Shown: one piece after another, positions 1 through 64,000 of the stretch | How the letters are laid out: the number at the start of each line of letters is the position of its first letter | How positions within the stretch are numbered: the stretch's first letter is position 1 | DNA from: Vulcanimicrobiota bacterium | Lineage (GTDB): Bacteria; Vulcanimicrobiota; Vulcanimicrobiia; Vulcanimicrobiales; Vulcanimicrobiaceae | Reading direction: 5' to 3' | Length of the DNA: 64,000 nt | NCBI GenBank assembly: GCA_963829005.1 | Contig: CAWHGU010000004.1 | Location: forward strand, 25,179 to 89,178 | Program-made: the position numbers and the translations under genes | The notes under the pieces: model-generated | What the model was told of the DNA's origin: nothing | Databases searched by the model: none | Seen by the model: only the letters and a program-made list of their open reading frames with translations

Positions 1-516
1 GTGCTGAGCCTGATGCCGCCCGCGGCGCGTTCGCAGTGGCGCGACGTCCTCGACGACATTGGGACACGGCTGAGCGCGTACGTGGGGGGCGTCGTCATCA
101 ACGGCTCGATCGTCGGCGTCGTTATGGGTGTTTCGCTAGCAGTCCTCGGCGTCCCATACTACTTACTCTTGGGATTCATAGCCGCCGTCTTTCAGGCGAT
201 TCCGATGCTCGGCGCCGTGATCTCCGGGCCGATCATCCTCCTGGTTGTATTAGCGACGAGCGGCTGGGCGAAGATGCTCATCGCGCTTGCGATTTTCGCA
301 GTCGTTCAGGTAATTGACCAAAACGTACTTTCGCCGATTATCTTCGGCCAACGGGTTCAGCTTAGCTTCCTGCTGATCATTCTGGCGACAGTCGTGGGTG
401 GAACCCTGCTCGGTATTGCTGGCGCCTTCCTCGCCGTCCCGGCCGCGGCCGTGTTGCAAGTGCTCGTGACGCGCATTGTCGCTCCAGCCATTCGCGCTGC
501 AAACGAGCAGAAGTAA
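1..516 (+). CDS. AI-2E family transporter (PerM/UPF0118), C-terminal 171 aa; 5' end outside window
   Basis: Multi-TM sequence with family-typical GFIAAVFQAIPMLG, QNVLSPIIFG and LGIAGAFLAVP segments. The ORF is open to position 1. Confidence 0.8.
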   Translation: MLSLMPPAARSQWRDVLDDIGTRLSAYVGGVVINGSIVGVVMGVSLAVLGVPYYLLLGFIAAVFQAIPMLGAVISGPIILLVVLATSGWAKMLIALAIFAVVQVIDQNVLSPIIFGQRVQLSFLLIILATVVGGTLLGIAGAFLAVPAAAVLQVLVTRIVAPAIRAANEQK

Positions 517-574
517 AGGAAGTACAATCTGGCGTCAGTACAACGATCGGCCAACATTAGAAAGGATCTAATCC

Positions 575-976
575 ATGTCCAGTTCACGCAAGACATTTCT
601 CGCTGGAACGGCCCTCCTTGGGATGACGAGCGCGCTGTTCGGGGCCGCAGCTGCCGCTACCGGTGAGCAAGCGATCATGCTCACGCTGTGGGTTACAACT
701 AAGGACCCCGGCGCATTCGACAAGTATTACACCGCGACGCACGCTCCATTAGTCAAGCAGCTCCCTGGCATTACTTCATTTGAAATAAGCAAGGGTCCCA
801 TTACCCAGGAGTCGTCACAGCCATCGCCTTATCATATGATCTCAGTAATTGGCTTCGATTCGATGAACGCCCTCACTGCGGCGATCGAGTCACCTGCTGG
901 TAAGGCGATGGTCGACGACCTAAAGAATTTTGCGGCAGGGACGTCCGTGCTAATGTTTTCAACGATTCCGGCTTGA
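575..976 (+). CDS. EthD-family (TIGR02118-like) protein with N-terminal signal peptide
   Basis: Signal-like N-terminus (FLAGTALLGMTSALFGAAAAA) followed by an EthD-like core (MLTLWVTTKDPGAFDKYYTATHAPLV...SFEISKG). GAAAGGA lies upstream of the ATG. Confidence 0.6.
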   Translation: MSSSRKTFLAGTALLGMTSALFGAAAAATGEQAIMLTLWVTTKDPGAFDKYYTATHAPLVKQLPGITSFEISKGPITQESSQPSPYHMISVIGFDSMNALTAAIESPAGKAMVDDLKNFAAGTSVLMFSTIPA

Positions 977-1051
977 GGTGCGTTGACGAGGCCCCGTCAG
1001 CCTTCCGAGTCCGTTTGATCGTGGCATAATCGCGTAATAGGAGTAACTCGA

Positions 1052-1144
1052 ATGGCCACTTTGTATCCGCCTTTCGACGGGCTTTCAGAGTGTAAGCACG
1101 ATGTTCAGCCATCAGCACGAACGTTGAGCAGCCAGCGCGCTTAA
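1052..1144 (+). pseudogene. 30-codon stub, truncated paralogue of the N-terminus of the 1930-2310 gene
   Basis: AGGAG SD plus ATG. MATLYPPFDGLSECKHDVQ resembles MATLHPPLNGLSVDKHDLQ at 1930. Most differences are third-codon-position changes, and the stub ends after 30 codons. Confidence 0.4.
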
Positions 1145-1204
1145 AATCGCCGCTGCTCGCGACGCGTCGCAAAGCCTCGCGATCGCGCCAGCGCGAAGAC
1201 GGAC

Positions 1205-1576
1205 CTATCGGACGATAGTGAGTTTGACCGGGTAAACGTAGCGTTCGCCGAACGCAGATTTGACGGCGGCGATAAGCGAGAACAGCAAATCGAACGCAAG
1301 CACGATCACGAAGAGCCAGAAAGCCAGCCGCGACGCCGCTCAGCCGACCATCGCGCAAACGCAAAACGCGGCCGTCAACGTGTATTGAAAATTGAGCGCC
1401 TCCTTCGCCTGGTGGGCTAGCCACGAGTCTACGGGATCTCTGCGCGTTCGCAGCCGGACGATGAGCGCGGGCACGAACAGGAAAATCACACCGCCGATGT
1501 GAGTGAAAATGGCAGCGAGTCGCTGCTCGGCCGGCACTTCGCTTGCGTGGTGATGATGATCATGCGATTCTGACAT
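1205..1576 (-). pseudogene. DUF4870 membrane protein interrupted by an in-frame TGA (1340-1342)
   Basis: MSESHDHHHH...FTHIGGVIFLFVPALIV...HQAKEALNFQYTL matches the DUF4870 core. After the TGA the same frame continues for 44 codons through the expected last TM helix and the C-terminal GERYVYPVKLTIVR. Confidence 0.7.
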
Positions 1577-1929
1577 GTTGCAGGGTACGGCGTCGCGATC
1601 GACCGAGCCTGTTCGCAGCGTTTGAGAGCGAGAGATGGCGATTCGATGATAGTGTTTCCCTTCGTTTCGCTCGGTCAAGAACCGGAAGGCAACGCCCCGG
1701 AGGCGAAGAAGCGGCCCATCTGAGACAAGGAGCCTCTCGAAATGCATAACTGTACCGATTGTGGGCGCATGACCGACAGCCAGTTTGAAGGTCGCCCCCT
1801 GTGCGACGATTGCAAGCATAAACGAAACGAATCCCAGGACGAGCGTCGTCGAGAAGGCGACGAGAAGCACCGCGCCTAGTCTTGCGTTTGGCTTAGTTAT
1901 CGCTTCGTCACTTGGTAGGAGTCGGTCGA

Positions 1930-2310
1930 ATGGCTACGCTGCATCCACCCCTCAACGGGCTATCAGTCGATAAGCACGATCTGCAAGCCCGCGTTCTGGG
2001 CTGGCATACGGTGGGCTCGTGCAGCGTTACCGTAAACGATCTATATCATTTTGCCGCTTCAGGAAGCTACAAGGCATTGGGGCGCAGCCGAACCTTTGAT
2101 CTGAAGATAGATCTTACGGACGAAGATCCAACCGTTCCGAGCGGCCCCTGCACCGTCACAAACGGAGGCCAAACCTTCAGCGGGACCTATACCCGCAACG
2201 GTACGGAGATTTCATTTGCCACGGCGGGTTATGATGTCACGATTTCACCCGACGGCCAGAACGTGATCCTTGAAGCAACTGGATACCCCAAGGTTCGCAT
2301 TCTCGCATGA
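1930..2310 (+). CDS. hypothetical protein (126 aa)
   Basis: Clean ORF from an ATG. No recognisable family. Its N-terminus is duplicated as a stub at 1052. Confidence 0.5.
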   Translation: MATLHPPLNGLSVDKHDLQARVLGWHTVGSCSVTVNDLYHFAASGSYKALGRSRTFDLKIDLTDEDPTVPSGPCTVTNGGQTFSGTYTRNGTEISFATAGYDVTISPDGQNVILEATGYPKVRILA

Positions 2311-2850
2311 GCGCAAATAGAAAGTTATCGTCACCAACTAGCCGCGTGACAGCCACGCCGCCGCCGACGAGGGAACCGATGCGCCTCGGTTGACCTACGG
2401 GTATTGGAATGAGCCGATTAGCGGTTCGGTGGAAACAATGGCTCCCCATCGTGGCACGATCTGGTTTGACATTGTGCCGAAGAACGACAAGCTACATCTC
2501 GACGGTCAATATTACGCGGGCGCGGGCGGGCGACGAGCGGACGAATTGAGATCATTTGCAAATGATTTCGGTTCGGAGAGCACTTGTGCCGAGAGGTTTG
2601 CAGTTGAATCACAAGGCTCCCCCATTCGCGATCGCCGAATGCACTCGTCCAGGAATTAATGGGGCTAACCTAACGGCCGTTGAAGATGCCGGGGGCGCGC
2701 CTGACGACCATTTGACGACCTTTCTTCCGGAAAAGCTTGTAAAGCCGTGGAAACTACTGGCACGCTATCCAAATTGCTCAGTGGTTATGAGGTCTTTCGC
2801 GTTTTTGGGACCTTTTTCGTGGAACGGCGCTTCGTGCCCGAATCATTTCG

Positions 2851-2890
2851 GATGTAAGGGGTCGGGGGTTCGAGTCCCCCATCTCCACCA
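2851..2890 (+). repeat. tmRNA/tRNA-like 3' end, copy A (T-arm GGGGG-TTCGAGT-CCCCC, acceptor strand ATCTCC, A, CCA)
   Basis: GGTTCGAGTCCCCCATCTCCACCA at 2867-2890. It is preceded by a tetraloop hairpin (CCGAA-TCAT-TTCGG), not an anticodon arm. No matching 5' acceptor strand was found upstream. Confidence 0.7.
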
Positions 2891-2897
2891 TCGAAAA

Positions 2898-2935
2898 CGC
2901 CCGATTCCTTGAGGGATGTCGGCGCTTTTGTTTTT
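2898..2935 (+). terminator. intrinsic terminator directly after copy A
   Basis: Imperfect GC hairpin (CGCCCGATTCC / GGGATGTCGGCG) followed by CTTTTGTTTTT. Confidence 0.6.
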
Positions 2936-3030
2936 GCGGCAAGACCAAGCAGGACGCGCTTATGGAAGTTGGTCTTGCAGTAGCCGCGTTCCCAGCGGCC
3001 GAAGTTACGGATCAATCTGACTACTTGCAC

Positions 3031-3074
3031 GATATGTAAGTGGTCGAGGGGTTCGAGTTCCCCCATCTCCACTA
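3031..3074 (+). repeat. tmRNA/tRNA-like 3' end, copy B (degenerate)
   Basis: GATATGTAAGTGGTCGAGGGGTTCGAGTTCCCCCATCTCCACTA aligns with copy A with a few mismatches or indels. CCA is mutated to CTA. Confidence 0.55.
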
Positions 3075-3260
3075 TGGAAATCGTGCGGAAAGTCTGAATC
3101 CGAGAGACTTGGCGACGCCCACGGTCCGCATTGCGCCGATTGCACATGACTTCAAGGCCGCTGCATTAAAACTACATTGCGAGGTTCACTTCGGGCCGAG
3201 GGGGCCATCGCGTTGGTGACGAGTTCGCAGTCGTTTGCACCGAGTTCTTTTGCCATGAGG

Positions 3261-3490
3261 TCATTGAGCAATGCGTTCATCGATCAATGCTTGGTTCTTT
3301 TCGCGATCTAATGCAAGGTTTTGAACCTCCAGCGAGTCGTTTTGCAGGTCGAAGAGTTGCACGTCGTTGTTTTTGAAAATCTCCTCCATGGTTCGGGGCG
3401 TGTTATAGGCAGTTGGCGCGTGGTACCGACCAAACTTGTAGCGCCCGTCAAAACGCTGGCGCTGCTCGGCGGAGGGGACCGCGCCTAGCA
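3261..3490 (-). pseudogene. sulfatase-family C-terminal fragment
   Basis: The tail ...GRYKFGRYHAPTAYNTPRTMEEIFKNNDVQLFDLQNDSLEVQNLALDREKNQALI resembles the sulfatase C-terminal LYDL-x-DP-x-E-x-NLA region. There is no N-terminal catalytic part, and upstream it runs into the cyclase gene. Confidence 0.45.
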
Positions 3491-3504
3491 CGAAATGCGG
3501 GTTT

Positions 3505-6252
3505 ATGGCGACCCACGTGGAACCGGGAGCGCCGGCTGTGGCGCGCCCGACCGGCACGGTGACGTTCCTGTTTTCGGATATCGAAGGCAGCACCGTGCGC
3601 TGGGAGCGCGGCCGCGAGGCGATGGCCGCCGCGCTGGCACGCCACGACGCGCTCATGCGCGCGGCGATGGAAACCCGCGGCGCGTACGTCTTCAAGACGA
3701 TCGGCGACGCCTTTTGCGCGGCCTTCGCAACCGCGCCCGATGCCACTGCCGCGGCGCTCGACGCGCAGCGGGCGCTGGCACGCGAAGATTTCTCGGCAGT
3801 CGAGGGATTGCGCGTGCGCATGGCGCTGCACGCGGGTAGCACCGACGAGCGCGAAGGCGACTACTTCGGCCCGACGGTCAATCGCGTCGCGCGGTTATTG
3901 GCGGCCGGGCACGGCGGCCAAGTGCTCCTCTCAGGTGCGTGCGCGGAACTACTCCAAGCTGAGCTGCCGCCGGAGTGCAGCTTACGCGATCTCGGCGAGC
4001 ACCGGCTCAAGGACCTCGCGCAGCCCGAACGCATCCACCAGCTGCTTGCACCCGACCTGATCGCCGACTTCCCGCCACTGCGTTCGCTCGAACACCTCTC
4101 GAACAACTTACCAGCACAGCTCAGCTCGTTTATCGGTCGCGAGACCGAGATCGCTGAGATCACCGCGCTCGTCGAGCGGCATCGCCTCGTTACGCTTGTC
4201 GGCTCGGGCGGCGTCGGCAAGACGCGCCTCTCTTTACAAGTGGCAGCCGATCTCATTGACGACTTAAGCGACGGCGTGTGGTTTGTCGAGCTCGCACCGC
4301 TGAGTAAGGGCGAGTACATTCCCACGACCGTCGCGTCGGCACTCAGCATTACGCTCCCGTCCGAAGGCGATCCGGTCGAGAACCTCGCGCGCGCGCTCAA
4401 AGGAAAACAGCTGCTGCTGATCTTCGACAACTGCGAGCATCTCGTCGCGCCGGCGGTGCACGCCATCTCCGCCATCCTGCACGCTGCGCCGAAGGTCACG
4501 GTGCTGGCATCGAGCCGCCAAGCTCTGGGCGTCGCCGGGGAAGCGACGTACCAAGTACCCTCGCTCGATCTCCCCACCGGCATCACGCTCTTCGTCGAGC
4601 GCGCGCGGGCCGCGAGCGCAACGTTCTCGCTCACCGACGAGAATGCGCCGGTGATCGCGGAGATCTGCCGGCGGCTCGACGGCATTGCGCTCGCGATCGA
4701 GCTGGCGGCGGCGCGGGTAAAGATGCTCGGCGTCAAACAACTGCGCGACCGACTCGACGAACGCTTCCGCGTGCTCACGGGCGGCGGGCGCAACGTGCTG
4801 CCGCGGCAACAAACGCTGCGGGCGATGATTGATTGGAGCCACGACCTGCTCGACGAGCGCGAGCGGGTGCTCTTCCGGCGGCTGGGGATATTCGTCGACG
4901 GGTTCACGCTTGAGGGAGCCATCGCCGTCGGAAGCGGCGATGAGAGCCTTGACGAGCTCGATGTCTTTGACGTGCTGGCGTCGCTCGTTGACAAGTCGCT
5001 GGTGCTGGCCGAGCCGCAGGGTGACGCGGTCCGCTACCGGCTGCTGGAATCAACGCACGCCTATGCGTTGGAGAAGCTGGAGGCTGCGGGCGAGCGCGAT
5101 CGCGTTGTGGACCGCCATCTGCGCTATCTGCGCGACGGGTTCGCAGAGTTGCTGGAAGAACGCGAGCGGACCGCACGACATTCCGACTTCGATGCAAGGC
5201 TGAAGACGGAACTGGAGGACGTGCGCTCCGCCCTCGACGGCGCGTTGGCACGCTCGACGGTCGTCGACGGCGCCGACCTGCTCGCCAACATTGGCGGGGG
5301 TTGGCGATCCTTCGGGCTCGATGCCGAAGGCATGGCGCGCTGTGAGGCGTATCTCGCGGCGCTCCCGGCGGACGAGTCGCGGCTGCGCGCTCGGCTGTTG
5401 ATCGCGTTGGAGTACTTGCTTAGTAATTCCGGCCGGCTAGAGCAGGCCTTCCAGCTGGCGACCGAAGCGGTCGCGCAGGCGCGGGCAAGCGGCGATGCCC
5501 GGGTCCGCGCTGCGGCGCTGGTCCGGTATTCGTATATCGCGACGAAGCTTCATCGGCTCGACGACGCGGAGGAGGCGTTAGCGCAAGCCGAAGCGTTTCC
5601 AGGGGCCTCGGCGAAGTTTCGCATTGACTTGCTCCAATGCCGTGGAAACTTAAGTATGTTCCGTGGCGATCTCGAGACGGCGGCGCGCGTGCATGAGCAG
5701 CTCCGCAAGGCGGCCCACTCGCTCGCAAACGTCCGCAGCCAGCATTTGGCGGCGTGGAACCTCGCGGAGATCGAACACCAGCGCGGTCAGACGCAGCAAG
5801 CGATCGCGATCGCTCGCGAGGTCCTTCCCGCGCTGCGATCCGGCACCGATACAGGCATGCTCGCTAGCCTGCTCGCCAATCTCGCAGGCTATCTCGTCGC
5901 GGTTGACGATTTTCCGGGCGCGGTCGCGGCGGCCCGCGAATCGATCGGAATCCACGCGGCGCGCGAGCCGGACCATGCCTACGTCGCGATGGCGATCGAG
6001 CACCTGGCGCTCGCCGTCGCGCTGCACGGCGATTGTGCCCGAGCGGGCATGCTCGAAGGCTACGCCGACGATGCGTTTGCGCGACACGGATTCAAGCGCG
6101 AGTTCACCGAGACGACGACCTACGACCGCCTCACCGCACTCCTGCGCGAAACCCTCAAGCCCGACGAACTCGCACGACTGATGATGGAGGGCGCTGCACT
6201 TAATCCGGAGGCTGCGATCGCACTCGCGCTTGAGGATCACGAATCGCAATAG
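3505..6252 (+). CDS. class III adenylate/guanylate cyclase domain fused to NB-ARC-type STAND ATPase and TPR array (915 aa)
   Basis: Cyclase motifs FLFSDIEGST, VFKTIGDAF and GPTVNRVARL. Walker A GSGGVGKTRL and Walker B LLLIFDNCEH. C-terminal helical repeats. Confidence 0.85.
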   Translation: MATHVEPGAPAVARPTGTVTFLFSDIEGSTVRWERGREAMAAALARHDALMRAAMETRGAYVFKTIGDAFCAAFATAPDATAAALDAQRALAREDFSAVEGLRVRMALHAGSTDEREGDYFGPTVNRVARLLAAGHGGQVLLSGACAELLQAELPPECSLRDLGEHRLKDLAQPERIHQLLAPDLIADFPPLRSLEHLSNNLPAQLSSFIGRETEIAEITALVERHRLVTLVGSGGVGKTRLSLQVAADLIDDLSDGVWFVELAPLSKGEYIPTTVASALSITLPSEGDPVENLARALKGKQLLLIFDNCEHLVAPAVHAISAILHAAPKVTVLASSRQALGVAGEATYQVPSLDLPTGITLFVERARAASATFSLTDENAPVIAEICRRLDGIALAIELAAARVKMLGVKQLRDRLDERFRVLTGGGRNVLPRQQTLRAMIDWSHDLLDERERVLFRRLGIFVDGFTLEGAIAVGSGDESLDELDVFDVLASLVDKSLVLAEPQGDAVRYRLLESTHAYALEKLEAAGERDRVVDRHLRYLRDGFAELLEERERTARHSDFDARLKTELEDVRSALDGALARSTVVDGADLLANIGGGWRSFGLDAEGMARCEAYLAALPADESRLRARLLIALEYLLSNSGRLEQAFQLATEAVAQARASGDARVRAAALVRYSYIATKLHRLDDAEEALAQAEAFPGASAKFRIDLLQCRGNLSMFRGDLETAARVHEQLRKAAHSLANVRSQHLAAWNLAEIEHQRGQTQQAIAIAREVLPALRSGTDTGMLASLLANLAGYLVAVDDFPGAVAAARESIGIHAAREPDHAYVAMAIEHLALAVALHGDCARAGMLEGYADDAFARHGFKREFTETTTYDRLTALLRETLKPDELARLMMEGAALNPEAAIALALEDHESQ

Positions 6253-6500
6253 AGTAGCAGCGCCGGCGGCCTCACCCGCAGCGTTCGCGCTCGCCATGGC
6301 CCTGCGACCTCGTGCTGGAAGGCGGCGATCAATTTCGCGGATGGTTCCGCGTAAGGCTTTCCGAGGTCGAGACGATCGAACCGGGCCCGCTTTCTGCTCG
6401 AAGCGCGGTAAGCGCCGTTCGTGCGAGCTCGGGAAGATAGATGACGCGCCGCGACTTGCGCAGTCGAGCGAGGCGCTCCCAAATTAGCCGCCTGCACGAG

Positions 6501-7280
6501 CTAGACGGTTGGTATTGTGCCACCGTCGATAACATATTCGACGCCGGCGACCGTCGCGGCGCGATCCGACGCCAGGAATGCAATGAGCTCGGCGACCTCC
6601 TCCGGGGCATTGGGGCGCCCGATCGGGATGCCACCCAGCGCATTCATGAGTTCGTGACGCGCGGATTGGCGATCGGTTCCCGCGGCGACGGCAAGCCTAT
6701 CGATCATCCCCATCGCGGCAGTCGTTTCCGTAAAGCCGGGCGCAATACTGAGTACGCGAATGCCTTTTGGTCCTACTTCATTAGACAGCCCCTTGCTGTA
6801 CGTCGTGAGGGCGGCCTTCGCAGCCGCATACGCTAATGTTGATTCGAAGAGCGGCATGCGACGCTGAATCGACGACACGTGAATGACCACGCCGGATCGA
6901 CGCTCGAGCATCCCCGGTATCAGGGCGCGGTCGAGACGCACGGCGCCGAGCAGGTTGAGGTCCAGTGCGCGACCCCACTCGTCGTCCGAGAGGGCGGCAA
7001 AACCGCCGGCGGGCGCGTTGGAGCCTCCAACATTGTCTATGAGGATGTCCACGCCGCCGAAACCTTTAGTGACGCGCTCGACGATTTGGCGCACGCCCTC
7101 GGCACGAGTGACGTCGGCTTGAACGAAGAGCTCCGGCCGGCGATCTTGCGACGGAGCCTCGCGCGCGGTCGTAGCGACCCGTGCCCCGCCGGCAGCCAGA
7201 CGGCGCGCGATCGCTTCACCGACGCCCTTCGTCCCGCCGGTGACGAGGGCGCGCTTGCCCTCGAATTCGCCGCCCGACAT
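6501..7280 (-). CDS. SDR-family oxidoreductase
   Basis: TGGTKGVGEAIARRL (TGxxxGxG), NNVG-like DNVGG, and S...YAAAK catalytic motifs. 259 aa. Confidence 0.9.
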   Translation of the reverse strand: MSGGEFEGKRALVTGGTKGVGEAIARRLAAGGARVATTAREAPSQDRRPELFVQADVTRAEGVRQIVERVTKGFGGVDILIDNVGGSNAPAGGFAALSDDEWGRALDLNLLGAVRLDRALIPGMLERRSGVVIHVSSIQRRMPLFESTLAYAAAKAALTTYSKGLSNEVGPKGIRVLSIAPGFTETTAAMGMIDRLAVAAGTDRQSARHELMNALGGIPIGRPNAPEEVAELIAFLASDRAATVAGVEYVIDGGTIPTV

Positions 7281-7609
7281 CAGCCGATCACCAAGCGGGC
7301 GATCTTCCCGTTCGAAATGACGAATGCATGATCGATCGGCAGCGGCGATCCCGGAAACGTGCCCGAGACGAGGGTTCCCACGATGAGTGTGTCGCCGGCC
7401 TGCTCGACCGCTCTGACGTCGAACGTAGCGTGATACTTCCGTTGGGTCTCCTCGATCCAGATTCTGATCGAATCGCCGCCGCGATATTCCTGGCCCTCGT
7501 CTTTGACGGCAGCGTCATCTTCGAACTGCGCGAGCGCACTCGGGACGTCGAACGCATTCCGGGATTCGAAATATTTGCGTATGGGTGGGGATAGTTCCAC
7601 AGCAGTCAT
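7280..7609 (-). CDS. SnoaL-like / NTF2-fold protein
   Basis: 109 aa with a small alpha+beta pattern (FESRNAFDVPSALAQFEDDAAVKDEG...). ATGA overlap with the downstream SDR gene. Confidence 0.55.
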   Translation of the reverse strand: MTAVELSPPIRKYFESRNAFDVPSALAQFEDDAAVKDEGQEYRGGDSIRIWIEETQRKYHATFDVRAVEQAGDTLIVGTLVSGTFPGSPLPIDHAFVISNGKIARLVIG

Positions 7610-7613
7610 TTCC

Positions 7614-8438
7614 TCATGCCTCCGAGGAAGTGCGAAATATTGGCCAGCCGATTTCGGTTACTAGCTGGCTCTCGTCACCGACGTCGTCGCTGGTGATGAG
7701 GTAACTCTCGCGGATCGGTCCAGACACCGCGATTGCCCGTTCGACCACGTGAGTTCCGAGCGGTGCGTAGGTGCGATCCGCTTCGCGTAAAGCGCCTTGA
7801 TGGACGGCGACGGCAAGCTCAACCGGCGGCAGTTCCCGCACGAACACTTCGCCAACCGCGTCCAGCCTGCCGACTACGGGGACGAACAGAGTTACTTCGC
7901 CGACTTCATCCGTGTACAGTTCCGTCGGGTATAGCCCACCCGATGGCCCAGCCGGTGAAACGCCCTGGTCGCGCAGCACGCGGTAGATCTCCGCGAACGA
8001 GTTGGACCACCAAGGCTCAATGTCGGGAAGGCGTACGATCTTCGTGACGGCTCCGACATGAAAGGCGGGAACCGACCGATACTCGATCGCTATCGGCGCG
8101 GGCGAGCCCTCAAGGAGTGAACGCAGCGATGCTACGACCGATTGCGTCCGCTCGAGCGTGGATTCCATTTGTTTAAGGTGCTCGACGATCAAGGCGTTCC
8201 GCCGATCGACGTCAGGTGCTTTGAGAATCGCTTTGATATGCTCCACCGGCATATCGAGGTCGCGGAATCGGCGAATCACCTGCGCGGCCGGCACCTGGCT
8301 CAAATCATACGAGCGATATCCGGTGCTCGGGTCAACATCGGAAGGTTCTAGCAGACCGAGCTCGTGGTAGTGCCGCAGCGCTTTCACGCTGAGGTGCGTC
8401 ATCCGCGAAAAGTCACCAATGGACAACTTGGCTGGCAT
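7614..8438 (-). CDS. MerR-family regulator with C-terminal GyrI-like effector-binding domain
   Basis: N-terminal LSIGDFSRMTHLSVKALRHYHELGLL HTH plus a ~150-aa GyrI-like tail (BmrR-type architecture). Confidence 0.85.
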   Translation of the reverse strand: MPAKLSIGDFSRMTHLSVKALRHYHELGLLEPSDVDPSTGYRSYDLSQVPAAQVIRRFRDLDMPVEHIKAILKAPDVDRRNALIVEHLKQMESTLERTQSVVASLRSLLEGSPAPIAIEYRSVPAFHVGAVTKIVRLPDIEPWWSNSFAEIYRVLRDQGVSPAGPSGGLYPTELYTDEVGEVTLFVPVVGRLDAVGEVFVRELPPVELAVAVHQGALREADRTYAPLGTHVVERAIAVSGPIRESYLITSDDVGDESQLVTEIGWPIFRTSSEA

Positions 8439-8444
8439 GATTAC

Positions 8445-8475
8445 ATTGTGAAACCTCCCTCAAGGGGAGAGTCAA
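8445..8475 (-). promoter_or_regulatory. MerR-type promoter: TTGACT, 19-nt spacer with CTCCC/GGGAG dyad, CACAAT; implies a leaderless transcript
   Basis: Minus-strand read is TTGACT-CTCCCCTTGAGGGAGGTTT-CACAAT. The -10 ends 6 nt before the ATG at 8438. Confidence 0.5.
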
Positions 8476-8670
8476 GCGATTTGGCGGATCGCAAGCGAGC
8501 CCTTGGCAGCGTACGACAACCTTACGACAATTCGCGCGGAAACTAGCGGAAAGCGCGGACGCTAGCGGACGAAAAATCGGCCTCGAAAAGACTGACGCAG
8601 CAACGAAAATGGGCTATTTCTTGCGTTTCGTACGCGCTCTAGGTTTCGAGAGGCGTTTACTTCGCATGCA

Positions 8671-8706
8671 AGGGAGTCGGGGTTCGAGTCCCCCTTTCTC
8701 CCACTA
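8671..8706 (+). repeat. tmRNA/tRNA-like 3' end, copy C (diverged)
   Basis: CGGGGTTCGAGTCCCCCTTTCTCCCACTA followed by TCGAAAACGCCTGATTC, the same downstream motif as copies A and E. Confidence 0.55.
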
Positions 8707-8939
8707 TCGAAAACGCCTGATTCTGCATGCTGTTTGTTTTCGCCGTTTTTCGACGGCATTGTTCTCATTGACGACGATCCTACGACAACCGAGGGCGGGC
8801 GGTGCTGTTGGCCGTACCTGCGGTGTCTATGGGCGGCACCTGGTCGGGCCCGGATGTCATTTCCGGTTCGGTTCTGTTCGCCGGTCTCGTTGGCTTATTT
8901 CTAAATGCCTTGACCGGACCATTTCCGAAACGGCGATAA

Positions 8940-9047
8940 ATGCCTGGTTTCCAGCAACCGCGTCTTCTCGCGCTGATCGTCGTCGTAATAGTCGCATTGC
9001 TGATAGGCGTAGCTTGGCTCTTCTACGTGTCGGTCGGCGCGGACTGA
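8940..9047 (+). CDS. possible 35-aa single-TM peptide
   Basis: MPGFQQPRLLALIVVVIVALLIGVAWLFYVSVGAD. Short, with no homology support. Confidence 0.2.
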   Translation: MPGFQQPRLLALIVVVIVALLIGVAWLFYVSVGAD

Positions 9048-9081
9048 GTGCCTCGCCGACACCGTAAGGTCATGACGGCCG

Positions 9082-9411
9082 TCAGTAGTTTGTGCCGCGA
9101 TTACCGTCTCGAAATATGTCCTTCACGAGTGCCTCAAACGCGACGAACTCGCTGCGCGGCTGTAAAGTTACCTCCTTAGCGATCACATGCACGTGATCGA
9201 AAAGGAGCCGCTCAGCCTTCTCCGGATCGCCCGTTGCGAGAACGGAGACAAGCGCATCGACGCGTTCACGCAACGCCTGTAAGTGCTCCTCCAGACACCC
9301 GCGAACGCTGTCAATACGCCCGTAGTTGAAGCAGCACTGCTCGTGGAGAACGAACTCCGGCACCGGATCGTCGCTCCTGCGACTGACGGTGAATGCCGTC
9401 GACGACTTCAT
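9082..9411 (-). CDS. hypothetical protein, FCD-like (GntR C-terminal domain-like) without an HTH
   Basis: EEHLQALRERVDALVSVLATGDPEKAERLLFDHVHVI resembles the FCD ligand-binding helices. It has no DNA-binding N-terminus. Confidence 0.35.
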   Translation of the reverse strand: MKSSTAFTVSRRSDDPVPEFVLHEQCCFNYGRIDSVRGCLEEHLQALRERVDALVSVLATGDPEKAERLLFDHVHVIAKEVTLQPRSEFVAFEALVKDIFRDGNRGTNY

Positions 9412-9414
9412 GCT

Positions 9415-9687
9415 TTACCGGCGGCCGCTTTCCGAGAACGCGCGCGGCCGAGCCTCGTTCACGATGAGTGCGCGCCCGTCAATCATACGTCCCGAAAGCT
9501 CCGCAATCGCCGCATCGGCCGCATACGGAGCGTCGAATTCCACAAAGCCGAAGCCTTTAGGGCGCTGGGAGACTCGATCAACTACGACGCGGGCGGAGAT
9601 CACTCGCCCGGACGCCCCAAAAAGGGCTCTGAGGTCGTCCTCGGTCATCGAGTACGGGAGATTTCCGACGAAAAGGGTTTTTGACAT
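9415..9687 (-). CDS. RRM-type RNA-binding protein (90 aa)
   Basis: RNP-2 LFVGNL and RNP-1 KGFGFVEF motifs. Confidence 0.9.
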   Translation of the reverse strand: MSKTLFVGNLPYSMTEDDLRALFGASGRVISARVVVDRVSQRPKGFGFVEFDAPYAADAAIAELSGRMIDGRALIVNEARPRAFSESGRR

Positions 9688-9813
9688 GACGCTGCTTTCA
9701 AAAAGAAGGTTGTGCTTGCTACTGATAATACCATATCACTAGCATTCGTCAAGTCGCGATCCCTATCGGGCGCCCACGGGCTTAGCGGCCGGTGGAGAAA
9801 GGCGACCGCTAGG

Positions 9814-10194
9814 CTAGGCCGCGCATGTGGCACATAGACCATACAGCGTTACAGAATGTTGCTTAACCCGAAACCTCGGCGGTGCCAGCTTACGAAGATT
9901 ATCCGGGCACCCCTCGACGTCAAACGCTCGATCGCACTTCTCGCACTGGAAATGATGGTGATGTCCTTTGTTCGCCCGCTCGTAGCGAGCGGGTTCCCCG
10001 GGTATTTCGACCGTTTCGATCCAACCTTCGGTCAACAACGCCGCGACCGCACGGTAGACCGTCGCCACGCCTAAACCCTTGACTCGCCTCGACGCCGCCT
10101 TGAGCAACTCGTCGACGCTTAAAGGGCGCTCCGCGTCGGCCAAGACCGCACGCACGGCGTCCCGCTGCTTCGTCTTCCGACTCACAGGAACCAC
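9814..10194 (-). CDS. Fur-family metalloregulator
   Basis: KQRDAVRAVL...VATVYRAVAALLTEGWI winged helix, HHHHFQCEKC and CATC metal-site motifs. Confidence 0.85.
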   Translation of the reverse strand: MVPVSRKTKQRDAVRAVLADAERPLSVDELLKAASRRVKGLGVATVYRAVAALLTEGWIETVEIPGEPARYERANKGHHHHFQCEKCDRAFDVEGCPDNLRKLAPPRFRVKQHSVTLYGLCATCAA

Positions 10195-10275
10195 TACTTG
10201 TTATCCTCCGCCTCGGAACTCTTCACGACAGGAGCATTTTTCAGCCCCACCGGGCGCAGCGCCTGCCGCATTCGC

Positions 10276-10304
10276 TTGACTATTTGATAATGATACGCTA
10301 ATCT
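10276..10304 (+). promoter_or_regulatory. sigma70-like promoter (TTGACT, 17 nt, TAATCT) overlapped by a Fur-box half (GATAATGATA)
   Basis: TTGACTATTTGATAATGATACGCTAATCT lies about 80 nt upstream of the TonB-dependent receptor and divergent from the fur-like gene. Confidence 0.5.
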
Positions 10305-10383
10305 CAGTTGAGATCGCAAGGCGCCCTGGCACGTTTCTCACGACGCCACCGCGCGTTGCCCGCTACGACTCGGAGAGGATACG

Positions 10384-12777
10384 ATGAGCGACTCCTGGCG
10401 CCGCTTTGCTACCGCTACGCTGATTGCCGGCGCCTTGGTTTTCTCGTGCGCTGCTCCGAGCTACGCCGTCAATGCTAGCGCCTTCCTGAGCGGAACGGTA
10501 ACGAATAAGGGAGTCCCGGTCGCGGGCGCTCGAGTAAGCGCGTCCGGGAACAACCTCACGATGCATGTAACGACGAACGCGCGCGGGCACTTCTCGTTCC
10601 CGCCACTTCCGCTCGGCACGTATGACGTCGGCGCGCAGTACGGCGACCTGCAGGGTATCGTACGCGTCGACCTCGGAAGCGGCGGCGCCAGCGTCGAGAT
10701 CGTCTTAACGACCCTGAAGGAAATTCAGCACGTTGTGGTGAGTCGAGCGCAGACGGACGTAATTCATGGAAGCGGCAGCGACGTCGTGGTGAATCAAGCG
10801 TACTTGACCCAGATGCCCTTCAATAACAGCTTCTCCGAGATGGAGATCCAGATGCCCGGGGCCGTTCGGGGAGCAAACGGTGTCGTCCACATCAACGGCG
10901 ACCACGGGGTCATCAACTACATGCTCGATGGGGTCGCCTTACCGCAGGAGCTCAACCGCGATATCGGCGGCGAGATCAACCTCAACGATCTCTCCTTCAT
11001 CGACCTTATAGAGGGTGCATACCCGGCGCAGTACGGCTTGCGTTTCGGCTCCGTATTCAACATGGCCACTCGATCCGGGACCGGCCCCCCGGGTATCGAC
11101 GGCTATGCGTCTGCCGGCTCGTATACAAACGCCCAATCGCAGCTCGGCTATCACGCGCCGATCGGGACCGCGGGCGGCTACGACATCGCCTTCAATGGGT
11201 ATCAAACGACGCGGGGGCTCGATCCTCCGAACTTCAACTCGCCCCACAACAATGCGAGTTCCGTGGGGCAGTTCGCTACGGCCACACTGCCCGCGGGCGG
11301 GAATAACTTCACGAAGGTCACGTTGGCCAACAGCTACAGCACGTTTCAGATTCCCAACGACGTCGCCAACGGCGAACCGGCTTCGACCGATGATAACGAA
11401 ACTCAGGGCGACACCTTTCTAGCGGTTCAGTATCATCATCCGATCGGCGATACCGGGCTGATTACGTTCGGGCCGGCGTACAAGGCTTCAAAGATCCAAG
11501 ACTTCGGGGATCCGGTTAACGATTGGATCTATGGGGAGGCCCACAACGTGCAACCGCCTCCCTACGGAAACGGCGGCACGTCGACGGATTGCGCGGAAGC
11601 CCTCGAGACCGGAACCTTTTCTGCGACGACGTGCGGCTATACGCTCGCAGACCAGCGGAGTGCGCTCGATTACATCATGCAGGGCGACTACGTTCAGACT
11701 TTCGGTCAGCACACCGTCGCGGCCGGCTTATCGTACGAGCTAACTCGCGTATTGAAGTATTATGCGATCACGCTGCAGCCGAACAACTTTCTCGCGCCCA
11801 TCCAAACCCCGAGCACGCCCAACGCCCCGGCGACCGTCATCGACAATGCTCCGAACCTCGGAAATACGTACCAGTCGTACCTTCAAGACAGTTGGCGCAT
11901 GAGCAGCCTCTGGGAAGCGGACTACGGGCTTCGCTACGACTTCTTCACGATCAAGTCGACCGACTTTTCGCAGGGATTCGGCGCCTTCAGCCCTCGGTTC
12001 AAGCTCACGCGCTTTTTCGGCAAACGCGCGAGTCTTTACGCCTACATCGGCCGCTTTTTCGAACCATTTTCGCTTGAGAACGTTAGCCCGCATGCCGCCT
12101 ACCTTCTCAATCTTCCGTTGCAGCCGACCTTGGCGCAGTTTGACCTCAAACCGGAGCGTGATACGCAGCTCGAATTCGGCGGCCACATACCCGTAGGGTC
12201 CGGCGACCTTGGCTTCCGGGTTTGGCAAAAGAACGCAAACGACCTCATCGACGACACCCAAGTGGGCCTTACGCTTCTCCATCAAGACATCAACTACGTG
12301 CTCGGGAGATTGTCGCAAGAGGCTGTTAACTACGTTCAACCGCTGGAACGGAACGGTCGGGCTTATTTCTCTGTTGCGCACGTGGTCTCGCTCAACAAGG
12401 GTTGCGAAACTCAACTGCTCGCGCCCTGCTTCGGATCTCCGACAGACTTCACACCGGCGGATCACGAACAGAACTGGAGCATCGCCAGCGGCGTCCTACT
12501 CAACGATCGGCACGGGGGCTGGTTTTCGCTCGACGGGGAATATGGCAGCGGCTTGTCGTCGGCGATCTGCCCTGCGGGCACGCCCGGAAACTGCAAGATG
12601 ACACCCCACACCATTTTCAATCTCGCAGAAGGCATCGCAATCGCGCCGAAGGCCGCGCTAACGCTCGGTATCCAGAACGTGCTCAACGATCGCTACTTCG
12701 TGACGCTCTTAAATGCGCAGGGAAATCACTACGCGCCGCCGCGGATGTTTACTTTCGGCGTTAGGGTTCGACCGTAA
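10384..12777 (+). CDS. TonB-dependent receptor with N-terminal carboxypeptidase-regulatory-like domain
   Basis: Signal peptide, SGTVTNKGVPVAGARVSASG...GTYDV CarboxypepD_reg-like domain, plug region, long beta-barrel, and a C-terminal aromatic-rich end (FTFGVRVRP). Confidence 0.85.
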   Translation: MSDSWRRFATATLIAGALVFSCAAPSYAVNASAFLSGTVTNKGVPVAGARVSASGNNLTMHVTTNARGHFSFPPLPLGTYDVGAQYGDLQGIVRVDLGSGGASVEIVLTTLKEIQHVVVSRAQTDVIHGSGSDVVVNQAYLTQMPFNNSFSEMEIQMPGAVRGANGVVHINGDHGVINYMLDGVALPQELNRDIGGEINLNDLSFIDLIEGAYPAQYGLRFGSVFNMATRSGTGPPGIDGYASAGSYTNAQSQLGYHAPIGTAGGYDIAFNGYQTTRGLDPPNFNSPHNNASSVGQFATATLPAGGNNFTKVTLANSYSTFQIPNDVANGEPASTDDNETQGDTFLAVQYHHPIGDTGLITFGPAYKASKIQDFGDPVNDWIYGEAHNVQPPPYGNGGTSTDCAEALETGTFSATTCGYTLADQRSALDYIMQGDYVQTFGQHTVAAGLSYELTRVLKYYAITLQPNNFLAPIQTPSTPNAPATVIDNAPNLGNTYQSYLQDSWRMSSLWEADYGLRYDFFTIKSTDFSQGFGAFSPRFKLTRFFGKRASLYAYIGRFFEPFSLENVSPHAAYLLNLPLQPTLAQFDLKPERDTQLEFGGHIPVGSGDLGFRVWQKNANDLIDDTQVGLTLLHQDINYVLGRLSQEAVNYVQPLERNGRAYFSVAHVVSLNKGCETQLLAPCFGSPTDFTPADHEQNWSIASGVLLNDRHGGWFSLDGEYGSGLSSAICPAGTPGNCKMTPHTIFNLAEGIAIAPKAALTLGIQNVLNDRYFVTLLNAQGNHYAPPRMFTFGVRVRP

Positions 12778-12873
12778 ACTGAGGCCGTGAAGCGCACTAC
12801 TGGTAAACGAATGCATGCCTGGGATCTGGACAGCAAACCGTGTTCGAGCGAGAATATCAGCAACCGGTATTGC

Positions 12874-12898
12874 GGTTCGAGTCCCCCCATCTCCACCA
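12874..12898 (+). repeat. tmRNA/tRNA-like 3' end, copy D (identity starts inside the T-loop)
   Basis: GGTTCGAGTCCCCCCATCTCCACCA. The 5' half of the T-stem is absent. Confidence 0.65.
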
Positions 12899-12903
12899 AA
12901 AAA

Positions 12904-12942
12904 CGGGCCGATTCCTTAAGGGATTTCGGCGTTTTTGTTTTT
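12904..12942 (+). terminator. intrinsic terminator attached to copy D, between convergent genes
   Basis: CGGGCCGATTCC-TTAA-GGGATTTCGGCG hairpin followed by TTTTTGTTTTT. Confidence 0.6.
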
Positions 12943-12963
12943 GCGGCAAGACGGCCGAGCGAT

Positions 12964-13914
12964 CTAAGTATCGAACGGGAAGATGCGCTTCCAGTCGTTC
13001 TTCATGCTGATGACGATCCAGCCTTTTGCCTTCGCCTCGTCCGCGAGCGCCTGCGTAAATGCGCCGAACTTTGTGTCGGCTTGCGCCGTCCCCGGACCGT
13101 AGGCGTACTCGCGTTCTGCATCGTCGTGCAGCACCAGGCTCATGAAGCGTGCTCCGCCCCCGGCCTGCGTGTACTCGAGCATCTGCTTGTCTCCGGTGCT
13201 GTTTCCGAACGCCGCCCGGGGCGGATGCCCAAGAAACAGGTAGATATCTTGAGGCTTGCCTGACGAATCGTCGTAGAGCAACAGCTTTGGCGGTCGCATG
13301 AGGATTGCATTTCCGTTGGCATCGTACTCGAACTGCGCGGCTAATGACGAGCCGATGACGTTCTCCGCCGGCGTGCCATAGACCCGATCTGCATACGTCC
13401 GCACGAAAGCCTGGCCACCGCCCGTAACGATGTGCACCTTGTATCCATTGGCGCGCAGATACCGCATGACTTCTAGCATCGGTTGATACACGAGTTCGGT
13501 ATACAAGCGATTCCAGCGCGGGTGCTTCGCCGTGGCGATCCAGTCGGCGACGATAGTATGGAACGCCCCGGTCGTCATGCCCGCATGCGTCGCGGCAACC
13601 AGCTTCTCGAGGTCATCCATGGTGAAGCTTGCAAACGCCGCGAGGTCACCGGCTAGTGCCGATTTGAAAGGCTCGGTGGTGTTCCATTCCGGATGCTGTG
13701 GTGCCAGCTCGGCGAGCCGATGTAGAGCGAACGCAACCTGCGTATAAACCGGGTGCTCGACCCAGAGCGTCCCGTCTTGATCGAAGGTCGCGATGCAATC
13801 CTTCTCGGGAGCGAAGTCGGGGCTCGTCGCGTCGGTCGTCCTGCGAACGAAGTCCTGGATGGCCGACTTCGACGGCCCATCATTCCAGGAGGGCAGTGGA
13901 TCGGCGGCGCTCAC
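12964..13914 (-). CDS. HAD-superfamily hydrolase (large-cap type)
   Basis: FDQDGTLW (DxDxT) motif I, TGGGQAFV, and the later GNSTGDKQM motif. 316 aa. Confidence 0.7.
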   Translation of the reverse strand: MSAADPLPSWNDGPSKSAIQDFVRRTTDATSPDFAPEKDCIATFDQDGTLWVEHPVYTQVAFALHRLAELAPQHPEWNTTEPFKSALAGDLAAFASFTMDDLEKLVAATHAGMTTGAFHTIVADWIATAKHPRWNRLYTELVYQPMLEVMRYLRANGYKVHIVTGGGQAFVRTYADRVYGTPAENVIGSSLAAQFEYDANGNAILMRPPKLLLYDDSSGKPQDIYLFLGHPPRAAFGNSTGDKQMLEYTQAGGGARFMSLVLHDDAEREYAYGPGTAQADTKFGAFTQALADEAKAKGWIVISMKNDWKRIFPFDT

Positions 13915-14545
13915 GGCCTTAACTCCAGCAACTTGAGTGCTTTGCGAGCGGTCCCGTAGTTACCGAGTTGATAGACTGATGCCCCGGAAGGCGAGAACGT
14001 AAAGGCATCAAAGGGCGCGGCAAGCATTCTGTTCAGGTAGTCCACCGTGCCCACGCCGATGGTGACGTGCGGATTGAAATGCGTGCCGGTCGCCTGCGGG
14101 ACGAACGCCGCGACGTAATCAATCGTCGGCTGGTTGATATCCGGTTCCTCGGGCGTCGTAAAAAACGCAGCGGCGGTCCCTTCTTTAACGGTGAACGGCG
14201 CGACTGCGTCGATGAGGGCTTGCTGTAACGCGAGCAGCTCCGGAGTCGGTCGAACCACGATGCCCGCCAAACCGATCGGGCCGCCGGGAAGTAATACTTG
14301 AACGCCGTCAGCTTCCAGGGCAACGGATTCGCCCGCGCCATCACCTTGGCCGCGACATCGTAGATTTGCTCCAGGTTTTCGGTCGAGACGTACCCCTGCA
14401 GCACGGAGATGTGCGGGTGATGCGTAGCGTCCAGAGAGAAGCCCTTCGGAAATTCCCCAAGCAGATGGGCATTGGCGGCGCGCGCGTGCTGGATCATCGT
14501 TGCGTCAGGCTCTAACGCGATGTCGATCGCAATAGTCGAACTCAC
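13911..14545 (-). pseudogene. 2H-phosphoesterase / 2'-5' RNA ligase-like protein, frameshifted near 14278-14288
   Basis: Two H-x-S/T motifs (HPHISVL in frame a, HVTIGV in frame b). The frames join as ...FKYYFP|GGPIGLAGIVVRP at a C/G run. Confidence 0.6.
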
Positions 14546-14838
14546 TTGTACTTCCTTTTTGAGGGGCGCCTAACGCTCCTCTGCGGGTAGAACAATGGGG
14601 AGAAAGCGGCGTATCAGGCCAAAAAACCCTAATATAGCAAGCCTTTGCTGAACCAGATGTTGCTTGCCCTGCATTCGAGTAGCCAAAACGGCATCTGCGT
14701 TAACACCCGGCCAACGGAAGAACCGGGCGATCAGCTCACTGCTGGTAGGACTCTCCAGGCGGGCCCGCCGTTTAGCGTGCTGAGCTTTCGGTTATAAGAT
14801 TGCAGGCCAGCATATGAACTATTTTCCAGAATGAAAGG

Positions 14839-15336
14839 TTGGTCGTGATCAAGACGCTCAGCGACCTGTTTTACGAAACGCTTCGAGACATGTTCTATGC
14901 GGAAAAGAAGATTCTCCGAACACTTCCGAAGTTGGCAAAGGCCGTTAACTCGGACGAACTGCGCGAGGCGTTCCTGCACCATCGGGACGAAACCGAGGGG
15001 CAGGTCGAAAGGATCGAGCGCGTTTTCGAGATTATCGGCAAAGCCGCGCGCGGAAAGACTTGTGATGCCATCGACGGTATCATCGAGGAAGGCAGCGCGG
15101 TTATGGAAGACTTCAAGGGCAACCCAGCGTTGGATGCCGGTCTGCTTGCAGGAGCGCAAGCGGTCGAGCACTACGAAATTTCTCGCTACGGAACGCTAAT
15201 CGCTTGGGCGAAAGTAATGCGATTGTCTGAGGCGCCGGATCTCTTGCAAGAAACGCTTGAGCAGGAAGTGAAGACTGACGAGTTGTTGACGAAGATCGCG
15301 AAAAAAGCCGTCAACGTCGCGGCAGCCGTAAAATAG
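14839..15336 (+). CDS. DUF892 (YciE/YciF) ferritin-like protein
   Basis: LSDLFYETLRDMFYAEKKILRTLPKLA...HHRDETEGQVERIERVFE...AVEHYEISRYGTL is a strong family signature. Confidence 0.8.
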   Translation: MVVIKTLSDLFYETLRDMFYAEKKILRTLPKLAKAVNSDELREAFLHHRDETEGQVERIERVFEIIGKAARGKTCDAIDGIIEEGSAVMEDFKGNPALDAGLLAGAQAVEHYEISRYGTLIAWAKVMRLSEAPDLLQETLEQEVKTDELLTKIAKKAVNVAAAVK

Positions 15337-15354
15337 TCATTTGGCCGAGAGCCG

Positions 15355-15948
15355 TTAGTGAGGAATTCGTCTTCTTTCTATGATGAGATAGACGGTAGCC
15401 ACTTTATCGCTTAAATTCGCAAAGCTATGAGGGACTCCGGCCTCGTACAGAAGCGAGTCCCCAGCGCGTAGTGTAACTCGCTCGTCGCCAAATTTCACTT
15501 GAAGCGTCCCACGCTCGACGTGGATTCGCTCAATCGTACCGGGACCGTGCGCCGCGAACGTTCCGCTCTCAGTTCGGCGGGGCAACTTGAATCGGACGAA
15601 CTCCACACTACTGCCGGCGTGCTGGCCGGCGAGATTCGTCCGTTGGACGCCAGACACGTCGGTTACTGTGCGTTGCTTTGCCGCCCTTATGACCCGAGGG
15701 GATCGAGGCAGGCTGTTAGGAGTGTCGTCCACCAGCGCTGAGAGAGACAGACTCAATGCCTCGGCGACTCCCGCCAAGAGCGCAATTGTGGGCGACTTTG
15801 CGCCACGCTCGATGTCCGAGAGCATCGACCTGGAAACACCGCTGCTCTGGGCAAGGGAGCGCAACGAGACGCCGCGCCCTAACCGAATCCCCCTGATCCT
15901 TCGCCCGATAGCTGCGGCGTCCGCTATAGAGGACGCGGCTTTAGTCAA
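15355..15948 (-). CDS. XRE-family HTH regulator with C-terminal cupin domain
   Basis: LRSLAQSSGVSRSMLSDIERGAKSPTIALL HTH plus GDSLLYEAGVPHSFAN cupin motif. Confidence 0.85.
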   Translation of the reverse strand: MTKAASSIADAAAIGRRIRGIRLGRGVSLRSLAQSSGVSRSMLSDIERGAKSPTIALLAGVAEALSLSLSALVDDTPNSLPRSPRVIRAAKQRTVTDVSGVQRTNLAGQHAGSSVEFVRFKLPRRTESGTFAAHGPGTIERIHVERGTLQVKFGDERVTLRAGDSLLYEAGVPHSFANLSDKVATVYLIIERRRIPH

Positions 15949-15960
15949 GCGAATACTCGC

Positions 15961-16899
15961 GTGGTGGCAAGTTCCCGGAGGGACCTGAGGATCGGACTAC
16001 TGCTGGGTATGCTTGGCGTCGTGTCTTTTAGTCTGACACTTCCGGCTACGCGCGTTGCGGTTCCGGAGCTTGGCGCAGTTGTCGTCGCCTTTGGTCGCGC
16101 GATAGTTGCCGCTACCCTCGCTGGCACGCTGTTGGTGCTCCGGCGCGAGCCATTTCCAGCGTCCCATGTGATTGCGCTCATAGCGACTGGTCTCGGCGTT
16201 GTCGTCGGATTTCCTCTCTTTTCCGCAGTGGCGCTAAACACTGTTCCGGCAGTCCATGCCGCGGTCATCGTGGGATTCACGCCCGCCGCGACTGCGGTGT
16301 TCGCAACCTTGCGCGATCATGAACGGCCGAGTCTCGCATTCTGGATCGCGTCGGCACTTGGCCTAGTAGCGATCATCGTATTCGCCGAACTTCAAGGGGC
16401 CGGGGCGCTTCGTCTCCCCGACCTCCTCCTTCTTCTAGCGGTAGCTTCTGCCGCATTCGGATACACCGAGGGTGCGCGGGTGTCGCGTGAGATTGGGGGA
16501 TGGCGGACCATCTGTTGGGCGCTGGTTCTCACCGCGCCGCTGCTGATTATCCCAGTCGGCCTTGACGTCCTCCGGCGAGGCGGACTTCAGGCGAGTCCAT
16601 CGGCATGGATCGGTTTCGGATACGTAGGCGTCATAAGCATGTTCTTGGGTTTCTTCGCCTGGTATGCTGGCCTCGCGCGCGGGGGGACCGCCCGCGTCAG
16701 TCAACTTCAACTCATTCAATTTCCCTTGACAGCCCTGTGGGGCGCACTCCTTCTAGGAGAGACCGTCGGAATAGGGACGGTGGTGGTAGGGGGCGTGGTC
16801 GTTGCGACGGCTGCGACGGCGGTGCGTCTCCGAGTTGGAGGAAACGGGTGCGCGGCCCGTATCAAAAACGGCGCCTGCTCGAGCACTCCGACGAAATGA
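15961..16899 (+). CDS. EamA/DMT-family transporter
   Basis: About 10 TM helices with a duplicated EamA-like pattern. Divergent from the XRE-cupin regulator. Confidence 0.8.
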   Translation: MVASSRRDLRIGLLLGMLGVVSFSLTLPATRVAVPELGAVVVAFGRAIVAATLAGTLLVLRREPFPASHVIALIATGLGVVVGFPLFSAVALNTVPAVHAAVIVGFTPAATAVFATLRDHERPSLAFWIASALGLVAIIVFAELQGAGALRLPDLLLLLAVASAAFGYTEGARVSREIGGWRTICWALVLTAPLLIIPVGLDVLRRGGLQASPSAWIGFGYVGVISMFLGFFAWYAGLARGGTARVSQLQLIQFPLTALWGALLLGETVGIGTVVVGGVVVATAATAVRLRVGGNGCAARIKNGACSSTPTK

Positions 16900-16914
16900 A
16901 CACGGAGGTTCTAA

Positions 16915-17895
16915 ATGGATGCTCCCTACGATAACGAGCTAACCCTACCGTCCATTTACGATATAACGGCTGCTGAAGCCCGAATTCAGCGCTACGTTCA
17001 TCGAACTCCGGTTCTTGAGAGTAGCACGTTGACCTCGTTGTGCAATGCAAGGCTCTTTTTCAAGTGCGAGAACCTCCAAAGAGGAGGCTCGTTCAAAGCG
17101 CGCGGCGCGCATAACGCGGTGTTTGCGCTTTCCGATCAAGAAGCTCAGCGAGGTGTAGTGACCCACTCGTCAGGAAACCATGGAGCGGCCGTTGCGATGG
17201 CGGCAAAGAGCCGCGGAATCCCGGCGCATATCGTGGTGCCGGAAAACTCGGTTCGGGCAAAGATCGATAGTATTCGAAGACTTGGCGCGAACATTGTCAC
17301 TTGTAAGGCTACTTTGAGGGATCGGGAAGCAGCCGCGTCAGAGGTAGCATCCAAAACTGGTGCTTTTTTCATTCACAGCTATCACAACCTGTTTGTCATT
17401 GCCGGCCAAGGGACCGCTGTAACTGAGCTACTCGACGATCAACCAGATTTGGACGTGATCGTCGCTCCCGTTGGAGGGGGCGGCTTATTGGCTGGAACCG
17501 CAGTCGCGGCGAAAGCACTCAGACCGAGCATCATGGTCGTCGGGGCCGAGCCCGCGATGGCCGATGATGCGCTTCGCTCTTTTCGTGAAGGTCGTCTGAT
17601 CCCCCAGGCCAACCCACAAACAGTCGCGGATGGCCTACGAACCTCTCTTAGTCCCCTCACGTTCGCGCTGATCGCGGCATATGTGGACGACATCGTTTCA
17701 GTATCTGAGGCTGAAATCGTGAGAGCTATGCGAATCATCTGGTCGGTCCTCAAGGTCGTGGTCGAGCCGTCCGCTGCGGTATCCCTCGCCGCCATCCTTG
17801 CCAATACTTCTGACCCACTTTTTGTCTCGAAGCGAGTCGGCATTATCTTGTCAGGGGGCAACGTAGATCTGGATCGACTGCCCTGGTTAACTTGA
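16915..17895 (+). CDS. PLP-dependent serine racemase / threonine(hydroxyaspartate) dehydratase family enzyme
   Basis: FKCENLQRGGSFKARGA (PLP lysine), VTHSSGNHGAAVA, and GGGGLLAG glycine loop. Confidence 0.85.
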   Translation: MDAPYDNELTLPSIYDITAAEARIQRYVHRTPVLESSTLTSLCNARLFFKCENLQRGGSFKARGAHNAVFALSDQEAQRGVVTHSSGNHGAAVAMAAKSRGIPAHIVVPENSVRAKIDSIRRLGANIVTCKATLRDREAAASEVASKTGAFFIHSYHNLFVIAGQGTAVTELLDDQPDLDVIVAPVGGGGLLAGTAVAAKALRPSIMVVGAEPAMADDALRSFREGRLIPQANPQTVADGLRTSLSPLTFALIAAYVDDIVSVSEAEIVRAMRIIWSVLKVVVEPSAAVSLAAILANTSDPLFVSKRVGIILSGGNVDLDRLPWLT

Positions 17896-17939
17896 TGCCA
17901 GTAGGCCAATACCCTACGCTGCAATAAAGGGAGGGATTC

Positions 17940-18284
17940 ATGCCAGAACATTTGCCCGACAACTTTCGAAACAACGATGATGTAAAGTACGGAGCGTTAC
18001 GCGTTGTTGACATTCCAGCAGAATCGGCGACACATGCGCCATGGTTCAATCAGACGCTGACGACGGTCAACAAAGCCGTCGTTCGTCTGGGCATTTTCCA
18101 AGGGAATTTTTCCTGCCATAAGCACGTTGATCAAGATGAGTTCTTTCTCGTCCGTCAACACCAGGGCTTCACTGTCCCCAAAGGTATAATGCACCGCCCG
18201 CGGTCGCCACAACGCGCAGTGGTCTTGATGGTCGAGTCCTTGGGAATCACTCCTACGGGAGACTGGAAGGCCGTCTTACCGTGA
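17940..18284 (+). CDS. cupin-domain protein (possibly internally shortened)
   Basis: HKHVDQDEFFLV...FTVPKGIMHRP cupin motifs. The segment between the motifs looks shorter than usual. Confidence 0.5.
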   Translation: MPEHLPDNFRNNDDVKYGALRVVDIPAESATHAPWFNQTLTTVNKAVVRLGIFQGNFSCHKHVDQDEFFLVRQHQGFTVPKGIMHRPRSPQRAVVLMVESLGITPTGDWKAVLP

Positions 18285-18976
18285 TGCGGGCAAAGCATAT
18301 TGGCATCGTCGCCTGCTCGGCGGAAGGGGCGGCGCTCTGTTATCGCACCATTTGCTCCGAGGGAGCCAAGATGCTCGGTGGGCATATGCATCCACCCGTC
18401 TCGATGCATACAGCCTCGTTCGAAGACTACATGACATGCCTTCGTAACGACGATTGGGAGGGCGTTTCGAGACTTATGGCAGATTCCGCTAATAAACTGT
18501 CCGATATCGGGGCCGAATTGCTGATTTGCCCTGATAATACGATTCATCAAGCATTGCCCAGGGTCGCTTCACAGTCGAGAATTCCATGGCTACATATCGC
18601 AGAGATCGTTGCTGACGAAGCGGTGCGGCGCGGACTCAAGTGCTTGGGCATTTTGGGAACGCGGTGGCTCGTTGATGGCAATGTTTATACCGACAAGCTC
18701 GACGCGCGCAATGTTGCGTACCTTCGGCCGACTCCGACCGAACGCGATGAGGTCGACAGAATTATTTTGGAAGAGCTCGTCTACGGAAACTTTAAGGAGC
18801 AGTCGACCGACTTCGTGCGCAATGTAATAGCGAGTATGAAGAGTGCTGGGTGCGAAGGCGTGATTCTGGGCTGCACTGAGCTTCCGTTGATCATCACTGA
18901 TGCGAATTCCGCCATCCCAGCACTTGACTCAACCAGGCTTCTTGCGTGTGCCGCTCTCCATCGCGCAACCGAATAA
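18281..18976 (+). CDS. aspartate/glutamate racemase family protein
   Basis: IGIVACSAEGAALCY and VILGCTELPLI (two catalytic Cys regions). 4-nt overlap with the upstream gene. Confidence 0.85.
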   Translation: MMRAKHIGIVACSAEGAALCYRTICSEGAKMLGGHMHPPVSMHTASFEDYMTCLRNDDWEGVSRLMADSANKLSDIGAELLICPDNTIHQALPRVASQSRIPWLHIAEIVADEAVRRGLKCLGILGTRWLVDGNVYTDKLDARNVAYLRPTPTERDEVDRIILEELVYGNFKEQSTDFVRNVIASMKSAGCEGVILGCTELPLIITDANSAIPALDSTRLLACAALHRATE

Positions 18977-18985
18977 GATAACGGT

Positions 18986-19126
18986 GTGATCTTCGTTGCG
19001 TCTTGGGCCGAACACTTGCGGCAGCATCAACGCGTGACCAACGCCGATTACGTATTGCAGCAGCACATAAACCAGTTACTTCAAGGCGAAGTGCAAATCA
19101 CTCACTTTATCGCCCCAAGGCCGTAA
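18986..19126 (+). pseudogene. possible C-terminal remnant of an MFS_3-type transporter
   Basis: VIFVASWAEHLRQHQRVTNADYVLQ resembles the ESW-x-EHLRQHERVT tail that I recall from that family. It has no upstream TM region. Confidence 0.25.
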
Positions 19127-19451
19127 GCATAAAACGGAAGGTGCCGCACCCGGACAGCACGTGGCGGCGTACCCCCAGTCGGAGAGCTTCGTCAGCGCCC
19201 GGCGGACGTTTGAGCGATGCAGGGGTGCGTTTGAGTTCGGTACCGTCGGTCCTCGGGGAGCTTCGACCCACGACCTCACTATCGGGTAGACGAGGGCCTG
19301 TGGACGAGTCTCACCGAGCTGGTCACCCCCATCACCGCCTCAAAGTGGAAAATATCTGAGCAGCTAAGGTTTGCTTAGCAGTGAGTTAGGGGAAGCTTGG
19401 CAATAATAACCGCCAATTTTTAAGGCGGCTCCTGGAGGTACCTTAACGTTT

Positions 19452-19796
19452 ATGGCTGCTAAGAAAACCGCGCGTAAGAAATCCGCTACGAAGTCCGGCG
19501 GAAAACGCGCAGTGACTCGGGCGAAGAAAACCGCAAAAAAGGTCGCGCGCGGCGGCAAGAGTCTAGCGAAAAAAGCGACCGCAGCCGCGTCAAAGGTCTC
19601 CCGCAACACCAAAAAAGTTGCCCGAGGGGCTCAGAGGGTGGGTAGAATCGTGAGCACTATCGGGAAGCTGGTTGAGGCCGGGGGCGAAGCGGCCGAGGAT
19701 CTTACGGTTGAGGTTGAAAGCCGGGGTCGGAAAGCTTCGGGTAAGTTGCGTAAGGCCGCCAGCCGAGCGAAGAAAGACACGCGAAACCGCGGCTAG
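19452..19796 (+). CDS. histone H1-like / Hc1-like lysine-alanine-rich basic protein
   Basis: MAAKKTARKKSATKSGGKRAVTRAKKTAKKVARGGKSLAKKATAAASK... is low-complexity and K/A-rich. GGAGG is upstream. Confidence 0.7.
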   Translation: MAAKKTARKKSATKSGGKRAVTRAKKTAKKVARGGKSLAKKATAAASKVSRNTKKVARGAQRVGRIVSTIGKLVEAGGEAAEDLTVEVESRGRKASGKLRKAASRAKKDTRNRG

Positions 19797-19840
19797 CGCT
19801 GCTTTACAGCGCCTCCCGTCGACCTAGGGAATACAATGGC

Positions 19841-20533
19841 ATGAGGTGGATCAGCCTTAAACGCGCTTTCACAAGGCTTGCGGCGGCTGCGACGACGTTC
19901 GGTACGAGCATAAGCCATTCCAAGAAGCTGGACGATCAGGAGCGGAACGACCGAGAGCGTCTCACGGCGCGGGCCATGCAAGCTTATCTGCTCTACGTGC
20001 TTATGCCGCTATGGACTATTCCGGGATTCGGCGACTACTTGTGTCATCGGCGCGCGAAGATCGAGTCGACCAGCGGAACGCAGGAGGCGATTACGCACTC
20101 GCTCATGATGGCGTCGGTCGCAGTTCCTGCATTTCAAGCATTGTTGTTCGAGACCAACGCGCTAACGCTGGTCGTCGGCGCCGGCGCTTTAACCTTCCAC
20201 GAGTTGGTCGTGATCTGGGATGTCGCGTACGCCGCGCCACGCCGCCACGTAAGCGTCACTGAACAGCATTTTCACAGCTTTTTGGAAGTGTTGCCGTTCG
20301 CGACGCTTTCTTTCTTGCTTTGTCTGCGTGCCGATCAAGCACTGGCTATCCTGGGACTCTCAGATGAGCAGCCGGACTTTGCCCTGCGTTTCAAAGCAGA
20401 ACCGCCGCCCCCCGCTTACGTCACCGTACTCCTTGCACTGATAACTCTTTCGATCGGAATTCCATATGCGGAAGAGCTTTTACGTTGCATGCGTGTAAAT
20501 CCATCGCCCCTACCGCGTCCAAAGCAACAGTAA
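19841..20533 (+). CDS. hypothetical integral membrane protein
   Basis: 4-5 predicted TM helices with conserved-looking His residues (CHRRAKIE, THSLMM, FHELVVIWD, EQHFHSFLE). Start codon uncertain. Confidence 0.5.
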   Translation: MRWISLKRAFTRLAAAATTFGTSISHSKKLDDQERNDRERLTARAMQAYLLYVLMPLWTIPGFGDYLCHRRAKIESTSGTQEAITHSLMMASVAVPAFQALLFETNALTLVVGAGALTFHELVVIWDVAYAAPRRHVSVTEQHFHSFLEVLPFATLSFLLCLRADQALAILGLSDEQPDFALRFKAEPPPPAYVTVLLALITLSIGIPYAEELLRCMRVNPSPLPRPKQQ

Positions 20534-20586
20534 CCTGAGAACGCCGCTCGTGCGATTGATTAAGTGCCCCACTCTGCTGTAGCTAG

Positions 20587-21822
20587 CTAGTACGCGAACT
20601 CCTGAAGTTGGTTTACGCCCGGACCGTTCACCCAGCCGGTGCGCGCGCTGGGATTGATCGCGATCTTGATTGGAATCACGAGGTCGCCGGCATCGGTAAA
20701 GTTGAAGCCGTTGATCGATTCGACGAAATGTCCGGTCTCATCGTAAACCTGAATGCTGCTGCCGGAGCTCGAGGAGCCCGAATGGGGCTGAGCGATGAGA
20801 AAGAGCTGATGAATGGGGTCGTTCGCGACGTAGGTGCCTGAGTAGAACTGCGCGACGCCGCTCGGCGGGACGGGAAGCTGCGCGGCCCAGAAACCCGTTT
20901 TTTGTGGGACGTTGTAAATCTCGACGCCGGCGTCCAGCTCGGTCGTCGTGCATGCGATGCCGGTCTTTGAATCGTAGCCGACGCCGTTGGGGAAGCCGCA
21001 TCCTACCCCGCCGTCCGGGCAATTCACACCTGAAAGCTCGGTCATTTTGCCCGACTTCAGATCGAACGTAAAGATGTCGGGCGGCGGACCACCCACCCTG
21101 CCGAAGCTCGGCGACGTCGCCATCACGGCACGATTGTTGACCGTATCCTGCGCCAGTTGCGGTTGCGCCCCGAGCGCGAAATCGTTCTGGTTGAGCTGGA
21201 TGACCTTACCGAACGTATTCTTTCCAACGTCTGATACGATCAGAGCAGTCGCATCGGAACCGACGCGCGGGTAGCCGAAAACCACGCTGGTCGTCGTGCT
21301 TTGGTTTTCGGGAGTTTGCAGGACGTTGAAGAGTTTTACCGGCGGCGTCCAGCGACCGGTGAACTTGTTAGCGGTCACGGGGCTCATGATGCTGTAATGG
21401 TCTTTTGTCGGCGTTTGTCCGGGGATGCCGGCTTTTTGGAAATCGACGAGCCCGACGTCGCGTGCGAAGATGCCGTCGACGACGTAATCGTTGCCCTTCT
21501 GAACGCCGGTACCCTTATGCACGCCGAGCGTCTTGGTGATCTTGCCGCTCGTCGCATCAAACGTTTGCACCGAGACTTCGTTGGCGGTTGCCGACGCCAA
21601 GAGGCCGTCGTTGCCATTTTGATCGACGTCGAATCCGAAGATCTGACCGCCGTCGGAGGTGGAGAGAACCGGCCCGAGCGATCCGCCGTTGTGGGCAATG
21701 GACGAGTGGCTCACGGACACCGTCTCGCTCGGCGGTAGGGTACCCGGTCCGGCACCGGAGCTGCACGCCGACGCCACGGCAAGCGCGACCGGCCCGATGA
21801 TTAACTGATATCGGCGTTTCAT
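20587..21822 (-). CDS. hypothetical lipoprotein (411 aa)
   Basis: Lipobox LAVASAC, beta-rich sequence, no recognised family. Confidence 0.6.
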   Translation of the reverse strand: MKRRYQLIIGPVALAVASACSSGAGPGTLPPSETVSVSHSSIAHNGGSLGPVLSTSDGGQIFGFDVDQNGNDGLLASATANEVSVQTFDATSGKITKTLGVHKGTGVQKGNDYVVDGIFARDVGLVDFQKAGIPGQTPTKDHYSIMSPVTANKFTGRWTPPVKLFNVLQTPENQSTTTSVVFGYPRVGSDATALIVSDVGKNTFGKVIQLNQNDFALGAQPQLAQDTVNNRAVMATSPSFGRVGGPPPDIFTFDLKSGKMTELSGVNCPDGGVGCGFPNGVGYDSKTGIACTTTELDAGVEIYNVPQKTGFWAAQLPVPPSGVAQFYSGTYVANDPIHQLFLIAQPHSGSSSSGSSIQVYDETGHFVESINGFNFTDAGDLVIPIKIAINPSARTGWVNGPGVNQLQEFAY

Positions 21823-21983
21823 GGTGGCGTATGCTATCGGTTAATTGTGAAAAAATCCTGAAGCGATTTCGTCCTCCGAATCCCACAACGGCGCATATGA
21901 GCGGTTTATACTTCTTTCATTTGCAACTCGTATGCTGAGGTGAATCAATCACCAATCGTTTAACAGGAGACTTACAGGGCGAC

Positions 21984-22463
21984 ATGTTCAGAGAATCTTT
22001 AGGAATCTCGGTATTGGTCGGCGCAATAACGCTGGCCTCGTGCGGCGAAGGCGGTGCCGGCGGCGGTGCCACGGGCGGCGGCGGCTTCTATGGCGGCCCG
22101 CCTCCAACGTCCCCGCCGCAACAGCACTCAAACGTTCCCGTTCGTCAGACCGTCGCAGGCAAACCGGCCTTCGTCGATCCATCTAAGAATCACACGCTCT
22201 ACTTCTTAGACGTTGACACGCGGACCGGCGGCACGTGCACCGGTGGCTGTCTTTCGGTATGGTTTCCTCTCGTCCCGAGCCAAGGATCGCGCACGCAAGG
22301 CAACTTTACGATCGTAAATCGATCCGACGGCACAAGCGCGCAGTGGGATTACAGAGACCATCCGCTCTACACATACTCCGGCGATAACGGGCCCGATCAA
22401 GCTAACGGAAACGGCATTCCATTCGCCGGTGGCCACTGGCACATCGCGCGCCCGACGCGCTAA
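21984..22463 (+). CDS. lipoprotein with COG4315-type secreted repeat
   Basis: Lipobox ITLASC, Gly-rich linker, HTLYFLDVD...GGTCTGGCLSVWFPL and HPLYTYSGD repeat signatures. Confidence 0.65.
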   Translation: MFRESLGISVLVGAITLASCGEGGAGGGATGGGGFYGGPPPTSPPQQHSNVPVRQTVAGKPAFVDPSKNHTLYFLDVDTRTGGTCTGGCLSVWFPLVPSQGSRTQGNFTIVNRSDGTSAQWDYRDHPLYTYSGDNGPDQANGNGIPFAGGHWHIARPTR

Positions 22464-22553
22464 AGAACCCACATCATTGTGGAAGCGGCGCGGCCTCTTC
22501 CGCAATCGTTCCGAGTTTTGTCACAATATAGATGCCCCGTTAACGCAAGCAGA

Positions 22554-23858
22554 TCAGCGCAGCGATCTGAAAGCTGCGCGGAGCTCCTCTGAGAAGAGTT
22601 GTGGCTGCTCCCAAGCTGCAAAGTGTCCGCCTTTGGGAATCTCGTCAATGCTGTAATAGATAATCTTGTGGTACACGGTCGCCGTCCAACTTCTCGGGGC
22701 TTGATAGATCTCGCCGGGAAAGACGCTGACGGCAGCCGGGACGTTGACGCTGGTTGCGTTGCTCTTGATGTACCAATAGAAGCGGCACGATGAGATCCCC
22801 GTATTCGTCAAATAGTAGAGCGTGAAGTTATCGAGCAAATCGTCTCGTGTGAAGCCGTCCGCGGGATGTCCATCGATCGTGCGTCCGAGGATGGCTGAGA
22901 GCTGCACGGGCGAGGGCTGGCCCCAGCCGTCGCCGTGGTCCAGCAGCCACGCGGCCAGACCAATGGGTTCCGTCAATCCGTACAGCGTTTGCGGGCGCGT
23001 GCGATTCTCGGATCCGTATGCAAAGTGCAGTGTATCGAACCGCAACAGCTGCTCGTACGCCCGTTTTTCATCGACCGAAAAATTCGCCAACGGCGGATCG
23101 CCGCAGCGCAGCGCCTTCCCAACGGCGGGTGGAATGACGTAAGGGAAGTTGCTATGAATGCCCAGCAGCTCTGGCGGCGCCTGTTGCCCCAGCAGGTTCG
23201 TGACAACCGCCCCCACGTCGCCGCCTTGGGCCACAAACTTGGTGTAGCCAAGTCGTTTCATCAGCACCGTCCACGCGCGTGCGGTTTGGTCCGGGCCCCA
23301 CGCCGTGGCCGGCCTGCTCGAGAACCCGTAGCCGGGTATCGCCGGAATTACGACGTGGAAGGCGTCGGATGCGCTCGCGCCATACGCCGTGGGATTGGTG
23401 AGCGGATCGATAATCTTCAGTTGCTCGATGGGCGAGCCGGGCCATCCGTGGGTGACGATGATCGGCAACGCGTTTTCATGCTTCGAACGAACATGAATAA
23501 AATAGATGTCGAGCCCATCGATCTCAGTCAGGAATTGCGGGAGGGCGTTCAGCTTCGCCTCGCACTTGCGCCAATCGTAGCCCGCGCTCCAATAGCTCGC
23601 AAGCGCCTGCATTGTCGCGAGCGGCACGCCTTGCGCGGTGTCCGCGACCGTTTCTCGCTCAGGCCATCTCGTCGCGTTGATGCGCCGGCGCATGTCGCTA
23701 AGGTCTGCTTCCGGAACATTAGCGCGAAACGGACGAATGGAGGTGCTCATACCTTCGGCCCTTTCTGCGAGACTGCTAAGTCCTAGGGGAACGGCGGCAG
23801 CGGCTAGCGCTGCTGTCCCGCAAAAGCGGCGGCGATTGAGGCCTGGTGCGCTTGACAT
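22554..23858 (-). CDS. epoxide hydrolase (EH N-terminal domain + alpha/beta hydrolase), Tat signal
   Basis: NRRRFCG twin-arginine motif, IRPFRANVPEADLSDMRRRI...RWP, THGWPGS. Paralogue of 51734-53035. Confidence 0.85.
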   Translation of the reverse strand: MSSAPGLNRRRFCGTAALAAAAVPLGLSSLAERAEGMSTSIRPFRANVPEADLSDMRRRINATRWPERETVADTAQGVPLATMQALASYWSAGYDWRKCEAKLNALPQFLTEIDGLDIYFIHVRSKHENALPIIVTHGWPGSPIEQLKIIDPLTNPTAYGASASDAFHVVIPAIPGYGFSSRPATAWGPDQTARAWTVLMKRLGYTKFVAQGGDVGAVVTNLLGQQAPPELLGIHSNFPYVIPPAVGKALRCGDPPLANFSVDEKRAYEQLLRFDTLHFAYGSENRTRPQTLYGLTEPIGLAAWLLDHGDGWGQPSPVQLSAILGRTIDGHPADGFTRDDLLDNFTLYYLTNTGISSCRFYWYIKSNATSVNVPAAVSVFPGEIYQAPRSWTATVYHKIIYYSIDEIPKGGHFAAWEQPQLFSEELRAAFRSLR

Positions 23859-23972
23859 GCAGATTCTCCTATGCCGCTTCCTTTGGCATTCTAGGTTCCG
23901 TTGCCGCGTACCGACCGGAACGCGGCGCGCAGTTCCTGTCTGAACTGCTCACTGCGCGATGAGGCCGACAGA

Positions 23973-25766
23973 TTAGGTTTCCTTTTTGCTTTCCTCGTGC
24001 AACGCGTTCACGATTGCACGTGGAAGGCCCTGAAGCTCTTGCAGCATCAGCGCTTGCGCCTCTCGTATCGACTCTATGACGCCATCGCTTTGGCTCGACA
24101 GGGTGTCTAGCGCCGTCCCAACCCCATGCGCGAGAGCCAGCAACGCCTCCGATTCATCCGGGGCATACACCTCGCCGTCGCGCTTGGGCCCACAGACGAG
24201 CACGCCGACAAGGTCGCCGCGTGAGATCATGGGGAACGCAAACTCGCCGCGCAACTGTGAATCAGGAAACACCTGCAGGTCGATCGGCTTGTTCCACGCG
24301 CGAAGCGCGACAATGCCCGGATCGTTTTCGCTGACGTGCGCCCGCTGGCCATCGGTGGCGAACGCGTAAACGGCCGTGCCGTCGCGAACAAGGATTGCGG
24401 CGCCCTGCGCGCTCGTGTGCTCCTCAACCGTCTGCACGGTCCGATCCAGCAGCGTGGATCGGTCGGAGATATAGGACGCCTCGTGGGCGAAGCGGCGTAA
24501 CGCCGACTCATCCTCGTGCCGCTTGCGGAAAAAGACGCGATCGACGAATCGCTCGACATACCTATGGATATATCGTAGCGCGATGCCGAGACCGAGCGCC
24601 ACGACCATTCCGACGACGGCGCTGGTAGTGTGGGTAGTGCTGGCGAGCCAGGCACTGGCACCCCATTCGGCCAGAACGAATCCACCGATCACGATCGCCG
24701 AAACGATCGTGAAGACGGCGGCGCGGTTCAAGAAGAAGCCGACGTCGATCAACCGACGACTTAGCGCCGCATATGTCAGCGCAACCGGTGCGATGAGAAA
24801 CACTAGATTGCTAACAAGGCGAAGGACAATGGAGACGGCGTAAGATGACGATGAGGTTGCGATCAAAGCAACCATGAAAAAGCCAAAAAAGGCCGCAAGA
24901 GGTACGAGCGTCCACACCGCTCGCTGACGCTCGACGCCGCGGGATGCGGCGATTGCCAGGAGGCCGCAGAGCACAGCCATGAGGACAGCGGCCGTAACCG
25001 AAACTAACCCCGCAATCCCCTCAACGAGAGGGACCGGATCGAACCGCAGCGTGATAACTCCGGCAATCCCAACTAAAGAGATCACAGCGAAGATCACGAG
25101 GAATATGTAACATAGCCATTGTGTGATACGACGAGGCCGCGATAGCGGCTGGGCGAAGCCGCTTGCGAACGCCGCCAACAACGCCACCGACAACGGCGCA
25201 ACTACGCTCAACGAGATGTTCATGAGAACATCCAGCCAGGCCCAGGGGACCGCGAAACCGATTAAGGCGCCCGTCAAAACAAAGGCCGTGAGCCACAACG
25301 ATAGCAGTCGCATCTGGGGCACATCGGCGCGCCGCCATGCAATCAGAGCTGCAAACAGCAGAAGCCAGAGAGCCGCGAACGAGCCGGGCCAGAAAACCCA
25401 CGTAAGTTTTGGCGCCTGCGGTACGACGGTAAGCTTTTCTTGCAGCGAACCCCTCTGCACCAAAAGGGTAAGAGGGCGTCCGTTGAGCGGCGCTTGGAAA
25501 AGCGAATAACGCTCGGTAAGGGTGTTCGCGCGGATGTCAATGAGATCGCCTCGGCGAAGACCGGCGCGGGCAGCTGGCCCGCCCGGGTTGACCGATGTAA
25601 CCGCGAGATTATAGGGGCTCGAAGAGGCGCCGGCATTGGCTCCCCACCACCCCTGCCACGGTGCAGCGCCGCCCATCCCGGTGATGTCAAGGACACCCCC
25701 GATCTGGACAAGCGCCGCAAGAGCGCAAATCGCTAGGAGCACCGGGCGCCATGCAACCCGCCTCAT
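23973..25766 (-). CDS. PDZ / multi-TM / GAF membrane protein with no recognisable output domain
   Basis: N-terminal PDZ-like VTSVNPGGPAARAGLRRGDLI, about 9 TM helices, C-terminal GAF-like region (AAILVRDG...FAFPMISRGDLVGVLVCGP). Confidence 0.75.
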   Translation of the reverse strand: MRRVAWRPVLLAICALAALVQIGGVLDITGMGGAAPWQGWWGANAGASSSPYNLAVTSVNPGGPAARAGLRRGDLIDIRANTLTERYSLFQAPLNGRPLTLLVQRGSLQEKLTVVPQAPKLTWVFWPGSFAALWLLLFAALIAWRRADVPQMRLLSLWLTAFVLTGALIGFAVPWAWLDVLMNISLSVVAPLSVALLAAFASGFAQPLSRPRRITQWLCYIFLVIFAVISLVGIAGVITLRFDPVPLVEGIAGLVSVTAAVLMAVLCGLLAIAASRGVERQRAVWTLVPLAAFFGFFMVALIATSSSSYAVSIVLRLVSNLVFLIAPVALTYAALSRRLIDVGFFLNRAAVFTIVSAIVIGGFVLAEWGASAWLASTTHTTSAVVGMVVALGLGIALRYIHRYVERFVDRVFFRKRHEDESALRRFAHEASYISDRSTLLDRTVQTVEEHTSAQGAAILVRDGTAVYAFATDGQRAHVSENDPGIVALRAWNKPIDLQVFPDSQLRGEFAFPMISRGDLVGVLVCGPKRDGEVYAPDESEALLALAHGVGTALDTLSSQSDGVIESIREAQALMLQELQGLPRAIVNALHEESKKET

Positions 25767-25858
25767 GGTCGGATCTTAACCGATTTCCGGCCTTGAAGAA
25801 ACGCCTGGCGCTTTGGGTGGCCGCGGTCACCGACGATCTTCGCGATCAAGCGAATCGT

Positions 25859-25891
25859 GGGGTCGGGGGTTCGAGTCCCCCATCTCCACCA
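25859..25891 (+). repeat. tmRNA/tRNA-like 3' end, copy E
   Basis: GGGGTCGGGGGTTCGAGTCCCCCATCTCCACCA is identical to copy A across the T-arm and acceptor. Confidence 0.7.
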
Positions 25892-25899
25892 TTGAAAAA

Positions 25900-25938
25900 C
25901 GTCCGATTCCTTGAGGGATTTCGGCGATTTTGGTTTTT
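25900..25938 (+). terminator. intrinsic terminator attached to copy E
   Basis: CGTCCGATTCC-TTGA-GGGATTTCGGCG hairpin followed by ATTTTGGTTTTT. Confidence 0.55.
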
Positions 25939-26003
25939 CGCGCAAGACGAGCAGAGCGCGCGCTTACGGAAGTTGGCCTTGCATAGCCGCGTTCCAGCGG
26001 CCG

Positions 26004-26025
26004 ATCTCCACCATGAAAACGCGCC
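26004..26025 (+). repeat. tmRNA/tRNA-like 3' end, copy F (acceptor-CCA core plus downstream motif only)
   Basis: ATCTCCACCATGAAAACGCGCC compared with copy A ATCTCCACCATCGAAAACGCCC. Confidence 0.5.
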
Positions 26026-26211
26026 CGTCAAAATGAATGGCTCTTAAGCGCGCACCCTTAGACACGACCTCACCGCGCTACTGGGCTCTAAGACGAGACA
26101 GCGGCCGGTCCATACGGGCGGCCGGCATCAGAACCACCCGGACCGGGACGCGTCGAATAGGGTTGCGTTCCCGAGAAAGCCAACAGGCCAACAAAGTATG
26201 CAAAGCGTACG

Positions 26212-28020
26212 ATGCAACGCCACGGCACACATTCCGCAGTGCCCAGGAGACTAGCCCGGCCTTTATCCGTAGCAGTCCTGACTGCACTGGCAATCACGAT
26301 CGTTGTCGCGCCCGTCATCCTGAACGCGATTGGTTGGGTCGGCACGTACGGATTGACGGTAGGTCACGACGATAGGGTTCACGATCTCGTTCCGGGAGGA
26401 GCCGCATCACGAGCCGGAATTAAGGACGGCGATCGCACGATCTTTGCGCCAACACCTTTTAATCGCTTCTTTTACTACAATGTCGCTTATATCGGCAGCG
26501 CCGGCCGTCAGTCGTGGACGCTTGAGACAGAGCGCAACGGCCGCCTCACGAGGTCGGAGCTTGTCTCCGTTCCGAACAGTTACACCGGCACGGACGCGCT
26601 TTCGGCCATCACGGTCGTAGTGGTCGGCATTGCCTTCATTACGCTGGGCGCATTTTTACTCTTACGCGCCCCGTCGATTGTCACGTGGGCCTTCTTTTTT
26701 GTCGCGCTTTCGGTGGCGACGCTAGACTACGATACGATGCCCTGGCTCGCCCTAATAGCCTATCGCATATGGTTTGCACTGATCAGCATGGCGGCACTGT
26801 GGGGCGCTGCGGTTTTGGCGACGCGGTTTCCGAATGCCGGACCGACCCGCGCCGGCGTCCGGTTCGAACGAGCCATGTTGATCATTGGGATCCTCTACGC
26901 GACGCTCTATGGCTTGGTCAGCTATATTAACGTTGCCTACCCGGCTGCCGTAGCGAACGTATATCGGCCATATTGGTCCACTTCCCTGCCTCTGATTTTT
27001 TTCGGCGCGCCGATAGTAAGCATAATCGTCTTACTCGTTCGTCTGCTGCGAAGCGTCGGAGAAACCCGCAAGCGCCTTCAATGGGTGATTTTGGGCTTCG
27101 CCATCCTCGCGTTCACTCAGTTCGTTGCCTATGTCGGATACATGTGGCTTACGCCGGCGCAGCAGAGTCTACTTACGCCCATAGAGTTGCTGAAGATTGC
27201 GCTGCCGGCCTCCGTTGCCTACGCGGTATTGCGTCACCGAGTCATCGATGCCCGGATCGTCGTTGGGAGGTCCATCGTCTACGGTGCCTTGGCATCCGTT
27301 CTGATACTGCTCTTTACGCTCGTCGAAACTGGACTCGACCGCTTGCTGGCGGCAACGCACCTCGTCTTCGTCGTCGAACTCGCCTTGGTGCTTGCAATTG
27401 CGTTGAGCGTTCGATTCCTACATCGGCGACTCGAGTTCGTGGCCACGCAACTGTTCTATAAGGACCGATTGGATGGGCAAGCCCGCTTGGCGAGAGCGAC
27501 AACGGCGTTGCACCATGCCGAATCTCGCGACACGATCGCCGAACTACTCGTTGTCGAAGCGCTCGAAGCGCTTAAGCTTTCGTCCGCAGCGCTCTTCGTC
27601 CACAAGGGCGACCACTTCGAACGCGAGTCTAGCCTTGGCTGGACGGACGAAGACGCAAGTGAAATATCGGATTCCGATACGGTAGTCGGGCATCTGCGTA
27701 CGCAGTGTGGAGCACTCGATCTAGCGAAAATTCATTGGACACACGCGAAACTACCCTTCAATAGCCTGAAACCACTTATTGCTGAGCCCATTATCGCGCA
27801 CGATCGCGTTATGGCCTTCGCGCTCTACGGCGGGCGGGTTGCCGGCGACGCCTTCGCATCCGAAGAACTACAGAGCCTCGATGCGTTGGCTGACGCTGCT
27901 GCAGCATCGTACGATCATATTCGCTCTAAGGAGCTTGAAGCGCAAAATGCAGCTTTGCTTACGCAGCAATTACGTCTGCGCCACGAACTTGCGCGCATCA
28001 AGGCGCCTAAGAGTCCATAG
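26212..28020 (+). CDS. PDZ / multi-TM / GAF membrane protein, paralogue of 23973-25766
   Basis: VHDLVPGGAASRAGIKDGDRTIF PDZ-like region, TM block with shared YAVLRHRVID motif (YAALSRRLID in the paralogue), GAF-like C-terminus and a coiled-coil tail. Confidence 0.75.
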   Translation: MQRHGTHSAVPRRLARPLSVAVLTALAITIVVAPVILNAIGWVGTYGLTVGHDDRVHDLVPGGAASRAGIKDGDRTIFAPTPFNRFFYYNVAYIGSAGRQSWTLETERNGRLTRSELVSVPNSYTGTDALSAITVVVVGIAFITLGAFLLLRAPSIVTWAFFFVALSVATLDYDTMPWLALIAYRIWFALISMAALWGAAVLATRFPNAGPTRAGVRFERAMLIIGILYATLYGLVSYINVAYPAAVANVYRPYWSTSLPLIFFGAPIVSIIVLLVRLLRSVGETRKRLQWVILGFAILAFTQFVAYVGYMWLTPAQQSLLTPIELLKIALPASVAYAVLRHRVIDARIVVGRSIVYGALASVLILLFTLVETGLDRLLAATHLVFVVELALVLAIALSVRFLHRRLEFVATQLFYKDRLDGQARLARATTALHHAESRDTIAELLVVEALEALKLSSAALFVHKGDHFERESSLGWTDEDASEISDSDTVVGHLRTQCGALDLAKIHWTHAKLPFNSLKPLIAEPIIAHDRVMAFALYGGRVAGDAFASEELQSLDALADAAAASYDHIRSKELEAQNAALLTQQLRLRHELARIKAPKSP

Positions 28021-28045
28021 TAGTCAGCAGCTCCGCGCACGACCG

Positions 28046-28155
28046 ATGAGGGTCGCCCTCGCGTGGCTGCTGCGGCGCTCGCCCAAATACTCTCTCATCC
28101 CGGGCACCTCATCGGTCGCACGTCGGCGCGAGAACGCGCTGTCAGCCGGTTATAG
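28046..28155 (+). pseudogene. aldo/keto reductase C-terminal remnant
   Basis: RVALAWLLRRSPKYSLIPGTSSVARRRENALSAG matches the conserved AKR C-terminus (ALAWLL...IPGT...L.EN). Nothing upstream belongs to it. Confidence 0.4.
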
Positions 28156-28157
28156 GG

Positions 28158-28580
28158 TCAGCAACCACCCTTTGCGCCGAACACCAGCACACCAGAGTCG
28201 ACCTCTTCCCCGCCGTAGACCCCCTCGTAGAAGCCCTTGCCGATGTTGCCGTTGCCCGCGGAGGCCGCGAACACCAAGCCTTCGTTCTGACCACTTCCTC
28301 CCTGTGATTGGATAGTCGCTATGAGCTCCCCATCGATGAGCTGAAATGTACCGAAAGTGAAATTTATGCCGCCAAAGGTGAGCGACGCCTGGCCGCTATG
28401 GCGCCAGCCGAGGCTGCCGTTGTCGGTCAACGTCAGGCAGCCCGTGCCGTTGGCCCCCCGCGAATGCGACACGGTGACCGGCCAGTTTCCACTGTAGCCT
28501 CGCGCCATGGCGGCGTTGGCCGGGACAACCATAGCCGTGGCAACGGCAATCGTAATTAGGGTCCGATTCGGAAATCGCAA
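28158..28580 (-). CDS. hypothetical secreted protein (140 aa)
   Basis: Signal peptide ending ANAAMA. Gly-rich and beta-rich mature part. Confidence 0.55.
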   Translation of the reverse strand: MRFPNRTLITIAVATAMVVPANAAMARGYSGNWPVTVSHSRGANGTGCLTLTDNGSLGWRHSGQASLTFGGINFTFGTFQLIDGELIATIQSQGGSGQNEGLVFAASAGNGNIGKGFYEGVYGGEEVDSGVLVFGAKGGC

Positions 28581-28755
28581 GTTCGGTTCTCCTTGAATCG
28601 AAGTGTGACAAACGCGCCGATTGTGAACGAGCGAGATGAAAAAACTCTGAAACGCGGCGCGGTTGACGACGCGGCCAACACTCGCCTCTCGCGCTTTACA
28701 CTTTATTCATATCGAAGCGGTAACCTCCGGCAAAACACGCACTATCGGAGGATTC

Positions 28756-29382
28756 ATGACTAAGAAATTCAGTGCCGTCGCTGTTATGTTTGCCGCTTTC
28801 GCGCTCGCTGCGTGCGGTGCGGGCAGCGTCGGCGCCGGCAATACAGCGCTAATGAATGGCACCACGTATTCGCTCCCCGCGGTCGACTCAGATTTGGCAA
28901 TGACCGCTACCGTTCCGAAAGACACCATCGGCGAAGAGCTTCCGGGAGAGGGCGTTGGATCGATCAAGTCGTCCGTATGGAAGGCGACGCTGGGCGGATT
29001 CACGCAAACGCAACGCTCGCAGTCGCTCGCATTCCCTCCCGGGACGAAGATTACCATTCGCAACCTGTCCACGAGCATCACGCACACCCTCGACGTGGTC
29101 AAATCGATCTCCGGACCACCGGCCGTTTTTCCCGCGAATCCGAAGCTCTCGATACCGGCAAAAGGCAACGGCAAACTGGAAGCCGGATATGCGAGCGGGC
29201 CGATTAGCCCCGGCAAGTCGGTGACCGTAACGCTGGTGAAGGGCGGCACGTACCTGATTGGCTGCGCTTTCCACTACGGCGAAGGAATGCGCGACGTGCT
29301 CGTTGTTAAAGACGGCGCGAAACCCGGCCCTCAAGCAACGCCACAAAGTCCCAACGCAATGCCGATGCGCTGGAACCACTAA
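28756..29382 (+). CDS. cupredoxin-fold lipoprotein (type-1 copper site-like)
   Basis: Lipobox FALAAC. C-terminal GCAFHYGEGM has C-x2-H-x4-M ligand spacing, with an upstream His in ITHTLD. Confidence 0.7.
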   Translation: MTKKFSAVAVMFAAFALAACGAGSVGAGNTALMNGTTYSLPAVDSDLAMTATVPKDTIGEELPGEGVGSIKSSVWKATLGGFTQTQRSQSLAFPPGTKITIRNLSTSITHTLDVVKSISGPPAVFPANPKLSIPAKGNGKLEAGYASGPISPGKSVTVTLVKGGTYLIGCAFHYGEGMRDVLVVKDGAKPGPQATPQSPNAMPMRWNH

Positions 29383-30120
29383 GCCGTCCAAGATGCCTTC
29401 GGATTTGATTTCCTCAGTTTTTGATCGACGGACTTGGACCGAACGACCGCTGAACGTAGCTATACTTCTGGCCGCAGATGCGGCAAACGTTCAGAGGATT
29501 TCCAAAATGCTCGTGCGGCGGAAACACCTTTGCTTCGCGTTTTGCGCGCGTCGTGGCCTTCGCTGTTGGGTTAATGGGTTAAACCATCCTTGCTCCCGAG
29601 GCGGAAGCGCCGCGCGTTCTAAGATTGGAAGCGCTTTCGTCTTGTTCGCGCTCTAAGCAAAAGAGCCTATCGGAGCTCCCGTCCGCAGTAGAATCCAGCA
29701 ACTTCTCCGAACGCAGCGGCTCCGAATCCCACGGCGCGGCCCCAAAATGCGACCTTTTTTGCCGCTTTGGGCTGGAAAGGGTTGATTTGGGGAAGGATTT
29801 ATGAGACATTCCTTACAGCCCCCAAAGCGCGACCTTTCGAGTGGTCGATAAGTAGCGCCCACCGAAAGATAGGTAAGAACATCTCCACTTTTTCAGAAAC
29901 CGCGCTGACGCCGCCCTTCTACGCGGCATCGAAGAGCTTCACGGTAAAGAGTCCCACAACCATCCAGCGGATGGCTATTTCCGTTGGGGCGGAAGTTCGA
30001 GCGCCGGCGTCCTTGAAGTCGAAGCAGAAAGGAGTCGCTATCAGGCAGCGCACCCGAAAACGCAACGCCAACCCGCGCGTTTCGAAGACTCATACCGTAA
30101 AAGATACCAAGGAAGCTCCA

Positions 30121-30342
30121 TTGGAGGTCTTTGGTAGTATCCGTCAGGTCTTTCCCAGTACGACGTTTTCCGTCGAGCTGGATAACGGACATACCATCTT
30201 AGCCCATATCGCCGGCCGTCTACGCCGGCATCACATCAAGATTCTTCCAGGCGACCGCGTGGACGTCGAAATTTCGCCATACGATTTGACGAAAGGACGC
30301 ATCGTTTACCGCTATCGCGAGGGAGAGGCACGCCGGTCGTAG
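30121..30342 (+). CDS. infA: translation initiation factor IF-1-like S1-fold protein (TTG start), likely a paralogue
   Basis: [50 protein letters not shown] aligns with IF-1. AAGGAAG lies 5 nt upstream of TTG 30121. The gene is not in a ribosomal-protein context. Confidence 0.75.
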
Positions 30343-30375
30343 TTGCGGCCGGTAATAACAGAGTTAGGAGACTCA

Positions 30376-30687
30376 ATGTACACCGACGAAACCCTTACCT
30401 GCGTCGATTGCGGACGCACGTTCCCCTTCACGGCGAGCGAACAAGAGTTCTTTGCGAGTAAAGGATTCACGAACAAACCCGGGCGCTGCGGCGATTGCCG
30501 CGCCGCGCGTAAAGCCGCCGGCGGCGGCCGCAGCGGATCGAATCGCGGCGGCTACGGCGGTCAACGCGAGATGTTTCGGGCCACCTGTAGTCAGTGCGGC
30601 GGCGTAGCGGAAGTTCCGTTTCAGCCGCGCGGCGACAAGCCGGTCTATTGCCGGGACTGTTTCGCAGCACGGCCGAGTTACCGCTAG
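30376..30687 (+). CDS. zinc-ribbon protein (zf-trcl-like N-terminal ribbon + CxxC-x17-CxxC domain)
   Basis: CVDCGRTFPFTASEQEFFASKGFTNKPGRCGDC, then CSQC-17 residues-CRDC. TAGGAG SD upstream. Confidence 0.8.
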   Translation: MYTDETLTCVDCGRTFPFTASEQEFFASKGFTNKPGRCGDCRAARKAAGGGRSGSNRGGYGGQREMFRATCSQCGGVAEVPFQPRGDKPVYCRDCFAARPSYR

Positions 30688-30691
30688 CCCA

Positions 30692-31513
30692 TTGAGCGCT
30701 CGCCTTCGCGTGCGGATCAACCGCATTGGGTTGCTCGGCATTCACATGGGCGCGTTGCTGGCGTTCTTGCCGAGCATGTTTCATTGGAGCGGGCCGATCG
30801 TCGCGGGCGTTCTGCTGTACCTTTCCGGGGCACTCGGCATCACGCTGTGTTACCATCGGTCGCTAACACATCGAGGGCTTCGCATGCGAAAGCCACTCGA
30901 GTACGCGCTGGCAATCCTTGGATCGCTGGCGTTGCAAGGCGATCCTATTCGCTGGGTCGCCACGCACCGCAAACATCATGCGCACTCGGATGCCCACGGC
31001 GATCCCCACGGCCGCAACGTGGGCTTCCGGTGGGCGCACGTCCGTTGGTTGATTGAAGACAACGACGCGCTACCGGAGCCCGAGGAACTGGTGCGGTACG
31101 CTCCCGATCTTCATGCACAAAAATTCTACCGCACATTGCAGTACATCCAGGTGCCGATGCAGCTCGTTCTTGCGGCGCTGCTTTTCGCGCTGGGCGGATG
31201 GACTTGGGTTGTCTGGGGCATCTTCGTGCGGCTCGTGGTCAGCTATCACGCAACGTGGCTGGTCAACAGCGCCGCTCATTCGAATGGATATCGAACGTAT
31301 CGTACGGGCGATCTCTCAACAAACTGCTGGTGGGTGGCGCTGATTTCGTGGGGTGAGGGGTGGCATAACAACCATCACGCATTCCCATATTCCGCCCGAC
31401 ACGGGCTGCGTTGGTTCGAATTCGACCCGACCTGGTGGAACGTAAGAATACTGGCGCTTCTGCGGCTCGCCGATCGCGTCCGAATCCCAACCGCAAAGGC
31501 GCTGCGAACTTAG
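30692..31513 (+). CDS. acyl-CoA/acyl-lipid delta-9 fatty acid desaturase
   Basis: Three His boxes: HRSLTH, HRKHHAHSD, HNNHHAF. Confidence 0.9.
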   Translation: MSARLRVRINRIGLLGIHMGALLAFLPSMFHWSGPIVAGVLLYLSGALGITLCYHRSLTHRGLRMRKPLEYALAILGSLALQGDPIRWVATHRKHHAHSDAHGDPHGRNVGFRWAHVRWLIEDNDALPEPEELVRYAPDLHAQKFYRTLQYIQVPMQLVLAALLFALGGWTWVVWGIFVRLVVSYHATWLVNSAAHSNGYRTYRTGDLSTNCWWVALISWGEGWHNNHHAFPYSARHGLRWFEFDPTWWNVRILALLRLADRVRIPTAKALRT

Positions 31514-31531
31514 TTCCGCCGCGACGCTGCG

Positions 31532-32878
31532 CTACATATCAGATCCCGTTAGTTGTTGGCCGACCCATTTGATCACGTCGTCGCTGCACTGCAGCTCGAT
31601 GTGCGAGAGTTTGAACGTCGTGGGTACGGGGCTCGGAAGGGCGGAGGAGTTGGCCGCGATCGTTTCGACCACGCCGTCCCAAGGCAGCTGGACGTCGCTC
31701 CCGTCGATGAGCTGCGCGCGAAACTTCTCCTCGGAGAGAATGCAGACGCCGCCGAGCCTGTAGAAGCAGATCCAGCTCGTTCCGGCGGCCTCGATGAACG
31801 CCGGTTTGGTCGTCATGTCGTTAATGGCGTCCCGGATTCCGGTGAGATCCCCGGAGTCCGGTCTTAACGAGGCAACCATGCCGCTGTCGAAGGCGCGATC
31901 GACGACGCTCGGCGGCTCGTCGAAGTACCAATCCATCAGGCCGAGTACCATACCCATCCGCCAGTGGTTTTTCGTAAGAGCGAGAGGCGTGCCGCGCAGC
32001 GGAAGTGGGCCACCGAGCGTCACCACGTTGTCCACCTTCAGTTTCTTAGCGGCGAGTGGCACCGCGGCGAGCGAAACGAGTGAACCGTAGCTGTGAGCTT
32101 CGATCGTCACCGACGAAACACCGGCGTCGCCGATCTCTTTTAGGAAATCTGCAAAACGGTCGCCGCCGTAATACGGAGGCTCGTTCCATTTGTAGTCAAA
32201 GCCCAACACCTGTTTGAAGCCGCCGGCCTTGGCGATGCGGTCTGGGCAGGGAGTTTCCTTCGACTTCGGGCTCGGCGACGGAAAGGACGCCTCGACGCTG
32301 GAAAAGATGCCGTGAATCAGCACGACCGTCTTTTGGTTCGGCTGGATGGTTCCGGTCTTGTTCCAGACCTTTCCGGTCCAGTAACGCGGGCCGGGCGGCT
32401 CCCCTGCGTACTTCACTTTGTCGGTCCCAAGGGCTAACGTGACGCCGGTGGCGCCGTCCAGAAGCGAGGCCGGCAGCTCGGCGGTAATGCGCCGGTGCCG
32501 CACATCGAGTACGCCGGGCGTCACCCAGTGGACGCTGGTTCCATCGGAATACACAACGACGGCGACGAGTGCGTGCGCGGCGCGAATCGCCGCCGCCTTG
32601 TTCGCGGGGTAGGAAAGCTGCAGCGAGATGCCGGCTTGTCCAACGGCACGGAAGGCGGGGGCGAATGCAGCATGCAGCGTTCCGGGGACGATCGACCACG
32701 CCTCCGGTGCCGGTACGACCGCACGCGCATCGTAGCTCAGCTTCATGCTGGTGCGGCTCGCCGCCGGCGGATTTCCCGGGGCTATCGCGCTCCCACCGCC
32801 GCACGCGGCGAGTCCGATGCCGATGAAACCCAGAACGATAAGCCAAAACTGGGCAGACTTACGAGAAGTAGCTTTCAT
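31532..32878 (-). CDS. lipoprotein with C-terminal alpha/beta-hydrolase (lipase/esterase-like) domain
   Basis: Lipobox GLAAC, VVLIHGIFSS, and nucleophile elbow AHSYGS. Confidence 0.65.
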   Translation of the reverse strand: MKATSRKSAQFWLIVLGFIGIGLAACGGGSAIAPGNPPAASRTSMKLSYDARAVVPAPEAWSIVPGTLHAAFAPAFRAVGQAGISLQLSYPANKAAAIRAAHALVAVVVYSDGTSVHWVTPGVLDVRHRRITAELPASLLDGATGVTLALGTDKVKYAGEPPGPRYWTGKVWNKTGTIQPNQKTVVLIHGIFSSVEASFPSPSPKSKETPCPDRIAKAGGFKQVLGFDYKWNEPPYYGGDRFADFLKEIGDAGVSSVTIEAHSYGSLVSLAAVPLAAKKLKVDNVVTLGGPLPLRGTPLALTKNHWRMGMVLGLMDWYFDEPPSVVDRAFDSGMVASLRPDSGDLTGIRDAINDMTTKPAFIEAAGTSWICFYRLGGVCILSEEKFRAQLIDGSDVQLPWDGVVETIAANSSALPSPVPTTFKLSHIELQCSDDVIKWVGQQLTGSDM

Positions 32879-32939
32879 GCGCAGGCGTTCGACAGCTCGT
32901 ACGCCGTATCATGCCCGTTATCGTCCGTATCCGCGCGTT

Positions 32940-34169
32940 CTACACGATGACGACGGGAGGTTGCGGCGGTGGATAGGGTGTCTCGCCCAGGCAGCCATCG
33001 AGCAGCGGATGAATCGTCCATTGGTTTTCGGGACGACTCTGAATGATCGGCGTCGTCGGAGAGTTGATCTCGACGAATATGTCGTCCAGTCTCTTCCGTA
33101 GTCCACACGCCTTCGGCCAGACGCCATTCTTAAGGTCGCCCTTTATTGCGTGGCCGACCTTCAGTATGTAGTGTACGGGATGCAGCTCATTGCCACCGGG
33201 TTGATGCAGCGAGTCGTACACCCAGCGTCCGAAGACATACGCGAGGTCGACGGGCGACTTATCGTTCGCCGCATCCTCATACGCGTTGAACTTACCGCCC
33301 CATTTGCCATCCTGAGGCGGCGTCGCCTGATCGTTCTCGAGCGCCGGGACCCCAACTCCGAGGCCGAGAAGTGCAAGAAGGGCGGCGAGGAGCGCGAGAA
33401 GCCAACCGATGCCGGGAATCGCCGAGAGTGCGGCTCCAACGACGAGCAAGCCGAACAGCGCCCACAGCAGCACGAGCAGGTCGTACATGCCCCGGCCCTC
33501 GATTTCGCAGTGCACCATGAAATGCTGAGGGGAACCCTGAGGGAGCACGACGTTGTCGGGAGCGACCGCGTTTTCGGTTCGCGTGGGAAGGCCGATGCCG
33601 GCAACGCCCTGTTGCGCCACGATGAGTCCGACTTCACCGGCGACGTCGGAAAACGGCACGTTGGTCGGAACCAAGCCGCTCAAGGTCGGCCAATCGGTCT
33701 CGAGCTGAGCAAATGCGGCGGGGAGTTGTCCGGAGGTTGCCGTCGTGCTGGCGGCATTCTGCGCATCGACGTATGACTGCGGGAATTGATTGCGCGGGCT
33801 GAAGTGGCATAGCAGTAAGTTGAAACTGTAGTCCGTATCGAAGCCGGAAAAGAACTTATCCGCATCGGTTGGGTCGTAGTCCGGCACCGCAGGCTCGAGG
33901 TGGTAAATCGCCCCGATCGCGCTGCGGTCGCCGCCGAGACAGATGAGCCGAATGTCCAGCCACCAGTAGCAGAACGAAATCGCCGCGAGACAGACCGACG
34001 CCAGCGCCGCGTCGATGCCTCCGAACACGAGTCCGCCAAGGATCATCGCGATAAGGACGCCGATTCCGGTGGCGCCGACCAGCGCCATGTTCACATAGGG
34101 CGGAGCAAAGTAGTCCTTGGGTTCGCTGCAACTGGTCCACGAAGGAAAGTAGGTGTGCGGTTGCGGCAT
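32940..34169 (-). CDS. hypothetical 4-TM membrane protein (409 aa), no recognised family
   Basis: The ATG overlaps the upstream stop (TAATG). Two TM hairpins flank soluble segments. Conserved-looking motifs HFMVHCEIEGRGMYD and GRWVYDSLHQPGGNELHPVHY. Confidence 0.6.
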   Translation of the reverse strand: MPQPHTYFPSWTSCSEPKDYFAPPYVNMALVGATGIGVLIAMILGGLVFGGIDAALASVCLAAISFCYWWLDIRLICLGGDRSAIGAIYHLEPAVPDYDPTDADKFFSGFDTDYSFNLLLCHFSPRNQFPQSYVDAQNAASTTATSGQLPAAFAQLETDWPTLSGLVPTNVPFSDVAGEVGLIVAQQGVAGIGLPTRTENAVAPDNVVLPQGSPQHFMVHCEIEGRGMYDLLVLLWALFGLLVVGAALSAIPGIGWLLALLAALLALLGLGVGVPALENDQATPPQDGKWGGKFNAYEDAANDKSPVDLAYVFGRWVYDSLHQPGGNELHPVHYILKVGHAIKGDLKNGVWPKACGLRKRLDDIFVEINSPTTPIIQSRPENQWTIHPLLDGCLGETPYPPPQPPVVIV

Positions 34170-35059
34170 TACGGCACCTCCACCGTTAGGGTGACGCCGC
34201 CCACCACGCCGTTCTCGTCGAAGCCCGTTACGTTGAACGGCATGCGTCCGTGAAACTCGGGCGGCGGTGTGATCGCCGCCGAGACGTCTGCTTCCTCTCC
34301 CGAGGCAAGCCGTAGCTCCGCGGGGGCCAGCGTCACGGTCCACCCCGGTGGTACGGGCGGCGCAGAGCGTACGACCCGGCTCGCCGCATCCCCCGCCTCG
34401 CGACAGTTGCGCAACGGCGGAATAGCGTACGTGTCGACTCGAAACCGCACGGTGCGCGGCCACGGCAAGACATGGTTGCCCACTGAGAATTTGAACGATG
34501 CAGGGCTCGCCGGCTGCGCGACGTCCGTGTTCCGCTGGCCCATATTGTTCTGCCAGTTGCTGTCGTCGGCCGGCTCGAGCAGCACTTGCAAGCAATAGTG
34601 GCCCAGCGTCGCCGGCGTCGTCCACGTGATCGACGCGAACCCCGGACAGCCGGAAAGGCCTTTGGCGTTCACATCCGCGGATGTCGTGCCGATCGGGTTC
34701 GATTGCGTTCCCATCCCAAAGGAGAGGTATGAAAAGGTTACCTGCATGTCGAGCGCAGGCGCATCGGTTGAGTTGTTCCAGATGCGCGCGACGACGGTGT
34801 AGGGCGTGCTTGCCATTAAATTGTGCGGGTCGACCGGCGTCGAGCCGAGGAAGATAGCGATATCGGGGTTGTCCCAGGTGACGGGAAGGCCAAGGCTCGT
34901 GAGATACGTCTGACTATAGATGAATGGGTCCGGCTGTTTAAGCGCGGGCGGACATACGCAATGCTGATCGATCGTCTTCGTACGGCCCAATAAGAACCGC
35001 AGGACGTACGCCAAGAAGGTCAGCAAGTCCCGAAAGAATCTGCGCAGTTTGTGCAACAA
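34169..35059 (-). CDS. hypothetical membrane-anchored protein with CARDB-like Ig-fold domain(s)
   Basis: N-terminal hydrophobic helix, PDPFIYSQTYL...VTWDNPDI, and LLEPADDSNWQNNMGQRN, which resembles the CARDB D-x-N-E-x-NN end. TTG start. Confidence 0.6.
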   Translation of the reverse strand: MLHKLRRFFRDLLTFLAYVLRFLLGRTKTIDQHCVCPPALKQPDPFIYSQTYLTSLGLPVTWDNPDIAIFLGSTPVDPHNLMASTPYTVVARIWNNSTDAPALDMQVTFSYLSFGMGTQSNPIGTTSADVNAKGLSGCPGFASITWTTPATLGHYCLQVLLEPADDSNWQNNMGQRNTDVAQPASPASFKFSVGNHVLPWPRTVRFRVDTYAIPPLRNCREAGDAASRVVRSAPPVPPGWTVTLAPAELRLASGEEADVSAAITPPPEFHGRMPFNVTGFDENGVVGGVTLTVEVP

Positions 35060-35082
35060 CGGGTACCGCTTTCAGCGCCGCA

Positions 35083-35334
35083 CTACTTCTGCGCGGCCGA
35101 AATCCGGTAGCGCAAGGCGGCGATACTTCCGATGGCAAATCCCATCGCACTCTCCACCAGGTCGAGGAGACCGTACGCCCATGATTCGCGGAATTCGCCG
35201 CTGATCAAGAAGGCGGCGAGTGCGACGCACCCGGTGGTTCCCACGGCAAACGCGATGCGCATAGGACGCGTTGGCACGATTGCGCCGAGGTCGCCGAAGC
35301 AAAAGCCGAACAGGACGGGCAACGCTTCTTTCAT
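35083..35334 (-). CDS. small membrane protein (83 aa)
   Basis: GGGAGA SD about 7 nt upstream of the ATG. 2-3 TM helices. Lies between the ArsR regulator and the two unknown genes. Confidence 0.4.
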   Translation of the reverse strand: MKEALPVLFGFCFGDLGAIVPTRPMRIAFAVGTTGCVALAAFLISGEFRESWAYGLLDLVESAMGFAIGSIAALRYRISAAQK

Positions 35335-35407
35335 CGAAATTCTCCCAACCGGAAAATCCGAGAATTTGAGGCCATCTGTGTTCGCGGCGTGTCCCGAACG
35401 GGCCTTC

Positions 35408-36499
35408 CTAGTGAAGCGCGGCAAGCGCCGCCGTGACCTTTCGGACCGCATCACGTCGGACCGAGTACATGACGAAGTATCCGCTGCGACGCTGTTGCAC
35501 CAGCCCAGCACGTAGAAGCTCGCGCAGGTGCCGTGAGACGGCCGGTTCGGCGAGCTTGAGAAAGCCGGCGAGCTCCCGCGTTGAGAGGTCGCGCGCGTTG
35601 AGGAGTTCCATGATGCGCAATCGTACGAGATCGCCGAGCGCCGCGCATGCATGGACGAGCGTACCGTCCTCGTCGAGTTGTGTGGCTTCCGCAGTCAATG
35701 GCGGTATCGGATAGGCGATCGTGCACCTCACACCGCTCGGCGTCTGCAACACGAACGCCTCGTGAGCCGGCCAGCAAAAGAACGACGGCGTCAGCGTAAC
35801 AATAGCGCGCGCATCGAGCTCGAGAACGGCATCGCCGGGCGGCAGGTGGATGGAAACCTCCTCGCGGGTTCGGCTCACCACAATGTCCTGCGCCAGCGTG
35901 CGGAGCAGCGCCCCGACGCCATATCGGGAGAGTACCTTTTTACGCATCGCGATATCGGCAACAAGTCTCGCGCCGATCGGCTTCCAACCCGGCAGGAAGA
36001 CGCTCTCATTAAAATCGTCGAGCATCGCACAAAACTCGCGCAAACTCTGCGCCGGCGATTCCACAAAGCGTTCCAGCATCACCTTGAACTTGGGAAAGCG
36101 TCGCGCATACTGCACAGCCGCCGTCCGATACCATCGCGGACTCCGCATTCGGCATAGGTCTTCGAGCGTAAGCAATCGTTTTTCACCCAGGCGGCGAACG
36201 ACCGCGTCACGATATGCGCCAAGACTTTTTTGCAGCCCGCGCAGTTCCGCGTCGAACGGTTGCAGGCCGGGCTGGCCCCAGAGAAGCGGGAATACTTCGG
36301 CGCCGGGTTCGAAGAAGAACCGAAAGCACTCGATGCGCGCTCGCAGATTGCGAGGTAAGCGGCGGCGCGCCTCGCGCACCCAGGGCATTTGCTCGGCATG
36401 ACGTTGCGGGTTTAAGAGTACGGCAACACCCCGAAGGCACTCGCGCGCCGGCGAGAACGCAAAGCGAACGTGTTGCGGACGGATGCAGGTGAGGCGCAT
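35408..36499 (-). CDS. ArsR-family regulator with N-terminal DUF5937-like domain
   Basis: C-terminal LGDLVRLRIMELLNARDLSTRELAGFLKLAEPAVSRHLRELLRAGLV wHTH. Long N-terminal domain starting MRLTCIRPQHVRFAFSP. Confidence 0.8.
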   Translation of the reverse strand: MRLTCIRPQHVRFAFSPARECLRGVAVLLNPQRHAEQMPWVREARRRLPRNLRARIECFRFFFEPGAEVFPLLWGQPGLQPFDAELRGLQKSLGAYRDAVVRRLGEKRLLTLEDLCRMRSPRWYRTAAVQYARRFPKFKVMLERFVESPAQSLREFCAMLDDFNESVFLPGWKPIGARLVADIAMRKKVLSRYGVGALLRTLAQDIVVSRTREEVSIHLPPGDAVLELDARAIVTLTPSFFCWPAHEAFVLQTPSGVRCTIAYPIPPLTAEATQLDEDGTLVHACAALGDLVRLRIMELLNARDLSTRELAGFLKLAEPAVSRHLRELLRAGLVQQRRSGYFVMYSVRRDAVRKVTAALAALH

Positions 36500-36558
36500 T
36501 TGATTGCATGTTTCGGCAAACAGTTGTCTGCGTCCCGCGGGGCTGGTACCATCCGCCC

Positions 36559-37704
36559 ATGTACCTCGCGACTCTTTTGGCACTGGGGGCCACCGCGGCG
36601 ATCTCCGGCGTACCCTCCGGCGCAGACCTGTTTTCTCGGGGTGACTTTACCGCCGCTAAAGCGGCTTTTGCCGATACGGCCTCCCGCAATCCAAGCGACC
36701 TCGCGGCGTTGCTGGGATTGGCTCGAATCGAGCTGTACGAAAACGACGTCGACGCTGCTATCAAAGACGCGAACGCCGCCCTTGCGCGTGACCCCGCCAA
36801 CGCGACCGCCAAACGCGTGCTCGAGACGGCGCAGGATCGCAAGGTGGTGGCAGCATCGGCTGCGTCGCTGGGCGTCCCAAGAGAGGGCGTCGCGGTGCCG
36901 TTTGTCGAGGCCGAGCCCCTTCCGGCGGTACAGCTCGTCGTCGACGGCAAACGGGGTACGTTCGTGGTCGACACCGGTGCGCCGGACTTAACGCTCGACC
37001 CGGAGTATGCAACGTCATTAGGCCTCTCGATCGTCGGCGGACGGAAAGGAACGTTCGCGGGCGGCCGCACCGCCGAAGTGAAAGAAACCCTGGTACCCAG
37101 CGTCACGATCGGACCCGTAACGATCGCGAACGTCAAGGCGACGGTTCTGCCATCGCGCGGATTCAAGCTCTATAGCGACCGTGCCGTCGACGGCGTCATC
37201 GGAACCGTCTTTCTCTCGCGGTTTCTGGCTACGATCGATTATCCGCACAAACGACTCGTGCTGCGTCCGCGCAGCACGGACGTAACGCCCGATGCTGCAA
37301 CGACGTCGGTGACGATGTGGCTAGTCGGCGACCACTTCATCTTCGCCCGCGGCAGAGTCAACGGCCTAACGGGTCAACTGTTCAGCATCGATTCCGGCGG
37401 CGCGGGCGCCGGCTTCATGCCTGTCGCTTCAACAATCGCGGCCGCGCACATTAGAACGTTTCCGGACAAGGCTGCACAAGGCGTGGGCGGCGGCGGAGTC
37501 GTGATGATCGTACCGACCATGAGCGATGAGGTCTGCGTCGGCGACGCATGCCAACGCGGCGTCCCGGGAGGCTACACACCGAGCGGTTCTCCGTTGAGCA
37601 TTTTTCCGTTTGCCGTCGCAGGAACGGTTTCGCACGAATTCCTCGAGCGTTACGCTGTCACGTTCGACTTCGTCCGTATGCGCATGCTGCTCTCCGAAAA
37701 TTAA
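36559..37704 (+). CDS. secreted TPR + tandem retropepsin-like aspartic protease
   Basis: Signal peptide and a TPR-like N-terminus. Two active-site-like motifs, VVDTGAP and SIDSGGAG, sit in two lobes. Confidence 0.7.
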   Translation: MYLATLLALGATAAISGVPSGADLFSRGDFTAAKAAFADTASRNPSDLAALLGLARIELYENDVDAAIKDANAALARDPANATAKRVLETAQDRKVVAASAASLGVPREGVAVPFVEAEPLPAVQLVVDGKRGTFVVDTGAPDLTLDPEYATSLGLSIVGGRKGTFAGGRTAEVKETLVPSVTIGPVTIANVKATVLPSRGFKLYSDRAVDGVIGTVFLSRFLATIDYPHKRLVLRPRSTDVTPDAATTSVTMWLVGDHFIFARGRVNGLTGQLFSIDSGGAGAGFMPVASTIAAAHIRTFPDKAAQGVGGGGVVMIVPTMSDEVCVGDACQRGVPGGYTPSGSPLSIFPFAVAGTVSHEFLERYAVTFDFVRMRMLLSEN

Positions 37705-37873
37705 CCGAGCTGCCGCACTCATTCATCGCCGTTACGGAGACCTTGCCTCGCTCGAACAGCGCCTCGGTCGCAGCCCCGCCGGTTATGCGACAACGTTGCG
37801 CCGCGCTTCCCTAGGTTTCATGCTTTCCTAATGCTCTTCGTGTATCGTCCGCTCACGAAGAGGGGGTTATCGG

Positions 37874-39151
37874 ATGTTCAGTCGTGCACCCAAGTACGCA
37901 TTTGTTTCTCTGATGGTCGCCCTCATCTGCGTTGGAGGCTGTGCGCGAAACGGCAACCCGCCGCCGATGATGCAGAGCGGTATTAGCAAGACCGCCCTAA
38001 CCGATCTTGGCGCTTCAGTTCCGGACTCGGCCCATGGAGCTACGTTTTATGTGAATGGCGTGCTCGGCAGTGACAAGAACGATTGCAGGGCGCCGCAGCG
38101 CGCCTGTAGGACCATCCAACATGCGGTGCAGATCAGCGCGTCAGGCGACACGATCGAGGTCGCTGCAGCTCTATATCCGGAAAATGTCTCGATTCACCAC
38201 AGCGTTCATATCAACGGCGCCGGACAGGGTAAGACGATTGTCGACGGGGAAAGGCATGGAAGCGAGTTCCTCATCGCATTCAACCCGCGCGTCAGCGTCA
38301 CGATAACTGGGATGACGATGCGTGACGGCAGCGGCAGCGGCGATGGCGGTGCCATCTACCATTGTGGTGGTACGCTGAGGCTCGAGGAGGTAGTCGTCGA
38401 GGGGAATCGCGTCCGCGGCGGGGGCCTCAACGGCTACGGCGGAATGATGTACAACTGTCCCGGTAGCAGGGCTACGATTGTCGAGAGCACGATTCGCAAG
38501 AACTCTGCACAAGTGGGCGGCGCGATCTGCAATGGCGGCTTGCTCACCATCCTCAGGAGTACGTTCAGCGACAATACCGCCCTAGAGCCGCGCGGCGGCG
38601 GCGCCATTTTTAACTATGGGACCTTGCACGTCGCGAACAGCACGTTCAGCGGCAATACGGCCGCGGGCGGATTCGGCGGTGCGATGCACAACGGGGAGCT
38701 CGGTGGGCTCACCGGGGGTGCGCAAATCGACAATAGCACCATCAGTGGAAACACCGCCGCTTTCGGAAAGACCCCGGGCGGGGCCATCAACAACATGCCG
38801 GGCCTGCCGATCTACGTGCAGAATACCATCATCGCCGACAACGATCCGCAAAATTGCGGCGGTGCTCCGCTCGAGACGGAAGGTTTCAACTTGAGCAGCG
38901 ACGAGTCGTGCGACCTCGATGGCGCCGGCGATTTGAACGGCGTCGATCCGGATCTCCGGCCATTGCGGAACAACGGCGGCCCGACGTGGACGATGGCGCT
39001 TGGCCCCAATAGCCCGGCAATCGACGCCGGCAGCGGGAGCGGCTGCAGGGATTGGGTCGGCCGCCTCTTGACAACCGACCAGCGTGGCATGCCTCGGCCG
39101 GACGCGCATGAGGGGAGAGGCTGCGATATCGGAGCCTACGAGCGCCAGTAG
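37874..39151 (+). CDS. right-handed beta-helix protein with choice-of-anchor-Q-type C-terminus
   Basis: Repeated GGAI-x-N / N-S-T-x-S-x-N-x-A rungs, then LRPLRNNGGPTWTMAL...SPAIDAG...DQRGMPRP...CDIGAYE. Confidence 0.75.
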   Translation: MFSRAPKYAFVSLMVALICVGGCARNGNPPPMMQSGISKTALTDLGASVPDSAHGATFYVNGVLGSDKNDCRAPQRACRTIQHAVQISASGDTIEVAAALYPENVSIHHSVHINGAGQGKTIVDGERHGSEFLIAFNPRVSVTITGMTMRDGSGSGDGGAIYHCGGTLRLEEVVVEGNRVRGGGLNGYGGMMYNCPGSRATIVESTIRKNSAQVGGAICNGGLLTILRSTFSDNTALEPRGGGAIFNYGTLHVANSTFSGNTAAGGFGGAMHNGELGGLTGGAQIDNSTISGNTAAFGKTPGGAINNMPGLPIYVQNTIIADNDPQNCGGAPLETEGFNLSSDESCDLDGAGDLNGVDPDLRPLRNNGGPTWTMALGPNSPAIDAGSGSGCRDWVGRLLTTDQRGMPRPDAHEGRGCDIGAYERQ

Positions 39152-39193
39152 TCTACGTCCCTGTGACGGCAACGTCGATGACCGCGACAGGAG

Positions 39194-39250
39194 ATGAGCG
39201 CAGCCCGCTTACGCTTCGATAAAGTCGCAATAGCGTTCGTCGAAAGGTGA
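39194..39250 (+). pseudogene. 18-codon stub duplicating the 5' end of the 39937-40299 gene
   Basis: MSAARLRFDKVAIAFVER compared with ...SPRLRFDKVAIAFVDKV. About 45 nt of near-identical DNA is present at 39207-39250 and 39961-40001. Confidence 0.4.
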
Positions 39251-39335
39251 GCTACTGTCCCCGAAAATGCACGTCGGCATGTGCTTTATCTCCGTACTTG
39301 CAGGCAACGGGACGGCGAGGGTGTAGACTCGTACC

Positions 39336-39551
39336 ATGGCAAGACACAACGTTCCGTGGGCAGAGCTTAAGCTCGGCGACCACGTACGGATTCCCGGAGA
39401 GGACCTCGAGGGGCGCGTCGTCGGCGTGCATCCGCACAAGGTCGAGGTCGAAGTGCTCGTCGACGGCAACAGCGAGCGCCGTCATTACGCCTACGAATCC
39501 GTCGTACGCGTTCCGACTCTGGATGAGGCGTCGAAATACGTAGACCATTGA
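39336..39551 (+). CDS. hypothetical small protein (71 aa)
   Basis: Clean ORF with coding-like composition and no recognised family. Confidence 0.45.
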   Translation: MARHNVPWAELKLGDHVRIPGEDLEGRVVGVHPHKVEVEVLVDGNSERRHYAYESVVRVPTLDEASKYVDH

Positions 39552-39561
39552 TCGGGAAGAC

Positions 39562-39927
39562 ATGAACCCTACGCGTATCTTGAGGCTCGAAGCCCTCTTG
39601 CTCTTGGCGGCGCTCGTGGCTCTGTATTGGTGGCTGCACGTCAGTTGGATTATCTTCGTCGTATTGATCCTCGCGCCCGACGTCGCAATGCTCGGATATC
39701 TTCGTAACACGCGAATCGGGGCGATGTCTTACAACGCCTTTCACAGCTACGTGGGGCCGTTGTTGTTGGCAACAGCGGCAGCCTTCTCGCGCGCACTGTT
39801 GCCGTTCGCCGTCATCTGGGCGGCGCACATCGCGATGGACCGCGCATTGGGCTATGGACTCAAGTATGATGATTCGTTTCAACACACGCATCTCGGAACG
39901 ATCGGCCGCGCCGGCAGTCGAACATAG
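39562..39927 (+). CDS. DUF4260 membrane protein
   Basis: LAPDVAMLGYL...HIAMDRALGYGLKYDDSFQHTHLG signature. Confidence 0.75.
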   Translation: MNPTRILRLEALLLLAALVALYWWLHVSWIIFVVLILAPDVAMLGYLRNTRIGAMSYNAFHSYVGPLLLATAAAFSRALLPFAVIWAAHIAMDRALGYGLKYDDSFQHTHLGTIGRAGSRT

Positions 39928-39936
39928 TCGCGGCGG

Positions 39937-40299
39937 ATGAAACCCATGCCGTCGCCGCGCCTACGCTTCGATAAGGTCGCAATCGCGTTCGTCGACAAAG
40001 TGCGTGCGGCGCTCGTCCCGCATCTACCGAAGGGCGGCCTCTTGGTCTTTACCGTCACCGCGCCGATCCGAAAGGATTCCAAGACGGCCGATGCTCTAAT
40101 CGCGTTGCTTCGCGATCTGTTGCAGAGCGAGTCGCTCGCGAACGAGTATCGCACGACGATCAACGGCAACGGCATTCGCGTGCGCCTACACCTTGCGAAG
40201 GGCAAGCGCCAGGTACTCGGATTCGTTCATAATCCTGGTGACACGAAAGCGCTTTTTGAAAGCGCAATCGCGGACGCAAACCATGAGCCCACGCTATAA
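39937..40299 (+). CDS. hypothetical protein (120 aa)
   Basis: Clean ORF with no recognised family. Its 5' end is duplicated at 39194. Confidence 0.5.
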   Translation: MKPMPSPRLRFDKVAIAFVDKVRAALVPHLPKGGLLVFTVTAPIRKDSKTADALIALLRDLLQSESLANEYRTTINGNGIRVRLHLAKGKRQVLGFVHNPGDTKALFESAIADANHEPTL

Positions 40300-40352
40300 A
40301 TTTTATCCAAGCCACCGAGCGTAGGGTACGCCAGGCTGGAAGGGGCTGATCC

Positions 40353-40637
40353 GTGCTCATCGCTTCCATCGTATTTGCATTCGCTCCAAAGGATGCCGAC
40401 AAAGCTGAGGAGCTGCTTCGCGAGCTACGCGACGCATCGGTCAAGGAACCGGGAGTCGTCCGGTTCGAGGTTGGTCGCGGCCAAGAAAGGCCCGACGTCT
40501 TTGCGTTATGGGAAGTGTATCGCGATCGAGAAGCCTTGGAAGCTCATCAAAGCACCGAGCATTTCCAACGACTCGTCGTCGACGGCATCCGCCCTTTAGC
40601 GCAGCAACGCAATGCTGAGATGGTGATCCCAATATAG
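40353..40637 (+). CDS. antibiotic-biosynthesis-monooxygenase (ABM) domain protein
   Basis: 94 aa ferredoxin-like fold: FEVGRGQERPDVFALWEVYRDREALEAHQSTEHFQ. GTG start. Confidence 0.75.
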   Translation: MLIASIVFAFAPKDADKAEELLRELRDASVKEPGVVRFEVGRGQERPDVFALWEVYRDREALEAHQSTEHFQRLVVDGIRPLAQQRNAEMVIPI

Positions 40638-40847
40638 CGGAGGGAGAATAGCCTTGGCGGCATCCGGCGAGTCGTGCCGCGCCAGGGAGATCTTTCGGGA
40701 GACATACTTCAACAAGCTCAAGTGGGCGAATGCGACGCAATCGTCATGGCCAGCCATGCCCGGGACGGCCTTTCGCGCCTCACCGAGGGCAGCGTTGCCG
40801 AAACAGTGATCCGGTACAGCGACCTCCCGGTCGTCGTTCTGCGCTAG
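40638..40847 (+). pseudogene. universal stress protein C-terminal remnant
   Basis: GDILQQAQVGECDAIVMASHARDGLSRLTEGSVAETVIRYSDLPVVVLR is the USP ATP-binding C-terminal half. The frame opens directly at the ABM stop, and there is no N-terminal half. Confidence 0.5.
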
Positions 40848-40937
40848 ATTCGACGCTCAGCTTCGCCCTCCAGCGCAGCATCGGCTACGAGCTCAGCGCA
40901 TCCTTGCAAGTTCCTTGTACCGGCCATCCGATAGGTC

Positions 40938-41066
40938 GTGAAGAATCGGACGCTCAAAGTCTATCCCGGCGCGCCGCACGGTATGCCTACGACGCATAAG
41001 GATCAGATCAACAACGACCTGTTGGCCTTCATTGCATCGGAGTCTCGCGTTCCCATAACGACGTGA
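40938..41066 (+). pseudogene. alpha/beta-hydrolase (chloroperoxidase/esterase-like) C-terminal remnant
   Basis: [27 protein letters not shown] is the typical catalytic-His C-terminus. There is no upstream body. Confidence 0.45.
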
Positions 41067-41073
41067 GTGGTGG

Positions 41074-41743
41074 CTACCGACACGGTAGCACTCCTCTAAT
41101 GAGGGCGACAGTGAGGTCGTCGAGCTTGGAGACGACGCGTGACGCGAGCGATAAGGCGTCGGCGTCGGGTGGAAACTCGCGGTTCGGTATCGCGACCACC
41201 GCGAGCCGCGCGGCGAAGCGCGGAGCGAATGCCGTTAGCGGAGTCTTCGATGGCGGCGGTCTGCGAGGGATCCGCGTCGAGCAGTTCGAGGGCTCGCAGG
41301 TAGACGTCGGGCTCCGGTTTCCCTCGCGGCACCTCATCGGCTGACACGACCACGGCAAACAGATCGCTCCAGCCGGCTGCCGCCAGCACCGTCTGCGCGA
41401 CCTCGAGCGCCGCCGACGACGCCAGTCCAAGCCTAAATTCACGCGCGAGCCTTCGGAGCGCCGCGTCCGCGCCGGGGAGAACCGGGGGATCTTTGAGCCG
41501 CTCGGCGATCGACTCGACGACGCGCTTGGCAATCGCAGACGGCGCGAGCGCCACGCCGAGTTCGTCGTGCATGTAGCGGGCCCACTCATCGGTTCGCATG
41601 CCCATCATCGCGGTCGCCGCATCCGATTTCCAATGGCCGCCGTTAGCAACCACGAACGCGTGGCGTACGTCCCGCCAAATCTGCTCGCTTTCGATCAGCG
41701 TTCCGTCGAGGTCGAACACGACGCACGCCTGCCCCTCTCTCAC
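41074..41743 (-). pseudogene. HAD-IA hydrolase (beta-phosphoglucomutase-like), frameshifted near 41205-41225
   Basis: VVFDLDGTLIESE, GLASSA, RGKPEPDVY and AIEDSANGIRSA lie in one frame. The expected ...VVAIPNREFPPD...LIRG tail lies in another. Confidence 0.65.
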
Positions 41744-42009
41744 GCTCGTTCTTCGCTTAGCAACGCGACCAGTGCGCGCTCAACCTCATCCGGATCGGGC
41801 AACGTCCTCCACTGAAAGAGCTCGGCGTTGTCTTCAATGACGCCGTCAACCGGAAGGGGGAGAGCATCGGGAAACTCCGGATGGAGCCGTTGCACGGCGT
41901 CGATGACTTGCAGCTCGCCGACCCACAACTGCGAGAGCTCCGTCCAACGGGCGGAGGTTCTTTCGCGACGGTACGCTTCCAGCGCTACCCTGATGTCGTC
42001 CGGTATCAT
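41740..42009 (-). CDS. hypothetical small protein (89 aa)
   Basis: 4-nt overlap with the HAD gene start. No recognised family. Confidence 0.4.
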   Translation of the reverse strand: MIPDDIRVALEAYRRERTSARWTELSQLWVGELQVIDAVQRLHPEFPDALPLPVDGVIEDNAELFQWRTLPDPDEVERALVALLSEERA

Positions 42010-42180
42010 CCTTACTCTCCTTGTGAAACGGGCTATTGGGAACTAGAGCCGATGTTCTTGCATTGCGCTGTCGCTCGGTCGCTTGCTCGACCGAACTGTC
42101 CGCGAGAGTAGCGACAGGGTTGCGTGCCGCAGCGGCAAAGCTTCAGCCCAATTTTAGCCACCTCGTCGCGGAGGGCCAGC

Positions 42181-42786
42181 ATGGATCGCGTCATCAACAT
42201 CTGGGCCGACGTTATTTGACCGTTTTGCTACCTCGGCTCAGTTTGGGCTGAAGAAGCGGCACGAGAATTGCGGGCCGATCTGCGTTGGCTTCCGTTTGAG
42301 ATTCATCCGGACACGCCGCCCGAAGGGGCACCGAAGCCGGTTCCGCCGGCGGATTGGCCGCGGGTTCGCGCGAGGCTCGAGCGTCTGGCGCGAGAGGTCG
42401 GGCTTCCGATCGACCCGCCGCAACGTAACGTAAACTCGCGTTTCGCGCTAGAGACGGCCGAGCTCGTGCGAGCCACGAGGGACGACGACGCTGCGGGCGC
42501 TTTTTATCACGACGCTTCGCGCGAGTTCTTCACCCGACACGCCGATGTCTCGAAACTCGAGGCCATCGCCCCCATCGCCGAACGCTTCGGCATCTCAGCT
42601 TCGGACGTGGAGGTCGCCTGGCGCGAACGACGGTTCTCTCACGCCGTCGACGCCTCTATCCAAGAGGCACACAAGGCCGGCGTCACCGGCGTCCCCGCCA
42701 TGGGATGGCCGCATCGGCGCGCGATCGTCGGAATGATGCGACCCGAGGATCTCGTAGGATACCTCCGCGACCAAGCATCAGGTTAA
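42181..42786 (+). CDS. DsbA/FrnE-like thiol oxidoreductase with TGA (42217-42219) in place of the first Cys of CxxC: selenoprotein candidate or nonsense pseudogene
   Basis: MDRVINIWADVI-TGA-PFCYLG...LRWLPFEIHPDTPPEG is one continuous frame of about 201 codons of normal family length. The hairpin at 42233-42251 has a GU-containing loop. Confidence 0.6.
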
Positions 42787-42940
42787 TGGCCAAGCTGACT
42801 TTTTACGAAAATCGCGCCGGAAGTAACTCAGCGACAAACGGCGCGCTGTGCTCGAAGAGGCGAAGGCGCTCGTCGGACGCGAGGTCGGCTATGCATAACG
42901 CCGGGCCAGCGCCTCGAGCTCTCCAAGCGATATCTGGGTA

Positions 42941-43952
42941 TCAGTCCTCGGGCGGGACGGGCGCGTCGTTTTCGATCAAGCCCTCGGATCGAAGGTCCGA
43001 CCAAAATGCGGCCGGAATCCTCGTCTCGAGCGACGTGTAGTCCGCGAGCACCTGCTGCCGATTCGCGCAGCCGACGACCAGCGCTGCCGCGACATCCGGC
43101 GCACGAGAGAACCGCAGTGCGGCAGTGCGAAGATCCACGCCATATCGCGCCGCGACGAAGCGCAGCCGTTCGCGCTTCTCGACGGCCCACGCGGGAATCT
43201 TGTAGTTGTCTCTGCCGTAATTGAAGCGCGCACTGCCGCTGATGAAGCCCGCGTTGAGCGCTGAGCCGACGACAAACATCATTCCGCTTTCGCGCGCCTT
43301 TGGGAAGACCTCGTGCAGCGCCCTCGCGTGATCGATCAGTGAGTATTGACGCGCTAGGAGACACACGTTTGCGTCGGCGACGTCCATGAGCTTGAGGATC
43401 GGTTCGGGCGAGTTGACGCCGAGTCCCCAAGCCTTTGATCACGTCTTCGTCGCGCATCTTGCTCAGCGCCGGAAACGCGCCTTTGCGGGCGATCTCGAAC
43501 TGCTCTTCCCACGGTCCCGGCAGCCACGGATTGTCCGGCGAGAGATCGTGAACGAAGACGACGTCCAGCGCGTCGACGCCTAGGCGCTGTAAACTGTCTT
43601 CGATCGAGCGCTTGACGCCGTCGGAGGTGTAATCGTAGCGGAGGTTGTTCGGCGAAGGCGTGAATGGAAAGTACTCTTTCGCGTTGTTATCGCGCGACGC
43701 CGTGAGCAGCTTGCCGACCTTCGACGAAAGGACGTACTCGCGGCGCGTCTGCTTATGCAGAAAGTTGCCCAGACGCCGCTCCGCCAGCCCGAGACCGTAC
43801 CACGGCGACGTGTCGTAGTAGCGCACTCCGGCGTTCCAAGCGGCTTCGATCGTGGCGTACGCAACTTCGTCGGTGACGTATGCGAACTCGTTCCCGAACG
43901 GCACGCCGCCGAGGCCGAAGGTTCTCCCCGCAAAGATTTCAGATACATTCAT
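42941..43952 (-). pseudogene. aldo/keto reductase, frameshifted near 43425-43437
   Basis: N-terminal AKR motifs (FGLGGVPFGN, GVRYYDTSPWYG) in one frame. LGVNSPEPILKLMDVADANVCLLARQYSLIDH... and the C-terminus are in another. Deleting one G restores IKAWGLGVN. Confidence 0.7.
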
Positions 43953-43956
43953 TTCG

Positions 43957-44184
43957 TCAGCCGGCGCCTCCGATTAGGATTCCAGTTAAGAAGACCAGCA
44001 CGCCTCCAACCACGACCTGAAACGCGGCGCGCAACAGCGGCGTGTCCCTGTAGCGATTGCGCCGCGCGGCGTTGCGATAGAAGCGCCGGCTCTCCATCTC
44101 CATCCCTTCCACCTGTTGGCGTATCTTGTCGAGGGCGAAGGGACGGAACAGCCAGACCCCTTGACGTTTCATGAATCCGCGCAC
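43957..44184 (-). CDS. possible small tail-anchored membrane protein (75 aa)
   Basis: C-terminal TM helix (VVVGGVLVFLTGILIGGAG). The stop is 4 nt from the AKR start. Confidence 0.3.
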   Translation of the reverse strand: MRGFMKRQGVWLFRPFALDKIRQQVEGMEMESRRFYRNAARRNRYRDTPLLRAAFQVVVGGVLVFLTGILIGGAG

Positions 44185-44223
44185 GTCCGTGCACCTCTTG
44201 CTCGTTGAGCTCTGAGAAATTCC

Positions 44224-45081
44224 TCATTCGGCGGCTTCGAGCTCTAGGGCGAGCGCAATGTAGTCGCGGTTACCCGATCCGCTTGCCGCGGCTGCTTCGA
44301 ACTGCGGCAGGATGTTTTCAAGAATCGGCACGGCGACGTGCGCGCGTTGCGCCGCATCTCGCGCGAGCCGCAGATCTTTGAGGAGCGCGTTGAGCGAAAA
44401 GCGCGGTGCGGTATCGCGATCGAGTATCTGCTGCGTCTTTCCGGTTGATACGCGTCCGAGCGCGAGGGAAATGATATCGATGGCGGCCCGCCGATCCACG
44501 CCCGCGCGTTCGCAGAACTGCAGCAGCTCGCCCCACGTTGCTGCTCCGATGCCGAGGATCGTGTTGCTCGTGAGCTTCAAGTACGCGCTTGCGGTGGGCG
44601 ACCCAGTGTACGTCACAGTGCTTCCCATCGTCACGAGAAGATCGCGTGCTCGGTCGAACGCCGCCTGCTCGCCTCCGGGGAGGATGGTCAAAGTACCCTG
44701 CCGAGCCGCGTCGACGCTGCCGATCACGGGCGCGGCCAGAAAGCCGATCTCACGTTCGGACGCCGCCTTCGCCAGCGCCTCGTACATTTGCGGAGAGAGC
44801 GTCGACGTCTCGATCACGACGTTGTTTTTGCGGGCAGCCGGGATCACTCGCCCGAGGCTCACGTCACGTGCGACGTTGTCGTCCCAGAGCATGACGACGA
44901 CGTCGTCGACGGCTGCAACCAGCGCTTCGGGCGACTCGCACGCCGTCGCCCCGGCGGCCGCGAGTTCCTCAATTGGGCCGGACGATCGATCCCAGACCGC
45001 AACGTCGTAGCGGCGCTCGAGCAGATTCCGCGCCATCGCGCTACCCATTTTGCCGAGGCCTACAACACCAACTCGTACCAT
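44224..45081 (-). CDS. NAD(P)-dependent 3-hydroxyisobutyrate / 6-phosphogluconate dehydrogenase-like oxidoreductase
   Basis: VGVVGLGKMGSAMARNLL Rossmann motif and the YLKLTSNT catalytic-Lys region. 285 aa and intact. Confidence 0.85.
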   Translation of the reverse strand: MVRVGVVGLGKMGSAMARNLLERRYDVAVWDRSSGPIEELAAAGATACESPEALVAAVDDVVVMLWDDNVARDVSLGRVIPAARKNNVVIETSTLSPQMYEALAKAASEREIGFLAAPVIGSVDAARQGTLTILPGGEQAAFDRARDLLVTMGSTVTYTGSPTASAYLKLTSNTILGIGAATWGELLQFCERAGVDRRAAIDIISLALGRVSTGKTQQILDRDTAPRFSLNALLKDLRLARDAAQRAHVAVPILENILPQFEAAAASGSGNRDYIALALELEAAE

Positions 45082-45117
45082 GTTATCGTCGTCCTTCGGG
45101 AAGGCCGCTGGATAACC

Positions 45118-47517
45118 TCACGCCGGCGCACCCGAGCGGTGGGCGCGCGTTGCAAGCCTAATAGCTTGCAGCTCGCTCATCGCCACGCCCTCGCGACCGA
45201 GCGCCGCGATCTCGTCGTCGCTAAGCGCCTGATGGAGCGACCTCACGAGCAATTCGTGCGTGTACCGCTCGGTGTTCTCGCGCCGGTATCCCGCTGCGAA
45301 TACGCCGTCGACAAAACCGAGCAGCTTTGCCGCCGTTGAGGCGTCGGCGTGCGCCATCATCGCCGCGAGATGCTGGATCGCGCAGGCGGCGATGCCGGCG
45401 TCGCCGGCCTCGCGAGCGTCGAAGGCGGCTTCTCGGGCAGCTGAGCGAGCCTCGCCCTCACGGCGCAGCTTGAGCAGGTACACGGCGAGGTTGGCTTTGA
45501 TATTTGCCCGGAGGCGCACGTTCTTCCGGGGCGGCCTGCTGGCGAGAAGCTCCTGGAGGCGCGACACGGCGCTTTCGATATCGCCGAGCGCAAATTCGGC
45601 CTCGGCAAGGTTGACTAACGTGACGCTAATGATTCGCTCGTCGCCTTCCCGGCGAGCCAGGGCGAGCGCCTCCAACATCGCCTTCCGCCCTTCCAGCGGA
45701 CGCCCCATCATTTCTAAGCTCACGGCGATCGATCCGAGAGTGCGCGCGACGCCGCGCCCATCGTCGTACTCTTTGCTCAGTTCGAGAGAGCGCTGCAGGT
45801 CGACATCGGCTTGCGCGAAATTTCCGAGACGCATGCATGCGACGCCGCGGCCGCGCAGCGCGCGCCCGACCCCGCCGAGATCTCCGAGCTCTTCGTAGAG
45901 CGTGAGCGCTCGCGCGGAGGCTTCGAAAGCTGCAGCGGGCATGAGAAGATCGCCGCGCATCGCCGCGATCGTCTCCCAGGCCATCGCCCGCAACGGCTTA
46001 GCGAGCGGAGCCCGCCCGTCGAGCGCGCGCTCCGCACGCCTCGCCGACTCGGCGCCTAGGCCGCGGTAGAGAAGAAACTCACGCATTCCCGTCAATAGGC
46101 GTACTCCGAGCGCGACGTCGCCGCTCTCGTCGATCGTCCACTCTAACGCACGACGCAAATTGTCATGATCTGCCTCGAGAGCGTCGTGCCATTCCTGCGT
46201 ACGCGAGTCCCCCGTTTGGACGAGCTTGAGATAGTACTGCGCGTGCCGCTCGGCCAGCTCGCCGATCGTCGCGCCGAGCCTCTCGAGAGCGTAGGCGCGC
46301 ATCATCTCGAGCAGCCGAAATCGCCGCGTTCGGCCGTGCCTCTCGCTGGTCAGCAACGATTTGTCGACGAGCGATCCAAGAAGATCGAGCACGCGAGACT
46401 CATGAACCGTCGGCCCCGCGCAGACGGCGAGCACAGCTTCAAACGAAAAGTCCGCTGGAAAGACGCCGAGGCGTGCAAAGAGCGACTGCTCTTCCGGCGC
46501 GAGCAGATCGTAGCTCCAATCGACGAGCGATCGCATCGTTTCGTGGCGTGCCAAACGCCCGCCGCCGGCCAGCACGGCAAAACGCTGTGATAAGAGCTCT
46601 TCGATGTCCGCCAGACCCAAGACCCGGACGCGCGCCGCCGCGAGCTCGATCGCCAGCGCGATCCCGTCGAGCCTTTTGCAGATTCGCTCGACGATGGGAA
46701 GGTCGCCATCGAGCGAAAACGACGCGTCCGCGCGCCGCGCGGCCTCGGAGAACAGCGCGACCGACGCGTCGACGCTGAGCGACGCCAGCCGGTACGTCTG
46801 TTCTCCCGCGATTCCGAGCGGCTGCCGGCTCGTCGCGAGGATCCGGACGTCCGGGCATTTGCCGGCGATTTTTTCGACGGCTGCCGCGGCCGCGTTCACG
46901 ACGTGTTCGCAGTTATCGAGAATCAGCAGCAGCTTCTTTCGCGAGAGCGCATCCGCAATCGCGTCGATGAGCGGCCGAACCGGACTCTCGCGAATGCCGA
47001 AGACGCCTGCGATCGTAGGATGGACTGCGCCCGAATCGCGCACGACGACGAGATCGACGAACCATGCTCCATCTTCCGCATCATCGAGCGCGCGGAATCC
47101 CAGCTCGACCGCCAACCGGGTCTTGCCGACCCCGCCCGCACCGGTCAGCGTGAGCACTCGAGCGCTTTCCATTAGGGCCGCGATGTCGGCGAGATCGTTC
47201 TCGCGCCCGAAAAGCGGCGACGTCAAGCGCGGCAGGTTGTGTTTTTTGGCTGCGCGCGCTTCCATGCGGCGCGGGCGCGAGGGGCGTCCCGCCGCGGCTT
47301 CGATGGCCTGGCGTTGCTGCGGTTGCAGTTGCAGCGCATCGAGGATCAATGCCAACGTTTCACGTTGCGGCGCCTTGTTGACCCCGCGCTCCAGCGCGCT
47401 GATGCCGTCGGCGCTCATCGCCGCGCGCTCGGCGAGGGCTGCCTGCGTGAGCTGCGCCTTGAGGCGAAACTCGCGTAACAGCGAGCCGAACGACGAGGGG
47501 TCGACGAGCCTTCGCAT
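45118..47517 (-). CDS. XRE-type HTH fused to NB-ARC-type STAND ATPase and TPR array (799 aa)
   Basis: LREFRLKAQLTQAALAERAAMSADGISALERG HTH, GAGGVGKTRLA Walker A, LLLILDNCEH Walker B. The central module is closely similar to 3505-6252. Confidence 0.85.
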   Translation of the reverse strand: MRRLVDPSSFGSLLREFRLKAQLTQAALAERAAMSADGISALERGVNKAPQRETLALILDALQLQPQQRQAIEAAAGRPSRPRRMEARAAKKHNLPRLTSPLFGRENDLADIAALMESARVLTLTGAGGVGKTRLAVELGFRALDDAEDGAWFVDLVVVRDSGAVHPTIAGVFGIRESPVRPLIDAIADALSRKKLLLILDNCEHVVNAAAAAVEKIAGKCPDVRILATSRQPLGIAGEQTYRLASLSVDASVALFSEAARRADASFSLDGDLPIVERICKRLDGIALAIELAAARVRVLGLADIEELLSQRFAVLAGGGRLARHETMRSLVDWSYDLLAPEEQSLFARLGVFPADFSFEAVLAVCAGPTVHESRVLDLLGSLVDKSLLTSERHGRTRRFRLLEMMRAYALERLGATIGELAERHAQYYLKLVQTGDSRTQEWHDALEADHDNLRRALEWTIDESGDVALGVRLLTGMREFLLYRGLGAESARRAERALDGRAPLAKPLRAMAWETIAAMRGDLLMPAAAFEASARALTLYEELGDLGGVGRALRGRGVACMRLGNFAQADVDLQRSLELSKEYDDGRGVARTLGSIAVSLEMMGRPLEGRKAMLEALALARREGDERIISVTLVNLAEAEFALGDIESAVSRLQELLASRPPRKNVRLRANIKANLAVYLLKLRREGEARSAAREAAFDAREAGDAGIAACAIQHLAAMMAHADASTAAKLLGFVDGVFAAGYRRENTERYTHELLVRSLHQALSDDEIAALGREGVAMSELQAIRLATRAHRSGAPA

Positions 47518-47754
47518 GGCGGCGACTTATACGACTAAGTTATACGGATATCGGTTCCGGCGAGGCGGCGATTGCGGCATACTGTCCGACGGGCCACGAG
47601 ATCCACACCATTGCCAGCATGAAGGAGACAGAGAGCGCATGCTTACCATGACCAGAAAGCGCACGCTTACCAGACCCATCGGGGGCGCCGGACCGACGAT
47701 ACCTCGACCGGACCTCGAGTGTTCGCTCTTCCCAGGGTGGGGACCGCGGCTGCC

Positions 47755-48672
47755 ATGATCTCCACCCTGCGCGCATCGCTGCGCGAATCACTTTGGCCCG
47801 GATGGGCCGGCGCCTATGCCTTCGTCAGCGTCGTAACCGCGATCGTGTTGGCGCGACCCGGGCCGGATGCGTTCCTTCGCATGAACGCGACCTACTTGCT
47901 CTTCTGGATGGCATCGACCACAGTTGCACTGGCGTGCTGGGGACAGTGGCAGCTGCATCGCCGATTCAGCGCGGTCAACTTCGTGCGGCACAACGAGGTC
48001 GGTGGCTTCATCGTCGCGGTCGTAGGTTCGCTTTACGGAGTGCTCCTCGCGTTCATGACCGTCATCGCCTGGCAGCATTTCGCCGCCTGCGCGCAGCTCG
48101 TGGCCCAGGAATCCGCCGCCGCGACGGACGCGTGGCACACCGCGGTCGGGCTGCCGCCGGCGCCGCGGGCCCGCGTGCGTCACGACATGTTGCTGTATGC
48201 CGACGCGATGCTCGTGCAAGAGTGGCCTGCGATGCGAGCACGCACGTTCGACCGGGAAGCGGACTGGATCGTCATGGACGCGATCGGCACGACCGGCGGG
48301 TTGGATTCGCGGTCGCTAAAGGAGGGAAACGCACAAAATGCAACGCTGCAACAGTTGAGCGCGCTGCACGACTACCGCCAGCGGCGGCTCGCGGAGAATG
48401 GCGCGGGAATTTCCTCGTTCGAGTGGCTCGTCTTGGTGATCGGCGGGGCTTGCATCGTCGGTTTCTGTTGGCTCTTCGGCCTGGAAAACGAGAAGGTCCA
48501 TCTGATGATGACTTCGGCCGTGACGATCATCGTGACCGCCACGCTCGTGCTGCTCTTCGAGCTCCAGTATCCGTTCCAAAGCTATCTCCGCATCCAACCC
48601 GACGAGTGGCACGCCGTCGTGGCACACATCGAGTACATGCAGAGCGGGCCTCAGGCCACGATGCGTATGTGA
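47755..48672 (+). CDS. DUF4239-like membrane protein
   Basis: TM pairs at both ends. GGFIVAVVGSLYGVLLAFMTVIAWQHF segment is typical of the family as I recall it. Confidence 0.55.
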   Translation: MISTLRASLRESLWPGWAGAYAFVSVVTAIVLARPGPDAFLRMNATYLLFWMASTTVALACWGQWQLHRRFSAVNFVRHNEVGGFIVAVVGSLYGVLLAFMTVIAWQHFAACAQLVAQESAAATDAWHTAVGLPPAPRARVRHDMLLYADAMLVQEWPAMRARTFDREADWIVMDAIGTTGGLDSRSLKEGNAQNATLQQLSALHDYRQRRLAENGAGISSFEWLVLVIGGACIVGFCWLFGLENEKVHLMMTSAVTIIVTATLVLLFELQYPFQSYLRIQPDEWHAVVAHIEYMQSGPQATMRM

Positions 48673-48799
48673 GCGCCGGCATAAAGTCAAACTGACTCGC
48701 GATGCCGCGTCGCGCGCGCTGCGAGCACGTCGAGCCAAGCTGAGCTCGCCGCAAAAATACTAGGCGGATTCGGTTAGTCCGTCGCGAACGGACGACGGC

Positions 48800-50207
48800 A
48801 TGCTTTCGCGCCGCGACATGCTCCGCGCAACGGCCGGCATCGCCGCCGCGGGATTGATGCCTTCGCCGACCGCCGCTGCATCCTCCGACGCGGCGCTCTT
48901 CGGCGAGCTCGACAAGCGCATCGAGGCCGCGATGCAACGCTACAAGGTGCCGGGCGTCGCCGTCGCCGTTTTTTACAAGGGCCGTGAGTACGTACGCGGC
49001 TATGGCAAGACGAACGTCGATCGTCCGGTCGCCGTCGACGGCGATACGCTCTTTCGCATCGGCTCGATCACGAAGACGTTTACCGGCACCGCCATGATGC
49101 GGCTCGTCGAGCAGGGCAAGGTAGATCTCGACGCGCCGGTTCGCTCGTATCTCCCCGGCCTCCAGCTCGCCGACGAGTCGGTCGCGCGGCGCGTGACGGT
49201 GCGGCAGCTCCTCAACCACAGTGCCGGCTGGCTCGGCGACGATTACGTGACTTACGGATCCGGCGACGACGCGCTCGCAAAGTACGTCGCCGGGATGCGC
49301 GCGCTGCCGCAGCTCACCCCGCTGGGCCAAATTCTCGCCTACAACAACGCCGCAGTGGATCTGGCCGGCCGCGTGATCGAGGTGGTCACGAACGCGCCGT
49401 ACGAGCGCGCCGTCGAGGTGCTCGTGCTGCGGCCGCTGCGCTTGAGTCACTCCGGCTTCTTCACCGAGCGCCTGCGCAGTATCCATCGCTCAGTCGCACG
49501 ACGTCAAGAAGGGCAAACCCCTGGTCGACGCGGCGTCCTGGAACTTTCCGCGCTCGCTCAATCCGACCGGCGGCCTAATCTCCAGCGCGCGCGACCAGCT
49601 GCGCTACGCCCGGTTTCATCTCGACTATCCGGTAATGCAGAAAGACCCCGGCCCGGGCGGAACGCTCAGCTTCGAAGTCGACGGCGTGTGCGTCACCTGG
49701 TGGCAGCGGCGCACCGCCGAGGGCGTCCCCGTGTTTCAACACATGGGGTCGTGGGGCGGGCAAAACGCGGATCTCTTGCTCGTTCCCGCGCGCGGGTTTG
49801 CGATGTCGATTTTGACCAACTCCACCACCGGCCCGATGGTCATCGCCGACATCGATCGCTCGGGTTGGGCGTTGAGCCGGTTCGCCGGACTGCATAACCC
49901 GCCGGCGGCGACGAGACCGTTGCCGCAAAGCACGCTCGCGCAATACGAAGGCCGCTACGAGGGCTGGATCGTACCGCCCGACGGGTCTCCGCAGAAGCCC
50001 GAGAAGCTCGCGGTCGAACTGCGCAGGGACGGCGGGGGCCTGCGCGCCGCCGGCGATCTCGAGTTATCGCTGGCGTTCTACCGGAACGATTACGTCGTGA
50101 CGACCGATGCGCAAGGCTTATCCAAGCGCAGCGATTTCGTGCGCGGTGCGAACGGACGCGTCGCGTGGTACCGGGATAATGGGCGAATCTTCAAGCGCGT
50201 AGGCTAG
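48800..50207 (+). pseudogene. serine hydrolase (beta-lactamase/PBP4*-type), Tat signal, frameshifted near 49455-49490
   Basis: SRRDMLR Tat motif, active-site SITKTF, and YNNA in the first frame. NPTGGLISSARDQLRYARFHL and HMGSWGGQ in the second frame. Confidence 0.7.
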
Positions 50208-50210
50208 CTC

Positions 50211-51722
50211 TTACTTCGGGCAGAGCGTCGTGCGCGGCGTCGACGATGGATCGTCGAGAAAGTGCCACTCCGCTTCGAACGCGCAGCGCGAGAGCAGCCA
50301 GCTCTGATGCCCGTCGACCTCGGCGATGAGCAGCCGCGCCCGCGGAATCTGCAGCCACACGTTAAGCGCGCTCGCCAGCGGCGTGGCCGGATCGTAGGCG
50401 GGGTTCGCGACCATCACGTTGGGGTGCGGGCCGACGTCGAGCTTGTGCGGCGGATTGATCGCCGGCCACGGCCACCCGGCGCAGTCCGGTACGCCGAGCG
50501 AGGCGTGCGCGATGGGGTACGGATCCCAGAACTTCCAGACGAAGCGCGGCGCCTCGGCGGCCAGCGCGTCGGCGGTCGGCAACAGCGCGTTGTAATCGTT
50601 CTGCGGTCCGTAGTCGGCGCAGAAGACTCCGGGAAAAAGCCCGTTCTTGCCGGCGCGAAGGCTCGGATCTTGCGACGCGCTCTCCATGGCCGCAGCGCCG
50701 GTCTGCGTCAGAGATTTGAGCATCGCCGTATCGCCGCGGCTGAGCTGTTCCAGCATCTTCGCGATGACCGGCCAGCCGAAATCCGGGTCGCGGCCGGCCG
50801 CCAAAAACTGCGCCAGAAGCACCCGCGTTTCCGGCCTCTTCTGCGTGATGGAGTCGTAAACGGCGCCGACGTCTCGGCCGTGCAGCGCGCAGGAGGAATC
50901 GCTCTTGCACCAGCGTTCGAAGCGATCGAACGAGTCACCGACCGATGCGACGTTGCGCGCCGATAGCGCCGCCAAGTCGATGCTGTGATCGACGACCGCA
51001 TCGATCACCATCGCCTTTACGCGATCTGGGTAGCGCTCGAGGTATGCTGCTCCGTAAGCTGAGCCATAGGATCCGCCGTACGCAATCAGTCCCTGATTCG
51101 GCGCCAAGGCGAGGCGCATCTGCTCGACGTCCGCCGCAGTGTCCATGGCCGACAGGTGCCGGAAGAGCTCGCCCGTCAATGCGTCGCAGCTCTTGAAGAG
51201 CGCCGCGTTCGCGTCGGCGATCGCCTTGAACTCATCTGCCGTCGGAGCCATGGCGGGCGGCGGCTTCGGCGATGCGACTGCATCGGGCGCGCAGCGGATC
51301 GGGTTGCTCTCGCCGACGCCGCGCGGATCGAAGGTAACGAGCTCGTACTCCCGCCGAAGCTCGTCGACGTGGTGCTCCTTGCGCAGAGGGCCGAGGATTG
51401 ACGGGATGCCGGCGCCCGGTCCGCCGGGGAGAAAGATCAGCACGCCCTTCTTGCGGCTCGGGTTCAGCGCCGGCACGCGCGCGATGCGCAACGTGAACTT
51501 CGCGCCCTCCGGCTTGGCCGGATCGACCGGCACGCGCAACCCGGCGCACTGCGTGTTCGGAACGTCGACACACGCGGCCCAGTGCAGCGTTGCCGGCGCC
51601 TGTTGAGCCGGGGCCGTCTGACTGGCAGTGGTTTGCGTTCCACTCGAGCATGCCGACAAAACAACAAGAATGGCGGCAACTTCGAACGCGAGCTGCCTCG
51701 GTAAACGGCTGGATTTGTGCAT
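50211..51722 (-). CDS. alpha/beta-hydrolase lipoprotein, tripeptidyl-aminopeptidase (S33 TAP)-like
   Basis: Lipobox VLSAC, FLPGGPGAG, GGSYGS nucleophile elbow, and a TAP-like C-terminal region. Confidence 0.75.
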   Translation of the reverse strand: MHKSSRLPRQLAFEVAAILVVLSACSSGTQTTASQTAPAQQAPATLHWAACVDVPNTQCAGLRVPVDPAKPEGAKFTLRIARVPALNPSRKKGVLIFLPGGPGAGIPSILGPLRKEHHVDELRREYELVTFDPRGVGESNPIRCAPDAVASPKPPPAMAPTADEFKAIADANAALFKSCDALTGELFRHLSAMDTAADVEQMRLALAPNQGLIAYGGSYGSAYGAAYLERYPDRVKAMVIDAVVDHSIDLAALSARNVASVGDSFDRFERWCKSDSSCALHGRDVGAVYDSITQKRPETRVLLAQFLAAGRDPDFGWPVIAKMLEQLSRGDTAMLKSLTQTGAAAMESASQDPSLRAGKNGLFPGVFCADYGPQNDYNALLPTADALAAEAPRFVWKFWDPYPIAHASLGVPDCAGWPWPAINPPHKLDVGPHPNVMVANPAYDPATPLASALNVWLQIPRARLLIAEVDGHQSWLLSRCAFEAEWHFLDDPSSTPRTTLCPK

Positions 51723-51733
51723 CTCGATGCGCT

Positions 51734-53035
51734 TTAGGCGCTTCGGACGGACCGGAACGTAGCGCGTACGTCTTCGGAGAAGAGTTGCGGCTGCTCCCAG
51801 GCAGCAAAGTGACCGCCGACGTCGTGCTTCTTGTAATAGACCAGTTTGGGATACGCCTTCTCCGACCAGCTCCGCGGCGCCGTATAGATCTCGTGCGGAA
51901 AGGCACTGACTCCGACCGGAATGGTCACGCCTTTGACGTCGAAAAAGTCGAGCTTATTTTCCCAGTACAAGCGCGCCGACGAGATACCCGTCTTCGTGAA
52001 CCAGTACATCGTGATGTTGTCGAGCACGTCGTCGCGCGAAAGGCCGCCGGGGTGGCCCGCAAAGGCCGGTGCGATCATCTCGTAGCTGTCCTTGTCGTGA
52101 TCGAGAATCCAAGCCGCGAGACCAATTGGTGAATCCATTAATCCGTAGAGGGTCTGCGGGCGATTGCTCATCTCGACGGCATAGCCGACATGATGCGTAT
52201 AGAAGTCTGTCAGCTGCTCGAACGCGTGCAGCTCGTCGCCGGAAAGACTCGCCGGCGCGGGCCGGCCCGATTTGGCCGCCGCTAGGATGTCGGCCGGAAC
52301 GGTACCCGGCATGTTGCTGTGAATGGCCTGCACCTGCGCCGGCGCGAGTAGAGCGAGCTCCTGCGTGACCGCCGCACCCCAGTCGCCGCCTTGCGCCACG
52401 AACTTCGAATAGCCAAGCCGCTCCATCAGCACGACCCACGCCTTTGCGACTCGTACCGGATCCCACCCGAGGGTCGCCGGCTCGGGCGAATACCCGTAGC
52501 CCGGGATCGACGGAATTACGAGATGGAACGCATCCGATGCGCTCGCACCGTGTGCCGCGGGATCGGTGAGCAGGCCGATGATCTTGGTCTGCTCGATGTA
52601 CGATCCCGGCCACCCGTGCGTTACGATCAGCGGCAACGCATTTTCGTGCTTGGAGCGTACGTGGATGAAATGAATATCCTGCCCGTCGACCTCCGTCATG
52701 AACTGCGGGATCGCGTTGAGCTTAGTCTCGCACTTGCGCCAATCGTAATCGGTCGCCCAATAGGTCGCGAGCGCCTGCGTCGTGGCCAACTGCACGCCTT
52801 GTGACTGGTCCGAAACGAGCTCGCGGGTGGGCCATCGCATCGCCTTGATGCGAGCGCGGAGCTCAACGAGCTCGGCTTCCGGAACGTTCAGCTTGGGAAA
52901 CGGGCGAACTTGCGTCATGGCGGCGTTCCTTTGCGAGCTGGCTTGCGTGGAATTCGAGCGCGCGCAACCCACGATTGCGAGCTGCGTCGCTGCTAGACCG
53001 ATGGTTGCGGTACCGACGAAACGGCGGCGGTCCAC
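51734..53035 (-). CDS. epoxide hydrolase, Tat signal; paralogue of 22554-23858
   Basis: DRRRFVG, VRPFPKLNVPEAELVELRARI...RWP, THGWPGS. Confidence 0.85.
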   Translation of the reverse strand: MDRRRFVGTATIGLAATQLAIVGCARSNSTQASSQRNAAMTQVRPFPKLNVPEAELVELRARIKAMRWPTRELVSDQSQGVQLATTQALATYWATDYDWRKCETKLNAIPQFMTEVDGQDIHFIHVRSKHENALPLIVTHGWPGSYIEQTKIIGLLTDPAAHGASASDAFHLVIPSIPGYGYSPEPATLGWDPVRVAKAWVVLMERLGYSKFVAQGGDWGAAVTQELALLAPAQVQAIHSNMPGTVPADILAAAKSGRPAPASLSGDELHAFEQLTDFYTHHVGYAVEMSNRPQTLYGLMDSPIGLAAWILDHDKDSYEMIAPAFAGHPGGLSRDDVLDNITMYWFTKTGISSARLYWENKLDFFDVKGVTIPVGVSAFPHEIYTAPRSWSEKAYPKLVYYKKHDVGGHFAAWEQPQLFSEDVRATFRSVRSA

Positions 53036-53092
53036 TTGCGAAATTGCCTCACCTCGGGTCGCGCGAGAATGAAAGCCCTGGAGGTCTGCATG

Positions 53093-55726
53093 CTAGCACA
53101 ACTGCGGCCCTTGGGGAAGGCTACCCAGCTCGTCGCGAACGGATTGGGTTCGCGCGTGCTCGCGCCCGAGCGCTTTTTCGCGGATCGCCAGGGCGCGCTG
53201 CAAGAACGACTCGGCTTCGTCGTAGCGCGCCTGGCGGCGATATAACGCTCCTAGGTCCTGCAGAGCCTGCGCGATGTAGAGGTGATCGGCTCCTACCGCC
53301 TTTTCCAGAATCGCCAGCGCGCGCATGTGCAGGGTTTCCGCCTCGTCGTAGCGGTCTTGCTCGCGATACACGACCGCGAGGGCGTTGAGGCCGTGAGCAA
53401 CGTGCGGATGGTCCGGGTCCAACACCTTTTCCCAAATCGCCAGGGCTCGTTTGTGCAGGCGTTCCGACTCGTCATGGCGGCCTTGGTCGAAAAGCACGTT
53501 GGCGAGACCGTGGAGGCTCAAGCCGACCTCCGGATGATCCAGCCCGAGAGTCTTCTCTCGAATGGCCAGCGCACGCACGTGCAGGGCCTCGGACTCCGCA
53601 TAGCGTCCGAGGTTGCGCTGCACGACGGCGAGGTTCTCAACCGTGTAGGCGACGTTCGGGTGATCCGGACCGAGCGTCTTCTCCTTGACTGCGAGCGCTC
53701 GCGCGAGCACTTTCTCCGCTTCGACGTCGTCGCGGTCGACGTACACTCCCGCGAGGTTGTTGAGGACGCGGCCTAACTCCGGGTGATCCTCGCCGTAGGC
53801 GCTCTCTAGGATCGCCAGCGTGCGGCGGTACAGCCGTTCCGCTTCGTCGAATCGGCCTTGCTCGCGGCAGATCACGGCGAGGTTGTTGAGGACGTCCGCG
53901 AGATCGGACCGATCGTGTCCCGGCGCCTCGCAGATCCCCAGCGCGCGGGACAGCAGCGGTTCGGCCTCGTCGTAGCGACACTGATCCACGTACACCTTGG
54001 CGAGGTGACTCAGGATCGGCGCGACGTCGGCGTCCGTGGGGCCGTGGGCGCGCTCGTGGATTGAAAGCGCTTGCGCGTACAGCTGCTCCGCCGCGTTGAA
54101 CTCGGCTCGCCGCCAGAGATACAGCCCACACCTTTGAGCGAGCCGGCTGCCCGGCGGAAGCGCGCTGTCGCCGGGCAGGGCCTCCAAGGCGGCGCGGGCG
54201 TGCGGCAGGAGCCGCGCGCATGCCGGCCACCTCTCGAACTCGACCTTGGGAAAGGCCGCGTCGGCGGCGGCCACCGCGCACTCGCGCCACGCGAGCGAGT
54301 CCGCGGCGAGCGTGTCTCGCGACGCGAGCTGAACGAGGCGATGTACGGCATAGGTGCGAGCCGTCTCCGAGAAGTCGAGCAGCGACAGCCGGTTCAGGGC
54401 GCCGAGAGCTTCGTCCAACTCGAAGTCGTCGGCGGGCAGTTTTCCGTCGTAGACATCTACAGGCTGCCGGAAGAGTTCGTCGGGTATCGCATCGGGTGCG
54501 AAGAGAGCCGCGAAACGCAAGACTGCCGCGGCGCCGGGAGCTTCGCCTTCGGCCTGCACGATCGCGGCGTTGAACGTCGCAAACACCGATTGCGGATATT
54601 CCGATGCGCGTGGGGCGTTCTTCAGGTAATCGGCGACGCGTTCCAGATACCGCCTCGGCGTGACCATCCGTTGGTTGCGCAGCGCCGCGGCGGCGTGCGA
54701 CACGGCAAGCGGAAGTGCGCCGAGCGCCTCGGTGATCGCGCGAGCGTCGGCCGCGCCCAGGTCCTCGCGTCCGCTCTCTCGCCGAAGGTAAGCCGCCGCC
54801 GTTTCCGCGTCCCATGTATGCAGCGGAATCGCTGTTACCGCAGGGCCCCACGACGCGTTTCGCGAGGTAACCAACGCCCGCGCGCCGGTGCGCGGCAGCC
54901 AGCTGCGCAGCAGCCGCTCATCCTCCAGATTGTCGAAGATCAGCAGCACGGGTTTAGAAAAGCCGCTCAACGCCGAGCCCGTCACGCGTTGCGCCGCCGC
55001 GCGGCGATCGGCGAGCTGATCGATCCCGCGCACGAAAATCGCCCCGAGGCGCAAGAGCCCTTCGATGATCCCGTCTTCCGTCTGCGCGGCGAGCCACCAG
55101 ATGACCGAATAGCGCTCGCGATCGCGCCACGCATACTCGCGCGCTAAGGACGTCTTCCCGACGCCGCCCAAGCCGTACACGGCGGCGACCGCGCCGTCAT
55201 TCGATAGGGCCGCGGCGATTGCCGACAGCTCCTCGTCGCGCGCGCTGAAGCTCGAAACGGGGCGGATCGCTTCGGTGTCGATGACGGTGCGCGGTGGTCG
55301 CCAATAGGGGCCGCTCGGAGCACCGGCTCGGCGCTCTTCCCGCACGGCGTCGAGCACGATCTCCCGCAGCAAGTTGCGATCCTCGCGGACCGGAACGAGA
55401 TCCCAATAAGCGAGTCCGCTGAGCAGTCCTACCGGCTCGCATTCGGCGACGCGCAACACGATCAGACGCGACTTGCTGTTGAGCGGATCGTCGGCGATTG
55501 CGTTTTGCCATTCGGCTTGGCAGTGCGCGCTGCTCAAGTACTCCGGCGAAAGTAGGGCGACGACGCGGGCGCCGCCGGCGAGCGCGGCGTGCATGCGTTC
55601 CATGAAGTTCCGGTTGGAAAAATCCCACTGCTGAAGAACGACCGCGTGGCCGGCGGACTCCAAAATCTCGCCGACGACGGCGGCGAAGTCCGCATCCTCT
55701 CCGGCCCTGCTTACGAAGAAAGGCAT
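53093..55726 (-). CDS. TIR domain fused to NB-ARC-type STAND ATPase and TPR (TPR_12-like) array (877 aa)
   Basis: FFVSRAGEDADFA...VVALLSPEYLSSAHCQAEW (TIR with Glu in the catalytic-type position), GLGGVGKTSLA, VLLIFDNLED, and about 10 tandem LNNLA...Y..QGRYDEAE repeats. Confidence 0.85.
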   Translation of the reverse strand: MPFFVSRAGEDADFAAVVGEILESAGHAVVLQQWDFSNRNFMERMHAALAGGARVVALLSPEYLSSAHCQAEWQNAIADDPLNSKSRLIVLRVAECEPVGLLSGLAYWDLVPVREDRNLLREIVLDAVREERRAGAPSGPYWRPPRTVIDTEAIRPVSSFSARDEELSAIAAALSNDGAVAAVYGLGGVGKTSLAREYAWRDRERYSVIWWLAAQTEDGIIEGLLRLGAIFVRGIDQLADRRAAAQRVTGSALSGFSKPVLLIFDNLEDERLLRSWLPRTGARALVTSRNASWGPAVTAIPLHTWDAETAAAYLRRESGREDLGAADARAITEALGALPLAVSHAAAALRNQRMVTPRRYLERVADYLKNAPRASEYPQSVFATFNAAIVQAEGEAPGAAAVLRFAALFAPDAIPDELFRQPVDVYDGKLPADDFELDEALGALNRLSLLDFSETARTYAVHRLVQLASRDTLAADSLAWRECAVAAADAAFPKVEFERWPACARLLPHARAALEALPGDSALPPGSRLAQRCGLYLWRRAEFNAAEQLYAQALSIHERAHGPTDADVAPILSHLAKVYVDQCRYDEAEPLLSRALGICEAPGHDRSDLADVLNNLAVICREQGRFDEAERLYRRTLAILESAYGEDHPELGRVLNNLAGVYVDRDDVEAEKVLARALAVKEKTLGPDHPNVAYTVENLAVVQRNLGRYAESEALHVRALAIREKTLGLDHPEVGLSLHGLANVLFDQGRHDESERLHKRALAIWEKVLDPDHPHVAHGLNALAVVYREQDRYDEAETLHMRALAILEKAVGADHLYIAQALQDLGALYRRQARYDEAESFLQRALAIREKALGREHARTQSVRDELGSLPQGPQLC

Positions 55727-56572
55727 TGCTCCAACGCCAGGCCCACCGCGATATAGTCTTCGCCGCCCACGTCCGCCGTCGCGAGCGCATTTTCGAACTC
55801 GGCGAGCGCGCAGTCCATCAACGGCGCCTCCACGCTCAGCGCTTCCCTGGCCGCGCGAGCCAGACGCAGATCCTTGAGCAGCGCGCTCGCGGAGAAACGA
55901 GGTTGCGCGTCGTTTTCCTGCAGCTGTTGCCGCTTGGTGGCGGCGCGCTCGAGCATATACACGAGCGTGTCGACCGCGAGGGCACGATCGACGCCGGCCC
56001 GACCCAGGATGCCGAGCAGTTCTCCGAGCGAGTCCGCGATCACGGCCAGCACGCAGTTACTCGCGAGCTTGAGATGCCCGCTGGCGGCGGGGGAGCCGGT
56101 AAATTTGACGGTAGAACCGAGCGCACTCAAGAGCTCTCGGCCGCGCTCGAACGCCTGGGCGCTGCCTCCCGGGTAGAGCGTCAGCGCGCCGGTGCGCGCG
56201 CCGTCGACGCTGCCGATGACCGGACACGCGAGAAAGTCGACGCCATCGCCGCGCCGCCGCGTCCGCCAGCAACGCATACATCTGCGGGGAGAGCGTGGTC
56301 GATTCGATGACGAGCTGGCCGCTGCGCGCAGCCGGGATAATCCGGCCGAGAGAGACCTCGCGTGCGACCTCGTCGTCCCAGAGCATCGCGACCACCGCGT
56401 CCACGCTCGCCACCAGCGATTCGACCCGATCGACCGGCGTCGCGCCGGCGGCGACCAGCGGCTCCATCGGACCTCGATCGATGTTCCAAACGGAAACGCG
56501 GTACTTGCGATCGAGCAGATTCCGCGCCATCGCGCTTCCCATCTTGCCCGTCCCGGCGATTCCAACGTGCAT
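55711..56572 (-). pseudogene. 3-hydroxyisobutyrate dehydrogenase-like paralogue, frameshifted near 56245-56262
   Basis: MHVGIAGTGKMGSAMARNLL...SPQMYALLADAA is in one frame. GVDFLACPVIGSVDGARTG...LKLASN...LALEQCLSS is in another. Its 3' end overlaps the TIR-STAND start by 16 nt. Confidence 0.7.
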
Positions 56573-56588
56573 CGTCGAGGCGTCGGCC

Positions 56589-57365
56589 TTACAGACCGGG
56601 GATCGCTGTAGGAACCACGAGAGCGATGACCGCCGCTATGGCGAGCGCCGCGCCGACCGGCGCCACGATTCGGTCCCCCACGGGCGTCGCCTTTTCGACG
56701 AACATGATCGCCGCGAGCACGCCCATCCAGGCCAAGTGCGCGACGCCCGCCGCAAACATCACCAGCATCAGCGCCCAGCAGCAGCCAAGGCAGAAAAGTC
56801 CATGACCGAAGCCGAGTCGCAGCCCGTTGAGCGCGCCGCGCCGATAGTGGCTCATCAGATAGATACCCGGATGGCGGCACGCCTTCAGGCAGGCGTCCTT
56901 GAGCGGCGTGAACTGGTAGACGGCCGCGAGGCCAAGCGTTCCGGCCGGTATCACCGTCCCGTGCGCCGCGAGCCAGGGCCACGCGTCGACGACTCGGTGC
57001 AGCTGCATGTCGCCGATAAAGGCAACCAGCGCAAACGCCGTCCAGACGGCAAAGTAGCCGCCCAAGAACAGCGTCAGCGCGAGCGGGAAATCCGGCGCGC
57101 GCGCCGCGGTTATCGCATATAAGCGGACGAACCCGAGCGACGAGGGCAGCATCATCGCGGCGGTCATGAACTGCCACGCGGCCAGCACGATGAGCGCGGC
57201 GAGCCAAAACGGCCGTCCGCTCTCGTAAAGCGCGTGATGGTGGAGCTGAGCGGCATGGCCGCTCAACTCCACCCACGCAGAGAAGCCCCACGCGGCCGCG
57301 ATCACGCAAGCGAGGATCCCGGCCGTGCCGAAGCGCGCGTTTCGGCCCGCGACGCGTGCCGCCAA
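56589..57365 (-). CDS. DUF2182 putative metal-binding integral membrane protein
   Basis: Multi-TM protein with the PLKDACLKACRHP motif. Classic partner of DUF1326. Confidence 0.7.
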   Translation of the reverse strand: MAARVAGRNARFGTAGILACVIAAAWGFSAWVELSGHAAQLHHHALYESGRPFWLAALIVLAAWQFMTAAMMLPSSLGFVRLYAITAARAPDFPLALTLFLGGYFAVWTAFALVAFIGDMQLHRVVDAWPWLAAHGTVIPAGTLGLAAVYQFTPLKDACLKACRHPGIYLMSHYRRGALNGLRLGFGHGLFCLGCCWALMLVMFAAGVAHLAWMGVLAAIMFVEKATPVGDRIVAPVGAALAIAAVIALVVPTAIPGL

Positions 57366-57370
57366 CGCGC

Positions 57371-58012
57371 TTACGCCTCTAGGGAAAAGTCGCCCTGGAT
57401 GGCGTTGCGATCCTTAAACGTCCAAACCATTCCGTGTTCGGGAATATTGACGACGTGTTCGGTCGCCTTCGCGACGTACGCCGGGGCACCGGCAATCGTA
57501 CTGAAGATGCTGTCGCGCAGCGTCGTAACCGCTCCGTAGGCGCTGCGATATGGCGCCATGGTCGCACGCACCTTGTCGCCGACTGCGATCGTGCCTTCGC
57601 CGCCCTTGAGGTTGTGTTGGATCGGCAACGTCTCGATCGCGACGTCCTCACCGATCAAGCCGTTGAGGTCCGCCAGCGGTCCGCCCAAGCGGCCGTGCCA
57701 CGCGTCGAGAATCGCCGCTCGCTGTGCGTCGGACGCGCGTGCGTCCACGTAGGTCACGCGTTTCCAGCTCTTTGGCGCGAGCACGTTTCCTGGGATCTTG
57801 ACGACCTGAACGTAGTTGAGCCCGGTGACGTCGACGCCGTTGATCTCGCCCTTGTCGATGTGGTACGCGTTGAATGCGTCGCAAGCCCCGCCGTCGGGGT
57901 CTTCGCCGATCCAGCAGCGGCAGAGCGTCCGGCACGAACACGCTTCCAGCAGCGTGCCTTGCAAGGTATACGCCTTCGCGGACGTCGTCGGGGTAGGTTG
58001 AGTCTGGGTCAC
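57371..58012 (-). CDS. DUF1326 protein
   Basis: N-terminal LLEACSCRTLCRCW Cys cluster, about 210 aa, adjacent to DUF2182. Confidence 0.7.
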   Translation of the reverse strand: MTQTQPTPTTSAKAYTLQGTLLEACSCRTLCRCWIGEDPDGGACDAFNAYHIDKGEINGVDVTGLNYVQVVKIPGNVLAPKSWKRVTYVDARASDAQRAAILDAWHGRLGGPLADLNGLIGEDVAIETLPIQHNLKGGEGTIAVGDKVRATMAPYRSAYGAVTTLRDSIFSTIAGAPAYVAKATEHVVNIPEHGMVWTFKDRNAIQGDFSLEA

Positions 58013-58064
58013 GGTATGGTCCCTCCTCGACGGATAGGCTTCCAGGAGCCGCCCCCTCCGCCCC

Positions 58065-60347
<2,283 letters not shown>

Positions 60348-60355
60348 TCACTCTC

Positions 60356-60772
60356 ATGCGCAGGATACCGCTGCAGACGCCCGCCGTCAAGCTGCCGAAA
60401 AACTATCAGCTGATCTACGAGATCGTCGAAGAGAGCGGGGTCGGCCACCACCTCACGCCCGCGGAGATCTACGCTAAGGCGCTGCGCCGGCGGCCGGGCA
60501 TCGGCTTCTCGACGGTCTATCGCGGCCTCGAGCGCCTGCGCGATCTCGGCCTGGTGTCCGAGGTCAACGTTCCCGGCGCCGACGCGACGACCTACGAGCC
60601 GGCGGCACCGCGGCATGCGCACTTTCGCTGCAACAACTGCGGCGAGATCGAGGACGTAGCCTACGCGATTCCGGCGCGAACGATCAAAGCGCTCGCGCTA
60701 CAGCATGGCTTCATGATAGAAAGCGAACGCGTGGCGTTTGAGGGCCGCTGCACGGCGTGCGGTGCGTCCTGA
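60356..60772 (+). CDS. Fur-family regulator (FurA/PerR-like), divergent from katG
   Basis: NYQLIYEIVEE...STVYRGLERLRDLGLV winged helix. CNNC and CTAC metal motifs. ATG 60356 is preferred over GTG 60335. Confidence 0.8.
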   Translation: MRRIPLQTPAVKLPKNYQLIYEIVEESGVGHHLTPAEIYAKALRRRPGIGFSTVYRGLERLRDLGLVSEVNVPGADATTYEPAAPRHAHFRCNNCGEIEDVAYAIPARTIKALALQHGFMIESERVAFEGRCTACGAS

Positions 60773-60786
60773 CGGCGACACCAGAC

Positions 60787-61200
60787 ATGCGCGAACGGCT
60801 GCTTGGAGCCTGGCGCCTTGCGTCATGGGATTGGCGCGACGAAGCGGGAAAGGTGGATTCCCCTCTCGGCGACGATGCCGTTGGTCAACTGATCTATGAC
60901 GGCTCCGGTAGCGTTTCGGCGCAACTCATGCGTCCGAACCAACCACGTTTTGCCGACGACGACTGGCGGCGCGCTCAACCCGCGGAAAGAGCGGCCGCAT
61001 GGCTCGGCTACTTCTGCTACTTCGGGACCTACACCGTCGACGAAGCCGCGGGGACCGTCACCCATCACGTCGAGGGAAGCTGGTTCCCAAATCTCGTCGG
61101 CACCGATCAGCTCCGGCATTTTACGCTGGCGGAGAATCGCCTCTCGTTGACCGCTGAAACGGCTTGGGGTCGAGTGACGCTCGTCTGGGAAAAGATCTGA
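60787..61200 (+). CDS. lipocalin-like domain protein
   Basis: LLGAWRLASWDWRDEAG...GQLIYDGSGSVSAQL...YFGTYTVDE...HHVEGSWFPNLVGTDQ pattern. Confidence 0.55.
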   Translation: MRERLLGAWRLASWDWRDEAGKVDSPLGDDAVGQLIYDGSGSVSAQLMRPNQPRFADDDWRRAQPAERAAAWLGYFCYFGTYTVDEAAGTVTHHVEGSWFPNLVGTDQLRHFTLAENRLSLTAETAWGRVTLVWEKI

Positions 61201-61245
61201 TCCGGACTGAAGGTCGGCCGAAAGTACGAAACGCCGACGATCGGT

Positions 61246-62229
61246 TTAGTGAATCGCCACGTCGGTGGGTCCCTTCAACCTGCGGATCGTCGGTTTGGTC
61301 GGCGTTCCATTCTTCGTGTAGGTCGTTATGGTGTTGCTCCCCCAGTTCGCGACGTAGATATTGCCAGCCGCATCGACGGCCACGCCATACGGTTGATTCA
61401 ACCCAACGCTAATCGTCGGTTTGGTCCGCGTTCCACTCTTCGTGTAGGTCGTCAGTGTGTTGGTACCTTGGTTCGTAACGTAGATCTTGCCGGCCGCATC
61501 AACGGCCACGCCGGCGGGTGCGTGCAGCCCGCGGATCGTCGGTTTGGTCGGCGTTCCATTCTTCGTGTAGGTCGTTACGGTGCTGCCGGTACCGTTAGGA
61601 CCAAAGTTCGCGACGTAGATCTTGCCGGCCGCATCAACGGCCACGCCGATGGGTCCGTTCAACCCGCGGATCGTCGGTTTGGTCGGCGTTCCATTCTTCG
61701 TGTAGGTCGTTACGGTGCTGCCGCCACCACTATTACCCCAGTTCGTGACGTAGGTCTTGCCAGCCGTATCGACGGCCACGCTTTGAGGCCCCCTCACACC
61801 AACGCTAATCGTCGGTTTGGTCCGCGTTCCATTCTTCGTGTAGGTCGTTATGGTGTTGCTCCACCAGTTCGCGACGTAGATCTTGCCGGCCGCATTAACG
61901 GCCACGCTTTGAGGCCCGCTCACTCCAGCGCTGATGGTCGGTTTGGTCGGCGTTCCATTCTTCGTGTAGGTCGTTACGGTGTTGCTAAGAAAGTTCGTGA
62001 CGTAGATCTTGCCTGCCACGCTTTCCGTTGATGACTCCACTAACGTTTCAAGCTGGAGCGGCGCGACCGAATCGCCGGCGCTACTCCGGCCTGCTTCCGT
62101 CTGTGCTGCCTGCGCGTTAGATGTCGCGTTTGCCGGCTGCGTCTCCGCCCCCGGAACGAGCTGCTGGCGGCCGGCGCAGGCTGCGAGCACGATGGCGCAC
62201 GCTAAAGCCCGAAATAGTTTGATGCTCAC
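61246..62229 (-). CDS. NHL-repeat six-bladed beta-propeller lipoprotein
   Basis: Lipobox VLAAC. Six repeats of ...GVAVDAAGKIYVAN...TVTTYTKNGTPTKPTI... Confidence 0.8.
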   Translation of the reverse strand: MSIKLFRALACAIVLAACAGRQQLVPGAETQPANATSNAQAAQTEAGRSSAGDSVAPLQLETLVESSTESVAGKIYVTNFLSNTVTTYTKNGTPTKPTISAGVSGPQSVAVNAAGKIYVANWWSNTITTYTKNGTRTKPTISVGVRGPQSVAVDTAGKTYVTNWGNSGGGSTVTTYTKNGTPTKPTIRGLNGPIGVAVDAAGKIYVANFGPNGTGSTVTTYTKNGTPTKPTIRGLHAPAGVAVDAAGKIYVTNQGTNTLTTYTKSGTRTKPTISVGLNQPYGVAVDAAGNIYVANWGSNTITTYTKNGTPTKPTIRRLKGPTDVAIH

Positions 62230-62376
62230 GATACTCTCCTTGATCGCGATGTGGTTAATGCGCGCTGAAGCGTGTCCTGCCGATAGTAACGGACGAGAGC
62301 GGGTTCAGCGGTCCCCGCGCGCTCCAGAATTTCGCGCATAGACAGTGCTTTCGACGCCGCCGTCGAATGACAATGT

Positions 62377-63714
62377 ATGGGGAACGTGCGCGGCTTTGCT
62401 GTCGCGGCACTGAGCTTGGTTTTTGCAGCGGCGTGTGGTGGCGGCGCGAGTCCACCGCTACATGCGCCGGCGCAGTTGAGCGTGGGCTCGCTCTCTCGCA
62501 TACCGGGTGCTATGCCGGCGTCTCGTTACAACGTACTCTATCGCTTTAAAGGAACGCCCGACGGCGCCGTGGTTAACGGCGGGCTGATCGCCTTCAACGG
62601 GATGCTGTACGGAACGACGCTGGCCGGCTCGAAAAACTTCTGCGTTCGATCCTGTTTCGGAAACGGAAACCTTTGCTGGGAAGGCTGCGGCATCGTCTTC
62701 TCGGTTGACACGTCCGGCGACGAAACGATCGTCTACAACTTCCGGGGCAATCTCGACGGTGCAGATGACGGCTCGTGGCCATATGCGGGGCTAGCGCAAT
62801 ACAAAGGTAGGCTCTACGGCACGACGTCCAGCGGGGGCCGGTTTGCACACGGCACCGTGTACGTCCTCGACACGTCGGTAAAAGAGCGCGTGATCTACAG
62901 CTTCAGAGGCGACACCGATAGTAGCGCGGATGGAGCGTACCCAACCGCGCCGGTCATCGTCGTCAAAAACCGGCTCTACGGCACGACTGCGAAGGGCGGC
63001 ACGGTAGCGTGCGGCGACATCGGGTGCGGCACGATCTATTCGCTGACGACAAGCGGCGAGAAGCGCTTCCTTTATCGTTTCGGAGGCGCAAGCAAAGGCG
63101 ACGGCGCCGGCGCGTACCCCGGGCTCGTAGCGTTGCAAGACAACCTCTACGGAGCGACGTTCCAAGGCGGCCGCCGCGGCGGGCAGTGCGGGAGCAGCGG
63201 CTGCGGCACCATCTACGAAGTGAGTCTCGACGGTCAGGAACAGGTCGTGCACCGCTTCTCGGGCGGCCCGGATGGCGCGGTTCCGAATGGGCTGATCGCC
63301 GTCAACGGCATACTCTACGGCACGACGCTCACGGAAGGAGCCCACAACGAGGGCACCTTCTTCTCGTTCACTCCTTCACACCGGCTGAAAACGCTCTATA
63401 GCTTTCAGGGCAAGCCAGATGCCGCGTCACCGACCGGAACGTTGGTCTATTCCAACGGCAACTTTTACGGCGTGTCGGAATCGGGCGGAACGGGCGGCGG
63501 CACCGGCAGCGTGTTCGGCCTCGGCACGGTGTTCGAAATCTCTGAGTCCGGCAGCGAGAAGGTGCTGCACAGTTTCGGTGGCCGCAACCAGGGAAGCCTA
63601 CCGCAGGCGCCGCTGGATTTCTACAACGGCATCCTCTACGGCACGACCGCATACGGCGGCGGCAGCGGCTGTCACCGAGACGGCTGCGGAACGGTCTTTA
63701 GCCTAACGCCGTAA
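62377..63714 (+). CDS. secreted tandem-repeat protein of the GloVer (choice-of-anchor tandem repeat) type
   Basis: Lipobox-like FAAAC. About 8 repeats of G.LYGTT..GG....GTVF/IYS....G.E.V.YSF.G..DG..P. Confidence 0.6.
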   Translation: MGNVRGFAVAALSLVFAAACGGGASPPLHAPAQLSVGSLSRIPGAMPASRYNVLYRFKGTPDGAVVNGGLIAFNGMLYGTTLAGSKNFCVRSCFGNGNLCWEGCGIVFSVDTSGDETIVYNFRGNLDGADDGSWPYAGLAQYKGRLYGTTSSGGRFAHGTVYVLDTSVKERVIYSFRGDTDSSADGAYPTAPVIVVKNRLYGTTAKGGTVACGDIGCGTIYSLTTSGEKRFLYRFGGASKGDGAGAYPGLVALQDNLYGATFQGGRRGGQCGSSGCGTIYEVSLDGQEQVVHRFSGGPDGAVPNGLIAVNGILYGTTLTEGAHNEGTFFSFTPSHRLKTLYSFQGKPDAASPTGTLVYSNGNFYGVSESGGTGGGTGSVFGLGTVFEISESGSEKVLHSFGGRNQGSLPQAPLDFYNGILYGTTAYGGGSGCHRDGCGTVFSLTP

Positions 63715-63721
63715 CCGAAAC

Positions 63722-64000
63722 ATGGCGACGAATATAAAAGCGCTTCGAATCGACCGCACGGGTTCGCTGGACGTCCTCACGATACGCGACGTTGCGGAAC
63801 CGCCGGCGGACCAAAACCAAGTGCGAATCCGCGTCGAAGCTGCCGGCGTCAATCCAAGCGACGTGGGGATCGCGCTGGGTCGCTTTCCGCAGCTCGTGCT
63901 GCCGCGCACGCTCGGGCGCGACTTCGCGGGAACCGTCGTCGACGGGCCGGCGAATCTGCTGGGCAAGCCCGTGTGGGGCACGGGCGGTGGCGAGTTGGGA
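63722..64000 (+). CDS. zinc-type alcohol dehydrogenase / quinone oxidoreductase (MDR) family, N-terminal 93 aa; 3' end outside window
   Basis: MATNIKALRIDRTGSLDVLTIRDVAEPPADQNQVRIRVEAAGVNPSDV...GRDFAGTV. The frame stays open to the window end. Confidence 0.7.
   Translation, partial: MATNIKALRIDRTGSLDVLTIRDVAEPPADQNQVRIRVEAAGVNPSDVGIALGRFPQLVLPRTLGRDFAGTVVDGPANLLGKPVWGTGGGELG

What the first reader, a model, noticed from the sequence alone, without database searches (positions are those of the whole stretch)
2851..26025. Six same-strand tmRNA/tRNA-like 3' ends partition 23 kb into integrase-less island-like blocks
GGTTCGAGTCCCCCATCTCCACCA (T-loop, T-stem, acceptor 3' strand, discriminator A, CCA) occurs at 2867-2890 and 25868-25891, and with one extra C at 12874-12898. 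Degenerate versions lie at 3050-3074 and 8681-8706, and the last 10 nt plus the downstream motif lie at 26004-26025. All copies are on the + strand.

The acceptor strand CATCTCC would pair with GGGGATG, including a G3:U70 wobble, as in tmRNA and tRNA-Ala. No 5' half or anticodon arm precedes any copy; copy A is preceded by a tetraloop hairpin. By eye, weaker similarity (for example GGAAAC-n-CTGG motifs) extends 100-200 nt upstream of copies A, C, D and E.

Established knowledge: the 3' ends of ssrA and tRNA genes are preferred att sites of tyrosine-integrase islands. Each integration duplicates that end, and tandem accretion gives arrays of this kind.

Unusual here:
- No integrase, excisionase or transposase is present in any block (3.1-8.5, 8.8-12.8 and 13.0-25.8 kb).
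- The intact RNA gene is not in the window.
- Three copies carry their own intrinsic terminator.

Two readings are possible. These may be decayed, cis-mobilisable (CIME-like) islands, or a family of small RNAs ending in a tRNA-like domain.
Basis: partly seen in the sequence, partly recalled or inferred. Interest (0 to 1): 0.7.

Follow-up and report, generated by a model that had tools for sequence, protein, structure and literature searches.

The report
Decayed island array at tRNA-Ala(CGC)
The six repeats are left-over 3' pieces of a tRNA-Ala(CGC) gene, not tmRNA, marking where integrase-driven genomic islands stacked up and then lost their integrases in an uncultured soil bacterium (Candidatus Cybelea); this process is well known, so the finding is ordinary.

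Summary
Five same-strand copies are individually significant (nhmmer E 2e-15 to 6e-6). The sixth (F) is only a 10-nt remnant, recognisable by its context.

They are not tmRNA ends. They match the 3' 25-50 nt of tRNA-Ala(CGC) as found intact in 13 related Eremiobacterota genomes. In copies A, B and C the identity runs back into the anticodon loop.

In relatives (L033, L082, L089) a tyrosine integrase sits directly beside the intact tRNA. The far end of the island is a conserved 170-nt arm plus a displaced tRNA fragment. That arm precedes window copy C. It starts with tandem TACGACAAT repeats, which recur about 75-95 nt after the CCA, as expected for arm-type integrase sites.

A 70-nt integrase gene remnant (98.6% identical to L033's) lies at 6388-6457. 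No other recombinase is detectable.

The "own terminators" are weakened copies of the tRNA-Ala terminator. The small-RNA reading gets no covariation support.

The array extends beyond the window: a seventh fragment lies about 6 kb upstream. The intact tRNA was not found within about 15 kb upstream of copy A.

Verdict: a decayed, partly ancestral tandem array of tRNA-targeting islands. It is a new member of a known kind and of low to moderate interest.

The parts
2615..2846 (+). 'A-arm': conserved sequence upstream of copy A, inferred to be the P arm of an attP. It carries tandem TGACGACC repeats at 2702-2709 and 2713-2720.
   Evidence: Homologous at 74-83% to L038, L011 and L095, each directly upstream of a tRNA-Ala fragment. 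The tandem repeat is invariant in 6 sequences. It sits at the same offset (about -144 nt) as the repeats of the C-arm.
2847..2890 (+). Copy A: tRNA-Ala(CGC) positions 32-76, with a 1-nt deletion in the C run.
   Evidence: blastn-short 95.6% over 45 nt; nhmmer E=2.4e-15; alignment to intact genes.
2891..2939 (+). Weakened copy of the native tRNA-Ala terminator hairpin plus T run.
   Evidence: Homologous to the terminator after the intact tRNA in L050. Folds at -15.6 kcal/mol, z -1.2, against -20.3 kcal/mol, z -4.5 in L050.
3022..3074 (+). Copy B: an old degenerate tRNA-Ala fragment (positions about 25-74, CCA mutated to CTA). It is part of an ancestral module of terminator, spacer and scar.
   Evidence: nhmmer E=3.4e-10. 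The same module, including a B-like scar, is present in L029, L061 and L095.
3505..6252 (+). Cargo gene: a protein with adenylate/guanylate cyclase, STAND NTPase and TPR domains.
   Evidence: Pfam. Homologues lie next to the C-arm in L061 and L064, and within about 2 kb of a tRNA fragment in L076, where no C-arm match was recorded.
6388..6457 (-). 70-nt remnant of a tyrosine integrase gene, corresponding to about aa 249-271 of the L082 integrase.
   Evidence: blastn: 98.6% to L033, 95.7% to L089 and 88.4% to L082 integrase genes. tblastn: 62% over 37 aa, E=1e-4. The Pfam identity of the L082 and L033 proteins is Phage_integrase plus SAM_3.
8512..8656 (+). 'C-arm': the conserved P arm of the int82-type island family. 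It carries tandem TACGACAA(C/T) repeats at 8512-8520 and 8523-8531.
   Evidence: 72-88% identical (84-88% for ten of them) to 11 GTDB species-representative genomes, plus the strain-level contig L002 in the alignment. The left edge lies at the tandem repeat in most, with weak similarity reaching about 25 nt further in some. It co-occurs with the integrase in L089, in L033+L088, and in L082+L093.
8657..8704 (+). Copy C: tRNA-Ala(CGC) positions about 31-76. It is degenerate in the acceptor part, but 97.8% intact in the related strain L002.
8705..8792 (+). Relic of a P' arm: a terminator-like hairpin at 8742-8757, a degenerate repeat at 8770-8778 and TACGACAAC at 8781-8789. Together with the C-arm it makes copy C an attP-like junction.
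   Evidence: 88.9% identical to L093 418-531 and 71% to the stretch after the intact tRNA in L033. The same tandem repeats lie 75-95 nt after the CCA in L033, L082 and L089. Hairpin.
12874..12898 (+). Copy D: tRNA-Ala(CGC) positions 52-76, 100% identical.
   Evidence: A strain-level 392-nt indel abuts its left border.
12899..12946 (+). Weakened copy of the native tRNA-Ala terminator.
   Evidence: -14.6 kcal/mol, z -1.7.
25859..25891 (+). Copy E: tRNA-Ala(CGC) positions 43-76, with the same 1-nt deletion as copy A.
25892..26003 (+). Terminator relic plus spacer of a second copy of the native module.
   Evidence: Alignment to A-B, L050, L029, L061 and L095. It is 84.5% identical to A-B, whereas A-B is about 90% identical to the modules of other species. 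Folds at -12.3 kcal/mol, z -0.4.
26004..26013 (+). Copy F: the last 10 nt of a B-like scar. The rest was removed by an internal deletion of about 60 nt.
   Evidence: Not significant on its own.

Best explanation
The window holds part of a long, decayed array of genomic islands. They integrated one after another into a tRNA-Ala(CGC) gene of a Candidatus Cybelea (Eremiobacterota) genome.

Mechanism:
- A lambda-type tyrosine integrase is intact in relatives L082 and L089.
- It recombines an island attP with the 3' half of the tRNA gene.
- The attP has three parts: a P arm of about 170 nt beginning with two tandem TACGACAAT sites; a core identical to tRNA positions about 27-32 to 76; and a P' arm of about 100 nt with a terminator and two more tandem sites, directly followed by int.
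- The island supplies a new 3' half and a terminator. The old 3' half, with whatever lay downstream, is displaced to the far end.
- Repeated integration gives same-strand fragments separating blocks. Where two islands of the same family abut, the junction looks like an attP (copy C).
- Later deletions removed the integrase genes, leaving a 70-nt stub at 6388-6457. They also truncated some fragments on their left side (D, E, F) and let the fragments and terminators drift.
- The A-B and E-F segments are two diverged copies of the native module 'tRNA 3' end, terminator, spacer, ancient scar'. At least one was probably imported with an island from another species.

Shown: the tRNA identity of the repeats, the canonical island layout in relatives, the integrase remnant, conservation of the arms and their repeats, and the weak terminators.

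Inferred: that the tandem repeats are integrase arm-type sites, the order of events, and the deletions.
For: 1. In a scan of 185,579 species genomes the motif falls inside ARAGORN-called tRNA-Ala genes in 86 of 88 assessable hits outside Eremiobacterota. Inside Eremiobacterota it falls in 13 intact tRNA-Ala(CGC) genes and 16 fragments.
2. The copies align to the intact gene from the anticodon loop (A, B, C), the variable loop (E) or the T-loop (D) onward.
3. L033 and L082 have a Phage_integrase plus SAM_3 protein directly after the intact tRNA on the opposite strand, and L089 has a close homologue by tblastn (87% identity). The C-arm plus a fragment closes the L089 island 5.4 kb away.
4. Window 6388-6457 is 98.6% identical to the L033 integrase gene.
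5. The C-arm is conserved in 12 sequences besides the window (11 GTDB genomes plus strain contig L002), with its left edge at or near the tandem TACGACAAT repeats. The same repeats occur 75-95 nt after the CCA in L033, L082, L089 and the window.
6. The A-arm has the same design with TGACGACC repeats.
7. A relative (L129) has three same-strand fragments. It shares the block SBP_bac_5, HTH-STAND, DUF3466 plus a fragment with the region left of the window.
8. A seventh fragment lies at L001 3305-3352, about 6.1 kb left of the window.
Against: - The intact tRNA-Ala(CGC) of this genome was not found. It is absent from the window and from about 12.4 kb to its left.
- No integrase is intact.
- The strain-level contigs available (contig_20361; contig_166365 and contig_166366 from a second sample; Logan contigs) are collinear across the fragments. 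No empty-site polymorphism was seen apart from a 392-nt indel at copy D.
- Simple serial integration does not by itself explain three copies of the native terminator or two copies of the whole native module.
- D, E and F do not start at the same tRNA position as A, B and C.
Confidence: 0.85

Rival explanations
1. The blocks are still-mobile cis-mobilisable elements (CIMEs). They have no integrase of their own but keep functional att sites. They would be excised, shuffled or transferred by an int82-type integrase encoded elsewhere in the genome or on an incoming island.
For: - The arm-type repeats on both sides of copy C are nearly intact.
- The related strain L002 keeps an almost perfect core at copy C.
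- Integrase-less segments flanked by an intact tRNA and a C-arm plus fragment occur in relatives, for example the 3-kb segment in L029.
- Block order differs between the window genome and L129.
- L002 has an inverted fragment pair.
- A published precedent exists for integrase-less islands in tandem arrays (PMC3146451, read).
Against: - Window copy C has a degenerate core, and A and E carry a deletion in the T-stem/acceptor.
- D, E and F lack arms.
- No circular junctions or empty sites were seen in the strain-level contigs.
- No trans-acting integrase was found in 64 kb.
Confidence: 0.15
2. The repeats are genes for small RNAs. Each would be a 200-300 nt transcript ending in a tRNA-like T-arm, acceptor and CCA, with its own terminator.
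For: - The arms upstream of A and C are conserved across species at 72-88%.
- A hairpin plus T run follows A, D and E.
- There is a weak promoter-like match at 8503-8531.
Against: - RNAalifold on 11 C-arm homologues gives a covariation term of +0.56. Only 4 of 39 pairs show any double change, and the sole solid helix is the T-arm.
- Nothing reaches any family's gathering score; the only significant hits are partial tmRNA matches at 23 bits against a gathering score of 47.
- The terminators are weaker than at intact genes.
- The fragments carry deletions and substitutions.
- Conservation in the arms is concentrated in short direct repeats typical of protein-binding sites.
- The neighbouring non-coding spacer is equally conserved, at 80-90%.
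- Arms D and E have no homologues.
Confidence: 0.04
3. The repeats are ssrA (tmRNA) 3' ends, either from islands that targeted ssrA or from a permuted two-piece tmRNA.
For: - Partial Rfam tmRNA hits with E about 1e-5 at A and E.
- A viral contig (L006) has a permuted tmRNA ending in the same 25-mer.
Against: - The hits cover only the T-arm and acceptor and lie below the gathering score.
- ARAGORN finds no tmRNA.
- Identity with tRNA-Ala(CGC) continues through the variable loop and the anticodon loop, including the CGC anticodon.
- All 13 intact genes carrying this end in Eremiobacterota are tRNA-Ala(CGC).
Confidence: 0.01

Closest known systems
tDNA-targeting genomic islands with tyrosine integrases (Islander concept: the regenerated tRNA and a displaced fragment mark the island ends; PMC4383910 abstract, seen)
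   Same: - Displaced 3' fragments of a tRNA gene, all on the same strand.
- In relatives the integrase lies next to the regenerated tRNA.
- The island supplies the 3' half and a terminator.
- The identity blocks start in the anticodon loop or the T-loop, the classic sublocations (the sublocation classes are recalled from my own knowledge of Williams 2002).
   Different: In this window every island has lost its integrase, and the regenerated tRNA is not within reach. Some fragments are truncated or degenerate.
Dehalococcoides ssrA genomic-island arrays (PMC3146451)
   Same: - Multiple tandem islands bounded by direct repeats of the 3' end of a small RNA gene.
- Many islands lack an integration module and were proposed to be cis-mobilisable or fixed.
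- The region is a hot spot of strain variability (read).
   Different: There the target is ssrA, the repeat is 20 bp and the recombinase is a CcrB-like serine recombinase. Here the target is tRNA-Ala(CGC), the repeats are 25-50 nt, and the integrase is a tyrosine recombinase with lambda-like arms.
CIME / tandem accretion of ICESt1-type elements in Streptococcus thermophilus (recalled from my own knowledge: Pavlovic et al. 2004; cited as a concept in PMC3146451)
   Same: Integrase-less segments flanked by att sites sit in tandem with other elements. The junctions between elements look like attP.
   Different: Mobilisation in trans is demonstrated there. Here it is untested, and several sites look decayed.
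Bacteriophage lambda attP architecture (arm-type sites flanking a core; established knowledge)
   Same: Tandem short direct repeats lie at the outer edges of a 170-nt P arm and a 100-nt P' arm. The integrase gene adjoins P'.
   Different: Binding of the repeats by the integrase is inferred only from their position, conservation and co-occurrence. No excisionase or host-factor sites were identified.

Membership tests
tRNA-gene (tDNA) integrative genomic island array | The repeat is identical to the 3' part of a tRNA gene of the host lineage. | tested here: met
   The copies match tRNA-Ala(CGC) of 13 Eremiobacterota genomes over 25-50 nt.
tRNA-gene (tDNA) integrative genomic island array | The fragments lie downstream of, and in the same orientation as, an intact regenerated tRNA gene. 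| tested here: inconclusive
   All copies share one strand. The intact gene is absent from the window and from about 12.4 kb to its left. The feature is met in relatives: L029, L089, L033+L088 and L097+L013.
tRNA-gene (tDNA) integrative genomic island array | A tyrosine integrase gene lies adjacent to the regenerated tRNA or att site. | tested here: not met
   The window has no intact integrase, only a 70-nt remnant at 6388-6457. The feature is met in relatives L033, L082 and L089.
tRNA-gene (tDNA) integrative genomic island array | The islands are variably present, with empty sites in relatives. | tested here: inconclusive
   L050 shows the tRNA with its native terminator and no integrase or arm. 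Block content and order differ between the window genome and L129. Strain-level contigs are collinear except for a 392-nt indel at D.
Cis-mobilisable element (CIME) | Flanked by att sites but lacking recombination and transfer genes. | tested here: met
   The blocks at 3.1-8.7, 8.8-12.9 and 12.9-25.9 kb are bounded by fragments and have no recombinase.
Cis-mobilisable element (CIME) | Excised or mobilised in trans by a related element's integrase. | not testable with these tools
   This needs read-level junction detection or experiments. The degenerate cores at A, C and E argue against current activity.
tmRNA (ssrA) 3' end | A covariance-model match at or above the Rfam gathering score, or an ARAGORN call, with sequence identity specific to ssrA. 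| tested here: not met
   The hits score 23.5 and 22.9 bits against a gathering score of 47 and cover only the T-arm and acceptor. ARAGORN finds nothing. Upstream identity is to the tRNA-Ala anticodon arm.
Structured small RNA with a tRNA-like 3' domain | A conserved secondary structure supported by compensatory changes. | tested here: not met
   RNAalifold on 11 homologous arms gives a covariation term of +0.56.
Structured small RNA with a tRNA-like 3' domain | A discrete transcript with its own promoter and an efficient terminator. | tested here: inconclusive
   Only weak consensus promoter matches were found. The hairpins are weaker than at intact tRNA loci. Expression is not testable here.

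The most novel reading that the evidence does not exclude
The tRNA-Ala(CGC) locus of Candidatus Cybelea and related Eremiobacterota may be a long-lived, phylum-specific 'plasticity zone'. In it, integrase-less cargo blocks, each keeping only a minimal arm-core-arm att module, would be repeatedly excised, reshuffled and exchanged between species in trans by a single integrase family. The array may even persist without an adjacent intact tRNA gene.
Probability: 0.15. Interest if true: 0.45.

Novelty: new member of a known kind. Interest (0 to 1): 0.25.

Why it matters
The result documents a tRNA-Ala(CGC) integration hot spot, and gives the likely attP anatomy of its integrase family, in Eremiobacterota (WPS-2). 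This phylum is known only from metagenomes and its mobile elements are essentially undescribed.

Practical uses:
- The fragment coordinates give exact island borders for annotating accessory cargo such as the STAND NTPase, a TonB-dependent receptor and regulators.
- The conserved arm motif can serve as a probe for such islands in soil metagenomes.

It does not change what is known about how such arrays arise.

Tried and rejected
1. tmRNA origin. It was tested with Rfam at gathering and E-value thresholds and with ARAGORN. It was rejected once the intact tRNA-Ala(CGC) genes were found.

2. Permuted tmRNA. I searched for the 5' partner GGGGATG. Five matches were found, as expected by chance, and none lay near the copies.

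3. Similarity among the upstream flanks of the six copies. Scores were at shuffle level.

4. Hidden integrase or transposase.
- Pfam, PHROGs and NCBIfam on the large ORFs.
- Pfam on 146 further ORFs.
- tblastn with the relatives' integrase.
- Only the 70-nt remnant was found.

5. Locating this genome's intact tRNA.
- The sequence was extended 9.4 kb to the left (L001) and a further 3 kb (L124). No tRNA was found.
- A further walk failed: P0121 is not on record, and proteins from loci are not accepted for look-up.

6. Strain-level empty sites. The look-up of 26212-28020 found nothing. The look-up of 16915-17895 returned only collinear contigs.

7. Prophage origin of the island family. The C-arm repeat is absent from IMG/VR.

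8. Structured-RNA reading of the C-arm. There was no covariation.

9. The simple terminator scan did not flag the hairpins after A, D and E. Folding showed that they are weak relics.

10. The ORF giving the Cap15_CD_rec hit could not be pinned down.


Full report
**Observation**

The 24-mer GGTTCGAGTCCCCCATCTCCACCA occurs exactly at 2867-2890 and 25868-25891, with none expected by chance. All are on the + strand.

A profile built from intact relatives' genes scores five copies significantly: A 2.4e-15, C 6.4e-11, B 3.4e-10, E 4.2e-10 and D 5.6e-06. F, at 10 nt, is not significant alone.

ARAGORN finds no tRNA or tmRNA in the window. Rfam at gathering thresholds finds nothing. At permissive thresholds only partial tmRNA matches appear at A and E. 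They cover the T-arm and acceptor and score 23 bits against a gathering score of 47.

**What the repeat is**

I scanned one genome per species (GTDB) for the motif, allowing the extra base.
- Outside Eremiobacterota, 86 of 88 assessable hits lie inside ARAGORN-called tRNA-Ala genes, 84 of them with anticodon CGC.
- Inside Eremiobacterota, 13 hits are intact tRNA-Ala(CGC) genes and 16 are fragments.

The intact gene in the relatives is GGGGATGTAGCTCAGCTGGTAGAGCACTTGCTTCGCATGTAAGGGGTCGGGGGTTCGAGTCCCCCCATCTCCACCA. The window copies align to it as follows:

| Copy | tRNA positions | Notes |
|---|---|---|
| A | 32-76 | one C missing |
| B | about 25-74 | degenerate |
| C | about 31-76 | degenerate here, 97.8% intact in strain contig L002 |
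| D | 52-76 | 100% identical |
| E | 43-76 | same missing C as A |
| F | 67-76 | |

The source gene is therefore tRNA-Ala(CGC), not ssrA. The tmRNA-like score only reflects the shared tRNA-Ala-like acceptor and T-arm.

Names attached to homologous proteins place the organism in Candidatus Cybelea, Eremiobacterota. The window is 98% identical to ENA ERZ25039506 contig_20361 and 100% identical to Logan contigs of ERR10755940.

**Canonical islands in relatives**

In L033 and L082 the ORF directly after the intact tRNA, on the opposite strand, is a tyrosine integrase with Phage_integrase and SAM_3 domains. L089 has a close homologue.

In L089 the island is only 5.4 kb. It reads tRNA, integrase, one large ORF, then a conserved stretch of about 170 nt followed by a tRNA 3' fragment.

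That stretch, the 'C-arm', precedes window copy C (8512-8656). It is 72-88% identical (84-88% for ten of them) to eleven species-level genomes, and the strain contig L002 also aligns. In most its left edge lies at two tandem TACGACAAT repeats, and in some weak similarity reaches about 25 nt further left; beyond that every genome differs.

The same tandem repeat lies 75-95 nt after the CCA, just before the integrase stop, in L033, L082 and L089. A slightly degenerate version lies at window 8770-8789.

Tandem short repeats at the outer edges of both arms, with the integrase gene adjoining one arm, match the layout of a lambda-type attP. That the repeats are arm-type binding sites is my inference.

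Copy C is thus an attP-like junction: the end of one island abuts the start of the next. This is what tandem integration of same-family islands produces.

The stretch upstream of copy A (2615-2846) is a second arm family. It is conserved in L038, L011, L095 and L090. It has invariant tandem TGACGACC repeats at the same offset.

**Traces of the integrase in the window**

No intact recombinase exists in 1-28 kb. I checked the large ORFs with Pfam, PHROGs and NCBIfam and 146 further ORFs of at least 75 aa with Pfam.

However, window 6388-6457 lies between the STAND-cyclase gene and the SDR gene. It is 98.6% identical to the L033 integrase gene, 95.7% to L089 and 88.4% to L082, in the expected minus orientation. 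This is a deletion stub of the island's integrase.

**The terminators and the A-B / E-F segments**

The intact tRNA in L050 has no integrase beside it. It is followed by a strong hairpin plus T run (-20.3 kcal/mol, z -4.5) and a spacer.

Copies A, D and E carry homologous but weaker hairpins, at -15.6, -14.6 and -12.3 kcal/mol with z -1.2 to -0.4.

A-B and E-F are two copies of a module made of tRNA 3' end, terminator, spacer and an old degenerate fragment. The module also occurs in L029, L061 and L095. F is the B-like scar after a deletion of about 60 nt.

A-B is about 90% identical to the modules of other species but only 84.5% to E-F. The two are therefore not a recent internal duplication. 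At least one probably arrived with imported DNA, or the duplication is old. Simple serial integration does not fully explain this, and I leave it open.

**Extent and age of the array**

Left of the window, contig_20361 carries a seventh fragment (L001 3305-3352, tRNA positions 27-74, 100% identical). No intact tRNA lies within about 12.4 kb of the window start.

In another species (L129, from the genome of L061) three same-strand fragments span 13 kb. The block SBP_bac_5, HTH-STAND, DUF3466 plus a fragment is syntenic with the region left of the window, while the neighbouring blocks differ. So part of the array is ancestral and part is lineage-specific.

At strain level the contigs are collinear, with two exceptions:
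- A 392-nt segment, a truncated HigA-like gene, is present in contig_20361 exactly at the left border of copy D.
- Strain L002 has an inverted fragment pair.

**Rivals**

The small-RNA reading fails its only testable criterion. RNAalifold on 11 homologous arms gives a covariation term of +0.56, and the only solid helix is the T-arm. Conservation in the arms is concentrated in direct repeats. The adjacent spacer is equally conserved.

The CIME reading, that the elements are still mobilisable in trans, is structurally possible and has precedent (PMC3146451). However, the cores of A, C and E are damaged and no excision polymorphism was seen. I give it 0.15.

The tmRNA reading is refuted.

**Comparison with known systems and verdict**

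This is the standard behaviour of tDNA-targeting islands (PMC4383910). The tandem, partly integrase-less arrangement parallels the Dehalococcoides ssrA island arrays (PMC3146451) and the CIME/accretion concept.

What is new is only the host phylum, the target gene tRNA-Ala(CGC) and the arm motifs. The finding is a new member of a known kind, with interest about 0.25.

Noticed in passing
L125 4863-5254 (inserted between window 12873 and 12874): One strain (contig_20361) has an extra 392 nt exactly at the left border of copy D. It encodes a truncated HigA-like HTH_3 protein whose first residues (MGGLEP) are the reverse complement of the tRNA T-arm. This suggests a junction formed at a CTCGAACC microhomology or at a secondary att site.
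   Followed up: partly
L002 2143-2192 (-) and 3299-3346 (+): A related strain (93% identical) carries an inverted pair of perfect tRNA-Ala 3' fragments with inverted flanks about 1.1 kb apart. This is consistent with an inversion or duplication mediated by the fragments.
   Followed up: no
L001 3305-3352 (about 6.1 kb left of the window start): A seventh same-strand tRNA-Ala(CGC) fragment (positions 27-74, 100% identical), so the array is longer than the finding's coordinates.
   Followed up: yes
L129 5610-5657, 11876-11920, 18582-18620: Another Cybelea-like species has three same-strand fragments. It shares the block SBP_bac_5 / HTH-STAND / DUF3466 with the region left of the window, but the other blocks differ in content and order.
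   Followed up: partly
window 3505-6252; L001 1-1276: STAND NTPases fused to HTH or cyclase domains are cargo of these islands. The family is hugely expanded in Candidatus Cybelea (7,781 proteins with E <= 1e-30 among the 8,000 candidates scored). A possible defence or signalling role was not examined.
   Followed up: no
L006 195-574 (-): An AT-rich IMG/VR viral contig encodes a permuted (two-piece) tmRNA with tag ANDETAYLMAA. Its acceptor piece ends in the same 25-mer as tRNA-Ala(CGC). It is unrelated to the window apart from that motif.
   Followed up: partly
window 1-28100 (ORF not identified): One of 146 small ORFs gives a Pfam Cap15_CD_rec hit (cyclic-dinucleotide receptor domain, E=2e-7). 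This hints at a CBASS-like defence gene among the cargo. A follow-up scan of ten candidate ORFs did not locate it.
   Followed up: partly
window 9418-9735 (-), 9814-10194 (-): An RRM-type RNA-binding protein gene and a Fur-family regulator lie in the block between copies C and D, upstream of a CarboxypepD_reg/TonB-dependent receptor gene.
   Followed up: no
window 53178-53977; 61210-62017; 62581-63650: Periodic direct repeats in the right part of the window: periods of about 126 nt at 53.2-54.0 kb, 126-135 nt at 61.2-62.0 kb, and recurring 41-mers (GG..LYGTT-type when translated). These are probably repeat-domain proteins.
   Followed up: no
window 23143-23604 vs 52308-52772; 44761-45096 vs 56255-56590: Paralogous segments at 70-77% identity. 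One involves the epoxide-hydrolase gene inside the 13-26 kb block, with a second copy outside the array.
   Followed up: no
L124 7463-7507 (contig end): The contig ends in what looks like the reverse complement of another tRNA-like T-arm and acceptor (GGAGTTCGAGTCCGCATCGGAACCGCCA on the window's + strand), about 250 nt beyond the SBP_bac_5 gene. It is not tRNA-Ala(CGC), and its nature is unresolved.
   Followed up: no
Eremiobacterota loci L023, L061, L090, L102; window copies A and E; L002 copy C: A variant of the fragment with five instead of six C's recurs in several genomes, including Illumina assemblies, but never in an intact tRNA. It is therefore fragment-specific rather than a sequencing artefact.
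   Followed up: partly

What the first reader, a model, noticed from the sequence alone, without database searches (positions are those of the whole stretch)
42181..42786. TGA exactly at the first Cys of the CxxC motif of a DsbA/FrnE-like gene: selenocysteine candidate
From ATG 42181 one frame reads MDRVINIWADVI-TGA-PFCYLGSVWAEEAARELRADLRWLPFEIHPDTPPEG… and continues to 42786 (about 201 codons, normal length for FrnE-type DsbA proteins). In this family the motif is W-x-D-x-x-C-P-x-C-Y-x-G, so the TGA (42217-42219) replaces the catalytic N-terminal Cys, giving U-P-F-C. Replacement of a redox Cys by UGA is the classic signature of bacterial selenoproteins, and I recall Sec forms of thioredoxin-fold oxidoreductases being reported in computational surveys.

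Fourteen nt downstream I can draw a 7-bp hairpin (42233-42251: UCGGCUC-AGUUU-GGGCUGA, two G:U pairs). Its loop carries G-U about 25 nt from the UGA, which is similar in position to the E. coli fdhF SECIS.

Caveat: this window holds several broken genes, so a TGC/TGT-to-TGA nonsense mutation is a real alternative.
Basis: partly seen in the sequence, partly recalled or inferred. Interest (0 to 1): 0.65.

Follow-up and report, generated by a model that had tools for sequence, protein, structure and literature searches.

The report
Selenocysteine-coding DsbA/FrnE-like oxidoreductase gene
The in-frame TGA is almost certainly a real selenocysteine codon in a cytoplasmic DsbA/FrnE-like thiol-disulfide oxidoreductase, a selenoprotein family known since 2005, here in a soil Eremiobacterota lineage where gene callers routinely truncate it.

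Summary
Window 42181-42786 (+) is one 201-codon DSBA-domain ORF (Pfam PF01323, E 1e-25). Its only interruption is TGA 42217-42219, at the first Cys of the CxxC motif, giving U-P-F-C.

It is not a nonsense mutation. Of the 80 closest species-representative genomes, 78 carry TGA at the same codon, one TGT and one CGA. Protein sequence is conserved on both sides, and 32 of those genes use TGA as their own stop.

A hairpin follows the TGA: 8-bp upper stem 42233-42240/42244-42251, GUU loop, 3-bp lower stem. It meets the published bacterial SECIS criteria in all 74 scorable TGA orthologues. Its synonymous sites are nearly frozen. It decays in the more diverged Cys forms.

Related Eremiobacterota also carry selD with TGA at its catalytic Cys, followed by a similar GUY-loop hairpin. 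That supports Sec decoding in the lineage.

selA, selB and tRNA-Sec could not be checked for this genome. No fully compensatory base-pair changes were seen.

DsbA-like UxxC selenoproteins (COG2761) were described in 2005, so this is a new member of a known kind. Interest is modest.

The parts
42170..42174 (+). Shine-Dalgarno-like GGAGG, 6 nt upstream of the ATG
   Evidence: Read directly from the sequence. It supports initiation at 42181, upstream of the TGA. Many orthologues instead have TGnTATGAT about 9 nt before the ATG.
42181..42786 (+). Complete coding sequence of the DsbA/FrnE-like selenoprotein: 201 codons including Sec13, then TAA stop at 42784-42786
   Evidence: Translation. Pfam DSBA E 1e-25 over residues 5-195. 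FrnE 5cnw/5cp1 E 2e-9. 80 orthologous loci aligned end to end by tblastn.
42217..42219 (+). Sec codon (UGA), residue 13, the first position of the U-P-F-C redox motif
   Evidence: TGA in 78 of 80 orthologues, TGT in L029, CGA in L019. Cys (TGT) in the full-length homologues P0001, P0007, P0044 and P0052.
42226..42228 (+). Cys16 codon (TGC), the resolving Cys of UxxC and the only Cys in the protein
   Evidence: Translation. The column is invariant Cys in all orthologues.
42227..42257 (+). SECIS-like stem-loop. Lower stem 42227-42229/42255-42257, upper stem 42233-42240/42244-42251, apical loop GUU 42241-42243 with G 25 nt from the U of UGA
   Evidence: MFE fold. The 31-nt hairpin alone is -12.2 kcal/mol. 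RNAalifold consensus of 79 sequences gives the same 11 pairs. 91.5% of cells are paired, against 26-56% for slid registers. Gly19 GGC is used in 100% and Leu18 CTC in 96% of orthologues, the lowest and third-lowest synonymous entropy among 52 conserved degenerate columns.
42694..42696 (+). Pro172 codon of the conserved G-V-P motif. By position in the thioredoxin fold it is inferred to be the cis-Pro that faces the active site
   Evidence: G170 and P172 are invariant in alignments A1 and A3. The AlphaFold model of the 79%-identical Cys form P0001 has a DsbA-like fold, with strand 173-175 directly after this Pro. The cis-Pro assignment is inference.

Best explanation
Window 42181-42786 encodes a cytoplasmic DsbA/FrnE-like thiol-disulfide oxidoreductase with no signal peptide. 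It has a thioredoxin fold with a helical insertion. Its nucleophilic active-site residue is selenocysteine (U13-P-F-C16).

Proposed mechanism (inferred). During translation, UGA 42217-42219 is decoded by Sec-tRNA(Sec), delivered by SelB. SelB is recruited by the stem-loop at 42227-42257. The G-U of that loop lies 25-26 nt from the UGA.

The mature protein would cycle between a selenol/thiol and a selenenylsulfide (U13-C16). It would reduce or isomerise disulfides or other oxidised thiols in the cytoplasm, as the Cys enzyme FrnE does, with the higher nucleophilicity of Sec.

Shown here: the conserved UGA, the Sec/Cys alternation, the conserved hairpin, the fold, and the presence of selD (including Sec-type selD) in the lineage.

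Inferred only: actual Sec insertion, SelB binding, and the physiological substrate.
For: (1) Orthologues. TGA sits at the same codon in 78 of 80 species-representative loci, at 50-89% protein identity. W8, D10 and V11 upstream and P14, C16, Y17, L18 and G19 downstream are invariant.

(2) Database signature. 111 of the top 120 protein clusters are N-terminally truncated (118-179 aa) with varying start points, as expected when gene callers stop at the TGA. Nine are full-length and read ...DV[IV]CPFCYLG.

(3) UGA is still a stop in these organisms. 32 of the 80 orthologues end in TGA. TGA closes 12 of 38 long open stretches in the window.

(4) The hairpin meets every criterion of the published bSECIS model. 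The criteria are a 3-9 nt loop, a 4-16 bp stem, G in the first two loop positions, 16-37 nt spacing and MFE <= -7.5 (PMC13188914). Here the loop is 3 nt, the upper stem is 8 bp, the loop reads GU, the spacing is 21 nt and the energy is -12.2 kcal/mol. All 74 scorable TGA orthologues pass.

(5) RNA-level constraint. Every substitution but two inside the upper stem keeps pairing (G-C to G-U, A-U to G-U). Synonymous entropy of the hairpin codons is far below the gene's median (permutation p about 0.001).

(6) The hairpin decays in diverged Cys forms. L085 loses the loop GU. L087 and L089 lose the 3' arm. The two Cys forms closest to the Sec forms (L029, L083) still keep it.

(7) Selenium machinery in the lineage. 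selD homologues occur in Eremiobacterota, with hits named V. alpinum, Ca. Elarobacter and Ca. Eremiobacteraeota. L065's 2.9-Mb contig carries both the TGA-DsbA gene and selD. L092, L093 and L094 selD have TGA at the catalytic Cys, followed by a 7-bp hairpin with a GUU/GUC loop. That hairpin is absent from Cys-type selD.

(8) Fold. The AlphaFold model of P0001 has pLDDT 90.3. Its best PDB match is FrnE 5cnw, TM 0.83.

(9) The family is already catalogued as a selenoprotein family.
Against: No selA, selB, selD or tRNA-Sec lies in the 64-kb window or in the 80 flanking loci. Their presence elsewhere in this genome could not be tested.

No base pair shows a change on both sides. Covariation statistics are therefore uninformative: 0 compensatory pairs, and shuffles equal the observed value.

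The hairpin energy in the single window sequence is not significant. The z-score is -0.28, and 20% of synonymous resamples are as stable. Part of the stem is dictated by the conserved peptide L-G-S-V-W-A-E.

No Rfam SECIS family matches.

The window has damaged genes next door, so inactivation of this particular copy by other means cannot be fully excluded. The ORF itself is intact.
Confidence: 0.85

Rival explanations
1. Pseudogene. A TGC/TGT-to-TGA nonsense mutation or a base-call error inactivated an ordinary Cys-type FrnE-like gene in a genome that has other broken genes.
For: Neighbouring genes are damaged. The aldo/keto reductase is frameshifted and only a USP fragment is open. TGA is one step from TGT or TGC.
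Against: 78 of 80 orthologues from different species and several phyla have the same TGA. The rest of the ORF is intact and full length. Purifying selection acts on both sides of the TGA. An independent error or mutation at the same base in 78 assemblies is not credible.
Confidence: 0.02
2. The UGA is recoded, but not to Sec. Options are near-cognate read-through (Trp, Cys or Arg) or a dedicated UCA-anticodon tRNA inserting Cys, with the hairpin acting as a read-through stimulator.
For: Sec insertion itself was not observed. selA, selB and selC were not found in any sequence held here. One orthologue has CGA (Arg) and several have TGT (Cys) at the site, so other residues can occupy it.
Against: The position is the catalytic Cys of a CxxC redox motif, the canonical context for Sec. 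The hairpin fits the SelB-type bSECIS model, including the loop G-U. The lineage has selD, and a second gene (selD itself) shows the same TGA-at-catalytic-Cys plus GUY-loop hairpin pattern. The family is an established selenoprotein family.
Confidence: 0.06
3. UGA terminates a 12-residue upstream peptide. The functional product is an N-terminally truncated protein started downstream (for example TTG 42268) and lacking the redox motif.
For: Automatic gene callers annotate exactly this: 118-179 aa products. A TTG at 42268 opens a 172-aa ORF.
Against: There is no conserved internal start, because the called starts differ widely (products of 118 to 179 aa). The 16 codons between the TGA and that start are among the most conserved in the gene and encode the rest of the active site (P14, C16, Y17, L18, G19 invariant). 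A truncated product would lose strand 1 and the start of helix 1 of the thioredoxin fold. The Pfam domain match begins at residue 5.
Confidence: 0.03
4. The nucleotide conservation after the TGA has a non-SECIS cause, such as protein constraint plus codon bias or a DNA-level element. The true recoding signal lies elsewhere.
For: There are no compensatory double changes. Synonymous resampling shows that the peptide sequence alone often gives stable folds. Two Cys forms keep the hairpin.
Against: Gly19 uses GGC in 100% of orthologues, while Gly49 in the same gene uses all four codons (entropy 1.96). Leu18 uses CTC in 96%, while other Leu columns have entropy 1.5-1.9. The only tolerated changes preserve pairing. 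Diverged Cys forms lose the structure. Position and loop match the bSECIS model.
Confidence: 0.04

Closest known systems
DsbA-like selenoprotein family ('DsbA-like protein form 1', COG2761/PF01323, UxxC). Zhang, Fomenko & Gladyshev 2005, Sargasso Sea (PMC1088965). Also found in Anaeromyxobacter, Desulfovibrio and Desulfotomaculum (PMC1794560). Listed in the 2026 review PMC13188914.
   Same: Same Pfam domain. Same UxxC motif, with Sec replacing the N-terminal Cys. The SECIS-like hairpin directly follows the UGA and has a G in a small apical loop. Cys homologues are widespread.
   Different: The published members come from marine metagenomes and mostly anaerobic Deltaproteobacteria and Clostridia. 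This clade is from soil and peat Eremiobacterota (Vulcanimicrobiota), with close copies labelled Acidobacteriota, Udaeobacter and Gemmatimonadales. No NCBIfam model recognises this clade, and databases hold it in truncated form.
FrnE (DR_0659) of Deinococcus radiodurans, a cytoplasmic DsbA-like disulfide oxidoreductase/isomerase (PDB 5cnw, 5cp1, 5xwh)
   Same: It is the closest solved structure by sequence (E 2e-9) and by fold (TM 0.83 for the 79%-identical Cys form). The W-x-D-x-x-C-P-x-C-Y-x-G active-site context is shared. Neither has a signal peptide.
   Different: FrnE has CPWC with Cys, whereas this protein has UPFC with Sec. FrnE is 260 aa. Entry 5cp1 is a C239S mutant, so FrnE has a Cys at 239. 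From my own knowledge, that Cys lies in a C-terminal CX4C tail. The window protein ends at residue 201 and has no Cys other than C16. Identity is only about 20%.
E. coli fdhF-type bacterial SECIS / the bSECIS consensus model
   Same: The hairpin lies inside the coding region directly after the UGA. The apical loop is small, starts with G-U, and is 21 nt from the UGA. The upper stem is 8 bp. Energy is below -7.5 kcal/mol.
   Different: There is no primary-sequence similarity and no Rfam hit. A bulged U, which I recall in fdhF, is not evident. Instead there is an internal loop between the 3-bp lower stem and the 8-bp upper stem. SelB binding is untested.
Sec-containing SelD (selenophosphate synthetase selenoprotein)
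   Same: In related Eremiobacterota, selD has TGA at its catalytic Cys and a stem capped by a GUU/GUC triloop. This is the same loop sequence as in the DsbA-like gene.
   Different: It is a different protein family. The hairpin loop sits 33 nt after the UGA rather than 21 nt. It is not present in this window.

Membership tests
Bacterial selenoprotein gene (Sec-UGA) | In-frame UGA aligned with a catalytic or redox Cys of homologues (Sec/Cys pair) | tested here: met
   TGA 42217-42219 aligns with the first Cys of CPFC in P0001, P0002, P0004-P0007, P0044, P0048 and P0052, and with CPWC of FrnE.
Bacterial selenoprotein gene (Sec-UGA) | UGA conserved in orthologues from other organisms, with coding conservation on both sides | tested here: met
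   78 of 80 loci carry TGA. Residues flanking it are invariant on both sides.
Bacterial selenoprotein gene (Sec-UGA) | bSECIS element directly downstream: 3-9 nt loop, 4-16 bp upper stem, G in the first two loop positions, 16-37 nt from the UGA, MFE <= -7.5 kcal/mol (PMC13188914) | tested here: met
   Loop GUU, 8-bp stem, 21-nt spacing, -12.2 kcal/mol. 74 of 74 TGA orthologues pass. Structure is supported by conservation and wobble-only changes, not by compensatory covariation.
Bacterial selenoprotein gene (Sec-UGA) | Sec machinery (selA, selB, selC/tRNA-Sec, selD) in the same genome | not testable with these tools
   None lies in the window or in 94 fetched loci, except selD in relatives. Indirect support: selD on the same 2.9-Mb contig as a TGA-DsbA (L065/L091), and Sec-type selD in the clade.
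Bacterial selenoprotein gene (Sec-UGA) | Selenium physically incorporated at the UGA position | not testable with these tools
   Needs 75Se labelling or mass spectrometry.
DsbA-like selenoprotein form 1 (COG2761/PF01323, UxxC) | PF01323 DSBA domain | tested here: met
   E 1e-25, 91 bits against a cut-off of 25.6, covering profile positions 2-190 of 191.
DsbA-like selenoprotein form 1 (COG2761/PF01323, UxxC) | UxxC motif at the N-terminus of helix 1 | tested here: met
   U13-P-F-C16. In the model of the Cys form, strand 1 is residues 4-9 and helix 1 starts at residue 14.
DsbA-like selenoprotein form 1 (COG2761/PF01323, UxxC) | Sequence relatedness to the published members (AACY01178397, NIP15863.1, Anaeromyxobacter and Desulfovibrio proteins) | not tested
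Membership rests on the shared domain, motif and COG-level description.
FrnE-type cytoplasmic disulfide oxidoreductase (D. radiodurans) | DsbA-like fold (thioredoxin domain plus helical insertion), no signal peptide | tested here: met
   Foldseek's best hit is 5cnw, TM 0.83, for the 79%-identical P0001. The N-terminus runs straight into strand 1.
FrnE-type cytoplasmic disulfide oxidoreductase (D. radiodurans) | C-terminal tail carrying a second Cys pair (Cys239 region; recalled from the FrnE literature) | tested here: not met
   The protein ends at residue 201, against 260 in FrnE. C16 is its only Cys. It is therefore FrnE-like in fold, not a FrnE orthologue.
Periplasmic DsbA (E. coli type) | Signal peptide and a CPHC-type motif, acting as a periplasmic oxidant | tested here: not met
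   There is no N-terminal hydrophobic leader. Classical DsbAs are only weak structural matches, E about 1e-3 and TM 0.5-0.6.

The most novel reading that the evidence does not exclude
Eremiobacterota (Vulcanimicrobiota) and co-resident soil Acidobacteriota, Verrucomicrobiota and Gemmatimonadota may share an almost fixed Sec form of a FrnE-like oxidoreductase, carried with a nucleotide-invariant, 'portable' SECIS hairpin that has moved between phyla by horizontal transfer.

This would add a predominantly aerobic soil phylum, for which no open-access paper in the searched library mentions selenocysteine, to the Sec users. At least two selenoproteins would be involved: the DsbA-like protein and SelD.

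A further, weaker reading is that the protein works in selenium trafficking. In one relative its Cys form sits directly downstream of selD and next to a NifS-like gene.
Probability: 0.25. Interest if true: 0.45.

Novelty: new member of a known kind. Interest (0 to 1): 0.3.

Why it matters
It corrects an annotation error that affects many entries. In the top 120 protein clusters for this family, 111 are stored as N-terminally truncated 'DsbA family' or 'hypothetical' proteins without their active site. No NCBIfam model currently rescues them.

It also gives sequence-level evidence that Eremiobacterota, an abundant and mostly uncultured soil and peat phylum, decode UGA as Sec in at least two genes. 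A nearly invariant hairpin is available to use as a search model.

It does not change what is known about how selenoproteins work.

Tried and rejected
(1) Sec machinery nearby. tblastn with E. coli SelA, SelB and SelD, and ARAGORN, on the window and all fetched loci gave only EF-Tu (L053, L057) and selD in relatives. There was no tRNA-Sec.

(2) Rfam gave no SECIS or tRNA-Sec hit at gathering threshold over the window. Around the site at E<=10 it gave only a chance lncRNA match.

(3) Covariation statistics were uninformative because the stem columns hardly vary.

(4) Single-sequence folding significance was not significant.

(5) Looking up the window's own truncated product in public assemblies found nothing on record, so the source genome was not identified.

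(6) Conserved operon partners: none. Synteny holds only among the three or four closest relatives (L001, L055, L058). The recurring 'clusters' were antisense or off-frame ORFs of the gene itself.

(7) A regex scan for other in-frame TGA candidates in the window gave 114 hits, which is noise in GC-rich DNA. An all-against-all search of TGA-centred peptides across all loci recovered only the DsbA site plus off-frame artefacts.

(8) Matching contig lengths between the selD hits and the DsbA loci linked only one genome, L065.

(9) Literature search for selenocysteine in Eremiobacterota found nothing relevant.

(10) The promoter and terminator consensus scan around the gene found none.

(11) A global UGA reassignment was considered and rejected, because TGA ends 32 of the 80 orthologues and many long ORFs in the window.

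Full report
**Observation.** From ATG 42181 to TAA 42784-42786 one frame reads MDRVINIWADVI*PFCYLGSVWAEEAAR... That is 201 codons with a single internal stop, TGA 42217-42219. A GGAGG lies 6 nt upstream of the ATG.

With the TGA read as Cys, residues 5-195 match Pfam DSBA (PF01323) over profile positions 2-190 of 191 (E 1e-25). The closest solved structure is D. radiodurans FrnE (E 2e-9). There, IWADVI[U]PFCYLG aligns with IWSDIACPWCYIG.

The upper stem is 42233-42240/42244-42251, the loop is GUU, and a 3-bp lower stem lies at 42227-42229/42255-42257.

**Not a nonsense mutation.** A search of about 5.8 billion proteins gave 297 relatives. Of the 120 best, 111 are truncated at the N-terminus (118-179 aa, with many different start points). 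Nine are full length and read ...DV[IV]CPFCYLG. That is what gene callers produce when they meet an in-frame TGA.

I fetched the 80 best loci from one-genome-per-species GTDB representatives and read the homologous codon. It is TGA in 78, TGT in one (L029) and CGA in one (L019).

The carriers are mostly Eremiobacterota/Vulcanimicrobiota MAGs (Ca. Cybelea, Tumulicola, Lustribacter, Elarobacter; taxonomy). Some records are labelled Acidobacteriota, including a closed 6.57-Mb chromosome. Others are labelled Udaeobacter, Gemmatimonadales or Binatia.

Protein identity to the window ranges from 50 to 89%. Even so, W8, D10 and V11 before the TGA, and P14, C16, Y17, L18 and G19 after it, are invariant. 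The neighbours closest to the window (L001, L055, L058) share synteny and are Eremiobacterota.

UGA is not reassigned in these organisms. 32 of the 80 orthologues end with TGA themselves. TGA closes 12 of 38 long open stretches in the window.

The 80 loci are the relatives nearest to a Sec-form query. The 78:1:1 ratio therefore describes this clade, not the whole FrnE-like family.

**The hairpin.** I aligned the 48 nt from the UGA in 79 sequences (A2). RNAalifold returns the same structure as the single-sequence fold.

Within the 8-bp upper stem, all variation but two cells keeps pairing. G-C becomes G-U in 21 sequences and A-U becomes G-U in 39. G25 and U26 of the loop are invariant. 91.5% of cells pair, against 26-56% when the 3' arm is slid by 1-3 nt.

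No pair changes on both sides, so formal covariation is nil.

The better test is synonymous variation. There are 52 columns with a conserved four- or six-fold degenerate residue. Among them, Gly19 (GGC in 100%) has the lowest codon entropy and Leu18 (CTC in 96%) the third lowest. Ser20 and Val21 each use only two codons. The median entropy elsewhere is 1.35 bits (permutation p about 0.001).

The published bSECIS model asks for a 3-9 nt loop, a 4-16 bp stem, G in the first two loop positions, 16-37 nt spacing and MFE <= -7.5 kcal/mol (PMC13188914). The window and all 74 scorable TGA orthologues meet it. The window has a 3-nt loop GUU, an 8-bp stem, 21-nt spacing and -12.2 kcal/mol.

Caveats apply. 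In the window alone the fold is not more stable than shuffles (z -0.28). It is also no more stable than 20% of synonymous resamples. Rfam has no matching family.

**Cys forms as a control.** I fetched DNA for four full-length Cys homologues. All use TGT.

- L083, the nearest, keeps the hairpin, as does L029.
- L085 keeps the stem, but its loop GU has become AC.
- L087 and L089 have lost the 3' arm through changes of A23 and E24 to I-Q and I-D.

So the hairpin is frozen where the UGA is present and drifts where Cys has replaced it for some time.

**Selenium machinery.** The window has no tRNA gene and no SelA, SelB or SelD homologue. Neither do the 80 flanks. The only 'SelB' hits were EF-Tu.

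In L089 a selD homologue (41% identical to E. coli SelD, E 3e-68) lies directly upstream of the Cys-form DsbA-like gene. A NifS-like aminotransferase gene is divergently transcribed from it.

Searching with that SelD returned hundreds of close relatives. Some are named Vulcanimicrobium alpinum, Ca. Elarobacter and Ca. Eremiobacteraeota. Very many are 311-314 aa, which is N-terminally truncated.

Their DNA shows why. L092, L093 and L094 have TGA at the catalytic Cys (..AG-U-ASKVG). A 7-bp stem capped by GUU or GUC follows, 33 nt after the UGA. Cys-type selD (L089, L091) lacks that hairpin.

One genome links the two genes directly. The 2,900,357-bp contig of L065 carries the TGA-DsbA and a Cys-type selD.

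This is good lineage-level evidence for Sec decoding. selA, selB and tRNA-Sec were never seen, and the window's own genome could not be searched.

**Function.** The AlphaFold model of the 79%-identical Cys form P0001 is confident (pLDDT 90.3, pTM 0.88). It shows strand 4-9, helix 1 from residue 14, a helical insertion, and the C-terminal strand-strand-helix of a DsbA-like fold.

The best structural neighbours are FrnE (TM 0.83) and SCO1869. HCCA isomerase/kappa-GST, YjbH and DsbM follow. All of these are cytoplasmic members of the DsbA-like superfamily. Classical periplasmic DsbAs match only weakly.

There is no signal peptide. U13 and C16 are the only redox residues. The longer C-terminal region of FrnE, which includes Cys239, is absent.

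I therefore read the protein as a cytoplasmic selenol/thiol oxidoreductase or isomerase that cycles through a U13-C16 selenenylsulfide. The substrate is unknown. No operon partner is conserved.

**Comparison with what is known.** DsbA-like selenoproteins (COG2761, UxxC) were first reported from the Sargasso Sea: nine sequences, each with a SECIS-like hairpin having a G in a small loop (PMC1088965). They were later found in Anaeromyxobacter, Desulfovibrio and Desulfotomaculum (PMC1794560). The 2026 review lists them as 'DsbA-like protein form 1, PF01323, UxxC' (PMC13188914).

The kind is therefore known. What is new is the clade and its host range. No paper in the searched library connects Eremiobacterota with selenocysteine. 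No NCBIfam model captures these proteins, so they sit in databases truncated.

**Verdict.** I put the probability that this UGA encodes Sec at about 0.85. It is a new member of a known selenoprotein family. Interest is modest (0.3), mainly for annotation and for the selenium biology of a poorly known soil phylum.

Noticed in passing
L092:9953-9955; L093:9944-9946; L094 (same gene as L093): selD of Eremiobacterota-type relatives has an in-frame TGA at the catalytic Cys (..AG-U-ASKVG). A 7-bp stem with a GUU/GUC triloop follows, at nt 30-46 after the UGA. Cys-type selD (L089, L091) lacks this hairpin. More than 100 database SelD clusters of this clade are stored truncated at 311-314 aa.
   Followed up: partly
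L089:559-3597 (NCBI GCA_037975565.1): The gene order here is a NifS-like aminotransferase (divergent), then selD, a 62-aa ORF, and the Cys-form DsbA/FrnE-like gene. This hints at a link between the protein and selenium metabolism. The adjacency is not conserved in L091-L094. The NifS-like/selD divergent pair is conserved.
   Followed up: partly
L019:6035-6037: One orthologue (Verrucomicrobiae MAG) has CGA (Arg) where the others have TGA. It also has CTG instead of CTC in the stem. This is either an inactivated copy or a base-call error.
   Followed up: no
L029:6037, L083:3037, L085:3037, L087:3061, L089:3031: All five Cys-form loci use TGT at the Sec position, although the neighbouring Cys16 codon is TGC in 83% of orthologues. 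This fits recent, possibly independent TGA-to-TGT conversions.
   Followed up: no
L002, L004, L005, L007, L009, L010, L013, L015, L017, L021, L026 (about 20 nt upstream of the ATG near 6001): Many orthologues have a conserved TGnTATGAT (extended -10-like box) ending about 9 nt before the ATG and no Shine-Dalgarno sequence. That suggests a leaderless or near-leaderless mRNA. The window instead has GGAGG at 42170-42174.
   Followed up: no
window 42828-43952 (-): The aldo/keto reductase gene is frameshifted. An intact orthologue (L055) aligns in frame -3 down to about 43420 and in frame -1 from 43435 onward. This is either a real pseudogene or an indel error of a long-read assembly.
   Followed up: partly
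window 40674-40847 (+): Only the C-terminal third of a universal stress protein is open (Pfam Usp positions 88-141 of 141). Relatives L001 and L055 show additional similarity upstream, so this is another damaged or mis-assembled gene.
   Followed up: no
L011, L012, L020 (OY969419.1, closed 6.57-Mb chromosome), L022, L035, L042, L052; L018/L034/L044; L029/L043/L051: Copies labelled Acidobacteriota, Udaeobacter and Gemmatimonadales are 71-83% identical to the Eremiobacterota protein and carry the same hairpin nucleotide for nucleotide. That suggests horizontal transfer of the selenoprotein gene together with its SECIS, or mislabelled bins for the short contigs.
   Followed up: no
window 45118-47517 (-): This is a large HTH-AAA(NB-ARC-like)-TPR regulator gene of the STAND/SARP-like type. 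It lies two genes downstream of the DsbA-like gene and is unrelated to the finding.
   Followed up: no
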